Below, piece by piece: positions 1 to 64,000 of a stretch of 64,000 nucleotides of DNA. A program made the position numbers and the translations under genes. The stretch comes from Haliotis rufescens (lineage: Eukaryota), in assembly GCF_023055435.1 (NCBI RefSeq), contig NW_025963846.1, forward strand, positions 5,952,001-6,016,000. Reading direction: 5' to 3'. How positions within the stretch are numbered: position 1 is the stretch's first letter; each line of letters begins with the position of its first letter. The notes under the pieces were generated by a model. That model had not been told where the DNA came from, ran no database searches, and worked only from the letters and a program-made list of their open reading frames with translations.

Positions 1-544
1 TCATTCCCTTGCTCATTCGTTCTTGTTATATAACACAATGACGGAGCGTAGAGGGATGAAGGTTGCCAACATAGTAAGGCAACAGTGATTATATTAGCAA
101 TATGGAACAGAGCAGGGGCAATGCTGGGTTGATTACGTTAAGTAACAACGGCATTGTGTGCTATTAATGTCTAGTGTAACATCTGCACTGTAAAACCCGT
201 GGCTGCATTCACAACGTATTCCAGGACACTTGTGAATAACATCTGCATAAATTAACCCGGCTCGAAATCAACTGGTCTTGGGTTGGAGTGTTCATTCTAA
301 CATCTGCATACCTACTCATTGTGTTTATTCGTGCATATATGATCATGAGTAATCGTGTGTGCATGTGCGCGCGTACGTGCGTGCGTGTAAAAGCCACAAC
401 AAGGTCACTATTCTCCGGTCGGTATGGTGTTCAGGATATTTTTTACTCGTTATAATGTCAAGTTGACCATATCCGCCTTCAACTGGGAGAAATACCTATT
501 TTCTATGTGTGTGAACGTCCTCGTGTGAGCGATTAGGGCCCTCG

Positions 545-1535
545 GATAACAGACTAAAATCGATCAAGAATCCTGAAATGAGAGAATAACAGACCAAAAT
601 CGATCAACAATCCCGAGAGGAGAGAATAACAGAGAGCTGACTAAATTCGATCAACAATCCTGAGATGAGAGAATAAGAGACTAAAATTGATCAAGAATCC
701 TGAAATGAGAGAATAAGAGACTAAAATCGATCAAGAATCCTGAAATGAGAGAATAACAGACTAAAATCGATCAACAATCCCGAGAGGAGAGAATTACAGA
801 CTAAAATCGATCAACAATCCTGAGATGAGAGAATAACAGACTAAAATCGATCAACAATCCCGAGAGGAGAGGATAACAGACTAAAATCGATCAAGAATCC
901 TGAGATGAGAGAATAACAGACTAAAATCGATCAACAATCCTGAAATGAGAGAATAACAGACTAAAATCGATCAATCCTGAGATGAGAGAATAACAAACTA
1001 AAATCGATCAACAATCCTGAAATGAGAGAATAACAGACTAATATCGATCAAGAATCCTGAAATGAGAGAATAACAGACTAAAATCGATCAAGAATCCTGA
1101 GATGAGAGAATAACAGACTAAAATCGATCAAGAATCCTGAAATGAGAGAATAACAGACTAAAATCGATCAATCCTGAGATGAGAGAATAACAAACTAAAA
1201 TCGATCAACAATCCTGAAATGAGAGAATAACAGACTAATATCGATCAAGAATCCTGAAATGAGAGAATAACAGACTAAAATCGATCAAGAATCCTGAGAT
1301 GAGAGAATAACAGACTAAAATCGATCAAGAATCCTGAAATGAGAGAATAACAGACTAAAATCGATCAATCCTGAGATGAGAGAATAACAAACTAAAATCG
1401 ATCAACAATCCTGAAATGAGAGAATAACAGACTAATATCGATCAAGAATCCTGAGATGAGAGAATAACAGACTAAAATCGATCAAGAATCCTGAAATGAG
1501 AGAATAACAGACAAAATCGATCAACAATACTGAAA
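545..1535. repeat. ~40-bp tandem minisatellite (GAGAGAATAACAGACTAAAATCGATCAAGAATCCTGAAAT)
   Basis: About 25 near-identical units are directly visible. Confidence 0.95.
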
Positions 1536-2170
1536 ATCGCAATCTTCACAGCCAATCCACTTGGAGCAGAAGGCAAATAGCTGTGAAAATTATACGAATG
1601 GACCACTGAAAATATGTGATGACACCAGATGAATGCGAACATTTTCAATAAAATTGAAATTCTGGAATGTTATGATAAATTTTACCTAAAGTAAAAAGTA
1701 CATTCAACACACGTGAGGCAGCCGATCCATGAGCGGAGCGATAACTGTTCCCCTGTGATCACGGGGTATTATCGTTACTAAGCAACCATAGGAATAGAAC
1801 ATGTTCAATACCTGTGCAGGCGAGCATGCAGATAGAGTTCAGTCAGAAACGGGGCGAATTTGTGATCCTGCACGCATAGAGGACGCAGCGCACACTAACG
1901 TACTTAAAGCTATTGTCTGGACTTGGAGTTAGGGAAGGGAGGGGGAGGTATGTCCCAGTAATCACCATACCTGTAGGATCCTACTACATTAAGGATCGGG
2001 TGTTAACGATGTCTCTCCTCGACGATTGCATGTCACCGTACTCGACGTCGAGAGGTTTTTCTCGACTGTCAGCCACTAAATTGCTTGGCAAGACCTCAAT
2101 GTTTCACAGAGCATCTTGATATATATGTATGTGATGTAGTAACTCCTACACTTGGGTCTTCATCTGAGGA

Positions 2171-2326
2171 GTGAGTGAGTGAGTGAGTATGGTTTTACGC
2201 CGCTTTTAGCAATATTCCAGCAATATCACGGCGGGGGACACCAGAAATGGGCTACACACAATGTACCCATGCCGGGTCTTCGGCGGGACGAGCGAACGCT
2301 TTAACCACTAGGCTACCCGACCGCCC
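2171..2326 (-). mobile_element. tRNA-derived SINE, family A, (ACTC)n tail
   Basis: tRNA-like head (TAGCCTAGTGGTTAAAGCG), partly deleted B-box region, flanked by the TSD CTTCATCTGAGGA; homologous to other copies in the window. Confidence 0.9.
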
Positions 2327-2997
2327 CTTCATCTGAGGAAGGGAACTATATACATATATGCAGAAAGTCTCCACTGAACAAAAGCCTTTAGAACTGCATA
2401 TCACTTAATCAGCTTGCAGTCGGTAGTTCTCGGTCATGGTTGCAGCCGGTTTGGGAATAACTATGTAAACCTCCCCCATCGCAGGGTTGGGGGGAATTAA
2501 GGGCCATTGCTGTCTAAACATTGAAAACAAGCTCTGACCTTGTGAAAGGTCAGATCAGTCAGCTGCAGGCTCATTTATCAATTAATCTGCTTTGTTCAGT
2601 CTTCAAATGTCGAACGTACGTGCCAGTAGATTTGAAAGCTGTTAATTTCATTTCAACATACATGTAGTGTTGATATGGGGTCCATTTGCATTTCTAATCT
2701 GCGTTTGCTATCTGCATATCTCAAACCCAGCAGCTGTATCTCCACGACAACCACACCAGACTTGTTGTGTCTTTCAAGGTTGTAGAACTGTTCTGTTGCA
2801 CTACTCTCAAACTAAATTTCAGAAATGTGGAATAATAGCCATTTTTGTGGAAACACTTCACAACAGGTGGCCGTTTTGGAAAGGAAGAAATTCATCTTCA
2901 TTTGAGAAAGGGCTCGCTTGTTCCATTTCAATTTTATTACTGGACCCGGTTTGGAGAGAAGTTAGAAATAAGCATTAATTATATTTCCATGTCGACC

Positions 2998-3098
2998 GGG
3001 CGGTCGGGTAGCCTAGTGGTTAAAGCGTTCGCTCGTCACGCCGAAGACCCGGGTTCGATTCCCGACGTGGGTACAATGTGTGAAGCCCATTTCTGGTG

Positions 3099-3132
<34 letters not shown>

Positions 3133-3180
3133 ATATTGCTGGAATATTGCTAAAAGCGGCGTAAAACCAAACTCACTCAC
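2998..3180 (+). mobile_element. tRNA-derived SINE, family A
   Basis: A box TAGCCTAGTGG, B box GGTTCGATTCCC, (ACTC)n tail, TSD CCATGTCGACC; internal poly-C expansion. Confidence 0.9.
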
Positions 3181-3399
3181 CCCATGTCGACCAGTTCACC
3201 TATGGTTATGGTTTTAAAAACAAACTTGAAATTTGAAAACAATGCAAAGTTTTTGTAAATCAGGGACTTTTGTGCAAGTAGATGTTGCCAGGCAGCAAAT
3301 TAAAACAATTCTGAATGCCGTGACGGAAAATATGGTTTGATAAGGTAAAAAAACAACAACAAATTAACGTAGGGAGACAGGTCAATATATTGTCCTCTG

Positions 3400-3670
3400 A
3401 GTGAGTGAGGTTGAACTCTGCTTTGAACAGCATTAAAGTTATATGACGGCGTGTCAGATTAATGTGGGAGGAAAGGCTAAACTGATGCGCGTCTCAGACG
3501 TTTACCACCTTGGTAAAACCCACGAGCACGGGTATGGTTCTGACAAATGTAAAAACATAATGGATGAACCAGGATTCGAACCCACGATGATGGATTTCTG
3601 GTGTGCCCAAGGGACGTAACACCGCACAGCGAAATGCTGCGCCTTAGACGACTGGGCTACCCATGTCCCT
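3400..3670 (-). mobile_element. degenerate tRNA-headed SINE-like element (related copy at ~12660-12900)
   Basis: Minus-strand B-box GGTTCGAATCC and A-box-like head, with a GAGT tail; shares blocks with 12660-12900. Confidence 0.5.
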
Positions 3671-4199
3671 TTGTACTCTAAAGGTGGCGTGAAACGCTGA
3701 ATATGAAGAACGCAAACAAGCTGCCAGGCAAACGATACATTTGCATATAATTATGATATTTGACCAAAACAATTATACACGTTATCAAAACGATACTAGG
3801 CTTAAAACAGTCGCCGAAACGTTAGGTTCAAAACACACAACTATTATACCCGAATGAAATTCATCCCAATCGAATAACCATTTCTTGCTTGTTTCATTTC
3901 TAGCCACCATCAAACATGTATACTTTCTTTTTACCGGCGGTTTAGTACCTGCAACATGGCGGTTGTTGGACATGGAGTATGTTTTGGCCCGACCCTCAAG
4001 GCCGCTTTGGTTAACTCTGTAAGTGAAGGAGAGAATTGACACAGACATTCAGTCCATCGACCCCTTACAATGCCATTATTCCTTGAAGTAAATTATTTTA
4101 AAGAAATCGACAGATTCCAATGTTCGTGACGACATGATACAAACTCGTAAGCCGTTAAATCCAAAGACAAACTTTGCGTCTGTCAAGTCGTGTTATACA

Positions 4200-4846
4200 G
4201 CTTGATCATGGAAAAACACATGGGCTTCTTGTATACGTACACTGCTTTTTGCATATGGCTGTGGTTTCATTTGGCTGTCTCACACAATTAGTAATGCAAA
4301 TGTTTTCTTTGAGCACGTTCGCATGCGTGCCATGTTTCATCAGAAATGGCTTTCAAATATTTACGAAAGTTCAAGATATGATACCTTTCGTAGGTTCAAG
4401 TCATTGCTTGAACCAGAATCCTATTTATCAAACTTACGGTACAGGAATTGTCGAAACATCATTATTCGTTTTGGACTTGGCCTGAATGGTCTAAAAATAA
4501 ACACAGGAAAATGTTCATCTGTTGAGAAATCCCTAAGGTTATGCCCATTCTGTGACATTGTTCGTCGAAGAGGAATACCATTTTATGTTTATTTGCCCTA
4601 TATACGCAAATCTAAGAAACAAGTACTTACCGCGGTGGTCTTAATCTCAATTTAATGCTACAAGATTGTCTTCATGACTGTCCTTCAAGGATCCTCTAAT
4701 ACAACATCAACTGGCTTAGTACATACATCATGCGTTATTGTTACGAAGTGAATTGTTACCTTGACTTTGTATCTTATAAAATATGTTATGTAACTCCGTT
4801 GTATATAGGCCTGTGGCCTTTCATATAATAAAGAATTGAATTGAAT
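4200..4846 (+). pseudogene. 5'-truncated LINE remnant (C-terminus of ORF2 with CCHC-type knuckle)
   Basis: FKSLLEPESYL...IRFGLG..LKINTG...RLCPFCD then frameshifted EYHFMFICP; ends in AATAAA plus (GAATT)n tail. Confidence 0.75.
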
Positions 4847-4854
4847 ACTGTCAT

Positions 4855-5050
4855 TTACATTGCTTCTAGATATTATTAAATTTACATTGCCTCTAGATAT
4901 TTTCAGATGTGCATTGCTTCTGGATATTATTAAATTTACATTGCTTCTAGATATTATTAGATGTGCATTGCTTCTAGATATTATTAAATTTACATTGCTT
5001 CTAGATATTATTGAAATTACACTGCTGCTAGATATTGTTGAAACTACACT
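4855..5050. repeat. ~27-bp tandem repeat (TTTACATTGCTTCTAGATATTATTAAA)
   Basis: About 7 degenerate units. Confidence 0.9.
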
Positions 5051-5329
5051 GCGGAGCTAATACAAATATTCATTATACTACAGTGAGAAATTTTATTTCA
5101 TTATCCTTCACATATTGAAAATCGCAACAACCTGTTACATTAATGATGGGGCTCATTTTCAATATCGACTCATTCATAACTGTGATATGACTGTTATGTT
5201 GACTGATTGATTAACTTGTGGTTATTGCAGCTGGTGAAAGGCAATTTTCATGATCGTTATACTTGATATAATGACAGGATTCAAATAGCAGTTAGGATGA
5301 GAATGTGAACCACAGTATTATTCTTCTGG

Positions 5330-6415
5330 CAATCATCGGTATAAATGTACCATTGCTGACTACAAGCCGTCGGTATATAACTGTAACATTGCTGAATATA
5401 GATCGCCGTCATATAACTGTACCATTGCTGACTACAAGCCGTCGGTATATAACTGTAACATTGCTGAATATAGATCGCCGTCATATAACTGTACCATTGC
5501 TGACTACAAGCCGTCGGTATATAACTGTAACATTGTTGAGTATAGGCCGTCGTCATATAACTGAAACATTGTTGACTACAGGCCGCCGGTATATAACTGT
5601 AACATTGTTGAGTATAGGCCGTCGTCATATAACTGAAACATTGTTGACTACAGGCCGCCGTCATATAACTGTAACCTTGCTGACTACAGATCGCCGTCAT
5701 ATAACTGTAACATTGCTGAGTACAGATCGATGTCATATACCTGTAACATTGCTGACTACAGGCCGCCGTCATATAACTGTAACATTGTTGAGTATAGGCC
5801 GCCGTCATATAACTGTAACATTGCTGACTACAGGCCACCGTCATTTAACTGTAACATTGTTGAGTATAGGCCGCCGTCATATAACTGCAACATTGCTGAC
5901 TAGAGATAGCCGTCATATAACTGTAACATTGCTGACTGCAGATCGCCGTCATATGAATATAACATTGCTGACTACAGATCGCCGACATATAACTGTAACC
6001 TTGCTGACTACATATATTTGTCATATACCTGTAACATTGCTGACTACAGGCCGCCGTCATATAACTGTTACATTGCTGACTACAGGCCGCCGTCATATAA
6101 CTGTAACACTGCTGACTACAGGCCGCCGGTATTTAACTGTAACATTGTTGAGTATAGGCCGCCGTCATTTAACTGTAACATTGCTGACTACTGTCCGTCG
6201 GTATATAACAGTTACTGTAACATTGCAGGCTACAGGCCGCCGGTATATAACTGTTACATTGTTGAGTATAGGCCGCCGTCATATAACTGAAACATTGCTG
6301 ACTGCAGGCCGCCGGTATATAACTGTTTCATTGTTGAGTATAGGTAGCCGTCATATAACTGTAACATTGCTGACTACAGATCGCCGTAATATAACTGTAA
6401 CATTGCTGAGAAATA
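5330..6415. repeat. 36-bp minisatellite (GTAACATTGCTGACTACAGGCCGCCGTCATATAACT)
   Basis: About 30 units; explains the 372-aa and 187-aa repetitive ORFs. Confidence 0.95.
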
Positions 6416-6946
6416 TAAAATAAAAGAATGTACTTGCACTTTGTGTGAGTTCATTGGAGTATGAACCTTTATAGAGTGAGGGCCAAACATTGTATGAACG
6501 TCGTCGCAAGCTGACTACAGATCACCTTCCGACGTTCATGCAGTTTGGCCCTCACTTTATGAAGGTTCATACTCCAATGAACTCACGCAAAGTTAAAGTA
6601 CATTCTAAAGTAACATTGCTGAGTACAGGCCGCAGGTATATAACGCTAATATTGCTGACTTCGATCGCGACGTCAAACAGTACTGACTTGCTCAACCTCT
6701 GTCCTGCGTTGAGCTGCTGTTGACATAGAAACGGCATCTGTTCTGGCATAACATAGGGAGATAATCTGCTGCTACCCACTTGAGCCGTCTACAAGATGGT
6801 TCCCTCCTTACAGATACAGCAGCACATAGGAGTGATGGCATCGGTGATGGGAATTCGCCATAGTGGGCCGCCTGCAACCTGACTTTGCGTCGTGTTGACA
6901 GTGAAGAAATGTGACCATGCGTTATCTAATCTAGAGCTGAACTGTT

Positions 6947-7429
6947 CAGTCCCCGATCTATTCCGTGGCCAAAAATAAAAATTCTGCGTCAATTTTGGTA
7001 AATTCTGCAACCAATTTTTTTATAATTCTACACAAAATTCTGCAAATTTTTCAGCTTAGTTTTCGTGAATTTCTTAGTTTTGCGCCTGTTTGACTTGTGA
7101 CATTTTTTTTATGATAAACGTATCCATGGCTAGAATAATTTATTGAAGTGAATCTGGAGATCACTGGTGTAAATATAAAGACATGCATTTTGGTGAGCAA
7201 TAGTACAAAAGTCAATTTCACATCAAAACGAAATCAATATCCATTTATACGTTTAAAAACACCGTTCGACGTCTTAAATGTCTGCAGTGTATATGACGAA
7301 TCCTGCGGCGGATAAATGCAAAATTCTGCACAAAATGTGATTTCTGCAGGTTAGGTACATTTCTGCACCGAGTGGGCATTTCTGCAAAATATTCTGTGAA
7401 CGCGGAATCGCGGAATACAGCGGGGACTG
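6947..7429. mobile_element. MITE / non-autonomous DNA transposon
   Basis: Terminal inverted repeats CAGTCCCCG.T.TATTCCG / CGGAATAC.GCGGGGACTG with subterminal TTCTGC repeats; no clean TSD. Confidence 0.6.
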
Positions 7430-7514
7430 ACTGTAAATAAAACATAATACGTAATAAAATAAAACATCAAGTAAACAAAATCTGTTCATGCGTCACGGTG
7501 TTGATACAAGTCAG

Positions 7515-7872
7515 TGGCGTAACATGTGTAGTGTATTCAGTCAAGCGTAACATGTGTAGTGTATTCAGTCAAGCGTAACATGTGTAGTGTATTCAGTCAA
7601 GCGTAACATGTGTAGTGTATTCAGTCAAGCGTAACATGTGTAGTGCATTCAGTCAAACGTAACATGTGTAGTGTATTCAGTCAAGCGTAACAAGTGTAGT
7701 GTATTCAGTCAAACGTAACAAGTGTAGTGTATTCAGTCAAGGTGTTGATACAAGTCAGGGGCGTAACATGTGTAGTGTATTCAGTCAAGCGTAACATGTG
7801 TAGTGTATTCAGTCAAGCGTAACAAGTGTAGTGTATTCAGTCAAACGTAACATGTGTAGTGTATTCAGTCAA
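7515..7872. repeat. 28-bp minisatellite (GCGTAACATGTGTAGTGTATTCAGTCAA)
   Basis: About 12 units. Confidence 0.95.
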
Positions 7873-7894
7873 GGTGTCGAATATGTGGTGCTTG

Positions 7895-8720
7895 TGTGTA
7901 GGTGACGCATATTTCGTGTTTCTGAGTAGGTGACGAATATGTTTGGTTTTCGGGTAGGTGACGAATATGCAAATAAGTCGTGTATCGGGGTAGGTGACGT
8001 ATATGTAGATATAGGTTGTGTTTTCTGGTAGGTGACGAATATGTACAGAATGGTTGGTTTCTTGGTAGGTGACGAAAATGTTGGGTTTTCGGGTAGGTGA
8101 CTCATATGCAAATAAGTCGTGTTTCGGAGTAGGTGACGAAATATGTAGATATAGGTTGTGTTTTCTGGTAGGTGAAGAATATGTACAGAATGGTTGGTTT
8201 CTTGGTAGGTGATGAAAATGTTGTGTTTTCGAGTAGGTGACGAATATGCAAATAAGTCGTGTTTCGGAGTAGGTGACGAATATGTAGATATAGGTTGTGT
8301 TTTCTGGTAGGTGACGGATATGTACAGAATGGTTGGTTTCTTGGTAGGTGACGAAAATGTTGTGTTTTCGAGTAGGTGACGAATATGCAAATAAGTCGTG
8401 TTTCGGAGTAGGTGACGAAATATGTAGATATAGGTTGTGTTTTCAGGTAGGTGACGAATATGTACAGAATGGTTGGTTGTTAGGTGAAGCAAATGTTGTG
8501 TTTTCGGGTAGGTGAATAATATGCACATGATGGATATGACAGATAGGATGTGTTTCTGGGTAGGTGACGGATATGGTGTGTTTCCGGCCAAGTGACGGAT
8601 GTGACGTGTTTCCGGCCAAGTGATTGATATACACAGATAGGTTGTTTTTATGGTAAGGTGACTAATGTGTACAGATCGGCTGTGTTTCCGGGAAGATGAT
8701 TGATATGAACAGGTGGGTTG
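7895..8720. repeat. degenerate composite repeat built on TAGGTGACGAA...TGTGTTT units
   Basis: Higher-order recurrence of four subunit types; grades into the homogeneous array at 8720. Confidence 0.85.
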
Positions 8721-10035
8721 TGATTCCGTGTATATGACAGATAGGTTGTGTCTCCGTGTATATGACAGATAGGTTGTGTCTCCGTGTATATGACAGATAG
8801 GTTGTGTCTCCGTGTATATGACAGATAGGTTGTGTCTCCGTGTATATGACGGATAGGTTGTGTCTCCGTGTATATGACAGATAGGTTGTGTCTCCGTGTA
8901 TATGACAGATAGGTTGTGTCTCCGTGTATATGACAGATAGGTTGTGTCTCCGTGTATATGACAGATAGGTTGTGTCTCCGTGTATATGACAGATAGGTTG
9001 TGTCTCCGTGTATATGACAGATAGGTTGTGTCTCCGTGTATATGACAGATAGGTTGTGTCTCCGTGTATATGACAGATAGGTTGTGTCTCCGTGTATATG
9101 ACAGATAGGTTGTGATTCCGTGTATGTGACAGATAGGTTGTGTCTCCGTGTATATGACAGATAGGTTGTGTCTCCGTGTATATGACAGATAGGTTGTGTC
9201 TCCGTGTATATGACAGATAGGTTGTGTCTCCGTGTATATGACAGATAGGTTGTGATTCCGTGTATATGACAGATAGGTTGTGTCTCCGTGTATATGACAG
9301 ATAGGTTGTGTCTCCGTGTATATGACAGATAGGTTGTGTCTCCGTGTATATGACAGATAGGTTGTGTCTCCGTGTATATGACAGATAGGTTGTGTCTCCG
9401 TGTATATGACAGATAGGTTGTGTCTCCGTGTATATGACAGATAGGTTGTGTCTCCGTGTATATGACAGATAGGTTGTGTCTCCGTGTATATGACATAGGT
9501 TGTGTCTCCGTGTATATGACAGATAGGTTGTGTCTCCGTGTATATGACAGATAGGTTGTGTCTCCGTGTATATGACAGATAGGTTGTGTCTCCGTGTATA
9601 TGACAGATAGGTTGTGTCTCCGTGTATATGACAGATAGGTTGTGTCTCCGTGTATATGACAGATAGGTTGTGTCTCCGTGTATATGACAGATAGGTTGTG
9701 TCTCCGTGTATATGACAGATAGGTTGTGTCTCCGAGTATATGACAGATAGGTTGTGTCTCCGTGTATATGACAGATAGGTTGTGTCTCCGTGTATATGAC
9801 AGATAGGTTGTGTCTCCGTGTATATGACAGATAGGTTGTGTCTCCGTGTATATGACAGATAGGTTGTGTCTCCGTGTATATGACAGATAGGTTGTGTCTC
9901 CGTGTATATGACAGATAGGTTGTGTCTCCGTGTATATGACAGATAGGTTGTGTCTCCGTGTATATGACAGATAGGTTGTGTCTCCGTGTATATGACAGAT
10001 AGGTTGTATCTCCGGGTAGATGACAAATAGGTTGT
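8720..10035. repeat. homogeneous 28-bp minisatellite (GATAGGTTGTGTCTCCGTGTATATGACA)
   Basis: About 46 nearly identical units; explains the 736, 484 and 282-aa minus-strand ORFs. Confidence 0.97.
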
Positions 10036-10196
10036 GTTTCCGAATAGATGACCAATCTGTGTGGAAAATGTTTCAGCATGTTTTGTTCCGGAGTTGAATC
10101 TAGAAATACGTTGCATTTAGGAATGGTAAGGAATATGTAAAGATATCATGTGTTGTGCATGTCGCAAATGTGTACAGGAGTGTTTGTACGTTTCAG

Positions 10197-13189
10197 GGTA
10201 CGTGACGAATCTGTACAGGGACGGTGACGAGGTGATTGGCCTGGTGTGTCCGCAGATTGCCAACCGATTATCCTCCATCGCAGAGGAAGGTAACTATTTC
10301 ACTGACCAATTCGCTCGAACTTAATGAGCTTATTTTAAATAGTTCTAGTTTCTATAATAAGATTGTGCTTACTGCGATAAATCTATGAAATATGAAGCCA
10401 TCGGTAATTATCAAAACATCATTATGTTATTAAGAACATATTTGGTCCCAGGCGTTATCAACAACAGCAACAATGACGACGACGACGACGACGACGACGA
10501 CGATGATGGTGATGATGATGATGAATAAAAACCTCAAGTTTGTCTTAAGTGCTGAGTGAAATGGTTGGGAACCGGGTGGTCAGTTTGACTGGACTAACAG
10601 GGGTATTTACAGGTCGCCATAATATAGCTGAAACATTACTACCTGTGGCATAACACAACATTCACCCGCTCACTCCCTGTACTGGGACAGCCGTGTGCCA
10701 CTCCGTTAATGCACGTAGAGGTGCATGCCACGAGGAAGTGCCATAAAATCCCCCTAGGTGCTCCCCCCCAACAGAGGATACCGGTTGATGTTTTATCTGT
10801 GTGACCGTGTGCATCAAACCGTATTCCTCAAGGGATAATCCGACAACGGATTTATTTAGCACAATCTGAAGACGGCTGTGAAGCGTTTGTTTGTCGCCAT
10901 AGTGCCAGGTTATCTCTGGATGACGATGTGTGTATGGTCAGGCTTTGTGCATCACGTTCGCGTAAGGTCAATGTTAATATACATGAGGCGAGGCCGCTTT
11001 GGTGTAAGGGGCTTACAGAATGCGGGCATATGTTTTTTCAGTTGAACACCGTTGTTGTTGGGTACAGGACAATTTGTACCAACGCCTTGGAAGGGTAAAC
11101 TTAAAGTAGTTTACACGTAATGTCAGATAAGGCATATGCCCTCACAGTGAACGAACGAACGAACGAACGAACGAACGAACGAACGAACGAACAAACGAAC
11201 CAACGAACGAACGAATTATCTTTATTTCCACCAATATAGTCGGAGAGTGCATTGTAGCTTATATTCAGTATAGACTATGTACAATAGGATTGTGAATTCA
11301 CAAACACCAAACTCATACGGAAATCAGTAGAGTGAATACATGTATATATATATAAACAATGAAAGTTTTGCTAGTATGTTCCCCGAACTTATTCCTTTGT
11401 CTGTTTTACACATGAATCTGGCCGGGTCATCGAGTTCCATCTCTTCAACAATAGTTATGACACCACCAAGAATTGTTCAGTGTTACAATCTCCCAATCCT
11501 CGAGAGTCAGATAGTGATGGAAGCTGATGATGTCACATAGACGTTCACTTAAAAGTCGTATTTAACATACAAGGTAGGATAAGACAGTATTCTCCCCTAT
11601 GTAGTTATTTTTATGTCCATTCTCATCACTAACCTGGGTGTGTTTGTTCCAGATAAGACCCCAGAAGGTATCAGGGGGATTATTGAAGATGAGAACAAAC
11701 GCATCCAAGAAACGATGGATCGTTTTACCAAGCGTATAGAGACCACCCAGGTAACATCTGCCATGCCACAGGTCGAATTATATCGAATAGACCTCGAGAT
11801 ATCCGTATTTCGAGCTTATCTAAGTTTGAATGTACCCGAGTGACCACATGAAGTGTTATGTTACGTCCATAAATGTTCATTATTATTATTATTATTATCA
11901 TTATTATTATTATTATTACCGCAGGTGGGGCGGTCGGGTAGCCTAGTGGTTAAAGCGTTCGCTCGTCACGCCGAAGACCCGGGTTCGAATCCCGACATGG
12001 GTACAATGTGTGAAGCCCATTTCTGGTGTCCCCCGCCGTGATATTGCTGGAATATTGCTAAAAGCGGCGTAAAACCATACTCACTCACTCACTATTACCG
12101 CAGGTACTAGTATCTGCTCAAATCCGGTTTTCTTCTGGGGAGTATACAACCCAAACTGCCTAAGGGCGCTAGAAGGTGTTTACATCCACCTCACATATCG
12201 GGTACCCATTCCCTGCTGGGTGAACAGAGGCACATTTGAACTGAGTCACTTGCCCAGGGTGACACCACACGTTTTGACACTTGTGCGTCAGGTATATGTA
12301 CGTATTCGTGTTTCCACCATCTGGTCATCTACCATCGGACCAGTGGGTTCTTTTTGAGTGCCCAGGGTGTATGTACTGTACGCTATTGAGCATTTAAACT
12401 TCCAGTTATCTCTTTGTCGGATTATTTTGTCTATGTTGTGAACTGGCGGCCATTGTGATTTGTGTTGAAAGGTTAATCGTTATGTCTCCTAGTTGATGTA
12501 AATGTGTGTGTGTGTGTGTGTGTGTTTGTATGCGTGCGTGCGTGTGTGTATGCGTGCGTGCGTGCGTGCGTGCGTGCGTGTGTTGATCGTTGCCGTCAAT
12601 AGTAAGCCCAAGAGTCTGACGTTTTGGAGTAGTCAAGCTTATAATGAAAATAAAATCTGTTTGGGTGAGCTTGGTTCAACGCCGCTTTGACAGTATTGCA
12701 GTTATATCACAGCGTGGCAGGTTGGCGCGGGACGAAAACCCTTAGTGATTCAGGTGTAAGACGTTTGGCACAATTGTGAAACCCACAAGCATGGGGTATT
12801 GTGAAAAAAATCCTTGAAACAATCGGGGCGAACCGGGATTCGAACACACGATTACAAGTTTCTGGCTCGCCTATGGGACGTAGCTGGGCCTTCCTCGCCT
12901 TAGTAAGAGCGAGTGTAGGGACTTGCTTTATAAACTCTACCCGCCAATCATTATTATGAACACGATCGCTCCATATATAGTTTTGTTTCAGGTCAAAGGG
13001 GAGGTAACTACTGTTAACGGGATATCACCGGGACAAACAATTGTGGAAATGGCAGAGTCACGTGGTGTCAGCTTTATCGTCATTGGCTCACGTGGTCGAG
13101 GCGTCAAGAGACGCACTCCGATTGGTCACGTGTGCGACTTCGTCATGAACCATGCTACGGTGCCTGTTATGATCTGCAAGGATGCGTAG
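10197..13189 (+). CDS. Universal stress protein (USP-A-like), spliced; exons 10197-10289, 11653-11750, 12992-13189; first coding exon not located
   Basis: Phase-compatible AG/GT exons join to (W)YVTNLYRDGDEVIGLVC...EE-DKTPEGIRGIIEDE...TTQ-VKGE...PGQTIVEMAESRGVSFIVIGSRGRGVKRRTPIGHVCDFVMNHATVPVMICKDA*, the typical metazoan USP C-terminal signature. Confidence 0.85.
11927..12092 (+). mobile_element. tRNA-derived SINE, family A (in USP intron)
   Basis: Full-length copy with intact A and B boxes; perfect 13-bp TSD TATTACCGCAGGT. Confidence 0.92.
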
Positions 13190-13294
13190 TGACGTCATCA
13201 TAGTCACTGCCATTACTTTAACTTGTATGATTAATTATGGTTGCTTCCGCATTAAATTAATTTCCAGAATTACTTGCTGTCCAAAGTATGTTAG

Positions 13295-13533
13295 ACCGCT
13301 TCCGTGGTCAAGTGGTAGAGCGTCCGCCTGGAGAGCGGAAGGTCCGGGGTTCGATCCCCTGCCGCGTCATACCAAAAGACGTTAAAAGGCGGTACTTGTT
13401 GTTACCCTGTCACCGCGGCATGATATCTCAGTGAGCTAGTACCATAAATCGGCATCAGTCCGGACTAGTACAAGCAGCCACACACACACGTGCATGGACG
13501 TTGCTATATTAAGTGCAATAATCTTTGACGTTA
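13295..13533 (+). mobile_element. tRNA-headed SINE, family B (Meta/MESC-domain, RUDI-like)
   Basis: tRNA head followed by GTCATACCAAAAGACGTTAAAAGGCGGTACTTGTTG core; homologs at 15846-16204(-), 20455-20792, 27192-27425 and 32065-32195. Confidence 0.7.
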
Positions 13534-14248
13534 CAAACGATATGGTGATATGGTGCACTCAATATAAGGTAACAAGATAATATCATTGATAGTATATGAG
13601 TATATAACACTGATATTAATTGAGGTTGTAACACTGATAATATATAACCTTGTAACACTGATACTACATGAGTGAGTTGGGTGTAACGCCGCTTCGAACA
13701 TTATTTCAGCAATATCACGACGACCACAGGAATGGTGAAACAGCAAGCCTCATATTCGGTGCGATTCTCACATTCTCTCACATTTTGCATTTTCAGCATC
13801 TTTCGAACTCGCTTAAATGTCCGTTACAGTATTCCGGACAGCCAAGTCAAAGCGCCAGAAAACCCGATGCAATTTAAGCATTTCCTACGACCAGCAATGG
13901 GTATGCAGGCGACCCTGTGGTGACAATCCGAGGATTGATTTAGGAAAACCCTTTTTCAGTCCGTCATGAATGTCAGTGAAGGATTCGCCAGTATGTTTTC
14001 AAAGTCCTCGACGACAGGGGCGTGATGAACGTGATCATTGATTATTGTGCCTGGGTGAGTATGAGCGCACCCAGATGATATATCACCCGGACACGACACG
14101 ACACGCGGACCAGCCCCCATACATATGGTACCTTAATTCATTGTCACACCCTAGCGTCACAACACATCATGAGTCAGATCTGGCTACCCAAGTAAATATA
14201 AAGACAAGACTACCTCGCCATACTCCAGTTGTACGCATCCAGTTAAAG

Positions 14249-14463
14249 ATGAATGTATACCTAGTGGTCCTGGCCGTGGGGGTGAGTGCCGCCCTGCTCC
14301 TCGTGTCCCTCCCCAGGGTGGAGGGATTAAGTTGTGTTCACTGCAGTTATGTGAGGGTCAGGTGTAAAACCCTCCCCAAGTCCTGCCAAGCTACTCGAGG
14401 GCCGTGTGGGTGCTGCGACATCTGTGCAGGCAAGGTGGGACAGACGTGCTCCTTCTTCAAACC
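14249..14463 (+). CDS. perlustrin-like / single IGFBP-domain secreted protein, exon 1 (copy 1)
   Basis: Signal peptide MNVYLVVLAVGVSAALLLVSLPRVEG followed by LSCVHC...C...CQATRGPCGCCDICAGKVGQTC (IGFBP CGCCxxC motif); donor CC|GTATGT; TATAAA about 50 nt upstream. Confidence 0.85.
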
Positions 14464-14561
14464 GTATGTTTCACTTATTTAGTTCTTGCACGGCAGATTT
14501 CCTTTTTCTCTGATACAGTTTGTTGACATTATAATTGCTTTGGTGATGTTCCATCAAGTTT

Positions 14562-14830
14562 GATTGTTTGTTTGTATGTTGTTTAACACCGCACTCAGCA
14601 ATATTCCAGCTATATGACGGCGGTCTTTAAATTATCGAGTCTGAACCTGACAATCCAGTGATTGACAACATGAGCATCGATCCCCGCAATTGGGATCAAT
14701 CACATGCATCAACCAAGTCAGCGAGCCTGACCACCCGATCCCGTTAGTCGCCTCTTACGACAAGCATAGTCACCTTTTACGGCAAGTATGGGTTGCTGAA
14801 GACCTATTCTACCCCGTATCTTCACGGGTC
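14562..14830 (-). mobile_element. SINE-like element, family C (non-tRNA head GACCCGTGAAGATCCGGGG..., (CAAA)n tail)
   Basis: Homologous copies at 15448-15535, 23308-23550, 31431-31675(+), 61130-61212 and 62220-62482; shares the 3' GCTGGAATATTGCT..G.GGCGT.AA tail with family A. Confidence 0.75.
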
Positions 14831-15845
14831 ACCTCCTACTGACCAATCAAATTCCACCTCTCATGTCACTTGCATTTGCTTCAAACAAAATGGCGGCGCC
14901 CAGTCAAAACGATCTGAACAATAATCATGACATTTATTGTAATAAGACGGGTCTTACCTCGCAAAATGTATCTTACGAGTTAAGCACCTTGATTAAAAAC
15001 ATGAAAATATTTGGAAAATATCTGTCAACGCCCAGTTGTGGGAACACATGCTCTGCTAATTCTGCAATCGTGCGAAATCTGCTCTAAAGTTTACTAACAG
15101 GATGTCGATTTCGTTTCGTTTGTCCATCCAAAATGTGTCTCCATAATTCCAGCCTAGTTCGGGAAGGGTGGAAACTGGACATTTATAGTCAGTTAACTCC
15201 CTTGCCTCGGGAAGATGTATCCCCTAGGTAGGTGTGATGAAGGTCTGTAAAGAAATATTATTGGGTTTTTGAATTGTTTGATAACCATTACTTAGAAGTT
15301 GACGGATGACAATATAGACACAATTTATGGACAACAACCTTTTTAATTACTGTAAAGGCATCGTTTCGGGATAGATCCTTGTACCATTGTCAAGCAATAC
15401 TGACTTGACAACTTGACAGTCTTGCTTGATAACGGTATAATGATCCTGTTAGTCGGCTCTTACGACAAGCATAGTCGTCTTTAACGTCAAGCATGGGTTG
15501 CTGAAGACCTACTCTACCCCAGATCTTCACGGGTCTCCCTTAAGTAAATCACAAGGGCCCGGGTCATCTGAGACGCCGCAAATCCCAGCCGCTGATACAA
15601 AATAAAGTTACAACACTGATACTATCTACGGTTACACCACTAATGTTATAAAAGGTTATAACACTGATATAATATGTTATAAAACGGTATACTATAACGT
15701 TATAACACATACTACATAAGATACAACCAATATAAGGTGATAAGATAATATAATTGATAGCATATGAGTTTATGATATTATTTAAGGTTGTAACACTGAT
15801 AATATATAACCTTGTAACACTGATACTATATAAGGTGAGATGACA

Positions 15846-15886
15846 TTGGGTTTAACGTCGCGTCCAAGATTATTGCACTTACATAG

Positions 15887-15936
<50 letters not shown>

Positions 15937-16204
15937 CTGTGTGTGGCTGTGTGCGGCTGTGTGGCTTGTACTAGTCCGGACTGATGCCGATTTATAGTGC
16001 TAGCTCACTGAGTTACCATGCCGCAGTTTAGCATGAATACCCCACTCAGACATAGAATACTGACTCCGAGCCGGCCAGTCCTTGTTTTAGCTAATAAATG
16101 CCGAGCGCCAGACAGGGTAACAACAAGTACCATTTTTAACGTATGACGCGGGCGGGGATCGAGCCACGGACCGTCCGCCCTACCTCTAGACCACGGAGGC
16201 GGTC
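15846..16204 (-). mobile_element. SINE family B with internal (CA)n
   Basis: Reverse complement matches the 13295 copy. Confidence 0.75.
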
Positions 16205-16270
16205 TGATACTATATAAGAGTATCACACTGATACTATATTAGGTTGTATCGCTGATACTATTTTAGATTA

Positions 16271-16440
16271 GTGAGTGAGTGAGTGAGTATGGTTTTACGC
16301 CGCTTTTAGCAATATTCCAGCAATATCACGGCGGGGGACACCAGAAATGGGCTTCACACATTGTACCCATGTCGGGAATCGAACCCGGATTTTCAGCGTG
16401 ACGAGCGAACGCTTTAACCACTAGGCTACCCGACCGACCC
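16271..16440 (-). mobile_element. tRNA-derived SINE, family A
   Basis: TSD TTTTAGATTAGT; the empty site is preserved in the duplicated block at ~23944. Confidence 0.92.
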
Positions 16441-17209
16441 TTTTAGATTAGTACACTGCTACTAAATAAGATAAGACTAAATACATATCGCTATGAAGGT
16501 AATGTCAATGATAGTATATAAGGTTGTAACACTGACACTATATAAGGTTGTAACATTGATACTATATAAGGGTATGACACTGATACTCTACGGTTGTAAC
16601 ATGTTACTATATACGGTTACAAAACTAGTGCTGTCTACTGTTGTAACACTGATACTATATTCGGTTTAAAACACTGGTACTATACATGGTTATAAGACCC
16701 ATACTATGTACGGTCATAACAACTAACATTCAAACAAAAGGGAACTGTTTGCTTCTTGAATAATAATTGATCACTTGCATTGTACATAGCCTCTGGCCGC
16801 TCCAAACACAGCAGGTGACGGCATAGTGTAGTCCCGGATACACCCTGTTTCAAATGTGTTATCAGACGAAGTGTGCTAATGGCAACATCTGCAACACTTA
16901 TAGTCCACAGGCTTAGCAAACAATTGTGCACTTTTCGACACAAGCATGAGCTATTACCTGTAAAACTGAAGCGTTATGTTCATTTAATATTTATGTTTTA
17001 ATTTTATTTTTGTTTTTTCATAATCTTTTTCTAAATTGTGATATACTTGTAAAAGGACCCAACCTGTTGTAAACCAATCAGTCATTTAACGATTTGAGAA
17101 TCAAATCTGTTCACATTATGTGCAAGAGAGACAGAGTTGCAATACATTTCTTGTTGGTGTAATGAATTGACGAATTGCCTGGTAGCTTGGAGGGGAGCCA
17201 ATTAACAAC

Positions 17210-18872
17210 TACTTATCGTTATAACCCTGATAAAAAGGAAATGACACTGATACTATATAAGGTTGTAACACTGATACTATATAAGGTTGTAACCCCGATA
17301 CTATATAAGGTTGTAACACTGATACTGCATATCGTTATAACCCTGATAAAAAGGTAATGACACTGATACTATATAAGGTTGTAACACTGATACTATATAA
17401 GGTTGTAAAACTGATACTATATCAGGTTGTAACACTGATACTACATATCGTTATAACCCTGATAAAAAGGAAATGACACTGATACTATATAAGGTTGTAA
17501 CACTGATACTATATAAGGTTGTAACACTGATACTACATATCGTTATAACCCTGATAAAAAGGAAATTACGCTGATACTATATAAGGTTGTAACACTGATA
17601 CCATATAAGGTTTTTACACTGATACTACATATCGTTATAACCCTGATAAAAAGGAATTGACACTGATACTATATAAGGTTGTAACTCTGATACTATATAA
17701 GGTTGTAACACTGATACGATATCAGGTTGTAACACTAATACTATATAAGGTTGTAACTCTGATACTATATAAGGTTGTAACACTGATACTATATAAGGTT
17801 GTAACACTGATACTACATATCGTTGTAACCTTGATAAAAAGGAAGTTACACTGATACTATATAAGGTTGTAACACTGATACTATATAAGGTTGTAACACT
17901 GATACTACATATCGTTATAACCCTGATAAAAAGGAAATGACACTGATACTATATAAGGTTGTAACTCTGATACTATATAAGGTTGAAACACTGATACTAT
18001 ATCAGGTTGTAACACTGATACTATATAAGGTTGTAACTCTGATACTATATAAGGTTGTAACACTGATACTATATAAGGTTGTAACACTAATACCATATAA
18101 GGTTTTTACACTGATACTACATATCGTTATAACCCTGATAAAAAGGAAATGACACTGATACTATATAAGGTTGTAACTCTGATACTATATAAGGTTGTAA
18201 CACTGATACTATATCAGGTTGTAACACTAATACTATATAAGGTTGTAACACTGATACTATATAAGGTTGTCACACTGATACTATATAAGGTTGTAACACT
18301 GATACTACATATCGTTGTAACCTTGAAAAAAGGAAATTACACTGATACTATATAAGGTTGTAACACTGATACTATATAAGGTTGTAACACTGATACTACA
18401 TATCGTTATAACCCTGATAAAAAGGAAATGACACTGATACTATATAAGGTTGTAACACTGATACTACATATCGTTATAACCCTGATAAAAAGGAAATGAC
18501 ACTGATACTATATAAGGTTGTAACTCTGATACTATATAAGGTTGTAACACTGATACTATATATCGATATAGCCATGACAAAAAGGTAATGGCACTGTTAG
18601 TATATAAAGTTTTAACACTGATACTATATAAGGTTGTAACACTGATACTATATATCGATATTAGACTGATAAAAAGGTAATGACACTGATACTATATAAG
18701 GTTGTAACACTGATACTACATATCGTTATAGCCCTGATAAAAAGGAAATGACACTGATACTATATAAGGTTGTAACACTGATACTATATAAGGTTGTAAC
18801 ACTGATACTATAAAAGGTTGTAACACTAATACTATATAAGGTTGTAACACTGATACTACATATCGTTATAAC
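17210..18872. repeat. 24-bp satellite (ATATAAGGTTGTAACACTGATACT) with interspersed CCCTGATAAAAAGGAAATGA units
   Basis: Dozens of units; degenerate units extend over 15600-16700. Confidence 0.95.
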
Positions 18873-20934
18873 AGGCTTAGTAAACAATTGTGCACTTCTT
18901 GACACAAGCATGAGCTATTACCTGTAAAAGCGTTATGTTCATTTAATATTCATGTTTTTATTTTATTTTTGTTTTTTCATATTTTTTAAATATTTTTTTC
19001 TTAATTGTGACATACTAGTAAAAGGACCCAACCTGTTATAAACCAATCAGTCATTTAACGATTTGAGAATCAAATCTGTTCACATTATGTGCAAGAAAGA
19101 CAGAGTTGCAATACGCTCCTGTTGGTGTAATGAATTGACGAATTGACTGGTAGCTTGGAGGGGAGCCAATTAACAAACTGTCAACATTGCACAATATCAG
19201 TCAATGACAGGGCTTCTTGATATATCACCAAGGAAACAGAGTTTTGATTATGAAATAATACTGGTTAACTTTCTGTTCATATTGCTTACAATTCGGTCCC
19301 CAAAATAAATATCTGTGTATGCACATTATTGTCTATACAGTCTTGGTGAAGAATAACTGTAGAGGAAGAATACACATTTCTCAGAATTAATGACGATGAA
19401 GACAACAGAATGTGACTTTTCAGTGTCTTGTGATTTGTCGAACTGTCGTTTCTGTGTGACTTCAGTTACCTAATATTTTATTGCATTGTTGTGATACTGA
19501 TTCGTTCCGACTGATATTGGTCTGGTATCACTATTCGGTACACAGAAGGGAAGGCTCCATGTGATCTCTGTACTGACATACAGTTTCTGGTAGTGGCTCG
19601 TACTTTCATCAATGTAGACAACTTTCATACATCAAAAACATCATTCGTTAATGGCGCATATGATCTGGCGTCAGTTTGACGCCGGCGGAAGTTGGAGGTT
19701 GGAGGTCTGGCGTCTAATAGAGGAAATGCGGTATATCTCTGCCAGTTTACATATTATCAGTGACAAGGGTCAGTGTGCATGTGACAACGCAAAACATTCC
19801 AAAATCTAAATTGATAATTTCGTCTTTGGAAAACTAGGTCATTTTATTAACATTTTGTGAAAAACAAATTTTGACATAAAATGTTTAACAAATTGTACGT
19901 TTCTACCAAATTACCCGAACTTAAAACCAAACATCGCCCTAGACAGCTATTAAAGAAACCTTTCATTTGATATACGACATGGTGACATCTTTTATATTCT
20001 AAAGTGACGCATATAAATATGCACATACGCCTGAGAAATTTATTGTAACTTTAACGCACAATTGCTGTCAAGTTTGAAATAAAAACGGTAATTCATAACT
20101 ATATGATTTAATTGGTCATAAGTAGATTCCTTGACCATAAAAACATAGGCAAAGACACTAAAATAATATATTTATCTTTGTGTGCAGTCGAGATATGAGA
20201 CATTGAAATGTGAATGGCGGACATTTTTCAAAATGGCCGTCAGGATCGCCAGAGGTAAAACATTTGGTTGGGGTCCCGTTTTGAAACAATTTTTTATTGG
20301 TCATAGTAACTATGTGATTATTCCCTACATAACAAAAATGCATGACTATGTCGTATAAGAGGCTCCAGCCCCTGAACTATCATGACTTAGATCACAACAA
20401 GTTTTTACCGTTGTGGTATACGTCTTTCACTTCAATCATACGTCAATCATCTGTCCGGACAGCGGAAGGTCGGTGGTTCGATCCCAGACCGCATCGTACA
20501 AAATGACGTTTAAAGATGGTAGTTCTTGTTACCCTGCCTGACGTTCGACATCAAGGGGACATACTAAGGACTGGGCGGCGCGGTGTCAGTATATTGTGTC
20601 TGAGTGGGATATTCATGTTAAACTGCGGCATGGTATTAGTCCGGACAAGCAGCCCCACCCCCACCCCCACAAACACAAACACACACATCACCTGGCGCAC
20701 ACATACACACATCACCTGGCGCACACACACACATCACCTGGCACACCGTCGCTATATAAATGCAATAAGCTTGGACGCGACGTTAAACCCATTTCACCTC
20801 ACCACCAAAAGTATGTTATATCTTATAGAGAAGCCATCGGCCTTAGTTCTGAATAAAGGTTACATGTGTATTTCAAACAAATTAGTACTTGTTCTCCTGT
20901 GAGGAACCCGGGACCACAATATTTCGTGATTGTC

Positions 20935-22712
20935 ATTAGACAAGATTGGGAAGTGAGACTGTGAGTGAAATGACAAGATTGGGAAGGGAGACTAAGAGTG
21001 AATGACGAGATTGGGAAGTGAGACTGTGAGTGAAATGACAAGATTGGGAAGTGAGACTAAGAGTGAATGACGAGATTGGGAAGTGAGACTAAGAGTGAAA
21101 TGACAAGATTGGGAAGTGAGACTGTGAGTGAATGACGAGATTGGGAAGTGAGACTAAGAGTGAAATGACAAGATTGGGAAGTGAGACTGAGAGTGAACGA
21201 CGAGATTGGGATGTGAGACTAAGAGTAAATGACGAGATTGGGAAGTGAGACTGAGAGTGAATGACGAGATTGGGAAGTGAGAATGTGAGTGAATGACGAG
21301 ATTGGGAAGTGAGACTAAGAGTGAAATGACAAGATTTGGAAGTGAGACTAAGAGTGAAATGACAAGATTTGGAAGTGAGACTGAGAGTAAATGACGAGAT
21401 TGGGAAGTGAGACTAAGAGTGAATGACGAGATTGGGAAGTGAGACTGTGAGTAAATGACAACATTGGGAAGTGAGACTAAGATTGAAATGACAAGATTTG
21501 GAAGTGAGACTAAGAGTGAAATGGCGAGATTTGGAAGTGAGACTGTGAGTGAATGACGAGATTGGGAAGTGAGACTAAGAGTGAAATGACAAGATTTGGA
21601 AGTGGGACTGTGAGTGAATGACAAGATTGGGAAGTGAGACTAAGAGTGAAATGACAAGATTGGGAAGTGAAACTGAGAGTGAATGACGAGATTGGGAAGT
21701 GAGACTAAGAGTAAATGACAAGATTTGGAAGTGAGACTGTGAGTGAATGACACGATTGGGAAGTGAGACTAAGAGTGAAATGACAAGATTTGGAAGTGAG
21801 ACTGTGAGTGAATGACGAGATTGGGAAGTGAGACTAAGAGTAAATGACGAGATTGGGAAGTGAGACTAAGAGTGAAATGACAAGATTTGGAAGTGAGACT
21901 AAGAGTGAAATGACAAGATTTGGAAGTGAGACTGAGAGTAAATGACGAGATTGGGAAGTGAGACTAAGAGTGAATGACGAGATTGGGAAGTGAGACTGTG
22001 AGTAAATGACAACATTGGGAAGTGAGACTAAGATTGAAATGACAAGATTTGGAAGTGAGACTAAGAGTGAAATGGCGAGATTTGGAAGTGAGACTGTGAG
22101 TGAATGACGAGATTGGGAAGTGAGACTAAGAGTGAAATGACAAGATTTGGAAGTGAGACTGTGAGTGAATGACAAGATTGGGAAGTGAGACTAAGAGTGA
22201 AATGACAAGATTGGGAAGTGAAACTGAGAGTGAATGACGAGATTGGGAAGTGAGACTAAGAGTAAATGACAAGATTTGGAAGTGAGACTGTGAGTGAATG
22301 ACAAGATTGGGAAGTGAGACTAAGAGTGAAATGACAAGATTGGGAAGTGAAACTGAGAGTGAATGACGAGATTGGGAAGTGAGACTAAGAGTAAATGACG
22401 AGATTGGGAAGTGAGACTGTGAGTGAATGACAAGATTGGGAAGTGAGACTAAGAGTGAATGACAAGATTGGGAAGTGAGACTAAGAGTAAATGACGAGAT
22501 TGGGAAGTGAGACTAAGAGTGAATGACAAGATTGGGAAGTGAGACTAAGAGTAAATGACGAGATTGGGATGTGAGACTGTGAGTGAATGGCGAGATTGGG
22601 AAGTGCGACAGAGAGCGAATAAAATTGGGAAGTGAGATGGCTACTGAATGATAAGATTGGGAAGTGAGACTAAGAGTGAATGACAGGATTGGGAAGTGAG
22701 ACTTAGAGTGAA
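20935..22712. repeat. 32-34-bp satellite (GACGAGATTGGGAAGTGAGACTAAGAGTGAAT)
   Basis: About 50 units; lies at the junction of the segmental duplication. Confidence 0.95.
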
Positions 22713-23005
22713 GAGTACCAGTATTTCAAGCACCGGCTCTGTGAACACTGACTGCACCATATCCTCGACGACAGGGGCGTGATGAACGTGATCATTGATA
22801 ATTGTGCCTGGGTGAGAATGAGCGTACCCAGATGATATCTCACCCGGACACGACACGACACATGGACCCGCCCCCATACATATGGTACCTTAATTCATTG
22901 TCACACCCAAACGTCACATCACATCATGTGTCAGATCTGGCTACCCAAGTCAATATAGAGACCAGACTGCCTCGCTATACTCCAGTTGTACGCATCCAGT
23001 TAAAG

Positions 23006-23673
23006 ATGAATGTATACCTAGTGGTCCTGGCCGTGGGGGTGAGTGCCGCCCTGCTCCTCGTGTCCCTCCCCAGGGTGGAGGGATTAAGGTGTGTTCACTG
23101 CAGTTATCAGAGGGTCAGGTGTAAAACCCTCCCCAAGTCCTGCCAAGCTACTCGAGGGACGTGTGGTTGCTGCGACATCTGTGCAGGCAAGGTGGGACAG
23201 AAGTGCTCCATCTTCAAACCGTATGTTTCACTTATTTTGTGCTTGCACGTCAGAATTCTCTCTTCTCTGATCCAGTTTGCTGACAATATAATTACTTTAG
23301 TGAAAGTTTGATTGTTTGTTTGTTGTTAAATGCCGCACTCAGCATTTTGACGGTAGTCTGTAAATAATCCAGTGATTGACAACATGCATATGAGCATCGA
23401 TCCACGCAATTGGGATCGATGACATGCATCAACCAAGTCAGCGAGCCTGACCACCCAATCCCGTTAGTCGCCACTCACGACAAGCATAGTCGCTTTTCAC
23501 AGCAAGCATGGGTAGCTGAAGACCGATTCTACCCCGGATCTCCACGGGTCTCCCTAAAGTAAATCACGAGGGCTCGGGTCGTCTAAGACGCCGCAAATCC
23601 CAGCCGCTGATACTATATAAAGTTACAACACTGATTCTATCTACGGTTACACCACTTATTTTGATAGGTTAAT

Positions 23674-23717
<44 letters not shown>

Positions 23718-26700
23718 AATAATAATGTTATAAAACGGTATACTAAGACGTTATAACACATACTACATAAGAAACAATCAAGGTATATACATACAATCAA
23801 TATAAGGTAATAAGATAATATCATTGATAGTATATAAGTTCACAACACTGATATTATTTAAGGTTGTAACACTGATAATATATAACCTTGCAACACTGAT
23901 ACTATATAAATTTATCATAATGATACTATATAAGGTTGTACTTTTTTAGATTAGTACACTGATACTAAATAAGAGCATAACACTGATAGTGTACTGAACA
24001 ACAAAAGTACCTGTGACATTGAATACGATTTAATGCAAAGTAATGTTTTTTACCAAATCTGAAACAATTTCGGTTTGCAACAGATAAAAGACTCCTGTAA
24101 GTGTTCAAATGGTTCATAAAAAAACAACACATAAACATGCCAAAATGTCAATTTACAAATCATTAGCGTGTGTGTCCACCTCTGGTTTGCGATGCAAGCA
24201 ACTCATCTTCGTCTCATGGAATGGACCAGGCGTCGCACAAAGTCCTGTGAGATATCTGTCCATTTCTGCTGGAGCATGTTTCAAAGTCCTGGAGTGTCTG
24301 TGGAACACGTGGTTGACGTCGAAGGCGCCGATCAATTTCATCCCACATGTGCTCGATTGGTGAGAGATCAGGGGAGCGAGTCGGCCAGGGGATGACGTTT
24401 TTACGTTGTTTTGTTGAAGAGAATTCTGAACAAGTCGAGCAATATGAGACAATCCCTGCATATCTAAGGCGACGACGTAGGGTCGATACGATATTCGGGC
24501 CAGGGATGCTTCTTGCAGTCACTGTTGCTGGCTGGAATCGATTTCGTAGATTTGTTGTTCGAATCCAGTTGTCTTGTCGATTATTGGTTACGCGTGGCCT
24601 GCCACTCCGAGGATGGTCTCTGACTGCATTCGTCTGTTGCCAACGTTGCCATAAACACCAAATGGTGTTTCTGTGGACGTTAAATTGTCTTGCAACATCA
24701 CGTTGACTCGATCCTGCTTCAAGTACATCATCGGCTCGCAGACGCTCATTTTCGGACAGGCGTGGTATTTCGTATATAAGGTTGTAACACTGATAGTATA
24801 TAAGGTTGTAACACTGACAGTATATAAGGTTGTTACACTGACAGTATATAAGGTTGTAACACTGATAGTATATAAGGTTATAACACTGATACTATATAAG
24901 GTTGTAACACTGACAGTATATAAGGTTGTAACACTGATAGAATATAAGGTTGTAACACTGACAGTATATAAGGTTGTAACACTGACAGTATATAAAGTTG
25001 TAACACTGATAGTATATAAGGTTGTAACACTGACAGTTTATAAGGTTGTAACACTGATAGTATATAAGGTTGTAACACTGATACTATATAGGGCTGTAAC
25101 ACTGACAGTATATTAGGTTATAACACTGATGGTATATAAGGTTGTAACACTGACAGTATATAAGGTTGTGACACTGATACTATATAAGGTTGTAACACTG
25201 ATACTATATAAGGTTGTAACACTGATACTATATATCGATATAACACTGATAAAAAGGTAATAACACAGATAGTATATAAGGTTGTAACACTGATACTATA
25301 TAAGGTTGTAACACTGATACTATATAAGGTTGTAACACTGATACTATATATCGATATAACACTGTTAAAAAGGTAATGGCACTGTTAGTATGTAAAGTTT
25401 TAACACTGATACTATATAAGGTTGTAACACTGATACTATATATCGAAATAACACTGATAAAAAGGTAATGACACTGATAGTATATAAGGTTGAACACTGA
25501 TACTATTTAAGGTTGTAACACTGATAGTATATAAGGTTGTAACACTGATACTATATAAGGTTTTAACACTGATACTATATAAGGTTGTAACACTGATACT
25601 ATATATGGGTATAACACTGATAAAAAGGTAATGACACTGATAGTATATATGGCTATAACACTGATACTATAGAAGGGTATGACACTGATGCTCTTCGGTT
25701 GTAACATGTTACTATATACGGTTACAAAACTGATGCTGTCTACTGTTGTAACACTGATACTATATTCGGTTACAACACTGATACTTTACATGGTTATAAG
25801 ACCCATACTATGTGCGGTCATAACAACTAAAAATCAAACAAAAGGGAACTGTTTGCTTCTTGAATATTAATTGATCACTTGCATTGTACATAGCCTCTGG
25901 CCGCTCCAAACACAGCAGGTGACGGTATAGTGTAGTCCCGGATACACACTGTTTCAAATGTGTTATCAGACGAAGCGTGCTAATGGCAACATCTGCAACA
26001 CTCATAGTCAACAGGCTTAGCAAACAATTGTGCACTTTTCGACACAAGCATGAGCTATTACCTGTAAAACTGAAGCGTTATGTTCATTTAATATTCATGA
26101 TTTAATTTATTATTGTTTTTTTCATATTTCTTTTCCATTTCGTTCTAAATTGTGATATACTTGTAAAAGGACCCAACCTGTTGTAAACCAATCAGTCATT
26201 TAACGATTTGAGAATCAAATCTGTTCACATTATGTGCAAGAAAGACAGAGTTGCAATACGCTCCTGTTGGTGTAATGAATTGACGAATTGACTGGTAGCT
26301 TGGAGGGGAGCCAATTAACAAACTGTCAACATTGCACAATATAAGTAAATGACAGGGCTTCTTGAAAAATCAACAAGGAGTTTTGATTATGAAATAATAC
26401 TGGTTAACTTTCTGTTCATATTGCTTGCTTTATTGCATTGTTGTGAAACTGATTCGTTCTGACTGTTATGGGTCTGGTATCACTATTCGGTACACAGAAG
26501 GGAAGGCTCCATGTGATTTCTGTACTGACATATAGTTTCTGGTAGTGGCTCGTACTTTCATCAATGTAGACAACTTTCATACATCAAAAACATCATTCGT
26601 TTATGGAGCATATGATCTGGCGTCAGTTTGACGCCGGCGGAAGTTGGAGGTTGGAGGTCTGGCGTCTAATAGAGGAAATACGGTATATCTCTGCCAGTTA

Positions 26701-28539
26701 ACATATTATCAGTGACAAGGGTCAGTGTGCATGTGGCAACGCAGAACATTCCAAAATCAAAATTGATAATTTCGTCTTTGGAAAACTTGACGCACCTAAA
26801 TATGCACGTACACCTGAGATATTTATGTAAATTTAACGCAAAATTGTTGTCAAGTTTGAAATAAAATGGGTGACTCAACATTTTACATGATTTATTTGGT
26901 CATAATCAGATTCCTTGACCACGAAAACATAGGTAAAGACACTAAAATTATTTATTTATCTTTTCATTTTTTCAAATTGGCCGTCAGGATCGCCAGACGT
27001 AAATCATTTGGTTGGGGTCACGTCTTGAAACAAATTTTTATTGGTCACAGTAACTGTGTGGCTAATTTCATATTTGAATAACAAAAATGACTCTGCCATA
27101 TATAAGGGCCTCTTGCCTCTGAACTATCATGATTTAGATCACAAGACGTTATTACCGTTGTGGTATACGTCTCTCACCTCCGTCAATCGTCTGCCCGGAC
27201 AGCGGCAGCTCGGTGGTTCGATCCCCGGCCGCTTCATACAGAATGAGGTTTATAGATGGTAGTTCTTGTTACCCTGCCTGACGTTCGACATCAAGGGGAC
27301 ATACTGAAGACTTGGCGGCTCGGAGTCAGTATACTGTGTCTGTGGGGAGTATCCATGTTAAACTACGGTATGGTATCTCAGTGTGCTGGCACATGATCAT
27401 CTTGAAAGCGACGTTAAACCCCATCTCACCTGACCTGACCTGACGTGACCTGCGTCACTTTGAACTTTCCTCTCTACATGATAATATGCCAAGACCTGCA
27501 CCGCTTAAGCTGACTGGGCGGGATATAACTGACATCCTGTTCAAAGCCGCGTTAAACATGTCGCTCACCCAAGTAATCTTTCGGTCTACATTGTATCTAT
27601 AAATTATGTAAACTAAACCAAAGGTTGATTTTCTTTTACCTCAGCTCGTGTGGTATGATATGTGATATGAGACTCATGACGTCTTCAATCAATATGTTTC
27701 ATCAACCACATAACCTGTAACACAAACATGACGTCATTTCCTGTTTATACATTATCTATCGAAACTATCAGAAAACGATTGAGTGAGTGAATTTAGTTTC
27801 ACGCCGCTTTTAGCAATATTCCAGCACTAACACGGCGGAGGGCACCATAAATGGGCTTCACACATTGTACCCATGTCGGGAATCGAACCCAGGTCCGCGG
27901 GGTGACGAGCGAACGCTTTAACCACAAGGCTACCCGACGACCCCATCAGAAATCGTCAAAGCGAGAAAATGTCCTTTCTGAATTCAGTCCTGTCTGCCCA
28001 CATTTCAATATCATACACGTACCCTGTTAGGATCGAATACCCTGACCACTCAGTTGTTATGATAGTAAAACTGGCCATTCAGTAGTTCTAAATAACACTG
28101 CGCTTGTTGAGAACGTTTGGGTCATCTGTTCGAGGTTTTTACAAAGCACACCCATGAAAAGGGCCTACAATGACATGCAACAAGCTGGGTGATAACTGGG
28201 ACAAAGTGTGTTCCTTGGCGGTCATTCTTATATTTATGAGTATGAGTATGAGTATTTATATCGGCACCCATTGTGGGAATGTTGTGCACATCTGCGTCCT
28301 ACTTAAATAGTTGTACATGTATTTAAGTTATAGTTCCTTCAAAATCCTCATTTGAGCGAGAGCGACATCTAGTGGGAAGACTGCACTGTCACTTCAGTAG
28401 GACATTTGGCTGACATTGACTATGTTCTGGAACTCAACGTGTCACGTCAACGTTTTTTTTAAGGTGCGAGAAAAGACTTATCTGCAAAAGGACAGGGTGG
28501 TCTTCTGCGTGGAAGAGGAGCGGAACCTGCCAGAGACCA
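23006..28539 (+). CDS. perlustrin-like / single IGFBP-domain protein (copy 2): exon 1 23006-23220, exon 2 28464-28539; any final exon uncertain
   Basis: Exon 1 ends in phase 2 (AAA CC|GT). The exon after TTTTTTTTAAG| begins G TGC and gives P-CEKRLICKRTGWSSAWKRSGTCQRP|GTGAGT, supplying the remaining cysteines of the IGFBP domain. Confidence 0.8.
23992..24772 (-). pseudogene. internally deleted Tc1/mariner transposon remnant
   Basis: PWPTRSPDLSPIEHMWDEIDRRLR matches the Tc1 WPxxSPDLNPIE motif; HTH-region GRPRVT text upstream; the central catalytic region is missing. Confidence 0.85.
24773..25700. repeat. 24-bp satellite (second block)
   Basis: Same unit as 17210-18872. Confidence 0.95.
27781..27944 (-). 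mobile_element. tRNA-derived SINE, family A (older copy)
   Basis: Homology to other copies; degenerate TSD ATCAGAAA.CG. Confidence 0.85.
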
Positions 28540-28579
28540 GTGAGTATCAGTGCTTCTTGCTGCTGCCTTTTAGGGCTGG

Positions 28580-29425
28580 ACGTTAGACAAGCCCATGAGA
28601 CGCCCCCTTAAATTTAGACAAGCCTATGAGATGCGACTTTAGACAGGCCATTGAGACAAGCCCCTAATATGCCCCTTAGACAAGCCCTCGAGACGCCCCT
28701 TCAGACAAGCCAATGATATGCTCCCTTTAGACAATCCCTTGAGACGCCCCTTTAGACAAGCCCTTGAGACGCCCCTTTAGACAAGCCCTTGAAAAGCCCC
28801 TTCAGACAAGTCCATGATATGCTTCCTTTTGACAAGCCCTTGAGACGCCCCTTTTGACAAGCCCATGATTTGCTTCTTTAGAAAAGCCTTTGATATGCCC
28901 CCTTTAGACAAGCCCTTGAGACGCCCCTTTAGACAACCCTTGAGACGCCCCTTTAGACAAGCCCTTGAGAAGCCCCTTTAGACAAGCCCATGATATGCCC
29001 CTTTAGAAAAGCCTTTGAGAAGACCCATTTGGATAAACCTGTGATATGCTCCCTTTAGACAAGCCCTTGAGACGCCCCTTTAGACAAGCCCTCGAGACGC
29101 CCCTTTAGACAAGCCCACGATATGCCACTTTAGGCAAGCCTTAGAGACGCCCCTTTAGACAAGCCCTTGAGAAGACCCATTTGGATAAACCTGTGATATG
29201 CTCCCTTTAGACAAGCCCATGATATGCCCCTCCCGACAAGCCCTTGATATGCCCCCTTTAGACAAGCCCATGATATGCCCCTTTAGACAAGCCCTTGAGA
29301 CGCCCCTTTAGACAAGCCCACGATATGCCACTTTAGGCAAGCCTTAGAGACGCCCCTTTAGACAAGCCCTTGAGAAGACCCATTTGGATGAACCTGTGAT
29401 ATGCTCCCTTTAGACAAGCCTATGA
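28580..29425. repeat. ~24-bp minisatellite (TTTAGACAAGCCCTTGAGACGCCCC)
   Basis: About 34 units. Confidence 0.95.
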
Positions 29426-31430
29426 GACTTCATCACGAACTCACCAAAAAAACCAACAACGAGAGATGGCTTAATGCCCCGAGCATAACTATATAGAGGA
29501 TATTATATGAGTGTTTATGTCATACAATGTTTACGACATGAGTGTCTAAATACCGGAATTTAGTGTCGCAAACATTGTATGACATGAACACGAATATAAT
29601 GTTCTATTTATTACCGAAGAAGATGTATACATACAGAGACGAAGTTTAGTGTTTAACTATAAGGGCAGAGGCGTCTAAACAGCAACAAAACGACAATCTG
29701 TCGAATGACTCTAACAATCTTCAGCATGACGTCGTTTCTAGTGTGACGTCATTCCGACCTCACGACACAATAAGATTCGAATGACGTTAACAATGCTGTC
29801 CAGATGACGGTAACAATACACTGTTGCCTCGTGACGTGTTATGACCCGAGGACACAAGTGATTTTTTATTTACCCCGATATGTTTGCCCTCCTAGGTAAT
29901 AATATGGATTGCGTTGATGGAGTTGGTTGCAAAATATATCATTTTCAACATAATCCCGCAGAGGTCCACACGCTTCTGCCAACGATGCAGGCGCGCCTGG
30001 ACCCCACTTGTGTAGAAGACTTCTTCCAAGGGGTGTCCACCATAGCGTAAATGGCAAAGGGGGAGCATCATCCCTTAAAGTTGATACCATGTCCGCATTG
30101 ATGGCTGTTGAAGTTGACCCTTTGAGCGTGGTGGCCAATTTGTGTCCAGTTGCATCAGAATAACTAAGCACTTCGATGCCTGCAGACATACGCTGCCTGG
30201 ATGTGTATTTGGTTCAAATGCAGCCTATAAGCATGGGAAGTATTGTACTCGCAAACTGTATACACGCAAACTTTTTAACGTGAGATTTACATCCTTAGTA
30301 GTAGGAACTTTTCAACAGTCCCTCGAAATCATGCCTCCATCAGACAAAACCAATAGGTTCATCATCTCCCCAGATGTAACTGATGTTATACTTGGGATAA
30401 TACTTTCTTAGTAAAGTACAGATTCTCGTACATTTTGGGTTGAGTTCCGTCCGGGATTGGAACACACACTGTCAGAGTGAGGCACCTAATCGGCAGCACA
30501 CAAAGTCAGTGATATCATCCTCTCAGCCACCGAGGCTTCCCCCCAAAAAATGAAAGTCCGACAACTGGTAGTCTAGATCACGTACTTTGTGTACCCCTCT
30601 GGCAAGTGTAAATTGGCACGGCTCCCATAGCCGAAAGCTATGAATACACAATGCCATTCAGAAAGTGGTCAAATGTTACTAATGTTATAGTTGGGATAAC
30701 ACTTTCTTAGTACAGTCTTTCCAGATCACCAGACTGCGTATGCTGGATCTCCAATGACGCAGTCACCCTGTTCCAAAGTTGACTCAATACACGTGCATTA
30801 TCAACTGTTCCAGGTGAAGGGCTAGGCCGGGAGTTCCTGCTGCAGGTGTCCACCTCTCGCTTCAAACGTGAGGGACTTGCAAGAACAATAAACATATTAA
30901 AAGCAGAAAAATGCATTGTTTGTTATTTTTTACAGTGACCTTGAATCCTTAGATTCATATATAAATTGATACTTTAGAATTATTGTCCTACCAACATGCG
31001 ATGCGTGTGTTTTGCACATACGTATTCTTAATGACCTTCGGAATAAACACACAAGCGAGCATGCGACCACGTACACTTACAGTAATTCGCGACACAGTTT
31101 GTCCTCAGCACAGATGCAAAGTTTTATAATTTTATAGTTACAAGAGATAGCCATTCTCAAACAGATCAGTGAGCACGGACGGCCCAGTTATTTATGGTAC
31201 CAGCTTGCTCTGTGCAGAGTTGGGTCCCACACCGGGCCAGGATCCGGTAATCGAGGGCTCGAATCTCAAGATACTTGAATTAGGAGACATGGACACTTAC
31301 TTTGGTTTTGTGTAGCTGTTCAGAAAGTATCCTGTGGGAAGATTGATTGTTCTGTAAAACTGGTCCATAATGGTCCATCTGAAAAAGTACGTTTGTCGAA
31401 TCCTGCACACTGTGAGTCAACAGTCACATG

Positions 31431-31675
31431 GACCCGTGAAGATCCGGGGTAGAAAAGGTCTTCAGCAACTCATGCTTGCGTATAAGGTGACGATAAGGCG
31501 ACGAACGGGATCGGGTGATCAGGCTCGCTGACTTGGTTGATGCATGCCATTGTGTCCAATCATTGTGCTCAGGATGTCAATCATTGGATTGTCTGGTCCA
31601 GACTCCATTATTTCCAGACCGCCGTCATATAGCTGGAATATTGCTAAGTGCGTCGTTAAACAACAAACAAACAAC
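31431..31675 (+). mobile_element. SINE-like element, family C
   Basis: Full head-to-tail copy ending GTTAAACAACAAACAAAC. Confidence 0.8.
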
Positions 31676-33646
31676 AGCCATATGAATAGTAAATATATTG
31701 GTGAGTGTTGCGAGGTGGGGAGGAGTCTAAGCAACCACAATTCGGTTAGCAGAGTTATGGCCCTTGTGTGTGCCTGTGCCCATTAGTTTGTCAGCATCGT
31801 TCCCGCACTCGTTGGTTTCATCAAAGTAGTCAACCCGTATGGCCTGCGCTACTTGATGCATCACTTCCGCACTAAGCAGACACGCCTTGATATTACCGAA
31901 ATGTTCAAAGCGACTTAAAACCCACCTCACTCACTGACTCACTTATTCAAACAATGATATATCATATCATTGAACAATATCAGATCATATTATCCTCTGA
32001 ACTATCCGCAGAAGGAACAATGCAATAAACAAGGTCCAACCAATCCCCACCTAACACCCAAACCCGCCTGGAGTGGAAGGTCAAGGGTTCCGTTCCCGGC
32101 CGCTTCATAAAAGATGGTACTTGTTGTTACCCTGTCTGGAGCTCGACACTAACGGGATCAAACAAGGACGTGTCGGCTCGAAGTCAGTACACTGTACACA
32201 CTAGCACGCACGCACGCACGCCGCACGCCGCACGCCGAACGCGCGCGCGCGCGAACTCAAAGGGACCACACACACGCGCGCGAACTCAAATTATAATTTG
32301 TTATAACCGTAGTTCGTTATAAGCATATGTACAACATATATGCAGAAAATGGACGGGACCCAGAAACAGTTTGTTATATCCGTCAGTTCTTTACCAGGGT
32401 ACCCGCTGTAGATATTTAGAGACAGGTACAAACTGTCCGAGTTTGATCTTAGCCCTGACAAAATGTATATAGACACACGTGTAAAACGATCTGGTCATGC
32501 ATACACTGAAGTTTTATCTTTATTCAAACATATAAAAATGGGAACATTAGTGACTTTCGATAAAACCATAGAGTTTTGGTTAATTTTTGTCATTAAACAA
32601 TATATCGCGTGACTAATGACGGGTCCGGGTAGTCCTGTGGGTACCCGGGTCCTAGTCAGGACCCACCCGGCCCGAATACCCAAGTTACCCGTCCCAGCCT
32701 TGCTTGTTACTGAAATAATTAAAGCCTAATCAGAAAATGTAAATCCTGCTTACTACAAAGTTATATATTTGTTCACAAATAATACTCAATATCTAGATGA
32801 ATTATTTAGGAACGCTGCATTCGTATCAAAATAACGAGACCTTTAGACTGAAACGTGACCTTTAGCTCGTAATTCACGTGCCAATGGTAATCATCGAATA
32901 AGTAGTTTTTACCGTATCGTGTGTGCACTACGTATGTTGGCTGAGCATCTCTGTGACAACAATAATAGGATAGTAAGCTTGAACGGGATGCATTCCATAC
33001 CCCAAAACGCACACTGGGACGTTGCCTGATGTCAGATTGTGACAGCGGACTGTCGATAGCGAAAGGTCACACATTCAAATCGGCTTAATCGTAACAGTAT
33101 TCATTATTGGGAAAAGATAGGAGGTGAAATCTTATCACACCACCCTTTGACCCTATTGACTAGTTGGACCGGGTATATCGAGTGTCAACACACGTTCTGC
33201 AATGAAATCAAAGACGTCTCCAACCACCCTCTACCGTGTGGACAGACTCGCTCTGTCGGCAAGATAGTTTGGAGACGCAGCAATGTCGAATTGAAGTTAG
33301 TTATACATAGTCGTGTTTGGCAGGGAACCTTGTTATGTCGTAGATGAAATCAGTAATTCGCTTCCAGATGCTCATATCATTCCTTCCCTAAGGTATATTG
33401 ACACTACCTCATGAAAAATGCATTGGAATATTCACTGGCAAGCCAGCTAGAGTGTCGTCTTACAGAGATTTAACAAGTGCTGTGGGGTTGCAGTTCATTG
33501 TGGCGTTTGACCGTGGCTGCGATTTACGTATATTTCACACCGCACTGACAGGTGCGTTACGTGAGTTCGAAGAACTGGGACCCGAATTCCACGGCTGGGG
33601 ACATACATAGGATGCGGACTCCCTTCTTGGCTGTGAAGTTGACACC

Positions 33647-35005
33647 ATGGCTATAGTACGAAGAAAATGTTTTCAGAAAACAATCTTGTTTTGTTTGCTT
33701 GTATTCGTGGTGTGGGAAATGTACTTCGTGTTTTATTCCCTGGGTGCAGATGGATCTAGAGTGATGGATACACTCATCAACAAAGTCCTTGGTGATACCG
33801 TTGACATTCAAGTAGGTGTTCGCAGAGTTACCTCCCCTCGACCTCTCAACATCAGCAACCCCGAAGAGCTGAAACAGCTTATTGAGAGTATAAACCTGCA
33901 GCAGCTTGTGCGCAATGGGGAACGCCTCGGCCTGGATCTGGACTCGGAGAGTGTTGTGATTGTAATACAGGTTCATCAGAGGATTGAGGAACTCCGGTTC
34001 CTCATTGAATCTTTAGAAAGGGCAAGGTACATCAATAAATGTTTGGTCATATTTAGTCATGATATGTATTCCAAGGACATCAATACTATTATAAATGATA
34101 TTCAGGCGTTCCCAGTTCTGCAAATATTCTACCCGTATTCCATTCAAAATTATCCGTCTAGCTTCCCCGGGCAGCACCCCAATGACTGTCCTTGGAACAT
34201 AACTTTGATGGCGGCCCGGAAGCGGAAGTGCAACAATGCTTATAATCCGGACAGTTATGGTCATTACAGGGAAGCCAAGGTCGCTCAGATGAAGCACCAT
34301 TGGCTATGGCAACTACACTATGTCATAGAGGAGATCCGGATTCTCAAAAACTTCGAAGGGACATTCCTGAGACTCGATGAAGACTATTATGTCGCAGAAG
34401 ACGTGATTTATATTATACAAGAAATGAATAAGATCAGAAGATCTGAACCAGGCAAATACAACATGATGATTCTTGGAGATTATGATGAAATACCTACCTG
34501 GTCGTACGAAGGAATGTCCAACATTATAAGACAACAGAAATGGTATGTCGGCGTCGGACGTGGAATGGCGTTCAGTAAGGACTTCTGGCAAGACTTCAGG
34601 TCCTGTTCGCAAGTGTTCTGTACATACGACGACTACAACTGGGACTGGGCCTTACAGGAAACTGTCCTGAAGTGCATGACGGGATCGCTGAACATTCTTC
34701 AGCCTTCTGCTGGTAGAGTTTTCCATATAGGTTTATGTCACGGTTTCCATAGAAACGTGGAAGGTTGTTCTTCCAAAAATATTAAACGTGAAGTAACCGA
34801 CTTGTTGATAGAGAACGAGGAGTACCTGTTTCCCAAGGAGGTGTCACTGACGCATAACCAGGACGCGGATTTTGAACCAGGACACGCCTTCGCCAACGGT
34901 GGTTGGAAGGACCCACGAGATCATCGACTGTGTAAGAGCTTTCTTGGTGGGAAGGGACTTACAGAACAAACTATTCGGTCTATCAATAAAGGAATTCGAG
35001 CCTGA
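33647..35005 (+). CDS. MGAT2: alpha-1,6-mannosyl-glycoprotein 2-beta-N-acetylglucosaminyltransferase-like (GnT-II, GT16), single coding exon
   Basis: Type II N-terminal TM segment; motifs IVIQVHQR, IFSHD, QIFYPYS..YP..FPG..P.DCP, YGHYREAK, KHHW.W, FCTYDDYNWDW, RVFHIG.C, NGGW.D.RDH.LC. Confidence 0.92.
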   Translation: MAIVRRKCFQKTILFCLLVFVVWEMYFVFYSLGADGSRVMDTLINKVLGDTVDIQVGVRRVTSPRPLNISNPEELKQLIESINLQQLVRNGERLGLDLDSESVVIVIQVHQRIEELRFLIESLERARYINKCLVIFSHDMYSKDINTIINDIQAFPVLQIFYPYSIQNYPSSFPGQHPNDCPWNITLMAARKRKCNNAYNPDSYGHYREAKVAQMKHHWLWQLHYVIEEIRILKNFEGTFLRLDEDYYVAEDVIYIIQEMNKIRRSEPGKYNMMILGDYDEIPTWSYEGMSNIIRQQKWYVGVGRGMAFSKDFWQDFRSCSQVFCTYDDYNWDWALQETVLKCMTGSLNILQPSAGRVFHIGLCHGFHRNVEGCSSKNIKREVTDLLIENEEYLFPKEVSLTHNQDADFEPGHAFANGGWKDPRDHRLCKSFLGGKGLTEQTIRSINKGIRA

Positions 35006-35806
35006 CGTGATGAGAAGAAGAAAGAAAGAGTTCAGTAAGCTGGCCTGGCAATAGGCTTAAAATACCAGGAGCAAAACAGTTTTTGTCATCGAAATAAGTG
35101 CGGAAGAACTGATTATATTTTTACCTTTTTACCTTTTAATATTAATATCATTTTGAAGATATTCTAGCTTTGAAACGTTTCAGGTCAGCAAAGTATGTAT
35201 TTGTTTGCGGTAATGAGACACAAAGATAACTCATCTAATGTATCCTTAAGCTATCGTTTTCACTTTCATATTTTTCATCTCCCAACAGACCGTAAAATCA
35301 ACCTTAAAAAGATATAATATATAACCGAGAGATAACACCTGCTTATCCATTTCCGGAACACCCTGTGTCATCACTGGTTATCAGTGATTCATTCATATAA
35401 TTTTCACCCTTTTACGCCCAATGGAATCTGTTTCGTTGACATTTTGTATGCTTTAGGAAAATATATGCACGTGAAAATACGACTGGTCTGGCGTTCAACT
35501 CTATGGTTGTAAATGAAACGGGGTAATCTATTAATTTTTAATATTTTATAGCTGAGTGAAACACGATAACAAGGGGTATACAATAATCTTCACTACTCCC
35601 TGATGAGACGTATCAATAAAGCCAATGTTGCCCTTAAAGATGAGGGGAAGTGCAGGAATAATTTAAGATGTTTTATCGCAGTACGAGATGAAGACTTCAG
35701 TATTGACTTTCGTCGACAGAGATGCCATGATGATTACTGCTGTCGTACTGATGCCTTATAACATACTTCACTGCAATATTACATAGATTTATATATCTGT
35801 CTTTAT

Positions 35807-36511
35807 CAGGGGCGCAACTAGGCTAAGTTTAAGTGAAAACAAGCAAGCATTTGGGGACCGTTAATGTTCATTTTATTTGTAACAAATACTGGTAATTTAT
35901 TTATTATATTCTTTTATTAGAAATATATATACGTGTTTCACCAACACATTTTCGACACAACAATGAAATACACATTAAATATAAGGTCACCAAGTCATTG
36001 ACAGAATCGCAGAATCTTGACCTTTGAATTAACGTTTAAATGTTTGTGACAAATCAGTTATAATTCAAAGATTTGGCCAATTCGGCGGTTCCGTCCTCCA
36101 GACAAGAGGTCAGTCACTTTGTCCGTGCCCTTGTGGGTGTGGAGGTGTGCCAAAGAGCTCATTCTCTCGTTGGTCAGTGTGGACCTGCGGTGTGTCTTGA
36201 TCTGCCTCATTGCGCTGAATGAACGTTCTGCAGTGGCAGAACTCACTGGCATTGTGACTAGGGTTTTCACAGCTATGATAAACCATCAACCACTAAAATA
36301 TTAAAGTGCGTAAAGATTCCGATTTTCAAGTTAGACAATAAATATCATGTTCGACTGGTAGAGTTTGAATGAATAATTTACTGCATAGATGGTAAATTGA
36401 GGTTTACCTATTTAAAAAAGAAATGTACTTTTGTTAGGTGTAAAAACAAATTGTGTTTTTTTCTTAGGTGTAAGCAATTTTATTTCTGCTACAATGGTAG
36501 TTTCGCCCCTG
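35807..36511 (-). mobile_element. non-autonomous hAT transposon with C-terminal dimerization-domain remnant (36058-36270)
   Basis: TIRs CAGGGGCGCAACTA / TAGTTTCGCCCCTG; peptide LVTMPVSSATAERSFSAMRQIKT.RRSTLTNERMSSLA.LH. Confidence 0.85.
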
Positions 36512-36764
36512 TTTATATTTCAGCTATTGACGTTTCACGTTTTCTGGATAAGATTTGAAGGGATATATGGGGATCATTGTGTGATTCGAATCTAGTAAAC
36601 AAATATGTTCATTAATGTTGTTTTCTGTTCTGTTCTTGAAAGTCTGTTTAGAGAGCTTATTCATGTTAATCCTTAACAAATATTACTTTGCTACCGGGAA
36701 AACGAAAACAACTAGTCTCGTGACCTAACCTGCTTTGCCTAAAAGAATAGACCAATAAGTAATG

Positions 36765-37650
36765 AGTAGAGAGAAAGTAATACCTTCCGGACAAAAGCAT
36801 TCCTGTGGAGCGTGGAGCACCAACAAAAGCATTCCTGTGGAGCATAGAATTTCAACAAATTCCTGTGGAGCATGGAATTTTCTAACAAAAGCATTCCTGT
36901 GGAGCATGGAATTTTTCTAACAAAAGCATTTCTGTGGAGCGTAGAGTAAAGAAACAAACAAAAGCATTCCTGTGGAGCGTAGAGTAAAGAAACAAACAAA
37001 AGCATTCTTGTGGAGCATACCACAGAGGTCAGTCAATACCTTCCACATAATAGAAGCAAATTTTGCTAAAGGAGACTAGCAGTAAGGCTGGCTCTGTATA
37101 TATTCGCTCTGTTCAAACATGTAACTATGGCACCGCTCATTAGTATCAATACACTAGAGGTAGCTCTCTCTTACCCACTCTTTACACGCAAGAGTAAATA
37201 TATTCGTGTGTGGGTTTTAACCGCTGAACCTGTTAACCCTTTCACCGAAGTCAATTCATTTATAATCATTTTACTCTAATTCATTCACGTTTCACTAAGT
37301 GTTAAAGGCGCATAGAGTATTGAAACAAACAAAAGCATTCTTGTGGAGCATACCACAGAGGGCAGTCAATACCTTTCACACAATAGAAGCAAAAGTTTGC
37401 TAAAGGAGACCAGCAGTAAGGCTGGCTCTGTATATATTCGCTCTGTTCAAACATGTAACTATGTCACCACCGCACATTAGTATCAATACACTAGAGGTAG
37501 CTCTCTCTCACCCCACTCTTTACACGCAAGAGTAAATCTATTCGTGTGTGGGTTTTGACCGCTGAACCTGTTAACCCTTTCACCGGTGTCAATTCATTAT
37601 AAACATTTTCTTTCTCTTCTTCATTCACGTTTCACTAAGTGTTAAAATAT
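36765..37650. repeat. left TIR and subterminal repeats
   Basis: Terminal 89 bp identical to the right end; tandem CAAAAGCATTCCTGTGGAGC units; a ~330-bp block present twice (~37000-37325 and ~37325-37650). Confidence 0.92.
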
Positions 37651-38142
37651 TATGTTATTATTCATAGTGGCATTCATTAACCTTTATCTATTAACATTTC
37701 TATCACTCTTTAACTTTTTATCTGTTTCAGTATGCTAACGTAACACTAAGGGTTAAAGGTTGCTTTTAGACGATCACCAACTAGTCGCTGTTACTTGTGT
37801 TCGTCATTATGTTAGAACTTGAGTAGAAAGTATACATTATACCCATCGACAGATGTGTAATTCGTATGTTTTCTGCTTTATGACATATAACTAATTGATG
37901 TAATAATAATAATGAAAAATAAAAGTGAACTTACCTTTTGACTGATCAACACTGTTTCATTAATCATTTCCTCCATATATTCCGTTTGAATTAACCATCC
38001 GCTCAGTTCATATTTGGTTTAATCATATTTATTCCATCAATTGTTCATGACAGTATTTAGCAAACAAGCCGAGCTGGCTTATGAAAATGCTTCTCCTGAT
38101 TACATATATATATATATATAAACATAAATCAGTCAGGATCAA

Positions 38143-38818
38143 TTAATATATACTTTTAACTAAATCACTAACTAGCCGATCGCTTCCCGATACAGTGTAT
38201 GACACAAGAAAAAGCTCAGAACATAGCAAATTAGAGTTTAACAATAACTGTTCATATTTCATCGAATATACGAACGAGTGTATGTCTGTCACATTTTTCA
38301 ACAACCTCAAGTTTTTACTCGTATGTTTCGTAATATCTTCGAGTTTTACTATACATGAAAACAGTTCCCGAAGCGAATCGTTTGCAAGTAAATCACTCTT
38401 CAGAGTGCTATTGAATTTTCCCACATCTACTTTTTCTTCTTGTTCTTTGTTATATCCTCAAGTTTTTCTTGCACAAGTTTCGTCATATCCTCGTGTTTTA
38501 CTGCACACGAAAACAGTTCACTCAGTGAATCGTTGGTACGTAAAACACATAACAGTGTTCTGTTGAATTTTCTCACAACCACTTTCTTGTTCTTTGTTTT
38601 GAATAACGTTTATATTTTCTGCAGAAGGTATGTGTTCTTCTTGCCACTCTTCTCATCTCATTTCGAAGTTTTTCTTTTCTTTTATCATAATCAGCAATTA
38701 ACGTCTGAGCTTCCAAACAACGAATTTGTTTTTCCACTAAAAGCACTGATCGATTGTTTGGTTCAGCGGTTTCACTTTGTATTCCAAGCGATCTTAAAAA
38801 AACCTCTTTAGACGTCAT
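38143..38818 (-). pseudogene. possible degenerate or frameshifted Polinton accessory gene with ~150-bp internal duplication
   Basis: Two charged ORF pieces (81 and 93 aa); 38330-38425 is similar to 38480-38575. Confidence 0.35.
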
Positions 38819-39371
38819 TTTGTAAAATCTAATTTCTGGTGGTGTTTTGGGGTTTGTTTTTTTCGAAGTACCCCTTGCTGTACTAAAATGTATAGCTTAA
38901 CTATTCCTCCGCTCTTTTATAACAACTACGCTTTATACTTCTCTTTCCTACTTTTTTGTTGACCTATGTGGGAAAAGTAAATCTTATTCATTTTCAAACC
39001 GCAAACTTATATTTCAACACGTGTGGGAAAAGCAAATATCAATCAGTAGACCAGAGTCTATTCTTTATCTGTTACTATTTACTAACGACGTCGGTAGGCT
39101 GTAATTATTTATCTTATCTAACGAAATTTGACAACTGATACGTCGGCGGTAGGTTGCTATTATGTATCTTATCTAACGAAATCTGTCAACTGTTACAATG
39201 TCAAGATATCCCCAAGCAGAATACGTTCAAATACGATTAATTTGTCACGCGCACTTTGAATAGCACCGGTGTTCGTTGTGTTAGAAAAACCACACAAAAA
39301 TGTTTTACAGATTCATATAAATATATAGCGTATGCGATTTTATTTATTTTTTAGTATTCAGCTGTCTTGTC

Positions 39372-39722
39372 ATGCCGTTCGAAATCTCTTTTAAATCTGA
39401 TTGGACATATAACATCGAATTTTATAACGAAAATACTTCTATTAGCGTGTGCAATCATCTGAAACCAATTTTGAAATCTTTTTTAATTTATATTTTAGAC
39501 GAAATTTTAATTTATAGAAATAGTTTTCACCTTCATAACGCTTTGTTAACTTATGATATTTGTTCAACACATTTTACTTTGAACCGGCAGACTGAAGTGT
39601 TAACTGTAAATCAGTCAAATGGACAAGTGCAGCTGTCAGTAGGTGAAATTCGGGATATAATTTCATCTGTTAATCTATTGGAGCATTTTTTCCAAGAAAG
39701 AGTATTCCAAAACAAATTCTGA
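39372..39722 (+). CDS. Polinton hypothetical protein (116 aa)
   Basis: ATG-initiated ORF after a TATAAAA element (~39316) in AT-rich sequence; no recognised motif. Confidence 0.45.
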   Translation: MPFEISFKSDWTYNIEFYNENTSISVCNHLKPILKSFLIYILDEILIYRNSFHLHNALLTYDICSTHFTLNRQTEVLTVNQSNGQVQLSVGEIRDIISSVNLLEHFFQERVFQNKF

Positions 39723-40125
39723 AAAGGTAAGTTTTTATTTTATTATTTAATTTTAACTATATGCATTGCAATCAGTATTAATAGCACATTGTGTAAAGAA
39801 CGTAAATCTATCACCCATTCGCAACTTTATTACATGTTTACGGTATATAATGAATTTATAAGATTTAAGATGATTATATATGTTGGTCAGGACAGAATAG
39901 GCGGTTGGGGTGAGGAAAGACCAACTGATAATACATGTTTTACAACAGTCGCAAGGAAATAATGTCTATACCCTATATTCATTTTCATCTTGATCACTCT
40001 ACACAATGTTTTCATAGTCGTACACAATGGATGACCTTTCAACTACAAAAGTCCATTCAGACGTCAGATTCTATAAATCTAGCAGCGTGCGAAGTTAGTT
40101 TTTTTTTCACTCTGCCTGTGAAAAA

Positions 40126-40413
40126 ATGTCCGTTTCGTTTATGCTGAGAAATCCCACTCGCACAGATTATAATTTCGGTATTAGGCAACTTCGTCATTCT
40201 ATTTTTTTAAATTTTATTTCATCACGAAATTTGCTCTTTATTCTACAAAATCCACAGATAGAAAATAATATCAGTATTTTCTGTAAAATTTATTTTCGTA
40301 CGGATTTTACAGGAGCAATTATAATCCACGGAGAAGTGTTTATTTATTTAACAAGGAGACAATTAAAAAACCTTCAAAGTTGCCTGGAATTGTCGTTGCG
40401 CTTATCAACGTGA
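40126..40413 (+). CDS. Polinton hypothetical protein (95 aa)
   Basis: ATG ORF overlapping the end of the 39935-40147 ORF; no recognised motif. Confidence 0.4.
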   Translation: MSVSFMLRNPTRTDYNFGIRQLRHSIFLNFISSRNLLFILQNPQIENNISIFCKIYFRTDFTGAIIIHGEVFIYLTRRQLKNLQSCLELSLRLST

Positions 40414-40619
40414 GTATCTCTTTTATTTTCGTTGGTTATTCTTTGTAACTAGAAAGAAGGTTATTCGTTGTCACTTGTAACAAAGCTTTAATTTCATTCC
40501 ATTATCGACTTTCCTTTGATGACGCTCATGTGAGCGGCTTTCATCTCTCTACTACGTGTCATTTTGCACGTATAACAATGAACTGTCAATTTCGGGTGGG
40601 TTGTGGTATGGTGGTATTG

Positions 40620-40730
40620 TTTTATCCAATCAGCACGATCACATTTTGCACATGTGTTAATGTATTGCCAATGTTTGGCTGTTATTGAATATCCAATCAG
40701 AGTACGATATTAATTGTATATAAAAACCGT
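40620..40730 (+). promoter_or_regulatory. Pol II promoter of the membrane-protein gene
   Basis: Two ATCCAATCAG CCAAT boxes (~40624, ~40691) and TATATAAAAA (~40718), about 70 nt upstream of the ATG at 40793. Confidence 0.65.
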
Positions 40731-40792
40731 TGAAATCGCTAATTTATACCATTGAGAGAAAAAAAAAAAAAGAAAGAAAGAAAAAAAAAAAA

Positions 40793-41354
40793 ATGTTGAT
40801 AATAGTTTTGATCTACGTTGTTGTCGGTATTTCACATGGTGATGCTTTGCCGTGCTCATGGATCGGAGGATCAACTTTATCATGCTCTACCGAACAGCAT
40901 AAGTCAATTTCTCTTTTGTCCGGTCAACTCTATCGAGGAATATCCGTCATAAGAATTCACGGTTCACCATCACTGCTGCTAATCAACGGTGATTTGTTTC
41001 CACAACTGCAGGTATGCTATTCTATTTCTGTCCTGTCCTGTCCTGTCCTGTCCTGTCCTGTCCCGTCCTATCCTGTCCTGTTCACAGTCTAGTCTATTCT
41101 ATTCACAGGCAATTATAGGAGACGTGGACTGCAGCCGTGTTGTCGGCGTTCAGGTGCCGGTGAATGGCAAGTGGTGCAGTGGTAAGTATTTCATATATTT
41201 AGTCTGATTGACTGTTATTTTTCGTAATTAGTTACAAACTTTTTATTTTCTGTTGAACCTTTTATTTTGAAATCTTGTATTGCACAAACTTTATATTGTT
41301 TTATTATTGTTTTGCTTTCAGAGCTATCAACAACTGCTATTTCTTTATCTCTCT

Positions 41355-41385
<31 letters not shown>

Positions 41386-41959
41386 TACTACTACTACCAC
41401 TATCATTACTACTCTCCCTCCTACTTCCTCTACTGTTAGAATTAATAGCCTCTCATTGTTTCCTGCTACGGTTAATACTTCCACTTCTACTGCAGCTACT
41501 ACTACTGCACCAACTACCACAACTACTAATCCTGTTGTTACTAACCCTACTGCTACTACTACTACTGCTACTACTGCAGCTACGTCTACTACAGCTACTT
41601 CTCCAACTACTAATCCCGTTGTTACTAACCCTGTTGGCACTAACCCTGTTGCTATTACCACCTCCACAACTTCTACTGTTTCTTCTGTTAAATCATCTAC
41701 TCTGATTATTACCGGTTCTGTTGCTAATATTTCTTCACCAACTTCCACCGCTGATATCCGAAGCACCCGGTTATCAGATTCTACTATCGTAGGTATAACT
41801 ATTATTATTATTATCATCATATTCTTTCTGTTAATGGTTTTTTATTTGGTTTATCGAAAAAGGAAAGGTAATCATACAAGGTATATATCACCTCCTCCAG
41901 ATATAGAAGATAATGAGATAGAATTGTTTACATTTCAATCTAAAGTTAATAAATGTTAA
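40793..41959 (+). CDS. spliced type I membrane glycoprotein, mucin-stalk isoform (exons 40793-41011, 41109-41181, 41322-41959)
   Basis: Signal peptide MLIIVLIYVVVGISHG, small ectodomain with 4 Cys, Thr/Ser-rich stalk, TM segment IVGITIIIIIIIFFLLMVFYLVY, basic stop-transfer RKRK; canonical GT-AG introns with matching phases (0, 1). Confidence 0.8.
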
Positions 41960-42000
41960 AATTTTATTCTAACACTTTTATATTTTTATTTTTATTTTTT

Positions 42001-42033
<33 letters not shown>

Positions 42034-42068
42034 TTTTTTACCTATTCTTCACTTCATTTACCCATCAG

Positions 42069-42479
42069 CAAGACCCTATCACCCCTCCCATCCCTACACT
42101 ATCAGCAACGGCGATGGCTATGATGATGATGATCATCATGATGAGGAGTGTCGTGGTTGTGGTAAGTATTATTATAATTTAGTGTCGTGTCTGTGGTAAA
42201 TTTGAAGTTATAAATGTAATACTTGGATTTGGAGTTTATATTAATTGAACTTTAATTTTTAACTTTAATTTAATTATTACTTTTTCAGTGATGAAGTCGG
42301 AGGTGACGGCACTCCTCATCATGGCTGTCCTGGCTGCGGTGGGCATTCCGTCGGGACTCGCTTTGCGGTGGTTTCTCCGCAGGAGACGGAATGCCCGCCG
42401 CACCCTTCACCGTCACCGTCGCGAGGAGGAGGAGCACGATGAACCACCTCACCTCAGGCGGGAAGTAACAGAATTGTAA
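42069..42479 (+). CDS. alternative 3' exons of the same gene (42069-42161, 42289-42479): His/Asp spacer, TM segment, Arg-rich tail
   Basis: 93-nt phase 1-1 exon ARPYHPSHPYTISNGDGYDDDDHHDEECRGC joins in frame to VMKSEVTALLIMAVLAAVGIPSGLALRWFLRRRR...TEL*; AATAAA follows at ~42506. Confidence 0.7.
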
Positions 42480-42643
42480 TCAATAACGCATTAATCCTTG
42501 TAAACAATAAATTCTATGATTATGATAAAAATATATGTTTTATGTCTTGTTTTATCTAGTAACGTTGTAGTCTTGCGAGCGTTTTTCCGATAAACCCGCC
42601 AGAGTTGATTGTGGTATATATATATAATATATGTATGTATATA

Positions 42644-42687
<44 letters not shown>

Positions 42688-42801
42688 ACCTCGAAACCAG
42701 TTGGAAACAAGTCATTAGCCTTCACGGTTGTCACTGGTAAACCCCGTCAAAACAAAGAAAGCCGGTTGGTATGAATACATATACCGAAATACGGATGAAG
42801 C

Positions 42802-43037
42802 GAGCGACCTACTCGTCTGATCCAAGGGAGGTAACTCGTATCACACTAGTGGCTCATATCAATTTGTCAGACCAAGAGAGCGACCGGCTCGCCTGATCCG
42901 AGGGAGGTAACTCGTATCACACTAGTGGTTCATATCACATTGTTAGACCAAGAGAGCGGCTGACTCGTCTGATCCAAGGGAGGTAACTCGTATCACACAA
43001 GTGTCTTATATCACGCATTGATATACCAAGAGAGCGA
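42802..43037. repeat. three ~76-bp direct repeats containing CTGATCC.AGGGAGGTAACTCGTATCACAC
   Basis: Unit starts at 42802, 42878 and 42954. Confidence 0.9.
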
Positions 43038-43189
43038 ATAACTATGAATTGAAACATAAAACATACACACATTCTGATTTTAAATATGCTTTTTTTATTT
43101 TAGAAAACACAGTGAAATGCTTGCGTATGTGGCAATAATATCCGTGATGTAAATAAATCTACGTTGAAGCAGTCTTTTTCTTTCTCGTC

Positions 43190-44046
43190 TCAACGAACAT
43201 TGTACCCCTCGATGGCTGAAAAGGAAGGGTGAATTATTAATAATAATAATAATAATAATAATAATCCAAAGCACTCAAAGCAGTACCAAAACTGATTCCT
43301 AAATGGTTGTACACTACTGCTCGCAAGTTAGTCACCGTTGTAAATACACTACTTTACGAAAGTTTATGTCCGTGAAAATGCAAAATACAGTGCTAAAGTC
43401 ATTATAAACTACCGCTCATGCTTTGTTCCGAATGAGAAAGTGTAGTAACCGCGAAATATAAGCAATGGCTGTACACTACCGCTCGCAAGTTAGTCACCAT
43501 TATGAAATAGGCTACTAAACAAAAGTTTATACCCATGAAAATGAAAATACAGAGCTGAAGTCATTTATAAACTACTACTCATGCTTGTTTTTAATGATAA
43601 AACTGTTGTAACCACAACATTAAAACACACCTGTATTATATCAAAACTAACTTACCATCAGCATAACCCCGCTTCAGTTGGTTAGTTACCGGATTGGTTC
43701 TTCCTGTTGTTAGCGTTTTACCAGCTGGCATCGTTCCGGTAGGCATATTTCCGACAGCAGCAGGATAAGAGGGCGGAGGTGGGGGTACCATGTCGCTTCC
43801 CGTCTGAGGAATACCCGGAATGACTGGAACTTCGCATGCCATCTCATAGCCCTCCAAAGCAGATAGAATTTGTTCGCGATCTTCAAACAGTTTTCTAAAT
43901 ACACTGCTTTTCAAGGAAATGGTTTTCCTTTCCTTTTTGCTGTTGTAGTTTGAAAGATGCACCCAAGCATCATCGCGAAACAAGTTGATGGACAACCAAT
44001 GTCCAGCAGCCCACTCAAACGTAGTGTGGTTGTGATTGTCAGACAT
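43190..44046 (-). CDS. PC4/p15-like ssDNA-binding protein, two exons (44046-43656, 43215-43190)
   Basis: FEWAAGHWLSINLFRDDAWVHLSNY...KTISLKSSVFRKL follows the PC4 pattern; Pro-rich tail with PPPPSY; donor GATG|GTAAGT joins in frame to TTTTCAG|CC ATC GAG...CGT TGA. Confidence 0.65.
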
Positions 44047-45200
44047 TTTTGAGTAAAGTGTCTTCTCCACTAACCACTATCACGTTGTATTTATACTCAC
44101 TCCTCAAGTAAGGTGATTCAGCATGTTGACACTTTCTCACGGGAAAAACTACTTCATTATGTTACCTTGTTCTTTTCAAATGGTATCAACTGTTACACCC
44201 CACATACAAATGGAGTATACATTTACTTCTGACTCACTATACTTTGCTTGTAAGTGATGGTATACGATTTTTAATTAGTACGTTTTCTAGATACTCCCCT
44301 GTTTGATCAGTCGGCAGCCCTATAGACTTAACAAGAGCGAATCCACAAAGCCACCACTTGTTACTCTATCATTTTTAATCAATATCGAGTTTTTAGTAAC
44401 ACACTCTCTATACAGCTCTTTCATTAAGGAACATCTGTACTTTTAAAGTGTCACGTTTTCAGCACCATCCCATGGTAAACACTCAACAACAATAAATTGT
44501 ATAGCTTGTGTACTCAGTCAAGGTGATTCAGCAGTTCATTTTTATATAGTCTTTCATAAAGAAACACCTGTGCTTTTAAAGAGACACGTTTTCAGTACCA
44601 TCCCATGGTAAACATTTCCCATCAATAACAAAAATAAAATTAAAAAAGTTGTATTGCTTGTGTACTCGGTCAAGGTGATTCAGCAGTTCATAGTACTACC
44701 CTATTATACACCCCGCTTGATACATCTGTCTTGAAGCAACCTGAAACTGTTTTGAATAGCAGCCAAACCACTCATGTTCATTGTTAGCAGCTGTTTGCAC
44801 TTAAGTTTGAACTAATATTTCTATAGAGCTCCAAAATGTATAGTTTGGAATAAGAAGTCCATTCACTTTTATATTTTTCACCATTTTCGTCTGAGAAATT
44901 GCCAAGGCAACATCAACCAAAAGTGTACAGGAAACGTTAACCATTAACACGCATCCTTAGGATAGGAATCTCCAGCAAAAGAGCAAGTACTCCACTTTTA
45001 CTGCATACTTACACTTTGACATTTGTTAGATTATTTAAAACTTATACACTTAACGTATTATTTAAAACTTATTATCACGATATAATACTTAAAACTGATA
45101 GTAACCATTTTAGTTTAATGCTTAGTTGATGTTCGTTTTTGTTTTTTTGTTTTCAGGTAACTACCAACTCATACACACTTAGTTGGTGAATACCTATTTA

Positions 45201-48200
45201 ATGACTATGTACACCACGAGTAGAGACTCCTACTGTGAAAATTGTCACACTTGTTTTGGTTTTAAAAGAAATTTAACAAGACATCAACAAATATGTGGGA
45301 AAGTTGGGGATCAATTTTCATGTCAGTATTGTAGAAAATATTTTTCCAGAAAAGATAGTTTAAAACGACATGTGAAAAGCTGTCAAAAAGTAGTCAATCC
45401 TTTGGTTTGCCAATGTTCACTGTGTTTTCAACACTTTACCCATGAACTTGCTTTTCAATCACACTTACCACATTGTCTAAACACGACTTCGCAATATGAT
45501 TCTCCTTCCACCTCATCACCACCTCCCATTCCTTCCTCCTACCCCCCTCCACCGCCCATCCCCTCCTCTGATGTTTCTCCTTCTTATCCCAATCCCTACC
45601 TCATAAACGAGATTTCGCAAAATGATGTAACCTGTCAGACTTGTCAGACAATGTTTCCAACTTCGAAAGCATTGCGACTGCATAAGAATAGAACAGGACA
45701 TGATATGTGGGGTGGTAGCAAAGGCAAGTTAAGTAGGAAAAAAACGGCTACAGTATCTGCACTTCCATCCAACCCTTCTTTGCCTCCCATTCCCTCCCCA
45801 CCAGGTACTCCTCCTAATCCTGAACCTGTTGGTGACACTTCTGATCATGCTCGCCCATGTACCAGCGAATCTTTAGGTGGAGATGTGAGAGAGTATGAGT
45901 TTAAAGGACAGGGTGCTACAGATGCTTTACATTTTATGGTGAATCAACAAGCTGTCATTATTGATGTGATCAAGACAGAACTCAGAGAGAAACAGTCAGT
46001 GAAATGGGGATTATGTCTTCACATCAGAATGGTTAAACCTACTGAAGATGAAACAGCTAATATTCACGAGGCTTACTTTCGAAGCACAATGGTCATAGCT
46101 ACACAAGGAACCAATTTGTCCGATCAATACCTTGAAGCCATGCACAAGATATTGCGTTCACTAGATAATTATCAGGGTGAACATTCTAATTTAAACGTGC
46201 TAGACATTGCAATGATGAAAGTGATCATCGTTAAATTTAAGCCTTTTAAAGGCGGTACATACATCCCTCTTCCCAAAGAAATTGCATACAAAACTAAAAG
46301 TGTTGTGAATGTAGAAAACAATGATGAGATGTGTTTTATCTATAGCATTTTAGCCAAACTGTTTCCCGCTCTGCATCATCCAACACGGGTGAAGCATTAT
46401 CAACCTTTTGTGAACAGATTGAATTTGGATGGGTTTACTTTTCCGATGACACTCAAACAAATCCCACGATTTGAACAAGTCAATCAGTTGAGTATCAATG
46501 TGTATGGCTTCGAAGATAAGACTCTCTATCCACTTTACATAAGCAACGTATCCAACATAGAACCAGACAGTCAAATTGATTTGTTGATGCTTTCACAAGA
46601 GAATGAGCCCGAAGATTTTGAAGGATTCATAGGCCTAGAGGGTCATGAACTTATGGATGTAGAAACGAAAGCAGACACCCATTTTTGTTTGATCACTAAG
46701 TTGAAAAATTTTGTCAAAAACCCTGAGAAAAAACGTAGTAACCAGTATTATATTTGCAGAAAATGTTTGTGGACATACAGCTCACAAGAAAGGTTGAATA
46801 AGCACAAGGGGTATTGTTTTGATAAAGCTCAGCGTGTCAATATGCCTAAACCCGAGAAAGCAGTCTATCAGTTTGGATTACGATCTGAAGCTAAAACAGA
46901 AAGAGCTAAATTTCTTATTGTGGCCGATTTTGAAAGTTTGCTGTTGCCAGTCGAAAATCATGCATCGCGTTTGAACAGACATGTTCCTTGTGCCTATGCT
47001 TACAAAGTTATTTGTTCAGAGCAGCGGTATTCGAAATCTGTTCAAACCTATGTAGGTTCAGATGCAGCAGAACACTTTATTCAAGACATTTTAAGAGAAT
47101 ATGATGAAATTAAGGAGATCTTTGCCAATGTTGTTCCCATGCAATTATCTCATCAGGATAGGACAAGCATAGCAAACACAACTCAGTGTGGATTATGTGG
47201 AAAAGAGTTAGGGAAAGATAGGGTGTTAGATCATGACCATCTCAGTGGTGCTTTTAGACAAGTATTACACAACAAGTGTAACCTAAATTTCCAGCTGCAA
47301 AAGAAAGTGTATCTGATGTTGCATAATTCAGAGCGTTATGATACGCATCTTATTCTTGAAGCAGCACGTGAATTTGGAGAGAGAAGTATTCAGATCATAC
47401 CCCATAATTCTGAACAGTTTCTGTCTTTTACTGTCGACAATGATCTGGTCTTCCTAGATTCTTGCAAATTTTTGCAAAGCTCTTTAGATGCTCTGACTAA
47501 GAATCAGATGAATAAAGGATTAGACACATTTGTTTTCTTGAAAGAGCAGTTCCCACAGCATGTTGGTATAATGACTCGAAAGCTTCCTTTTCCTTATGAG
47601 TACATGGATTCATGGGAAAAATTAAATGACACACAGTTGCCACCTAAAGAATCCTTCTACAGTTCCTTGAGTGATGAAGGCATTACTGATGAAGACTATG
47701 TCTTTGCCCATGAATTGTGGCATACATTCGCATGCAACACAATGTCTGACTTTACACGGTTGTATGTGGTTGTAGACACACTGTTGTTGGCTGATATTGT
47801 CGAAACATTCAGAACTGGATGTTTAGCAGATTATGGACTTGACATCTGTCACTACTATTCCATGCCTGGGTTTTGTATTGATGCAGCACTGAAAGTCACC
47901 GGGGTCAAGCTTGATCTCTTCACTGATGTAGATAGTTACAATTTTGTGGAAAATTCCATTCGGGGAGGCGTGTCTGTCATCGGTAAGAAATTTGCCGAAA
48001 GCAACAATGAATACATGTCTAATTATAACCCAGAAAAAGAGGCCTCAGTGCTTCTGTACATGGACTTTAACAGTCTTTATTCTGGAGTTATGCTGGAACC
48101 CCTACCTATTGGTAACTATCAGTTCATGTCAGCACAAGATTATGAAACTATTGATTGGGTTACAATAGATACCCAAGGGGATACAGGTTACATTTTGGAA

Positions 48201-49367
48201 GTGGACTTGCACTATCCTAAACATTTACACAAACTTCATGCTGCTTTCCCCATGGCTCCTACCCATGACAACATTCCCTTTGAGGACTTTTCACCTTATC
48301 ACAAAGAGTTACTCAGCCAGTTCTATACCTCCCAGTGTCAAAAACCCTCAGGCAAGAAATTGTTTGCTACTTTAAAAGATCGCTTGAACTATGTGGTTCA
48401 TTTCAAAACTTTGCAACTGTATTTGAGACATGGGCTAGTCCTCCAACACATTCATAGAGTGTTAAAGTTCAAGCAAGGTCCCTGGTTGAAACCCTATGTT
48501 CAGTTAAATTTGGAAAGTCGCAAACACGCAACTGATGCCTGTGACAAGGACCGATATAAACTTATGAATAATTGTGTGTTTGGCAGGTTCTGTATGAATA
48601 AACGCAAGCGGAAATCCGTGCACTTAGTGACCCAAAGACAGCAATTTCGCAGTTATGTAGCTAAAACCAATTTCAAGCAGGTGAAAGTGTTTTCAGAAGA
48701 TGTTGTGTCCGTGGAAATGGAGCAAGTGTCTGTCCTTTTAGATCAACCTATCGCTGTTGGTTTCAGTATTTTGGATTTAGCCAAATTTCAAATCCTTTCT
48801 TTCTATTATGACGTCATGCAACAGCAATATGGACCAGAACGATTGGACTTGCTCATGACAGACACAGACAGTCTCTTTTTGCACATTCATGCCCCTCCAC
48901 ACGAGACTTTGCTTGATCCCTACATATTCATGAAGCAAAATCTGCATTTGTTTGATACTTCCAATTATGATCAGAACGATCCTAAAGGATTGTATTCGAA
49001 TGAAAACAAAAAAGTCACAGGAAAGATGAAGGATGAAGCTGCAGGAAAGATCATTTTAGAGTTTGTAGGGTTGAAAAGCAAAATGTATTCCTTTTTGATA
49101 CAATCAGATGAGAACACTGTATCAAACCAAAAGACAGCTAAAGGAATAAAGAAATCTGTCATTGCTAAGCAATTGACCCATAAGAAATACAAAGACAGTC
49201 TCCTGGAGAGGAAACCTTTTTATTGTTCCTATTCACTCATTCGCTCTCACAATAACACTTTATACACTGAGTCATTAAGCAAAATAGCATTATCCCCCTT
49301 AGATGATAAACGTTATGTACTAGAGGATGGTATATATAGTTTACCCTATGGGTATTCACCAGTCTAA
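45201..49367 (+). CDS. protein-primed family B DNA polymerase (pPolB) with N-terminal zinc fingers, vOTU-like and EndoVII/HNH-like regions
   Basis: Exo motifs VADFES, HNSERYD, YVVVDT; Pol motifs YMDFNSLY, KLMNNCVFG, MTDTDS, KSKMY; DHDHLSG...HNKCN insertion; C-terminal LSPLDDKRY. First ATG at 45201 (ORF open from 45183). Confidence 0.97.
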   Translation: MTMYTTSRDSYCENCHTCFGFKRNLTRHQQICGKVGDQFSCQYCRKYFSRKDSLKRHVKSCQKVVNPLVCQCSLCFQHFTHELAFQSHLPHCLNTTSQYDSPSTSSPPPIPSSYPPPPPIPSSDVSPSYPNPYLINEISQNDVTCQTCQTMFPTSKALRLHKNRTGHDMWGGSKGKLSRKKTATVSALPSNPSLPPIPSPPGTPPNPEPVGDTSDHARPCTSESLGGDVREYEFKGQGATDALHFMVNQQAVIIDVIKTELREKQSVKWGLCLHIRMVKPTEDETANIHEAYFRSTMVIATQGTNLSDQYLEAMHKILRSLDNYQGEHSNLNVLDIAMMKVIIVKFKPFKGGTYIPLPKEIAYKTKSVVNVENNDEMCFIYSILAKLFPALHHPTRVKHYQPFVNRLNLDGFTFPMTLKQIPRFEQVNQLSINVYGFEDKTLYPLYISNVSNIEPDSQIDLLMLSQENEPEDFEGFIGLEGHELMDVETKADTHFCLITKLKNFVKNPEKKRSNQYYICRKCLWTYSSQERLNKHKGYCFDKAQRVNMPKPEKAVYQFGLRSEAKTERAKFLIVADFESLLLPVENHASRLNRHVPCAYAYKVICSEQRYSKSVQTYVGSDAAEHFIQDILREYDEIKEIFANVVPMQLSHQDRTSIANTTQCGLCGKELGKDRVLDHDHLSGAFRQVLHNKCNLNFQLQKKVYLMLHNSERYDTHLILEAAREFGERSIQIIPHNSEQFLSFTVDNDLVFLDSCKFLQSSLDALTKNQMNKGLDTFVFLKEQFPQHVGIMTRKLPFPYEYMDSWEKLNDTQLPPKESFYSSLSDEGITDEDYVFAHELWHTFACNTMSDFTRLYVVVDTLLLADIVETFRTGCLADYGLDICHYYSMPGFCIDAALKVTGVKLDLFTDVDSYNFVENSIRGGVSVIGKKFAESNNEYMSNYNPEKEASVLLYMDFNSLYSGVMLEPLPIGNYQFMSAQDYETIDWVTIDTQGDTGYILEVDLHYPKHLHKLHAAFPMAPTHDNIPFEDFSPYHKELLSQFYTSQCQKPSGKKLFATLKDRLNYVVHFKTLQLYLRHGLVLQHIHRVLKFKQGPWLKPYVQLNLESRKHATDACDKDRYKLMNNCVFGRFCMNKRKRKSVHLVTQRQQFRSYVAKTNFKQVKVFSEDVVSVEMEQVSVLLDQPIAVGFSILDLAKFQILSFYYDVMQQQYGPERLDLLMTDTDSLFLHIHAPPHETLLDPYIFMKQNLHLFDTSNYDQNDPKGLYSNENKKVTGKMKDEAAGKIILEFVGLKSKMYSFLIQSDENTVSNQKTAKGIKKSVIAKQLTHKKYKDSLLERKPFYCSYSLIRSHNNTLYTESLSKIALSPLDDKRYVLEDGIYSLPYGYSPV

Positions 49368-49563
49368 GAGTATGTGGTAATGCTGTTCAAGTTCCACATT
49401 TTAGAGATGGGTGATTGATACAGGTACCCTCCTCCTTTTTTGCCGAATGTTATCCATTTTTAATTTAACAATAATAATAATTCTAATATTAATAGTAATA
49501 ATTGCTGTTATCATCACACTTAAAGTGTTTCACTCATTTAATTATCTTTATGATTACAGCAAC

Positions 49564-50178
49564 ATGAGTACCACCGGATTCATTTACCAGTTAAGACGAA
49601 ACGGCGGCAATGACATACTGTATTATGAAGGTAGAAGCTTCCGAAGAAGCCATGAGGATGCCATGCAGGCAGGTTTACAGCGTGCAAGAAGAATGTTCCA
49701 TCAAGACGAGAATCATCAAACACCCAACTATTCAGTAACTGTGCGTGAAATTCACATCAACAGGAGACAAATAACCAATCGCTTACAGCTGCGTCGAAAC
49801 AAAAGACTTTTCGTAGGCATCTTGGAAACTCACTATCTCAATGAACTCCAGAGACTTGTTCGGAAGTTATGTTGTGATAATTGTTATGGATGTGAAGTTA
49901 ATCATCCATCGCAAGTACATCACCAGTGTCTCATGATGAACAGTGACGAGTGTATTACTCAATACTTTGATCGTGCAGTGAATGAGCTGCCCCTTCATAC
50001 CATCTTGGAAAAAGCCAAGCAACAGAGGGTAAGCCTTGGGCTAGAGTTTCAGGATCAGCACACTGTGCATTTCAATGACACCGATTATATGCATAGTCAT
50101 TTCTTCTGCAATGACAGAAAAGAAAGACTTGAGATGCAGCTCAGAGTCCTTATGAACATGGAAGATAGTAATAACTAA
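49564..50178 (+). CDS. Polinton accessory protein with CxxCxxC...HxC motif
   Basis: Likely start MSTTG after an acceptor-like TTACAG; motif CCDNCYGCEVNHPSQVHHQCL. Confidence 0.75.
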   Translation: MSTTGFIYQLRRNGGNDILYYEGRSFRRSHEDAMQAGLQRARRMFHQDENHQTPNYSVTVREIHINRRQITNRLQLRRNKRLFVGILETHYLNELQRLVRKLCCDNCYGCEVNHPSQVHHQCLMMNSDECITQYFDRAVNELPLHTILEKAKQQRVSLGLEFQDQHTVHFNDTDYMHSHFFCNDRKERLEMQLRVLMNMEDSNN

Positions 50179-50264
50179 AAGTCGCATGTGTTAGCATTAT
50201 TTTATTGCTTTACAATCTGAAAGTTACATAGAATATATATCATGAATTCAATGTACATGTACAG

Positions 50265-50867
50265 TTAGAAAATATCTAGTTTTCTTAATTTTGCAGTAGT
50301 GTTAGCACCGGGTACACCATGTTGTGCTTGTCGTTTTATATATAAAGATGATTTTGCCTTTTTTCTTTTGTCGTTCTTTTTCTTGACATCTGGCTTATAC
50401 AAAAGCCGCTTCGGTACATGGAGCATTTTTAAAAGATTGAGAAAGTCATGGTAGCCTGAAGGAACAGCCCCACGATGCATCACAGTAAAACGAATGAGGT
50501 CAATAACGTTAGTTCCGATCCACACATTCTCATTATCTAAAACAATTTCGAACTGATTATTCAGTCTGAAGTGAGCATTTCTGATCTGATCCTTGATAAA
50601 GTACCATAGTTTGACAAGTTTGCCAATCGTTTTAGTTAATGACACATCCTTAAGAAGTAGATCCAGAATCAAGTTCGTATTCGCTTTAATCTGTGCTTCA
50701 TCATGGGTGATTTCTTCAGGGGTCTCATTCGGTCTCAGAGGACTCGTCTCCTGATCTGGAGTCACTGTCATTATCTGTTGTTCCTGTGTCACTGTCTTCT
50801 CCTTTTCCTGGTTGTCTATTAGACGTTGGTATGTGTTTCTGTTCAGGAGAACCATAGGTCTGCTCAT
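50265..50867 (-). CDS. conserved Polinton hypothetical protein (200 aa, basic C-terminus)
   Basis: GTNVIDLI...PSGYHDFLNLLKMLHVP resembles a recurrent Polinton ORF; sits in the structural gene cluster. Confidence 0.75.
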   Translation of the reverse strand: MSRPMVLLNRNTYQRLIDNQEKEKTVTQEQQIMTVTPDQETSPLRPNETPEEITHDEAQIKANTNLILDLLLKDVSLTKTIGKLVKLWYFIKDQIRNAHFRLNNQFEIVLDNENVWIGTNVIDLIRFTVMHRGAVPSGYHDFLNLLKMLHVPKRLLYKPDVKKKNDKRKKAKSSLYIKRQAQHGVPGANTTAKLRKLDIF

Positions 50868-51180
50868 GATGTAGGTAATCTAACAGTGCAGCAATGCAAA
50901 TAGGCAAGATGGAATGATGTCTTATCAACACCTCCTTTTTAACCCGATTGGGAAAACCTTCTTTGGCAGCCAATGTTCTAATGTGAAACCTATGACGGTG
51001 CAAGCGAGTTTTATCCATCAGTGAGAGTGGAATATTCCCTTTCAAAATGTTTAACATCATGCTATTAATAGCATGCATTTGTTCACATGACACATATTGA
51101 AGTAAAGCTTTTCTCTGCTTCACATTAGCCTGCAGTAGTGTTTGAAGAAAAGACAGATGTTTTTCCAGTAAATCACCCAT
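50725..51180 (-). CDS. conserved small basic Polinton protein (putative virion core protein)
   Basis: KQRKALL...LNILKGNIPL...LHRHR..IRTLA pattern typical of a small Polinton ORF; overlaps the next gene. Confidence 0.75.
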   Translation of the reverse strand: MGDLLEKHLSFLQTLLQANVKQRKALLQYVSCEQMHAINSMMLNILKGNIPLSLMDKTRLHRHRFHIRTLAAKEGFPNRVKKEVLIRHHSILPICIAALLDYLHHEQTYGSPEQKHIPTSNRQPGKGEDSDTGTTDNDSDSRSGDESSETE

Positions 51181-51299
51181 ATTGAAGTGAGGAGATCACA
51201 ATGTGAAATGATCCAACTAGGTAATTGTGTCTTATATATATATATATATATATGTATGCTTAGACTCTAATATTCCTCATACACCATAGCCAATGTCTC

Positions 51300-51629
51300 T
51301 CATTCAGTATTAGAAGCTATCATGTTTATGTAACTACACTGAGGTGATAACCTGAAATGTTCAGTTAGTGGATCATCTTCTGGCATCCATTTATGTACAC
51401 GCAATCGACACATGAAACAGTAGACTTTATCTGATTGACCCGTGTAAATGAATCCTGCTTGTGCCATAGTCTTCAGTGACTGTTTCATTTGCATGGGCCA
51501 ACTGACAAAGGACTTTAATCTCTCACAAAAGCTATGACCATACACTTCAGCATTGGTTGAAATCACTGAACAATCGTTAGCAATATCTTCAAATCGTCCG
51601 CAAACATCCATGATGATCTTGGTAAGCAA
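51300..51629 (-). CDS. single-BIR inhibitor-of-apoptosis protein
   Basis: ERLKSF.SWP, AQAGFIYTG..DKVYC, and an exact C-x2-C-x16-H-x6-C zinc motif; no RING domain. Confidence 0.93.
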   Translation of the reverse strand: MLTKIIMDVCGRFEDIANDCSVISTNAEVYGHSFCERLKSFVSWPMQMKQSLKTMAQAGFIYTGQSDKVYCFMCRLRVHKWMPEDDPLTEHFRLSPQCSYINMIASNTE

Positions 51630-51686
51630 CTGATCTGTTCATTGGTAAGACAGGCAACTGGTGGGTATAACTTTGAGCAGTAGCTT

Positions 51687-52388
51687 TTATTTGGGTTGGT
51701 ACACAATACATACTTCATCTGGAAAGACACCACTGCGCAGACGCCCATACTGAGGATCGGAATAGGGTGATACATCAATCATTAAATATTGAAATTTCTT
51801 TCCCTCCACTGCATCACGAAATGATTCAGTAAAATATTTGGCTTGACCCGGAAATATTTGAGATGCCAAGATTTTATATTCATGTGCAGAACGTGGGTTA
51901 GATAGCAAAATGAAGTAGTGTGTATTCAAGGAAATAGTTCGGTTACAATCCCCCTTAGGATAAGCAGACTGTTGAATATTTATAACACTGATTCCCCAAT
52001 GATGAGACAATGTAGTGTAGAGATTTAACATCAGTGGACTTTTACATATATCCATCATCATGTCATCCATGACCAACACCATGTTCTTTTCAGATTGCTC
52101 AGACCACATTTTCAAATCATTCTCAGTTGGAAGGGAATCCATAAAAAGAATGTTAGAAATGTTTTGCCGCATGTCACTGTAGATGTCTTGCCATACAGTA
52201 TAACAGTACACAATAAGGTTGGGAGGTTTGTCAAACATCAGATTAGTCTGCTCTAACAACCTTTTCACCCAAACTGTTTTCCCTGAGGAAGATCCACCAA
52301 TCACAGATATGGTGGTAGGTGTTTGTATTGGTAAGAGACACTTACGTTCCATGATCACACTCTGAGCACAATAATTCAACTGTGACAT
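51687..52388 (-). CDS. A32/FtsK-like genome-packaging ATPase
   Basis: Walker A GGSSSGKT, Walker B VLVMDD, SHHWGISV..IQQ, RTISLNTHY. Confidence 0.95.
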   Translation of the reverse strand: MSQLNYCAQSVIMERKCLLPIQTPTTISVIGGSSSGKTVWVKRLLEQTNLMFDKPPNLIVYCYTVWQDIYSDMRQNISNILFMDSLPTENDLKMWSEQSEKNMVLVMDDMMMDICKSPLMLNLYTTLSHHWGISVINIQQSAYPKGDCNRTISLNTHYFILLSNPRSAHEYKILASQIFPGQAKYFTESFRDAVEGKKFQYLMIDVSPYSDPQYGRLRSGVFPDEVCIVYQPK

Positions 52389-52488
52389 TACAGCTGAGTT
52401 ACTTATATTTATAGAACAAACTCGAATGACTACACTAATTTCTTTTTTATTTTATTTTTGTAATGGGTTACACAAGTACAGTAGTATG

Positions 52489-52983
52489 TTACATGACACA
52501 GGTATGACAAGATAACAAACAATATCTAAAATAATTACAGATAAACTTTGACACATGCTCATCATTGTTAAAACGGACTTGCACATCAAATATCTGTACA
52601 AAGGTTTGAAGGGTAAGTTCTGTTTTGCATTTATACAACAAATAATATAAACAATAATGACCACAAAGGTTGGACGATGAGGACTGTAACTGTCTTCTGT
52701 TGTGTTGGTATTGATTGACATATGTTTTTAAGAACAAGTCAAAAACGGAATTCACTGGCTCACCCAGACTGTCAAACAGTTCCCCTGTATTTCCTTTGAA
52801 GTACATAGCCACCCAGTGACGACCCAGTCTTCCAGATGGATCAGTATTGACAATGAGACCCACTCCACGTGCAAGCATGACACTAGTTAGCACAGGTAAA
52901 GTATCTTTGGCAAACACACCTAAGACCTGGTACTTTAAGATGGAGTCACTTTGAATAGCACATGCAAGGTCAGAGGCTTTCAT
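52489..52983 (-). CDS. adenain-like cysteine maturation protease
   Basis: IVNTD...GRHWVA (His), FDSLG (Asp), LQ.....CGHYC (Gln/Cys). Confidence 0.95.
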   Translation of the reverse strand: MKASDLACAIQSDSILKYQVLGVFAKDTLPVLTSVMLARGVGLIVNTDPSGRLGRHWVAMYFKGNTGELFDSLGEPVNSVFDLFLKTYVNQYQHNRRQLQSSSSNLCGHYCLYYLLYKCKTELTLQTFVQIFDVQVRFNNDEHVSKFICNYFRYCLLSCHTCVM

Positions 52984-52988
52984 GTTTT

Positions 52989-54290
52989 TTACTTCACAAA
53001 CACGTTCCTGGTCTTGTCAATTTCAATGAGGGAATTTCTTTCACTCAGAACAACACAACTGAGTGTTTCAGTGAGGGCGTTTTTGAACTCGATTTCTAGT
53101 CGGGTGCTACCAGATTTCAACAGATTCAGATAGTCGGTTTCACTGCATACTTTATCAATGTCAAAGACGAACAGGGCACTCCCAAGCAAAAAGTCGCTCC
53201 GAGTGATTCCGTTTCCTGTATTTTCTTTCCACAGACACATCCCATCAAACATCTGCACGTAGGACTCAACATCATCTGCCTGCATGGGACGTCCGGGGAC
53301 ACTGGCACCATTGATGTACAGGCTGATGTTTTTCACCATACTAGATTGGAAGTTGTAGGGGTTACCAGTGTAAGATCCATTCAAGCTGTTGCTGAGTACA
53401 AAGCCTACAATGTAACGATTAGCAATAGGATTCGACAGATTGTCAATGGTATGTGTCAGTTGAGTGGTGGGGATGCTTGTCACCTTGACCTCACTTTTGG
53501 TGTAAGGATACAGAGCATTGCTGTCTTGAAACAAGGTGTTGTGAGCCAAAATAAGAGCTGGATTGACTTTCAGTTTACACACCTTCAGGTAGGTATCCAG
53601 AATTTCTACCTTGTAATCTTGACCTGTTTTGCCACTCATCAAACAGAACTGGGGCGAGGAGCGGTACAGCTTCATTGTCAAATCCACTCCATTGACTAAA
53701 TGTCTGTTCATGTGAAAGATATCTTCATACAATGGTCCCGACATGGTCAAGACTTTACTATTATTAATGAAGCCACCACGAGATTGCACTCCTGTATTGA
53801 GACCAGTGTAGGGATCGGATGATTCTACATCATTGATAGATTCAGACACATCTTTGTAGAAGAGTTGAGATGACAGCTGTGAAGTTTTAGCTTCTGTTCC
53901 ATAGTTGAGTAGAGTTTTCATCATGCTCTTGTAAGCATAATGGTTGTTTGTAGAAGATACCAACTGATTCTGCAGATACACTGACACCTGGGAAAAGAGA
54001 GCCTGCAGAAACAAGTTGACAGGGACAATATGTTCCTTGTCATCGAGATCAGTGCCATCTGCATGTTTCACCTTGAGCTTCACATGTATGCGGGTACGGT
54101 TCAGGTCAATGTAATCACTTCCAGCATTCGTTACTTGAAATTCCAACGGTGAAGAATCATTGATTTGACTGAGTGGACGCACCTCATCAAAATAATGTTG
54201 ATGGATGCTGGTCTGGTATGGAGGTAAAATAAACAGATTGAGAGAGGGTGGTATCAGTTCCTCAAAGTCTTTATCATTCAACAGTGACAT
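52989..54290 (-). CDS. major capsid protein (double jelly-roll, PY)
   Basis: LNLF.LPP.QTSI, PLEF......DYIDL, PVNLFLQALFSQV, YAYKS...TLLNYG, NPYNFQ, G..RLEIEF; likely start MSLLND (ORF open from 54329). Confidence 0.93.
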   Translation of the reverse strand: MSLLNDKDFEELIPPSLNLFILPPYQTSIHQHYFDEVRPLSQINDSSPLEFQVTNAGSDYIDLNRTRIHVKLKVKHADGTDLDDKEHIVPVNLFLQALFSQVSVYLQNQLVSSTNNHYAYKSMMKTLLNYGTEAKTSQLSSQLFYKDVSESINDVESSDPYTGLNTGVQSRGGFINNSKVLTMSGPLYEDIFHMNRHLVNGVDLTMKLYRSSPQFCLMSGKTGQDYKVEILDTYLKVCKLKVNPALILAHNTLFQDSNALYPYTKSEVKVTSIPTTQLTHTIDNLSNPIANRYIVGFVLSNSLNGSYTGNPYNFQSSMVKNISLYINGASVPGRPMQADDVESYVQMFDGMCLWKENTGNGITRSDFLLGSALFVFDIDKVCSETDYLNLLKSGSTRLEIEFKNALTETLSCVVLSERNSLIEIDKTRNVFVK

Positions 54291-54292
54291 GA

Positions 54293-54643
54293 TTAACTGA
54301 AAACGTCGTTTTCTCGAATAGGGGTACACTGGAGAACCTTAGCGGTCTTTGATGGAATGTTATCTGTCTGACGGATCTTCTTTGAAGTGGCAATTTGGTC
54401 ACCTGCAGCTCGTTTTAAAGATTTCCGTCGCTTTTCTTTGGCATTGGCTCTCTCAACAATATTCTGCGTCTCTGATGTTACTTCCAGTTTGATCTTGGGT
54501 TCTTCAGTCTTCACTTGAAGTCGTGTCGGGATCACTTTCACCTGTGGTTTACCATTCACTAAGGCAGATGTTCCTTTCATGTGTTTCTTGAAATAGTGGG
54601 TCCATTTAACATAATCAGGGACATACAAAGGTGTGGACTCCAT
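54293..54643 (-). CDS. small basic Polinton protein between penton and MCP
   Basis: ATG ORF abutting both neighbours; Lys/Arg-rich C-terminus. Confidence 0.7.
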   Translation of the reverse strand: MESTPLYVPDYVKWTHYFKKHMKGTSALVNGKPQVKVIPTRLQVKTEEPKIKLEVTSETQNIVERANAKEKRRKSLKRAAGDQIATSKKIRQTDNIPSKTAKVLQCTPIRENDVFS

Positions 54644-54645
54644 GG

Positions 54646-55074
54646 TTAATCAATGAAGGGATACCGTCTCAAGTGCAGTGTCACATATGTCACTTCCTTT
54701 AGAAATGAGTGTGACATGCCGTTACTGGCCTTTATACGTACCTCTATGTGTGGAGATTCTTTGACTTTAATCGGAATATTGTATTCACATGCAAAGCTAT
54801 AGTAAGGACCTTGTCTGAGATCAAGCCGTCTCAATAAAGGCAACTGCTGTTCACCTGCCAAAGAACTATCACACAGATTGCATAACACGTCCACATATGG
54901 ATCATTCATGTGGGTGATGTCAAGTTTACCAAAATTAATCTCCGTTAAAGACACAACCCAGAATCCATCAAAATTCAACCTTTGATTTAGTTTAACACGA
55001 AAATGATAAGGCGTATTCTCATTAAAATAAGATTGTTTGGAGTCTGAGCTTTTGAGAAATATGTACCTTTCCAT
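54646..55074 (-). CDS. minor capsid protein (penton, PX), very short
   Basis: N-terminal YIFLKSSDS..YF.ENT...FRVKL...L...GFW.VSLTEI and C-terminal GEQQLPLLR...IEVRI...VTLHLRR penton signatures. Confidence 0.85.
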   Translation of the reverse strand: MERYIFLKSSDSKQSYFNENTPYHFRVKLNQRLNFDGFWVVSLTEINFGKLDITHMNDPYVDVLCNLCDSSLAGEQQLPLLRRLDLRQGPYYSFACEYNIPIKVKESPHIEVRIKASNGMSHSFLKEVTYVTLHLRRYPFID

Positions 55075-56213
55075 CAGATATCTTTCAGTTCACTTTCCTC
55101 CATATAAGAATCGAAGGAACTCGGCCAGCCCAACCACCTCACTAACAGGTAGGTCTTCCCTTTCACACGTTTTCTCTTTAAAATCTTCTCTACCTGCCAC
55201 AAAACATTTTCCTTTTTCTCCACCTTTTGTAACTCATTGCCATAAAACGTACCTTCTATCAGTTTATCATGAAAGTCTTTGATCTTATACTGTGCTATCT
55301 CTTGTCTCTTGTATCGTCTAACCACCTTAAACAGCTCTTGAGTCCACTTCAGATCAAGTTCCTTACTGAAAGGTCTCCGGAGGTATGGAATGCGAACAAG
55401 ATCCCCTACTTTAAATACAAATGCCTTTGACCGGTTGTGTTTGGAGCTTTGTTTTTTAAGTAACAACGGCTTCACATACAAATGTTCCCATACTTTCAGT
55501 TCATTCTTCTTCTTGACTTGAACCGGTGAAAGGTTGGGCAAAGAAGAATGTAATGTGTTGTTATAATTGTCCATCAACTTAGGTAGTGCATCTAAATAAT
55601 ACTTGGTGTTATTATGGGTCAAGTAACGAGTAATAAGTGATTTCAGTGTTCTGTTGAATCGTTCCACATAATTACTTTTGATATTTTCATTATGTGCAAC
55701 AGTCAGAGTGATATTGTGTTTTTCTAAAAAATGTTTAAATACTCCTTTAAACTCTGAACCACCATCCACACGTACTTTCATTGGATTTCGTTCCTGAATA
55801 ATTTCTTTAAAAGCTTTCAATACTGTCTCTGGTCTCTTATTTGTTAAAGGTAGAGCGAAAGCAAACCTACTCAGTATGTCAATAGCCACCAGTAAATAAC
55901 GCACGCCATTATTCTCCTTGCTGTAACGAGTCATGTCAGTCAAATCTACATCAAACATTTCATTTATAGAATTCACTCGAACTCTCAGCCTTTTGAATCT
56001 CTGTTTGGGTGGCTTGTGTAAACTGTAGGCGTCCTGTTTGTTCAGAAAACGTCTCACAGTGCTCAGTCTGAGATCTGGTTGACGATCTAATTTCAGAACG
56101 CTATGAAGTTTCTCAGGCCCATAAAAAGCTCCCGGTTCAAGCGGGTTAAAATAGTAACTTTCTAATATCTTCTCCTGTTTCTTTGTTAGCACCTTTCTCT
56201 GTTGTGGCTTCAT
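55074..56213 (-). CDS. RVE (retroviral-like) integrase with C-terminal chromodomain
   Basis: YFNP..PGAF.G, DDE triad (DVDLTD, VDGGSEF, VERFNRTLK), chromodomain WQVEKILKRK....YLLVRWLGW. Confidence 0.97.
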   Translation of the reverse strand: MKPQQRKVLTKKQEKILESYYFNPLEPGAFYGPEKLHSVLKLDRQPDLRLSTVRRFLNKQDAYSLHKPPKQRFKRLRVRVNSINEMFDVDLTDMTRYSKENNGVRYLLVAIDILSRFAFALPLTNKRPETVLKAFKEIIQERNPMKVRVDGGSEFKGVFKHFLEKHNITLTVAHNENIKSNYVERFNRTLKSLITRYLTHNNTKYYLDALPKLMDNYNNTLHSSLPNLSPVQVKKKNELKVWEHLYVKPLLLKKQSSKHNRSKAFVFKVGDLVRIPYLRRPFSKELDLKWTQELFKVVRRYKRQEIAQYKIKDFHDKLIEGTFYGNELQKVEKKENVLWQVEKILKRKRVKGKTYLLVRWLGWPSSFDSYMEESELKDI

Positions 56214-56410
56214 GATGAAATGAGAGAAGCACTGACAACAGACACCTATTAAAGAACAACCATTTGATAACTATCAAAAGAAGACAAACAAAGATGTAAG
56301 CATAATTTATGTTTTATTCATAGTATGAATATTGCTAAAGTACACACACACTCACACATACACACACATTTCATTTTGGTACTGATAAAATAATATGACA
56401 TGGAAACAGT

Positions 56411-57034
56411 CTACAAGCGTTTTTGCAACTTCAACATTTTTACAACACATTGCTTCAAACCATTCACCCATTCAGGTGATTTGAATGTATTGTCACGATA
56501 GTCCTTACACTGGTAAGGTACTAAATTGAAAGCAGGCATTGTGCACAGATGTGGATCATCAATCACAAGTTTCATCCATTTTCCTATTACCAGTTCATTG
56601 TCCATATCCTCAAGTGCCGCGTTGAAGTATTTATCAACCTGCTCCTGCTCCGTCATGCGACAAGAATGATCTCCCAAAAATAATGGATCACTTTCTTCAT
56701 TAAACAGACAAGGAATACACATTTCACATGCGAGCTGACTGATCATTTTACTCACTTCTAAAGAGTAACTCATCGTGAGAAGATCCTCTGCTTGTTTCAG
56801 TTTTGTAGCCATATCTACTTCATCAGCATTGAGTGGTAAGGTTTTCATCTTCTTGATAATGACTCTCTTTGTTGCCTTGTATTCATCTTTAAATTTTCTC
56901 TTTGCATCTTTCACGCATTCTTCCTTATCTTGAAACCACTCAGGTGATTGTGTTATGACTGGTTCATTTAGAGTGTGTGGCATCCGCATGACCTGCTTCC
57001 ATGAGTAGAATGTAGTTTTCTTGCCGCTGTTCAA
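56411..57034 (-). CDS. Polinton accessory protein, putative paralog of 49564-50178
   Basis: Motif LACEMCIPC...DHSCRM...QVDKYFNAA; the 5' end is probably spliced (acceptor-like TTTTGAACAG near 57027). Confidence 0.7.
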   Translation of the reverse strand: MNSGKKTTFYSWKQVMRMPHTLNEPVITQSPEWFQDKEECVKDAKRKFKDEYKATKRVIIKKMKTLPLNADEVDMATKLKQAEDLLTMSYSLEVSKMISQLACEMCIPCLFNEESDPLFLGDHSCRMTEQEQVDKYFNAALEDMDNELVIGKWMKLVIDDPHLCTMPAFNLVPYQCKDYRDNTFKSPEWVNGLKQCVVKMLKLQKRL

Positions 57035-57071
57035 AATAGCAAGTTACATCACTGTAACACATTTAAAACCA

Positions 57072-57578
57072 TCAGTTTTCACTTGACTCTGTGTTCATTA
57101 TTTCATTTCTAACCTTTATTAAGATCTGACCAAGTCTATTACTGCCTTTCCATTTAGATGGATTAAGAATATTAGGGTCATGCAGTGATAGACCCACACC
57201 CCACACACGATCATATGGACTCGCTTCTACCAAGATCTTGGGAAAAGTGTCTAACAGTTGTTTCTTCAGAAAAACAGACTGAGAGAATTTAGCTGAAGAT
57301 GCTGCATACACCACATTGGAACTCACAACATCCCATTGGCGTTGATTAAAACATCTCACACTTCTACCTAAACGTTTTTGTTCAGCAGCAGAAACACACT
57401 TTAAAATCTTATGCGCAGTTTCCCAATCACTGAACATACAAGCTTTTTTATACATGTAATACTGCTCAGCACAGTTAAATGCTATTCCTTCAATAACAAT
57501 CTCAGTAGAAAAATGTTGACTAAACACTGAAGTTCTGGTGTAAAAAAATACATACTTGTCAGTTGTTCGGGTTCCCAT
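57072..57578 (-). CDS. NADAR family (YbiA-like) N-glycosidase / ADP-ribosyl hydrolase
   Basis: FSQHF, FNCAEQYYMYKKA.MF.D, KRLGRSV..F....W, AKFSQ, LVEASPYDRVWGVG, WKGSNRLGQILIKVR; likely start MGTRTTD (ORF open from 57659). Confidence 0.93.
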   Translation of the reverse strand: MGTRTTDKYVFFYTRTSVFSQHFSTEIVIEGIAFNCAEQYYMYKKACMFSDWETAHKILKCVSAAEQKRLGRSVRCFNQRQWDVVSSNVVYAASSAKFSQSVFLKKQLLDTFPKILVEASPYDRVWGVGLSLHDPNILNPSKWKGSNRLGQILIKVRNEIMNTESSEN

Positions 57579-57673
57579 GATCAGATTCGAGATGTATACT
57601 GGCGTGAAGATTTCGTCTTGTTGACAAGATCGCTGTTTAAGCACGAATGAAAGCTTCAACAGTTTAACACTGC

Positions 57674-57916
57674 TTAACTTCTATAAAATTGAATTTCATT
57701 GGTGTACTTTGTCTTCCTTAGCGTTTCATTGGTTACTGAGTATTCATCGTACCATACATTTAATAAGTGGATGACACGTTGATCCTGGAATGTTATTGTT
57801 ATAGGGTTAACAGGTTCAGCGTCTAAAACCCACACACGAATAGATTTACTCTTGCGTATAAAGAGTGGGTGAGAGAGAGCTACCTCTAGTGTATTGATAC
57901 TAGTGAGCGGTGACAT
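57674..57916 (-). CDS. small hypothetical protein starting inside the right subterminal repeat
   Basis: ATG about 30 nt after TATATA; the first ~38 codons are also present in the left-end repeats. Confidence 0.45.
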   Translation of the reverse strand: MSPLTSINTLEVALSHPLFIRKSKSIRVWVLDAEPVNPITITFQDQRVIHLLNVWYDEYSVTNETLRKTKYTNEIQFYRS

Positions 57917-58561
57917 AGTTAGATGTTTGAACAGAGCGAATATATACAGAGCCAGCCTTACTGCTGGTCACCTTTAGCAAAATTTGCTTCTATTATGTGA
58001 AAGGTATTGACTGACCTCTGTGGTATGCTCCACAAGAATGCTTTTGTTTGTTTCTTTACTCTATGCGTCTTTAACACTTAGTGAAACGTGAATGAAGTAG
58101 AGAAAAATGTTTATAAACGAATTGATTTCGGTGAAAGGGTTAACAGGTTCAGCGGTTAAAACCCACACACGAGTAGATTTATAGAAATGCTGCTCCACAG
58201 GAATGCTTTTGATAGAAATTCAACGCTCCACAGGAATGCTTTTGTTGGAAATTCTTTGCTCCACAGGAATGCTTTTGTTTGTTTCTTTACTCTTTGCTCC
58301 ACAGGAATGTTTTTGATGGAAATTCTTTGCTCCACAGGAATGTTTTTGATGGAAATTCCACGCTCTACAGGGCTGCTTTTGTCCGGAAGGTAACAGGTAT
58401 GCTTTTGTTGGAAATTCAATGCTCCACAGGAATGCTTTTGTTGGAAATTCAATGCTCCACAGGAATTTGTTGGAAATTCTATGCTCCACAGGAATGCTTT
58501 TGTTGGTGCTCCACGCTCCACAGGAATGCTTTTGTCCGGAAGGTATTACTTTCTCTCTACT
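57803..58561. repeat. right TIR and subterminal repeats
   Basis: Reverse complement of the left-end blocks, with a different repeat count and arrangement. Confidence 0.92.
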
Positions 58562-60797
58562 GTAATGATCCGTAAAGAAGTTGTTCATCCATATTTCTTA
58601 TCCTTACTTAATACTCCAACTTCTAAATGCCTCTCAAAGAAGAAAAGACCAATGTTCAAAGACGAATAAAAATGAAACAAACAAGAAATGGTTATTTGAT
58701 TATAATGTATTAGATACAGGTACCATAGTTGGACTTTAGGCCCTAAGTTTCCAGTGTTGTGGTGATTGTTTTTTGTTCAGCCCTGTAACATTTTGATAAT
58801 GTTTGTAATGTTTTGGTCCAATCCATTTTTTCAGGTGTATACTTTCTTTTGCACGACAATTTACGTACAATTTCCTATGAATACTGAGAACATCTACCTG
58901 GCGATGTTAGTTTGATTTATCAAGTTGTGTTGAGAAACATACGTACGACAAAGATAGGGGTCATTGCCACGCGAGAAAAGTAATGTCTTCTGCGGATCTG
59001 GTGTTTGGGTGGTGGTTGAGTGGGCGTGACGTGTTTTCCAACTTTTTCAAAAAGCTGTATCCGCGATTGAATATACTATAACGTTCATATCCACAGAAAG
59101 TATAAAATGTTCTTTTATTCGACAGACAGCGTCACGTGTTATTTCGTGAGTGAGTATGGTTTTGCGCCGCTCATAGTAATATTCCGGTAATATCACGGCG
59201 GGGAGCACCAGAAATAGAAAATGTTATTTATATCGACATTGTAATTATGTGCACAAAATGTGTCATTTGTGTCAGCGGTTCCAATACAGTTCATTTTTGT
59301 CCCAAAACACACGACGTGTTGCAATCCAGACTGACACATGACTCGCCTGTGGAAACAACAACTTGTCACCGACTGTCGTCCTAATCGACTCCACACGATA
59401 AGCACGATGTGCACAGACAGAGGTGGCCGCACATCCGGTCTACAGCCCTCATATTGGACTGATAAAGTCTGTTTCGAAATGTTTGTATCGGAAGTGCTAC
59501 ACCTGTAACCTTGCAAAATCCGTTATCCCTGAGACGTTATGTTTGAACGATTTTGTTTTAAATTTCCTCACAACAGACAGGGGTAAACAAATACCATTGC
59601 CCGACGCCCGTGCCAAGTACGATTTAGAAAGTCAAGCGAGTAATATACATTGTACAATGTCTAGCATGTCCGTGGACGGGTAAGATGTGATAAGTAAATT
59701 GGGTTTAACGTCTCGTTTTTCTTAAAGAAAAGTAAATGAATGATCAGAATCCCCTCCGCCTTCATCTTTAGCGTGCCCCCGCAGAAAACCCTAAGATTGG
59801 TGCAACATGATCCGAAGTACGTTAAAAGTTGGTGATGTAATTGTAGATATCCCGACCATGTGCGCTAATAAGCAAAGAGAGGCTACTCTATAATTCAATA
59901 GCTCACTATGTTTTTGAGTAAAGTGTACACACAAGCATAATGCGTACACCTCTTTGGGATGCAGTATTTTTGGGGGAGGGGGGGATTATTTTTACAAGTA
60001 TTATGCGCTGTACAAAAAACCTACATCATATCCCTTTAGGGAATTCAGGTGAACGAACAGGTGATAACAAACTTGATCGATACAAATGTGAAATTTGCGA
60101 TTAAATATTAATAGATGTTGGATTTACCATTTAAATTGTATTTACCATTCTGTTGGGCATTGTTTTATATGCAAGCATTAAGATTACCGAGTGTATTTTC
60201 ATGTAAACTAAACCGAAAATTGCAATCAGCTGTACATATTTTCTCCTAAATCTTCCGTGATTCAATTAAAATATACCTGATGGCGTAACTTAAAAGAAGT
60301 TAGATGCAAAGATAGGAAGAAACTGTATCTGAGACTGTTATTTTATCAGGGATTCCAATATCGTGTTATTTAATAGTTGAAGCTGTTACGATCGTGAAAA
60401 CGTTGTGTTGACAACAAATATGACTTTTAACGAGTCACAATATGGCATTTATGATATATGTACCCATTCTCTGTCAACTAACCTTTGTTTCAAGACGTCA
60501 ACAGCTTTAATCTGATCGTGGTTACTATAAATAACGTTGAGCTGGCAGTAGATCTACTTCACGTTACAAACAAGCCTGGTTCTCGTTGTTGACCCGTCAG
60601 ACCTCGACGTGTATTAATCTGATTGGTTTACTAGTGTATTTGTATGCAAATTATTGCCTATCTGGGGCACTAGCAAACTATTTGCCAATCAAATATCGTA
60701 ACAACACATGATTACATTCTCGTAAAACTTGTTCCAGTTTATTTAATGTGCCATGTTTGATTCCAAATGAGCCATGAAGCTTTGACTTGTAATACAG

Positions 60798-60967
60798 TGA
60801 GTGAGTGAGTGAGTGTGGTTTTACGCCGCTTTTAGCAATATTCCAGCAATATCACGGCGGGGGACACCAGAAATGGGCTTCACACATTGTACCCATGTCG
60901 GGAATCGAACCCGGGTCTTCGGCGTGACGAGCCAACGCTTTAACCACTAGGCTACCCGACTGCCCCT
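60798..60967 (-). mobile_element. tRNA-derived SINE, family A
   Basis: Full-length copy; TSD CTTG(T/C)AATACAG. Confidence 0.92.
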
Positions 60968-62219
60968 CTTGCAATACAGCTATGTCACTATACGACAACT
61001 AGTTGTAGAGGGAACAAATAAGACAAATTACAGAAATCCATGGAGGTGAATCTCAGTTCTGAAACAGAACAGTATTACTGATTTTTTTGTAGCTTGATAT
61101 CGGTCATGTAAATTTGAAAAAGGGCAAGTTGTTGTTTTTGTAGTTTGTTGTTTAACGCAGCACTCAGCAATATTCCAGCTATATGACGGAGGACTGTAAA
61201 TAATCGAGTCTGCTTACATTAACTAGTACTACATTCCTGACAACTAATCATTGTCCAAATACAATACAAGGAACTTCTATTAAAGCTCAGAAAAACAGAA
61301 AAAAAATGTAATACAGTTACAATCATTGTTTAACAATAAAATACACTGCCATATAACAATACGTGTGTGTGAAGAACAGTGACATGTAGTTAGAACTATT
61401 CGAAATTTCTTGCATTTATAAAGAGATAAATATGGTTCAACATACATAGACAGTTCTATATGCTACATAATCTATATACTTTTTCATTGTTGTAATTTTC
61501 ACCACCATAATGTCTGTTACAACCAGAGGATTCTGTTTCAAGACTGATTAGTCTTTGGTGTGCACGTTTTATAATATATATTTGGTACTATTAAAGATTT
61601 ACCCCAATTTTGTATATATATATCCTTCAGTTTCTGTGTTTGTGACATGACACATTATGGGGGGGGGGGGGGGGTTGGTAGGATTCTACATATTGATCAT
61701 TCGACATATAGCTATATCCAACCTTAAACAATAAAACATTGTGTTACGTCTGTTACCCAATTTCTGTTTCCATGTCTGTCATTAATTAGCATCATATTAT
61801 AACCATTTCTTGGAAAATCTATTGATGGTATACCTAACAGTCTCAACCAATACGTAAGAACCTAAGTGCACTATTGTATAATTATATACAGGACATCTAA
61901 TCTAACCCATTCGCCATGTACCATGATATTGGTTTTATTAATATTTATACAAAGGCATTTCTTGCATGCAAATCGATTTACTATTTTATCTACATCAAAA
62001 TTGTATAGTATTTTTGTAATGCAAAAATGCATTCCCAAAACCTCATAAAAATTGTAACAAATTCAACATTTAGAAGGGCGGTTATTTTAGTTATAGTATC
62101 GATTCTGTCATTGCCTTTTAATAAATCAACAGAGACAGAACACATTAAGGGGGAGAAACGGAGCAGGAAGCTAATCAATAAATAATGACTAACCGGTCAG
62201 TAGGTCTCGGGTATAGAGA

Positions 62220-62482
62220 GGTATAGAATAGGTCTTCAGCAACCCATGCTTGCCGTAAAAGGCGACTACGGCGGTCTGTAAATAATCGAGTCTGGACCAG
62301 ACAATCCAGTGATTGACAACATGAGCATCGATCCACGCAATTGGGATACGATGACATGCATCAACCAAGTCAGCGAGCCTGACCACCCGACCCCTTATAG
62401 TCGCCTCTTACGACAAGCATATCCACCTTTTACGGCAAGCATGGGTAGCTGAAGACCTATTCTACCCCGGATCTTCACGGGT
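62220..62482 (-). mobile_element. family C element with inverted partial head
   Basis: Head sequence appears on + at 62220-62268 and on - at ~62395-62482. Confidence 0.7.
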
Positions 62483-64000
62483 TACACTTGGGATGTGTTA
62501 ATACTTGTATGTGTGCGCTAGTACATGCCTGTATATATTGGTAATGAGTACCGGTCGACGGACTCTCACGCCTCTCCGAGTTGCAGAGTTCTGACTTAAA
62601 CTGACCATGGCGACACGGAACGGCAATACATTTAGGAAACTGTTGTACGGTCCCGTGGCATCCCGCAGTTATAATGGTATTGCTGAACCTCTTTTGACAT
62701 CAAATATATTGAAATAGGATGTGTACCAATGTCACCAAGAATATCTAACGATCTAATAAAACACCCTGAACAACCAAACCCTTCTACATAAACAATAGTT
62801 ACATTATTCCGAATATCTGCATGAATGACAAAGGCCTATCAAAGAATATCTACATGAAGATGACTTGTGGTCGCTTCCCACGAAATGCACGTATAATTGT
62901 TGCCGGAACCTGCCACTGAAACAGGGTGCGTTCTTCCGCATATTTCACATCCTTGTGTTTTATTTTCACGAATACGCGCTTTCTCGTCTTTCTGCCTAAC
63001 ATAAATATGATAATTTTATGATCAAGAGTTTGGGAGGTATTTGAGAAGCTCGTCTTTAGTGAAATATGAGTTATGAGAATGTCCTAAACCACCTACCTCT
63101 CATATTCTCACACAACAGTGATACAAGGATTTTTTCTATCTCTGAACATTTTATGCTATTTGTACAGAGAGGACAAGACATCTGACTGTTAACATATTAT
63201 ATTATCAAGTTAATGCACCCTGACCAAGCTCACAAGTTCACATGTATTCCAACTGTGACATTTTCCATGAAACCTTTGGTTATAACCTTACAAGGATGAT
63301 GAGGGCAATTACTCGCTAAAATATTGTTAATATTTTCCTGATCGAAAATTCAATAGGGCAGTCATATTGACAAAAACCTGTTTTGGGTTAATATTTAGCC
63401 ATTTTTAGTTCAAAATGTACTGAAATGTGCACACACAATGCCATTTAGAAAGTGGTCAAATGTAACGAATTGTTATATTTGGGACAACACTTTCTTTGTA
63501 GAGATTCCAGTACTTGATTGGGTTAAGATCCTCCACAACAAAAGTGATGAAAAGGATAACAAAGCAAAAAGGTACATTTCAATATTTATTGTTTAGTATG
63601 TAGAAACAGTATGTCATTATTATCATTAGTCGACATTGATGAATTGAGACAGGGAAATAAAACTGTCCAAGGAGGAACACTGCAGTGGGTGGTTAAGTGC
63701 ATTGTGACAATGGCAAGTTACCACATGACCAGATCATACAATGATGTTGTGGATGATTGAACTGTTCAATAATTCAAAACAACAAATGCAACGTCTACAC
63801 AGGAGTAAAACTTCAAGAGAACAACTGCACCTCAGACCACAGGGCCACCCAGCGGAGTGAGTGAGTGTGCAAATAAACAGCAGTAAGAACACAGTCACAC
63901 TGTCTGGGTGTGATCACACACAAGGTCAGCCAGCCTAGAATTGAGACTTGGTTCTAATGTCACAGTGGTTCTAGTTAGTAAATTACATTGGTTGTTGGTT

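Follow-up and report, generated by a model that had tools for sequence, protein, structure and literature searches.

The 64,000-nt window of Haliotis rufescens DNA analysed here contains a 21,797-bp Polinton/Maverick element (36765-58561), and the new part is a five-exon surface-protein gene in its left arm with allele diversity confined to the ectodomain exons. On balance, we favour the explanation that the element was inserted recently and belongs to a multi-copy Polinton family with capsid, integrase (INT) and protein-primed polymerase (pPolB) genes under purifying selection, that the family likely replicates extrachromosomally, is packaged and re-integrates, and that the left arm carries a swappable surface cassette whose ectodomain alleles are likely kept diverse at an interface with the host or a rival virus. 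The structure, the copies, the selection and allele patterns and one spliced junction were observed.

Structure, copies and core genes of the element

The element has the ends AGTAGAGAG...CTCTCTACT. Terminal inverted repeats with AG...CT ends and a 6-bp target-site duplication (TSD), by which Polintons/Mavericks are recognised, are both present.

36759-36764, no strand: left target-site duplication GTAATG
36765-37646, + strand: left terminal inverted repeat region, its first 89 bp equal to the right end
57798-58561, - strand: right terminal inverted repeat region
58562-58567, no strand: right target-site duplication GTAATG

The inverted arms (36765-36853 and 58473-58561) are 100% identical over 89 bp, and with GTAATG on both sides they agree with the perfect duplication and identical termini of the original prediction. 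As a whole, the terminal repeats extend further, over about 36765-37646 and 57798-58561; they are built of tandem units and are 93-95% alike in their alignable blocks; the left one contains tandem units of ~33-38 bp and a duplicated unit of ~333 bp.

Mapping of copies, as had been proposed, placed the exact 33-nt terminus at at least 12 loci and sister insertions at unrelated sites. A single-copy or domesticated element is ruled out by the many copies of terminus and element. Four sister insertions lie ~1% away, each with its own TSD, which bears out the claim of an intact, recently integrated Polinton; the five closest copies differ by 0.5-1.0%, with unrelated flanks. Six of seven two-ended copies carry a perfect 6-bp TSD of their own, the seventh has one mismatch, and two more copies likewise have a TSD; in all, eight further copies have TSDs that differ from GTAATG. 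In the search for an empty insertion site, no paralogue spanned the junction; the sole match was to a common repeat lying 250 bp upstream. Copies that lack the polymerase or have internal deletions, yet keep intact ends and TSDs, have also multiplied, and therefore mobilisation in trans inside cells happens. In a tree of major capsid protein (MCP) sequences from a quick search only, Gigantopelta and Haliotis rows interleave, and the window clade meets a Gigantopelta row at a fork with support 91; we treat cross-genus transfer between the two as a possible lead only.

45201-49367, + strand: protein-primed family B DNA polymerase (motifs DFESLL, DFNSLY, KLMNN, TDTDS and context)
51687-52388, - strand: A32-type packaging ATPase (Pox_A32, PF04665, E 3e-5, above cut-off; Walker motifs)
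52489-52983, - strand: adenain-like maturation protease (Peptidase_C5, PF00770, E 0.017, below cut-off; H/D/Q/C motifs; position)
52989-54290, - strand: double jelly-roll major capsid protein (AF2 model, pLDDT 83.5)
54646-55074, - strand: minor capsid (penton) candidate, single jelly-roll (pLDDT 58; position)
55074-56213, - strand: rve integrase with C-terminal chromodomain (PF00665 E 2e-10; PF00385 E 2e-6; DDE intact)

All six core ORFs are unbroken, as predicted (pPolB 1388 aa, ATPase 233, protease 164, major capsid 433, minor capsid 142, integrase 379). The pPolB ORF had no polymerase match in Pfam, PHROGs or PDB sequences, so its identity rests on context and on the four motifs, which we take to be the exonuclease and Pol A/B/C motifs. 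Its N-terminus holds zinc fingers and an endonuclease-VII-like Zn motif, and, with regard to a possible OTU-like domain, motif inspection located Cys and His motifs at residues 374-379 and 494-498. The major capsid protein matches the mavirus and Sputnik MCPs (E ~2e-15) and is modelled as a double jelly-roll. For the minor capsid candidate, the low-confidence model (pLDDT 58) gave generic jelly-roll matches only (Z 7-9, maximum 9.2), with no penton of the Polinton group among the structure matches listed.

The surface-protein gene and its alleles

40793-41011, + strand: exon 1, signal peptide and start of the LRR-like ectodomain, hypervariable between copies
41109-41181, + strand: exon 2, remaining ectodomain with a Cys pair, hypervariable
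41322-41958, + strand: exon 3, 55% Ser/Thr mucin-like stalk, transmembrane helix and short tail (predicted isoform 1)
42069-42161, + strand: exon 4, Asp/His-rich linker (predicted isoform 2)
42289-42479, + strand: exon 5, second transmembrane helix and basic tail (predicted isoform 2)

The five exons have GT-AG sites in consistent phase and yield two predicted isoforms, and their exon 1-2 junction is identical to that of an annotated model from another abalone species, in line with the spliced membrane protein first proposed; no splice joint of this gene was seen in contigs of runs presumed to be RNA. A model from another abalone species shares 95% identity with the window-type ectodomain allele. 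The best Atlas match of the ectodomain scored 0.90, with LRR families in eight of the ten best matches, and there was no Pfam LRR match. Compared with 1.84 billion representatives, the gene had one credible match, and the other three of its four matches were rejected as spurious matches to repeat proteins. With regard to a host origin, there was no non-Polinton match among six genomic matches.

Among five copies, the ectodomain exons fall into four deeply diverged alleles (dS 0.33-1.3, dN/dS mostly 0.15-0.4), whereas the second intron, promoter and core genes of the same copies differ by only 1-6%. The 300-bp bin at 40700 reaches 21-26% divergence in three of four copies, against at most 14.5%, and mostly less than 9%, in all other bins. 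For three copies, the ectodomain exons differ by 13-16% and the introns by 2-4% (Fisher p 1e-6 to 2e-5, the pairs being not independent). Of 55 third codon positions in the ectodomain 35 vary, against 6 of 55 second positions; the dN/dS below 1 gives no direct sign of positive selection. In a sister family the exon layout is kept, with 28% identity in exon 1 versus 77-86% in the capsid. The membrane glycoprotein had been counted into a host-interaction toolkit; it is present, with two predicted isoforms and exon-confined diversity, but together with the PC4-like gene it is missing from three of the four closest sister insertions, which have 1.2-1.5 kb without a 60-aa ORF instead.

The divergence ends near the exon borders, with 0-3 differences in the terminal 40 nt of intron 1 and 1-5 in intron 2 (~139 nt); since intron 1 is built of repeated pentamers, its divergence may be masked. 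Such borders would also arise mechanistically, without allele selection, through spliced-cDNA conversion, exon-targeted mutation or recent introns in old intronless alleles. We consider this highly improbable: no mutation type dominates (C/T 19, A/T 17, A/G 15, and others), exon 3, which belongs to the same transcript, shows 96-97% conservation in two of three divergent copies (the third is truncated), no intronless donor occurs among six genomic matches to exon 1, and the element is without a reverse transcriptase.

Cargo, selection and transcripts

38573-38818, - strand: small basic ORF, 81 aa, possibly an exon of a longer gene (65-90% identity in sister copies)
39372-39722, + strand: 116-aa ORF (~30% homologues in two other Polinton families; no Pfam match)
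40126-40413, + strand: 95-aa ORF
43636-44046, - strand: likely PC4-like single-stranded DNA-binding protein (Atlas lead 0.82)
49424-49559, + strand: 136-nt GT-AG intron, skipped in contigs of two of four runs, kept in 8/8 genomic copies tested
49564-50178, + strand: 204-aa Cys/His-rich protein, paralogue of 56411-56989
50265-50867, - strand: conserved 200-aa ORF, inferred PZ position by synteny (order as in available text of PMC8097293)
50725-51180, - strand: conserved 151-aa ORF, inferred PM position by synteny (same order)
51300-51611, - strand: single-BIR protein, intronless, CxxC-H-C intact, no RING (Pfam BIR E 5e-23)
54293-54643, - strand: conserved 116-aa ORF, inferred PW position by synteny (same order)
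56411-56989, - strand: 192-aa Cys/His-rich protein, conserved in many families
57072-57578, - strand: YbiA-type NADAR hydrolase domain (PF08719 E 2e-43)

Both the BIR and the NADAR domain that had been predicted were recovered by Pfam. BIR is a near-core Polinton gene, found next to 36 of the 85 capsid loci, and some genes annotated as host IAPs are closely related to these single-BIR genes. The anti-apoptotic role assigned to it keeps its footing in the Zn ligands, but this is a 103-aa single-BIR protein with no RING in the Pfam search, and IAP homologues have already been reported in adintoviruses (PMC8502044, available text).

NADAR matches the structures 8BAU (E 3e-13) and 2B3W (E 1e-8), conserves the columns equivalent to E38, K68, E118 and D123, and is predicted to remove ADP-ribose. 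It is an old but dispensable cargo, deleted in one sister, interrupted by a stop in another, and lost or broken in several mobile copies. Recent capture from a host gene was unsupported, the clade being separate from molluscan cellular NADARs (FastTree, 70 rows). Described carriers are phages, NCLDVs, invertebrate RNA viruses, oyster Tx1 LINEs and Ectocarpus Gypsy elements; we found no report of NADAR in Polintons, which are unnamed among the carriers in the available text of these papers (PMC9503650, PMC11125620, PMC12477816). The oyster Tx1 LINEs and brown-algal Gypsy elements need no virion (PMC12477816, available text). NADAR also speaks against one novel counter-defence set: the domain occurs in non-viral elements too, its shared-variant omega of 0.70 (n.s.) gives no significant sign of recent constraint, and it is missing or damaged in several mobile copies.

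The PC4-like ORF itself has no Pfam (PF02229) match; distant Polinton families of the same genome match PF02229 at E 1e-15, aligning at only ~15% to this ORF. It is likely a replication helper. The reading as a single novel counter-defence set is unsupported, since IAP and SSDBP labels already stand in the adintovirus paper (PMC8502044, available text) and PC4 occurs across distant families. In the gene combination that the note did not recognise as described, the part for which we found no report is NADAR in a Polinton, whereas BIR/IAP and PC4-type genes are known or common.

Capsid, integrase and polymerase are under purifying selection. Against the five closest copies, MCP has 7-12 synonymous and 2-4 non-synonymous changes (dN/dS 0.05-0.16). 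Variants shared among 13 copies gave an omega of 0.10 for MCP (32:12 synonymous to non-synonymous, p 2e-13), 0.15 for INT, 0.19 each for pPolB and ATPase and 0.30 for BIR (p 0.045); protease (0.48), penton (0.45) and NADAR (3:8) were not significant. The private changes of the window copy comprise 19 synonymous, 17 non-synonymous and 0 stops in 3,499 codons, and three sisters are similar. Copying and pasting of a single genomic master would not leave such changes, and this sequence pattern favours recent spread via particles. The expectation of a virus-like rather than passive element agrees with the selection pattern, and the opposite case, a single-copy, silent element with dN/dS near 1, was not borne out.

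Four sequencing runs, presumed to be RNA without such a record, were searched. Contigs of two of them contain the spliced joint of the 136-nt intron, and the 243-aa ORF at 49447 has its true start behind this intron, at 49564. In run X15 (presumed RNA) the left arm and pPolB are covered at a depth of 23-155 and the capsid module at 0-4; small-RNA run X21 gave an uninformative 38 reads in about 62% of the run. Near-identical sequence occurs in DNA or unlabelled runs under three organism labels from four studies (share 0.70-0.75), none recorded as RNA. Two pattern scans of IMG/VR found no relative, and metagenomes yielded one 4.5-kb contig (INT-mCP-PW-MCP, 63-75%) without cargo.

Mode of spread and comparison with known systems

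Purifying selection acts on the capsid, integrase and polymerase genes, so the family likely spreads via particles, and the lineage likely still does so. The left arm and pPolB would be transcribed first, as early genes, by host RNA polymerase II; pPolB would copy the linear genome from its ends, probably aided by the PC4-like protein; ATPase, protease and the two capsid proteins would build particles; and the integrase would insert copies, making 6-bp duplications. All cargo functions are assigned from domain families. By occupying IAP-antagonist or caspase sites, the single BIR probably holds off cell death, and NADAR probably strips ADP-ribose from guanine in the element's nucleic acid, which would be useful only sometimes. 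The surface protein, on its mucin stalk or short acidic linker, probably sits on the infected cell rather than on the particle, which is non-enveloped. Old ectodomain alleles would reach young backbones when co-replicating genomes recombine.

An intracellular self-synthesising transposon, with the capsid serving an intracellular particle or germline transfer and the cargo serving persistence rather than infection of new hosts, would account for the multiplied defective copies, the barely covered capsid module, the missing IMG/VR relative, the NADAR domains of non-viral retrotransposons (PMC12477816, available text) and the equally recent integration of cassette-less sisters. We regard it as unlikely in view of the purifying selection on private branches of young copies and the near-identical sequence under several organism labels, and without a surface conflict it is difficult to account for a secreted-pathway protein whose alleles are old, constrained and swapped. 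Alternatively, a larger mollusc DNA virus could reactivate a helper-dependent, virophage-like element, with the surface protein and BIR acting against or alongside the helper (superinfection exclusion, cell survival) and another virus, not host immunity, as the conflict partner. The closest solved capsids are those of mavirus and Sputnik (expected for any Polinton), early genes are covered while the late module is nearly silent, and Polinton-like viruses associated with entomopoxviruses are listed in the literature (PMC11296320); yet the spliceosomal introns, one of them spliced, indicate host nuclear transcription, and the element has its own polymerase, integrase and packaging genes, which leaves this a rather remote prospect.

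Beyond the favoured explanation of a particle-spread family, it is conceivable, if doubtful, that a circulating abalone Polinton-lineage DNA virus carries an E3-like cassette, in which one alternatively spliced gene would display two surface forms of a mini LRR-like domain and ancient trans-species ectodomain alleles would be shuffled between near-identical genomes under frequency-dependent selection, like MHC exons; NADAR would counter host DNA ADP-ribosylation, and a considerable part of the intronless single-BIR genes attributed to a molluscan IAP expansion would come from the lineage. Whether animal Polintons are real infectious viruses becomes testable by observation alone in a farmed mollusc group, because young, partly transcribed copies carry capsids under selection. 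Old surface alleles on young genomes would be the footprint of a live conflict and a handle to find the partner, and the presence of NADAR suggests that molluscs may use ADP-ribosylation of nucleic acids as a defence. Molluscan IAP expansion counts may include viral genes, since single-BIR genes adjoin so many capsid loci and have close relatives annotated as host genes.

In adenoviruses, a related virus lineage, the E3 region is a cassette for type I membrane glycoproteins that is spliced, dispensable and highly variable, and the abalone surface cassette resembles it by analogy only, without demonstrated sequence similarity. As far as the available text of the following sources goes, nematode Mavericks (10.1101/2022.07.12.499685) likewise carry a type I membrane protein as intron-containing variable cargo near the TIR, and their modular exchange is ascribed to Maverick-Maverick recombination; their protein is an 866-aa gB-like fusogen without detected transcription, whereas in the abalone protein a mucin stalk or acidic linker carries an LRR-like domain of ~80 aa, and there are no fusogen features. 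The NADAR is like viral and transposon NADARs in its YbiA-type domain and in the four conserved columns (PMC9503650, PMC11125620, PMC12477816). Adintoviruses (PMC8502044) share PolB, rve integrase with chromodomain, hexon, penton (a candidate in the abalone element), adenain, FtsK and IAP homologues, and their maps place IAP labels beside Mytilus and Pinctada names and SSDBP labels in two maps; NADAR, PC4, mucin and glycoprotein, which the abalone Polinton has or is predicted to have, go unmentioned in the available supplement. Vertebrate Mavericks (PMC8097293) measure 12.7-24.6 kb, with TIRs, a 6-bp TSD and purifying selection on morphogenesis genes. The abalone element falls within this size range and shares the TIRs, the 6-bp TSD, the accessory regions at both ends and two inward-pointing modules, the pPolB side facing the INT-mCP-PW-MCP-PRO side; unlike them it has a gastropod host, ATPase/PM/PZ-position genes on the capsid strand, BIR after ATPase, NADAR at the right end and the terminus AGTAGA instead of (AGT)2.

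Structure and copies of the element

The Polinton occupies 36765-58561 of the window (21,797 bp), is flanked on both sides by the hexamer GTAATG, and ends in perfect inverted repeats over its outermost 89 bp. The terminal regions are ~760-880 bp long with tandem units inside, and their alignable blocks are 93-95% alike. All six core ORFs are without a break, and the original prediction of an intact element with 89-bp identical termini and a perfect target-site duplication (TSD) was thus confirmed. In Pfam, the integrase (INT) ORF matched rve and chromo, the ATPase ORF matched Pox_A32, the protease ORF matched adenain below threshold, and both the BIR and NADAR domains were matched. The predicted fold of the 433-aa ORF (pLDDT 83.5, 74-row alignment) matched the major capsids (MCP) of mavirus, Sputnik, iridovirus and PBCV-1 with E about 2e-15, and the 142-aa ORF gave a low-confidence single jelly-roll model. 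The DNA polymerase (pPolB) was identified by motifs and context only, with no polymerase match in the sequence libraries searched. The core is that of an ordinary Polinton. Annotated capsid relatives were found in H. rufescens (99%), H. cracherodii (fragments, 97%) and Gigantopelta (79%), which makes an abalone host very likely; the Gigantopelta capsids interleave with abalone capsids in the tree, a lead towards possible cross-genus transfer.

In the 1.33-Gb genome, the capsid query gave at least 99 matches at no fewer than ~85 loci, and the exact 33-nt terminus occurred 18 times at 12 loci. Both ends were present in 7 of the first 12 fetched regions, with their own perfect 6-bp TSD in six and one mismatch in the other, and two further copies with a TSD were found afterwards. 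The window copy and its four closest sisters are 0.5-1.0% apart over 12.8 kb with unrelated flanks, which supports the recent integration originally claimed. In a further group at a distance of ~3-5%, most copies have deletions or breaks, and several of them lack pPolB yet are TSD-bounded. The element therefore belongs to a young family, and a lone insertion is excluded.

Several other elements were observed in the searched genome (G000). A polymerase-less 11-kb derivative lies at C131:17555-28392 and C1:10303777-10314875 with nearly the same TSD and a common flank. The two loci probably represent a single insertion seen on two haplotypes, and the deletion joint of the derivative is present in runs X16 and X18. 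Another Polinton family (C334:29713019-29734666, loci L107-L109; capsid 56%) has NADAR, 313-bp TIRs and a TSD; between 14.5 and 18.8 kb of this stretch it also contains ~4 kb of additional ORFs that by eye resemble an inserted retroelement. The 70%-capsid family (C445:42211918-42233329, L189 and L058-L060; C52, L187, L061-L063 and L188) has very long TIRs of 1.5-1.85 kb, pPolB and the capsid module on one strand, and BIR without NADAR or the surface gene. A SPRY/Neuralized-like ORF with weak Pfam matches (L143:4663-5379, minus strand) sits next to a distant Polinton family.

Neighbouring features of the window
5296-6423 (+): long open frame, no clear family
7869-10145 (-): long open frame, no clear family, in a strongly skewed repeat region
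24214-24891 (-): Tc1/mariner-like transposase remnant with HTH and DDE_3 matches
33611-35005 (+): single-exon host MGAT2 gene (N-acetylglucosaminyltransferase II; Pfam E 5e-116), ending ~1.75 kb left of the Polinton insertion

The predicted surface gene and its alleles

Exons of the surface gene (phase consistent throughout)
40793-41011: exon 1, ectodomain
41109-41181: exon 2, ectodomain
41322-41958: exon 3, stalk with 55% Ser/Thr, then a predicted transmembrane helix and tail
42069-42161: exon 4, with exon 5 a predicted acidic linker and second transmembrane helix
42289-42479: exon 5

The automatic H. cracherodii model XP_071098453.1, which joins exons 1-2-4-5, is the sole credible relative of this protein among 1.84 billion representatives, and a resemblance of the ectodomain to a miniature LRR domain is a lead. 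In a sister family the exon arrangement is preserved, and exon 1 is 28% identical. Short direct repeats in the left arm (76 bp three times, 133-152 bp twice; 42798-43025, 44417-44691 and 38325-38585) are possibly regulatory or recombination points.

Exons 1-3 are kept in five copies with four ectodomain alleles, at 61-66% protein identity to the window allele, and a sixth, deleted copy carries a fifth allele. Between alleles, mature exon 1 shows dS of 0.37-1.28 and dN of 0.08-0.22, and exon 2 shows dS of 0.33-0.78. Compared with the window, the core genes and PC4 of the same copies have dS of only 0.04-0.11, and the upstream region and intron 2 differ by 1-4%. The ectodomain variation is chiefly third-position, with no mutation type dominant. 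Given the high exon dS, the low backbone differences and this third-position bias, the alleles are old and protein-constrained, on young backbones. We read the pattern as probable recombination with long-term allele maintenance, with the caveats that a dN/dS below 1 does not directly indicate positive selection and that intron 1 is repetitive (2-5% among three divergent alleles, 14-16% against the window). Comparable recombination and allele maintenance are known from MHC exons.

A spliced surface glycoprotein had been proposed as part of a counter-defence set. The five-exon model of the gene held up. In three of the four closest sisters, the interval 40408-44098 with the surface gene and PC4 has given way to 1.2-1.5 kb of sequence that contains no 60-aa ORF. 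This replacement counts against an essential role of the surface gene.

BIR, PC4 and NADAR cargo

The BIR gene encodes 103 aa with one BIR, no intron and no RING. Among the BIR matches listed, one lies within 6 kb of the capsid at no fewer than 36 of 85 capsid loci (0.1 expected), including families at 28-31% capsid identity; BIR is near-core among Polintons of this genome. Counted from the other side, 36 of the 146 BIR loci listed have a Polinton capsid no more than 6 kb away. IAP homologues of adintoviruses are already published (PMC8502044), and in the text of Suppl. Fig. S2 of that paper IAP labels stand by Mytilus and Pinctada map names, an approximate assignment with the layout lost. Close BIR relatives carry host-IAP annotation in two abalone species. 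Two IAP papers attribute intronless IAPs to retroposition, and their accessible text contains neither 'polinton' nor 'maverick' (PMC13159474, PMC8917759). Some of the genes counted in the molluscan 'IAP expansion' may belong to Polintons as cargo.

Direct evidence for the PC4 ORF is weak; distant Polinton families clearly match PF02229, and adintovirus maps carry SSDBP labels (PMC8502044). For PC4, help with replication or transcription is a likelier role than counter-defence.

The NADAR gene retains the conserved acidic positions, has dN/dS of 0.16 against a 78% relative, and forms a clade separate from the molluscan cellular NADARs. At 7 of 9 additional loci (56-78% identity) its neighbour is the 192-aa Cys-rich gene, and of the 44 NADAR matches listed out of 118, 19 have a capsid no more than 6 kb away. 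Four related elements that were mapped have no NADAR. Two close sisters have lost the gene by deletion or carry a stop in it, and in another family a group of six matches is truncated and contains a stop. A cluster at C112:19977005-20079955, with about 20 partial matches to NADAR across 100 kb, is probably a host tandem array or other repeat. NADARs reverse guanine ADP-ribosylation (PMC11125620), are present in many viruses (PMC9503650), and have also been found in LINEs of oysters and Gypsy elements of algae (PMC12477816).

Selection, expression and mode of spread

When only natural frames without breaks were compared, 7-12 synonymous and 2-4 non-synonymous changes separated the capsid from those of the five closest copies. 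Variants were also counted per column over 13 copies. For variants present in at least two copies, dN/dS was 0.10 for MCP, 0.15 for INT, 0.19 for pPolB and ATPase, 0.30 for BIR (p 0.045), 0.33 for PC4 (p 0.06), 0.45-0.48 for penton and protease (n.s.) and 0.70 for NADAR (n.s.); private variants were nearer neutral (mostly 0.4-0.75). Within the set of the six closest copies, the private changes of the window copy over 3,499 codons are 19 synonymous and 17 non-synonymous, with no stops. With ~3.8 non-synonymous sites per synonymous site, these counts suggest that most arose under selection before insertion, and decay since then would be at most ~0.2%. Fish Mavericks have been analysed by the same reasoning (PMC8097293).

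Four runs were mapped to 38200-57790. In X15, guessed to be RNA, contig depth was 26-155 on the left arm, 23 on pPolB and 0-4 on the capsid module. The GT-AG interval 49424-49559 is skipped in contigs of X15 and X18. All 8 genomic copies tested (8 of 8) keep it, which identifies the contigs as spliced transcripts. No surface-gene splice joint was found in the four runs, whose reads break at the gene's repeats. Fourteen DNA or unlabelled runs (three organism labels, four studies) contain 70-75% of sampled words.

On balance, we consider it fairly probable that the element is an endogenous Polinton virus, which would spread through particles, would express its early but not its late genes in the tissues observed, and whose variable surface cassette would take part in a conflict. 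Intracellular transposition of the family is an unlikely alternative reading of the same copies, and a helper-dependent, virophage-like cycle is more doubtful still. For the surface exons, mechanistic diversification seems very improbable. 

In the accessible literature, with most subscription papers and Repbase outside its scope, we found no report of NADAR in Polintons, and papers matching a polinton and NADAR search concerned other subjects only. Nor did the accessible literature yield, for Polintons, allele diversity confined to exons or a mucin/LRR-like surface gene with two predicted isoforms; Suppl. Fig. S1, the tables and the annotated maps of PMC8502044 may hold such annotations. Already known are accessory regions, IAPs, cargo with introns and, as a membrane protein, a fusogen (PMC8502044, PMC8097293, 10.1101/2022.07.12.499685).

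What the first reader, a model, noticed from the sequence alone, without database searches (positions are those of the whole stretch)
40793..42479. Five-exon viral membrane glycoprotein gene with two mutually exclusive C-termini
Seen: exons 1-2 encode a signal peptide and a small 4-Cys head and end in phase 1. They can splice in frame either to a terminal exon with a ~160-aa Thr-rich mucin stalk, TM segment and tail, or to a 93-nt His/Asp-rich exon followed by a second TM exon with an Arg-rich tail. The two donors are near-identical (GTG|GTAAGTATT). The ORF track shows only fragments of this gene. Inference: one head displayed on a long or a short stalk, possibly as a receptor decoy, immune modulator, superinfection-exclusion factor or envelope protein. 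That is unexpected for a supposedly non-enveloped Polinton.
Basis: partly seen in the sequence, partly recalled or inferred. Interest (0 to 1): 0.85.

Follow-up and report, generated by a model that had tools for sequence, protein, structure and literature searches.

The report
Polinton surface protein with two anchors
A virus-like jumping element in abalone DNA carries a spliced gene in which one splice choice would attach the same predicted surface domain and stalk to either of two membrane anchors, a layout shared by distant lineages of the element and likely used to interfere with host defence.

Summary
Assembled contigs of public runs join 41181>41322 and 42161>42289. They also reveal a hidden donor inside exon 3 (41792>42069) that joins the Thr-rich stalk to exons 4-5. 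The main forms are therefore head+stalk+TM-B (348 aa, spliced) and head+stalk+TM-A (309 aa, read-through). The short-stalk skip 41181>42069 exists only as RefSeq models and was not seen in 4 runs. The gene lies in the accessory arm of a 21.8-kb abalone Polinton. The hidden donor and second TM exon recur in two distant Polinton lineages whose heads are only 22-35% identical. Among close copies the head exons are under purifying selection (dN/dS about 0.2) yet far more diverged (exon 1 dS 0.6-1.2) than 15 other element ORFs (at most 0.18), which points to swapped head alleles. Many copies lack the gene, so it is accessory. No relative was found outside Haliotis; fold and ligand are unknown, and an LRR hint failed a profile test. 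Best reading: an adenovirus-E3-like surface immune modulator with two sorting tails (inferred).

The parts
36765..58561 (.). Polinton/Maverick element, 21.8 kb, with terminal inverted repeats and a 6-bp target-site duplication
   Evidence: inverted repeats; ends and TSD; core genes
40626..40726 (+). Putative promoter: three CCAAT boxes (40626, 40668, 40693) and a TATA box (40717)
   Evidence: 96-99% identical among 5 copies; start site not shown, contigs extend further upstream
40793..41011 (+). Exon 1: predicted signal peptide (about 18 aa) and first 55 aa of the Cys head; phase-0 donor
   Evidence: E1>E2 junction inferred from the 56-nt record 10 of X2
41109..41181 (+). Exon 2: rest of the head (2 Cys); phase-1 donor
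   Evidence: joint 41181>41322 in X2
41322..41792 (+). Exon 3a: 156-aa Thr/Ser-rich mucin-like stalk, ending at the hidden phase-1 donor
   Evidence: length a multiple of 3 in 4 of 4 complete copies; record 12
41793..41959 (+). Exon 3b = 5' part of the retainable intron 41793-42068: TM-A (about 41786-41854), basic cluster, 35-aa tail, stop; AATAAA at 41948
   Evidence: read-through contig X1 record 4; similar TM-A in distant lineages
42069..42161 (+). Exon 4: His/Asp-rich linker with CxxC, phase 1 at both ends
   Evidence: Asp-rich phase-1 counterpart in C301 and C57
42289..42479 (+). Exon 5: TM-B (about 42306-42374), Arg-rich stop-transfer segment, His/Glu tail; AATAAA at 42506
   Evidence: E4+E5 dN/dS 0.22-0.43 in 5 of 6 pairs, 0.94 in the near-identical pair
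42137..42323 (+). RNA stem of 19-22 bp between the end of exon 4 (42137-42154) and exon 5 (42306-42323), closing intron 4
   Evidence: z -3.9, 0 of 200 shuffles; present in 5 of 5 close copies; not in distant copy C57
43636..44046 (-). Neighbouring 136-aa accessory ORF (PC4-like by recalled resemblance; no Pfam match) found beside distant homologues too

Best explanation
This spliced accessory gene of an abalone Polinton is predicted to put a small Cys-bonded head on a sugar-coated stalk at the host cell surface; use or non-use of a donor inside exon 3 would decide which of two membrane anchors and tails it gets, and the head likely binds a host defence or recognition factor. Shown: gene structure, splicing of 41181>41322, 41792>42069 and 42161>42289, a read-through contig over TM-A, purifying selection, and the same two-anchor layout in distant lineages. 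Inferred: surface location and O-glycosylation; that the read-through RNA is a mature message; that the tails sort the ectodomain differently (TM-A tail with Tyr and acidic residues towards uptake or internal sorting, linker-CxxC plus TM-B towards stable, possibly disulfide-linked display); that head alleles are exchanged between elements by recombination because the ligand varies; and that the ligand is an immune factor, as for adenovirus E3 CR1 proteins.
For: Splice joints in contigs of X2, and matching contig lengths in X1 (59.5 spliced versus 20.9 read-through depth). Internal donor present in 3 of 3 close complete copies and in 3 of 4 distant copies (C57, C90, C5; not C301). Window TM-A scores 47, 46 and 41 against distant TM-A (0, 1 and 4 of 2000 shuffles); TM-B scores 63 against C57 TM-B (0 of 2000). 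Exon 1 head dS 0.62-1.17 against 3 of 4 copies, while 15 other element ORFs stay at or below 0.18 and promoter, intron 2, stalk and TM-A are 96-99% identical. 7 of 8 distant-head loci have a Polinton-type gene in the stretch fetched. Absent from 5 of 6 capsid-picked copies whose left arm matched, so it is not needed to copy within the genome. The same hypervariable, recombined pattern is described for HAdV-D E3 CR1 (PMC6141750, passages).
Against: No ligand, fold or localisation is shown. No family match and no relative outside Haliotis. The TM-A form is seen only as an unspliced contig running on into exon 4, which could be pre-mRNA, and X2 shows no TM-A cover. Intron 1 is mostly retained in the contigs (X2 27 versus 9.2; only the retained path listed for X1), which would stop the frame at 99 aa. 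The runs are RNA by guess, and X1 and X2 are one sample. TM-B of C301 and C90 does not score above shuffles (160 and 92 of 2000), and window TM-A also cross-scores with C301 TM-B (3 of 2000). Head dN/dS is below 1, so there is no direct sign of positive selection. All distant copies are decayed. The same data fit exclusion or attachment roles.
Confidence: 0.45

Rival explanations
1. Superinfection-exclusion factor: the head occupies or removes the entry receptor of related Polinton particles, or blocks them sterically with the stalk; head types define exclusion groups.
For: Old head types swapped within near-identical backbones; transcripts of this gene are present in contigs; specific to Polintons.
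Against: No particles or receptor known for this family; many recent copies lack the gene; no published parallel listed (0 papers).
Confidence: 0.2
2. Envelope or attachment protein of an enveloped Polinton particle; one anchor serves the particle, the other the cell.
For: Nematode Mavericks carry a TM fusogen and are proposed to be enveloped; a variable head on a mucin stalk resembles attachment glycoproteins (recalled); conserved across lineages.
Against: Too small for a fusogen and no fusogen-like ORF was recognised in this element; lies in the accessory arm and has introns, unlike core genes (PMC8097293); lost in copies whose capsid ORF is still open.
Confidence: 0.17
3. Captured host gene carried as passive or selfish cargo, like nematode wasp/krma genes, with the two ends inherited from the host gene and of no use to the element.
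For: Introns, promoter boxes and position between a TIR and the core match described Maverick cargo; patchy presence; weak LRR-like features in the language-model search.
Against: No host parent found in the genome (1 of 8 distant loci lacked Polinton genes nearby); long-term purifying selection and a kept layout inside elements; no profile match to host LRRNT-LRR proteins.
Confidence: 0.12
4. Only the spliced TM-B form matters; TM-A is a chance reading of an (ATT)n-rich intron.
For: TM-A is partly an Ile run; few substitutions, so its dN/dS is unstable (0.14-1.13); no annotated protein holds the TM-A tail.
Against: 54 open codons have about 1.5% chance at local composition; TM-A plus basic cluster plus tail recurs in C301, C57 and C90; AATAAA sits at its stop in 4 of 4 complete copies.
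Confidence: 0.06

Closest known systems
Adenovirus E3 CR1-alpha/beta/gamma proteins (HAdV-D)
   Same: Accessory genes of a non-enveloped virus related to Polintons, from a spliced unit; hypervariable within a conserved genome and exchanged by recombination; immune-evasion role (PMC6141750, passages). That they are type I membrane glycoproteins is recalled.
   Different: No sequence match found; here one gene has its own five exons and two anchors; host is a mollusc; the element integrates.
Intron-containing cargo of nematode Mavericks (wasp, krma) and the fusogen MFUS-1
   Same: Spliced gene in a variable region between a TIR and the core; MFUS-1 has a signal peptide and one TM (10.1101/2022.07.12.499685, passages).
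   Different: wasp and krma are protease and kinase cargo; MFUS-1 is 866 aa and gB-like. Neither a mucin stalk nor alternative anchors appear in the passages read.
Internal-donor versus read-through switch of immunoglobulin mu (recalled, no call)
   Same: A donor inside the last ectodomain exon competes with read-through to a stop and poly(A) signal, changing only the C-terminus.
   Different: Here both outcomes are predicted membrane-anchored, and the gene belongs to a virus-like element.
RefSeq LOC124127212 / XP_048252636.1 (Haliotis rufescens), XP_071098453.1 and XP_071105171.1 (H. cracherodii)
   Same: Same gene; the first is identical to E1-E2-E4-E5.
   Different: Uncharacterised models that omit the stalk, TM-A and the internal donor.

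Membership tests
Polinton/Maverick (carrier element) | [quoted passage not shown] | tested here: met
Polinton/Maverick (carrier element) | Protein-primed family B polymerase | tested here: met
   1388-aa ORF with motif A, B and C-like words at 955, 1120, 1221 (motifs recalled); no Pfam polymerase hit at E 0.1
Polinton/Maverick (carrier element) | Retroviral-like integrase and A32-type ATPase | tested here: met
   rve E 1.6e-10, Pox_A32 E 3.1e-5
Polinton/Maverick (carrier element) | Adenovirus-like protease | tested here: inconclusive
   Peptidase_C5 E 0.017, below cut-off
Polinton/Maverick (carrier element) | Double jelly-roll major capsid protein | tested here: inconclusive
   433-aa ORF assigned by position only; no Pfam or PDB sequence hit
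Adenovirus E3 CR1 proteins | CR1 domain homology | tested here: not met
   no such Pfam or PDB match
Adenovirus E3 CR1 proteins | Hypervariable ectodomain types in a conserved backbone | tested here: met
Adenovirus E3 CR1 proteins | Binds and modulates host immune proteins | not testable with these tools
   needs binding and cell assays
LRRNT/LRR ectodomain proteins | Profile or structure match to LRRNT plus LRR repeats | tested here: not met
   hhalign probability 0.2-0.3%, 21 of 100 shuffles as good (against only 5 host proteins); no Pfam LRR; language-model scores 0.90 and 0.83 are leads only; folds uninformative
Maverick fusogen MFUS-1 | About 870-aa gB-like ectodomain | tested here: not met
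   longest form 348 aa with a head of about 80 aa
Mucin-stalk type I membrane protein | Signal peptide, Ser/Thr-rich stalk, single TM with basic residues after it | tested here: met
   hydropathy and composition only
Mucin-stalk type I membrane protein | O-glycosylation and surface display | not testable with these tools
   needs expression

The most novel reading that the evidence does not exclude
Abalone Polintons carry an old family of surface receptors whose ligand-binding head comes in exchangeable types, like serotype cassettes, and whose splice switch gives one head two anchors, for example one for the infected cell and one for an enveloped particle. That would be genomic evidence that these elements have an extracellular, infectious phase under immune or exclusion selection in molluscs.
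Probability: 0.25. Interest if true: 0.85.

Novelty: new variant of a known kind. Interest (0 to 1): 0.68.

Why it matters
Whether animal Polintons are real viruses is a long-standing open question. A selected, spliced surface protein with exchangeable heads is what a virus facing an immune system or competitors would carry, and a pure transposon has little use for it. The gene gives a concrete handle: two isoforms, several natural head types, and copies with and without it in one genome. It also shows that Polinton accessory arms hide multi-exon, alternatively processed genes that ORF scans miss and that RefSeq models only in part.

Tried and rejected
AlphaFold2 of P0001 twice: pLDDT 38.7 and 36.8, unusable; Foldseek on the second model gave no match at E 0.001. 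LRR origin: not supported by profile comparison. Duplication origin of exons 4-5 from exon 2/intron 2: the stretches align above shuffles with splice signals included (0 of 1000), but intron interiors do not (47 of 500), so it is not claimed. An alternative donor at 41789 does not fit the three letters in X2 record 12. phmmer hits P0004 and P0005 are repetitive chance matches. Metagenome locus L062 is a 10-residue chance match; viral contigs gave none. No listed holder was on record as RNA, and lack of cover in any run is not used as evidence. X9 joint 42098>42311 is non-canonical and was treated as a likely artefact. No complex prediction was sent. Expression of the core genes was not examined. 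Our-findings look-ups by place, sequence and the first word set returned nothing.

Full report
Setting. The gene lies in the left arm of a 21.8-kb element (36765-58561) with terminal inverted repeats and a 6-bp target-site duplication. The element encodes a 1388-aa polymerase-like ORF, an rve integrase, an A32 ATPase, a weak C5 protease match, BIR and NADAR proteins. The 433-aa ORF is taken as the major capsid protein by position only (no hit). This is a Polinton. The host is an abalone: the E1-E2-E4-E5 product is identical to RefSeq XP_048252636.1 of Haliotis rufescens, and two H. cracherodii models have the same shape.

Observation. All five exons, their GT-AG introns and phases are as described. 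In 5 natural copies the head exons show dN/dS 0.08-0.35 in 10 of 10 pairs, and exon length changes keep frame. The gene is real.

What RNA shows. I laid 4 of 24 listed runs (X1, X2, X5, X9; contigs; RNA by guess; X1 and X2 are one sample) on 40450-42590. X2 has GT-AG joints 41181>41322 and 42161>42289. X2 record 12 runs 41584-41787, three letters, 42067-42160, then 42288-42334. That fits only a donor at 41792|41793, phase 1, just before TM-A. In X1 the contig ends fall at the same place (record 3 ends five letters after 41787, record 4 starts at 41763, record 6 is 30+28 letters), with depth 59.5 for the spliced and 20.9 for the read-through path; this X1 reading is inferred from lengths. The joint 41181>42069 is listed in 0 of 4 runs, and X2's contigs pass both of its ends without a break; 27 pieces were not shown. 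So the forms are B (E1-E2-E3a-E4-E5, 348 aa), A (read-through, 309 aa) and, on annotation only, C (191 aa). Results against a tidy picture: intron 1 is mostly retained (X2 27 versus 9.2 for the inferred junction contig; only the retained path listed in X1); contigs run upstream of the TATA box; the A path continues unspliced into exon 4 and may be pre-mRNA; X5 and X9 list no canonical joint.

Distribution. I fetched the expected slot in 20 copies: 16 picked by capsid match and 4 picked because they hold the gene. Of the 16, 6 matched the window's left arm by DNA: 5 lack the gene (three by replacement of 40409 to about 44090 with 1.2-1.55 kb of unrelated DNA; two by deletion) and 1 keeps only its end. 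Of the 4, 3 are complete and 1 is cut after the stalk. The insertion sites differ. One complete copy has an altered exon 5 acceptor and another lacks the first ATG. The gene is accessory.

Head exchange. Against C368, C423 and C46a the exon 1 head has dS 0.62-1.17 and exon 2 0.49-0.64, whereas 15 other ORFs of the same elements have dS at most 0.18; the fourth copy, C614, is near-identical throughout. Promoter, intron 2, stalk and TM-A are 96-99% identical, exon 5 is intermediate (dS 0.27). Old head types therefore sit in young backbones. Recombination is the simplest cause (inferred; no tree test run).

Distant lineages. Weak hits led to 8 further loci; 7 of 8 have a Polinton-type gene in the 20-40 kb fetched. 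Heads of the three two-anchor lineages are 22-35% identical pairwise (12-19 of 55-56 columns) and end exon 1 at the same phase-0 donor. C301 and its sister C57 sit in the same slot as the window gene and have TM-A and a tail after the stalk, then an Asp-rich phase-1 exon and a TM-B exon. C90 has stalk, acidic linker, TM-A and tail, then a phase-1 TM-B exon without a separate linker exon; in C5 TM-A is cut short and no TM-B exon was found. The internal donor at the start of TM-A is present in C57, C90 and C5 and missing in C301. TM-A matches TM-A in 3 of 3 comparisons (0-4 of 2000 shuffles), TM-B matches TM-B in 1 of 3. All distant copies are decayed. The two-anchor layout is thus old and kept.

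What the head is. No Pfam or PDB match; only Haliotis proteins in the large searches (3 hits; 1 true hit of 3; none for the TM-A region). A language-model search leans to LRR proteins (0.90 and 0.83), but a profile comparison with 5 host LRRNT proteins is at chance and both folds failed. The fold is unknown.

Mechanism. Most likely the element, when transcribed, displays a variable binding head on a mucin stalk; use of the internal donor adds the His/Asp linker, CxxC and TM-B, while read-through gives TM-A and a Tyr/acidic tail. Different sorting by the two tails and an immune ligand are inferred, by analogy with adenovirus E3 CR1 (0.45). Exclusion (0.2), particle attachment (0.17), passive cargo (0.12) and a chance TM-A (0.06) remain.

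Literature. Read as passages only: 10.1101/2022.07.12.499685 (intron-containing cargo and a TM fusogen in nematode Mavericks); PMC8097293 (two accessory regions, no introns seen in genes of intact vertebrate elements); PMC8502044 (membrane-active accessory proteins; no occurrence of 'transmembrane', 'splic' or 'glycoprotein'); 10.1101/2023.08.22.554363; PMC6141750; PMC11131425; 10.64898/2026.10.13.758929. Searches for a description of this gene or of alternative anchors in Polintons showed none in their listings; only listings were seen, most subscription journals are not held, and supplements (unread; closed for bioRxiv) could list the ORF. The immunoglobulin mu comparison is recalled. Earlier scan notes report other spliced Polinton accessory genes, one a mucin-stalk membrane protein (unchecked).

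Verdict. Observation partly confirmed and corrected; interpretation partly supported; a new variant of a known kind (spliced Polinton cargo, E3-like logic). Interest 0.68.

Noticed in passing
window 42137-42154 and 42306-42323: A 19-22-bp stem joins the end of exon 4 to exon 5 in 5 of 5 close copies; after splicing it would be a hairpin of pre-miRNA size. Not present in distant copy C57.
   Followed up: partly
window 41012-41108: Intron 1 holds a (CTGTC)n repeat of variable length and is mostly retained in contigs; read-through gives a 99-aa ORF without a TM segment.
   Followed up: partly
G000 C112, C583, C357 (L027-L029): Three copies share the same replacement of window 40409 to about 44090 by unrelated DNA that begins with a SINE-tail-like stretch (recalled resemblance), at different insertion sites.
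   Followed up: partly
L004 and L007 intron 4, L008: An extra acceptor-like partial duplicate of the start of exon 5 lies upstream of the exon 5 acceptor; absent from the window copy.
   Followed up: no
window 39372-39726 and 40126-40409: Two upstream ORFs end at strong donors (39727, 9 of 9 consensus matches; 40410, 8 of 9), suggesting further spliced accessory genes.
   Followed up: no
window 45019-45200: An acceptor-like site at about 45159 lies just upstream of the polymerase ORF, hinting at a spliced leader or extra first exon.
   Followed up: no
window 51300-51611 and 57072-57578: The element carries single-domain BIR (IAP-like) and NADAR genes, both plausible counter-defence cargo.
   Followed up: no
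window 33647-35005: Host MGAT2 glycosyltransferase ORF lies 1.8 kb left of the element.
   Followed up: no
G000 C5:478001-518000: Two different Polinton families lie side by side around a distant homologue of the gene; which one owns it was not settled.
   Followed up: partly
G000 C605:46533700-46534900: A more distant head-like frame is followed by a stalk of 9-residue Ser/Thr/Arg/Pro repeats; no TM exon found in 3 kb.
   Followed up: partly
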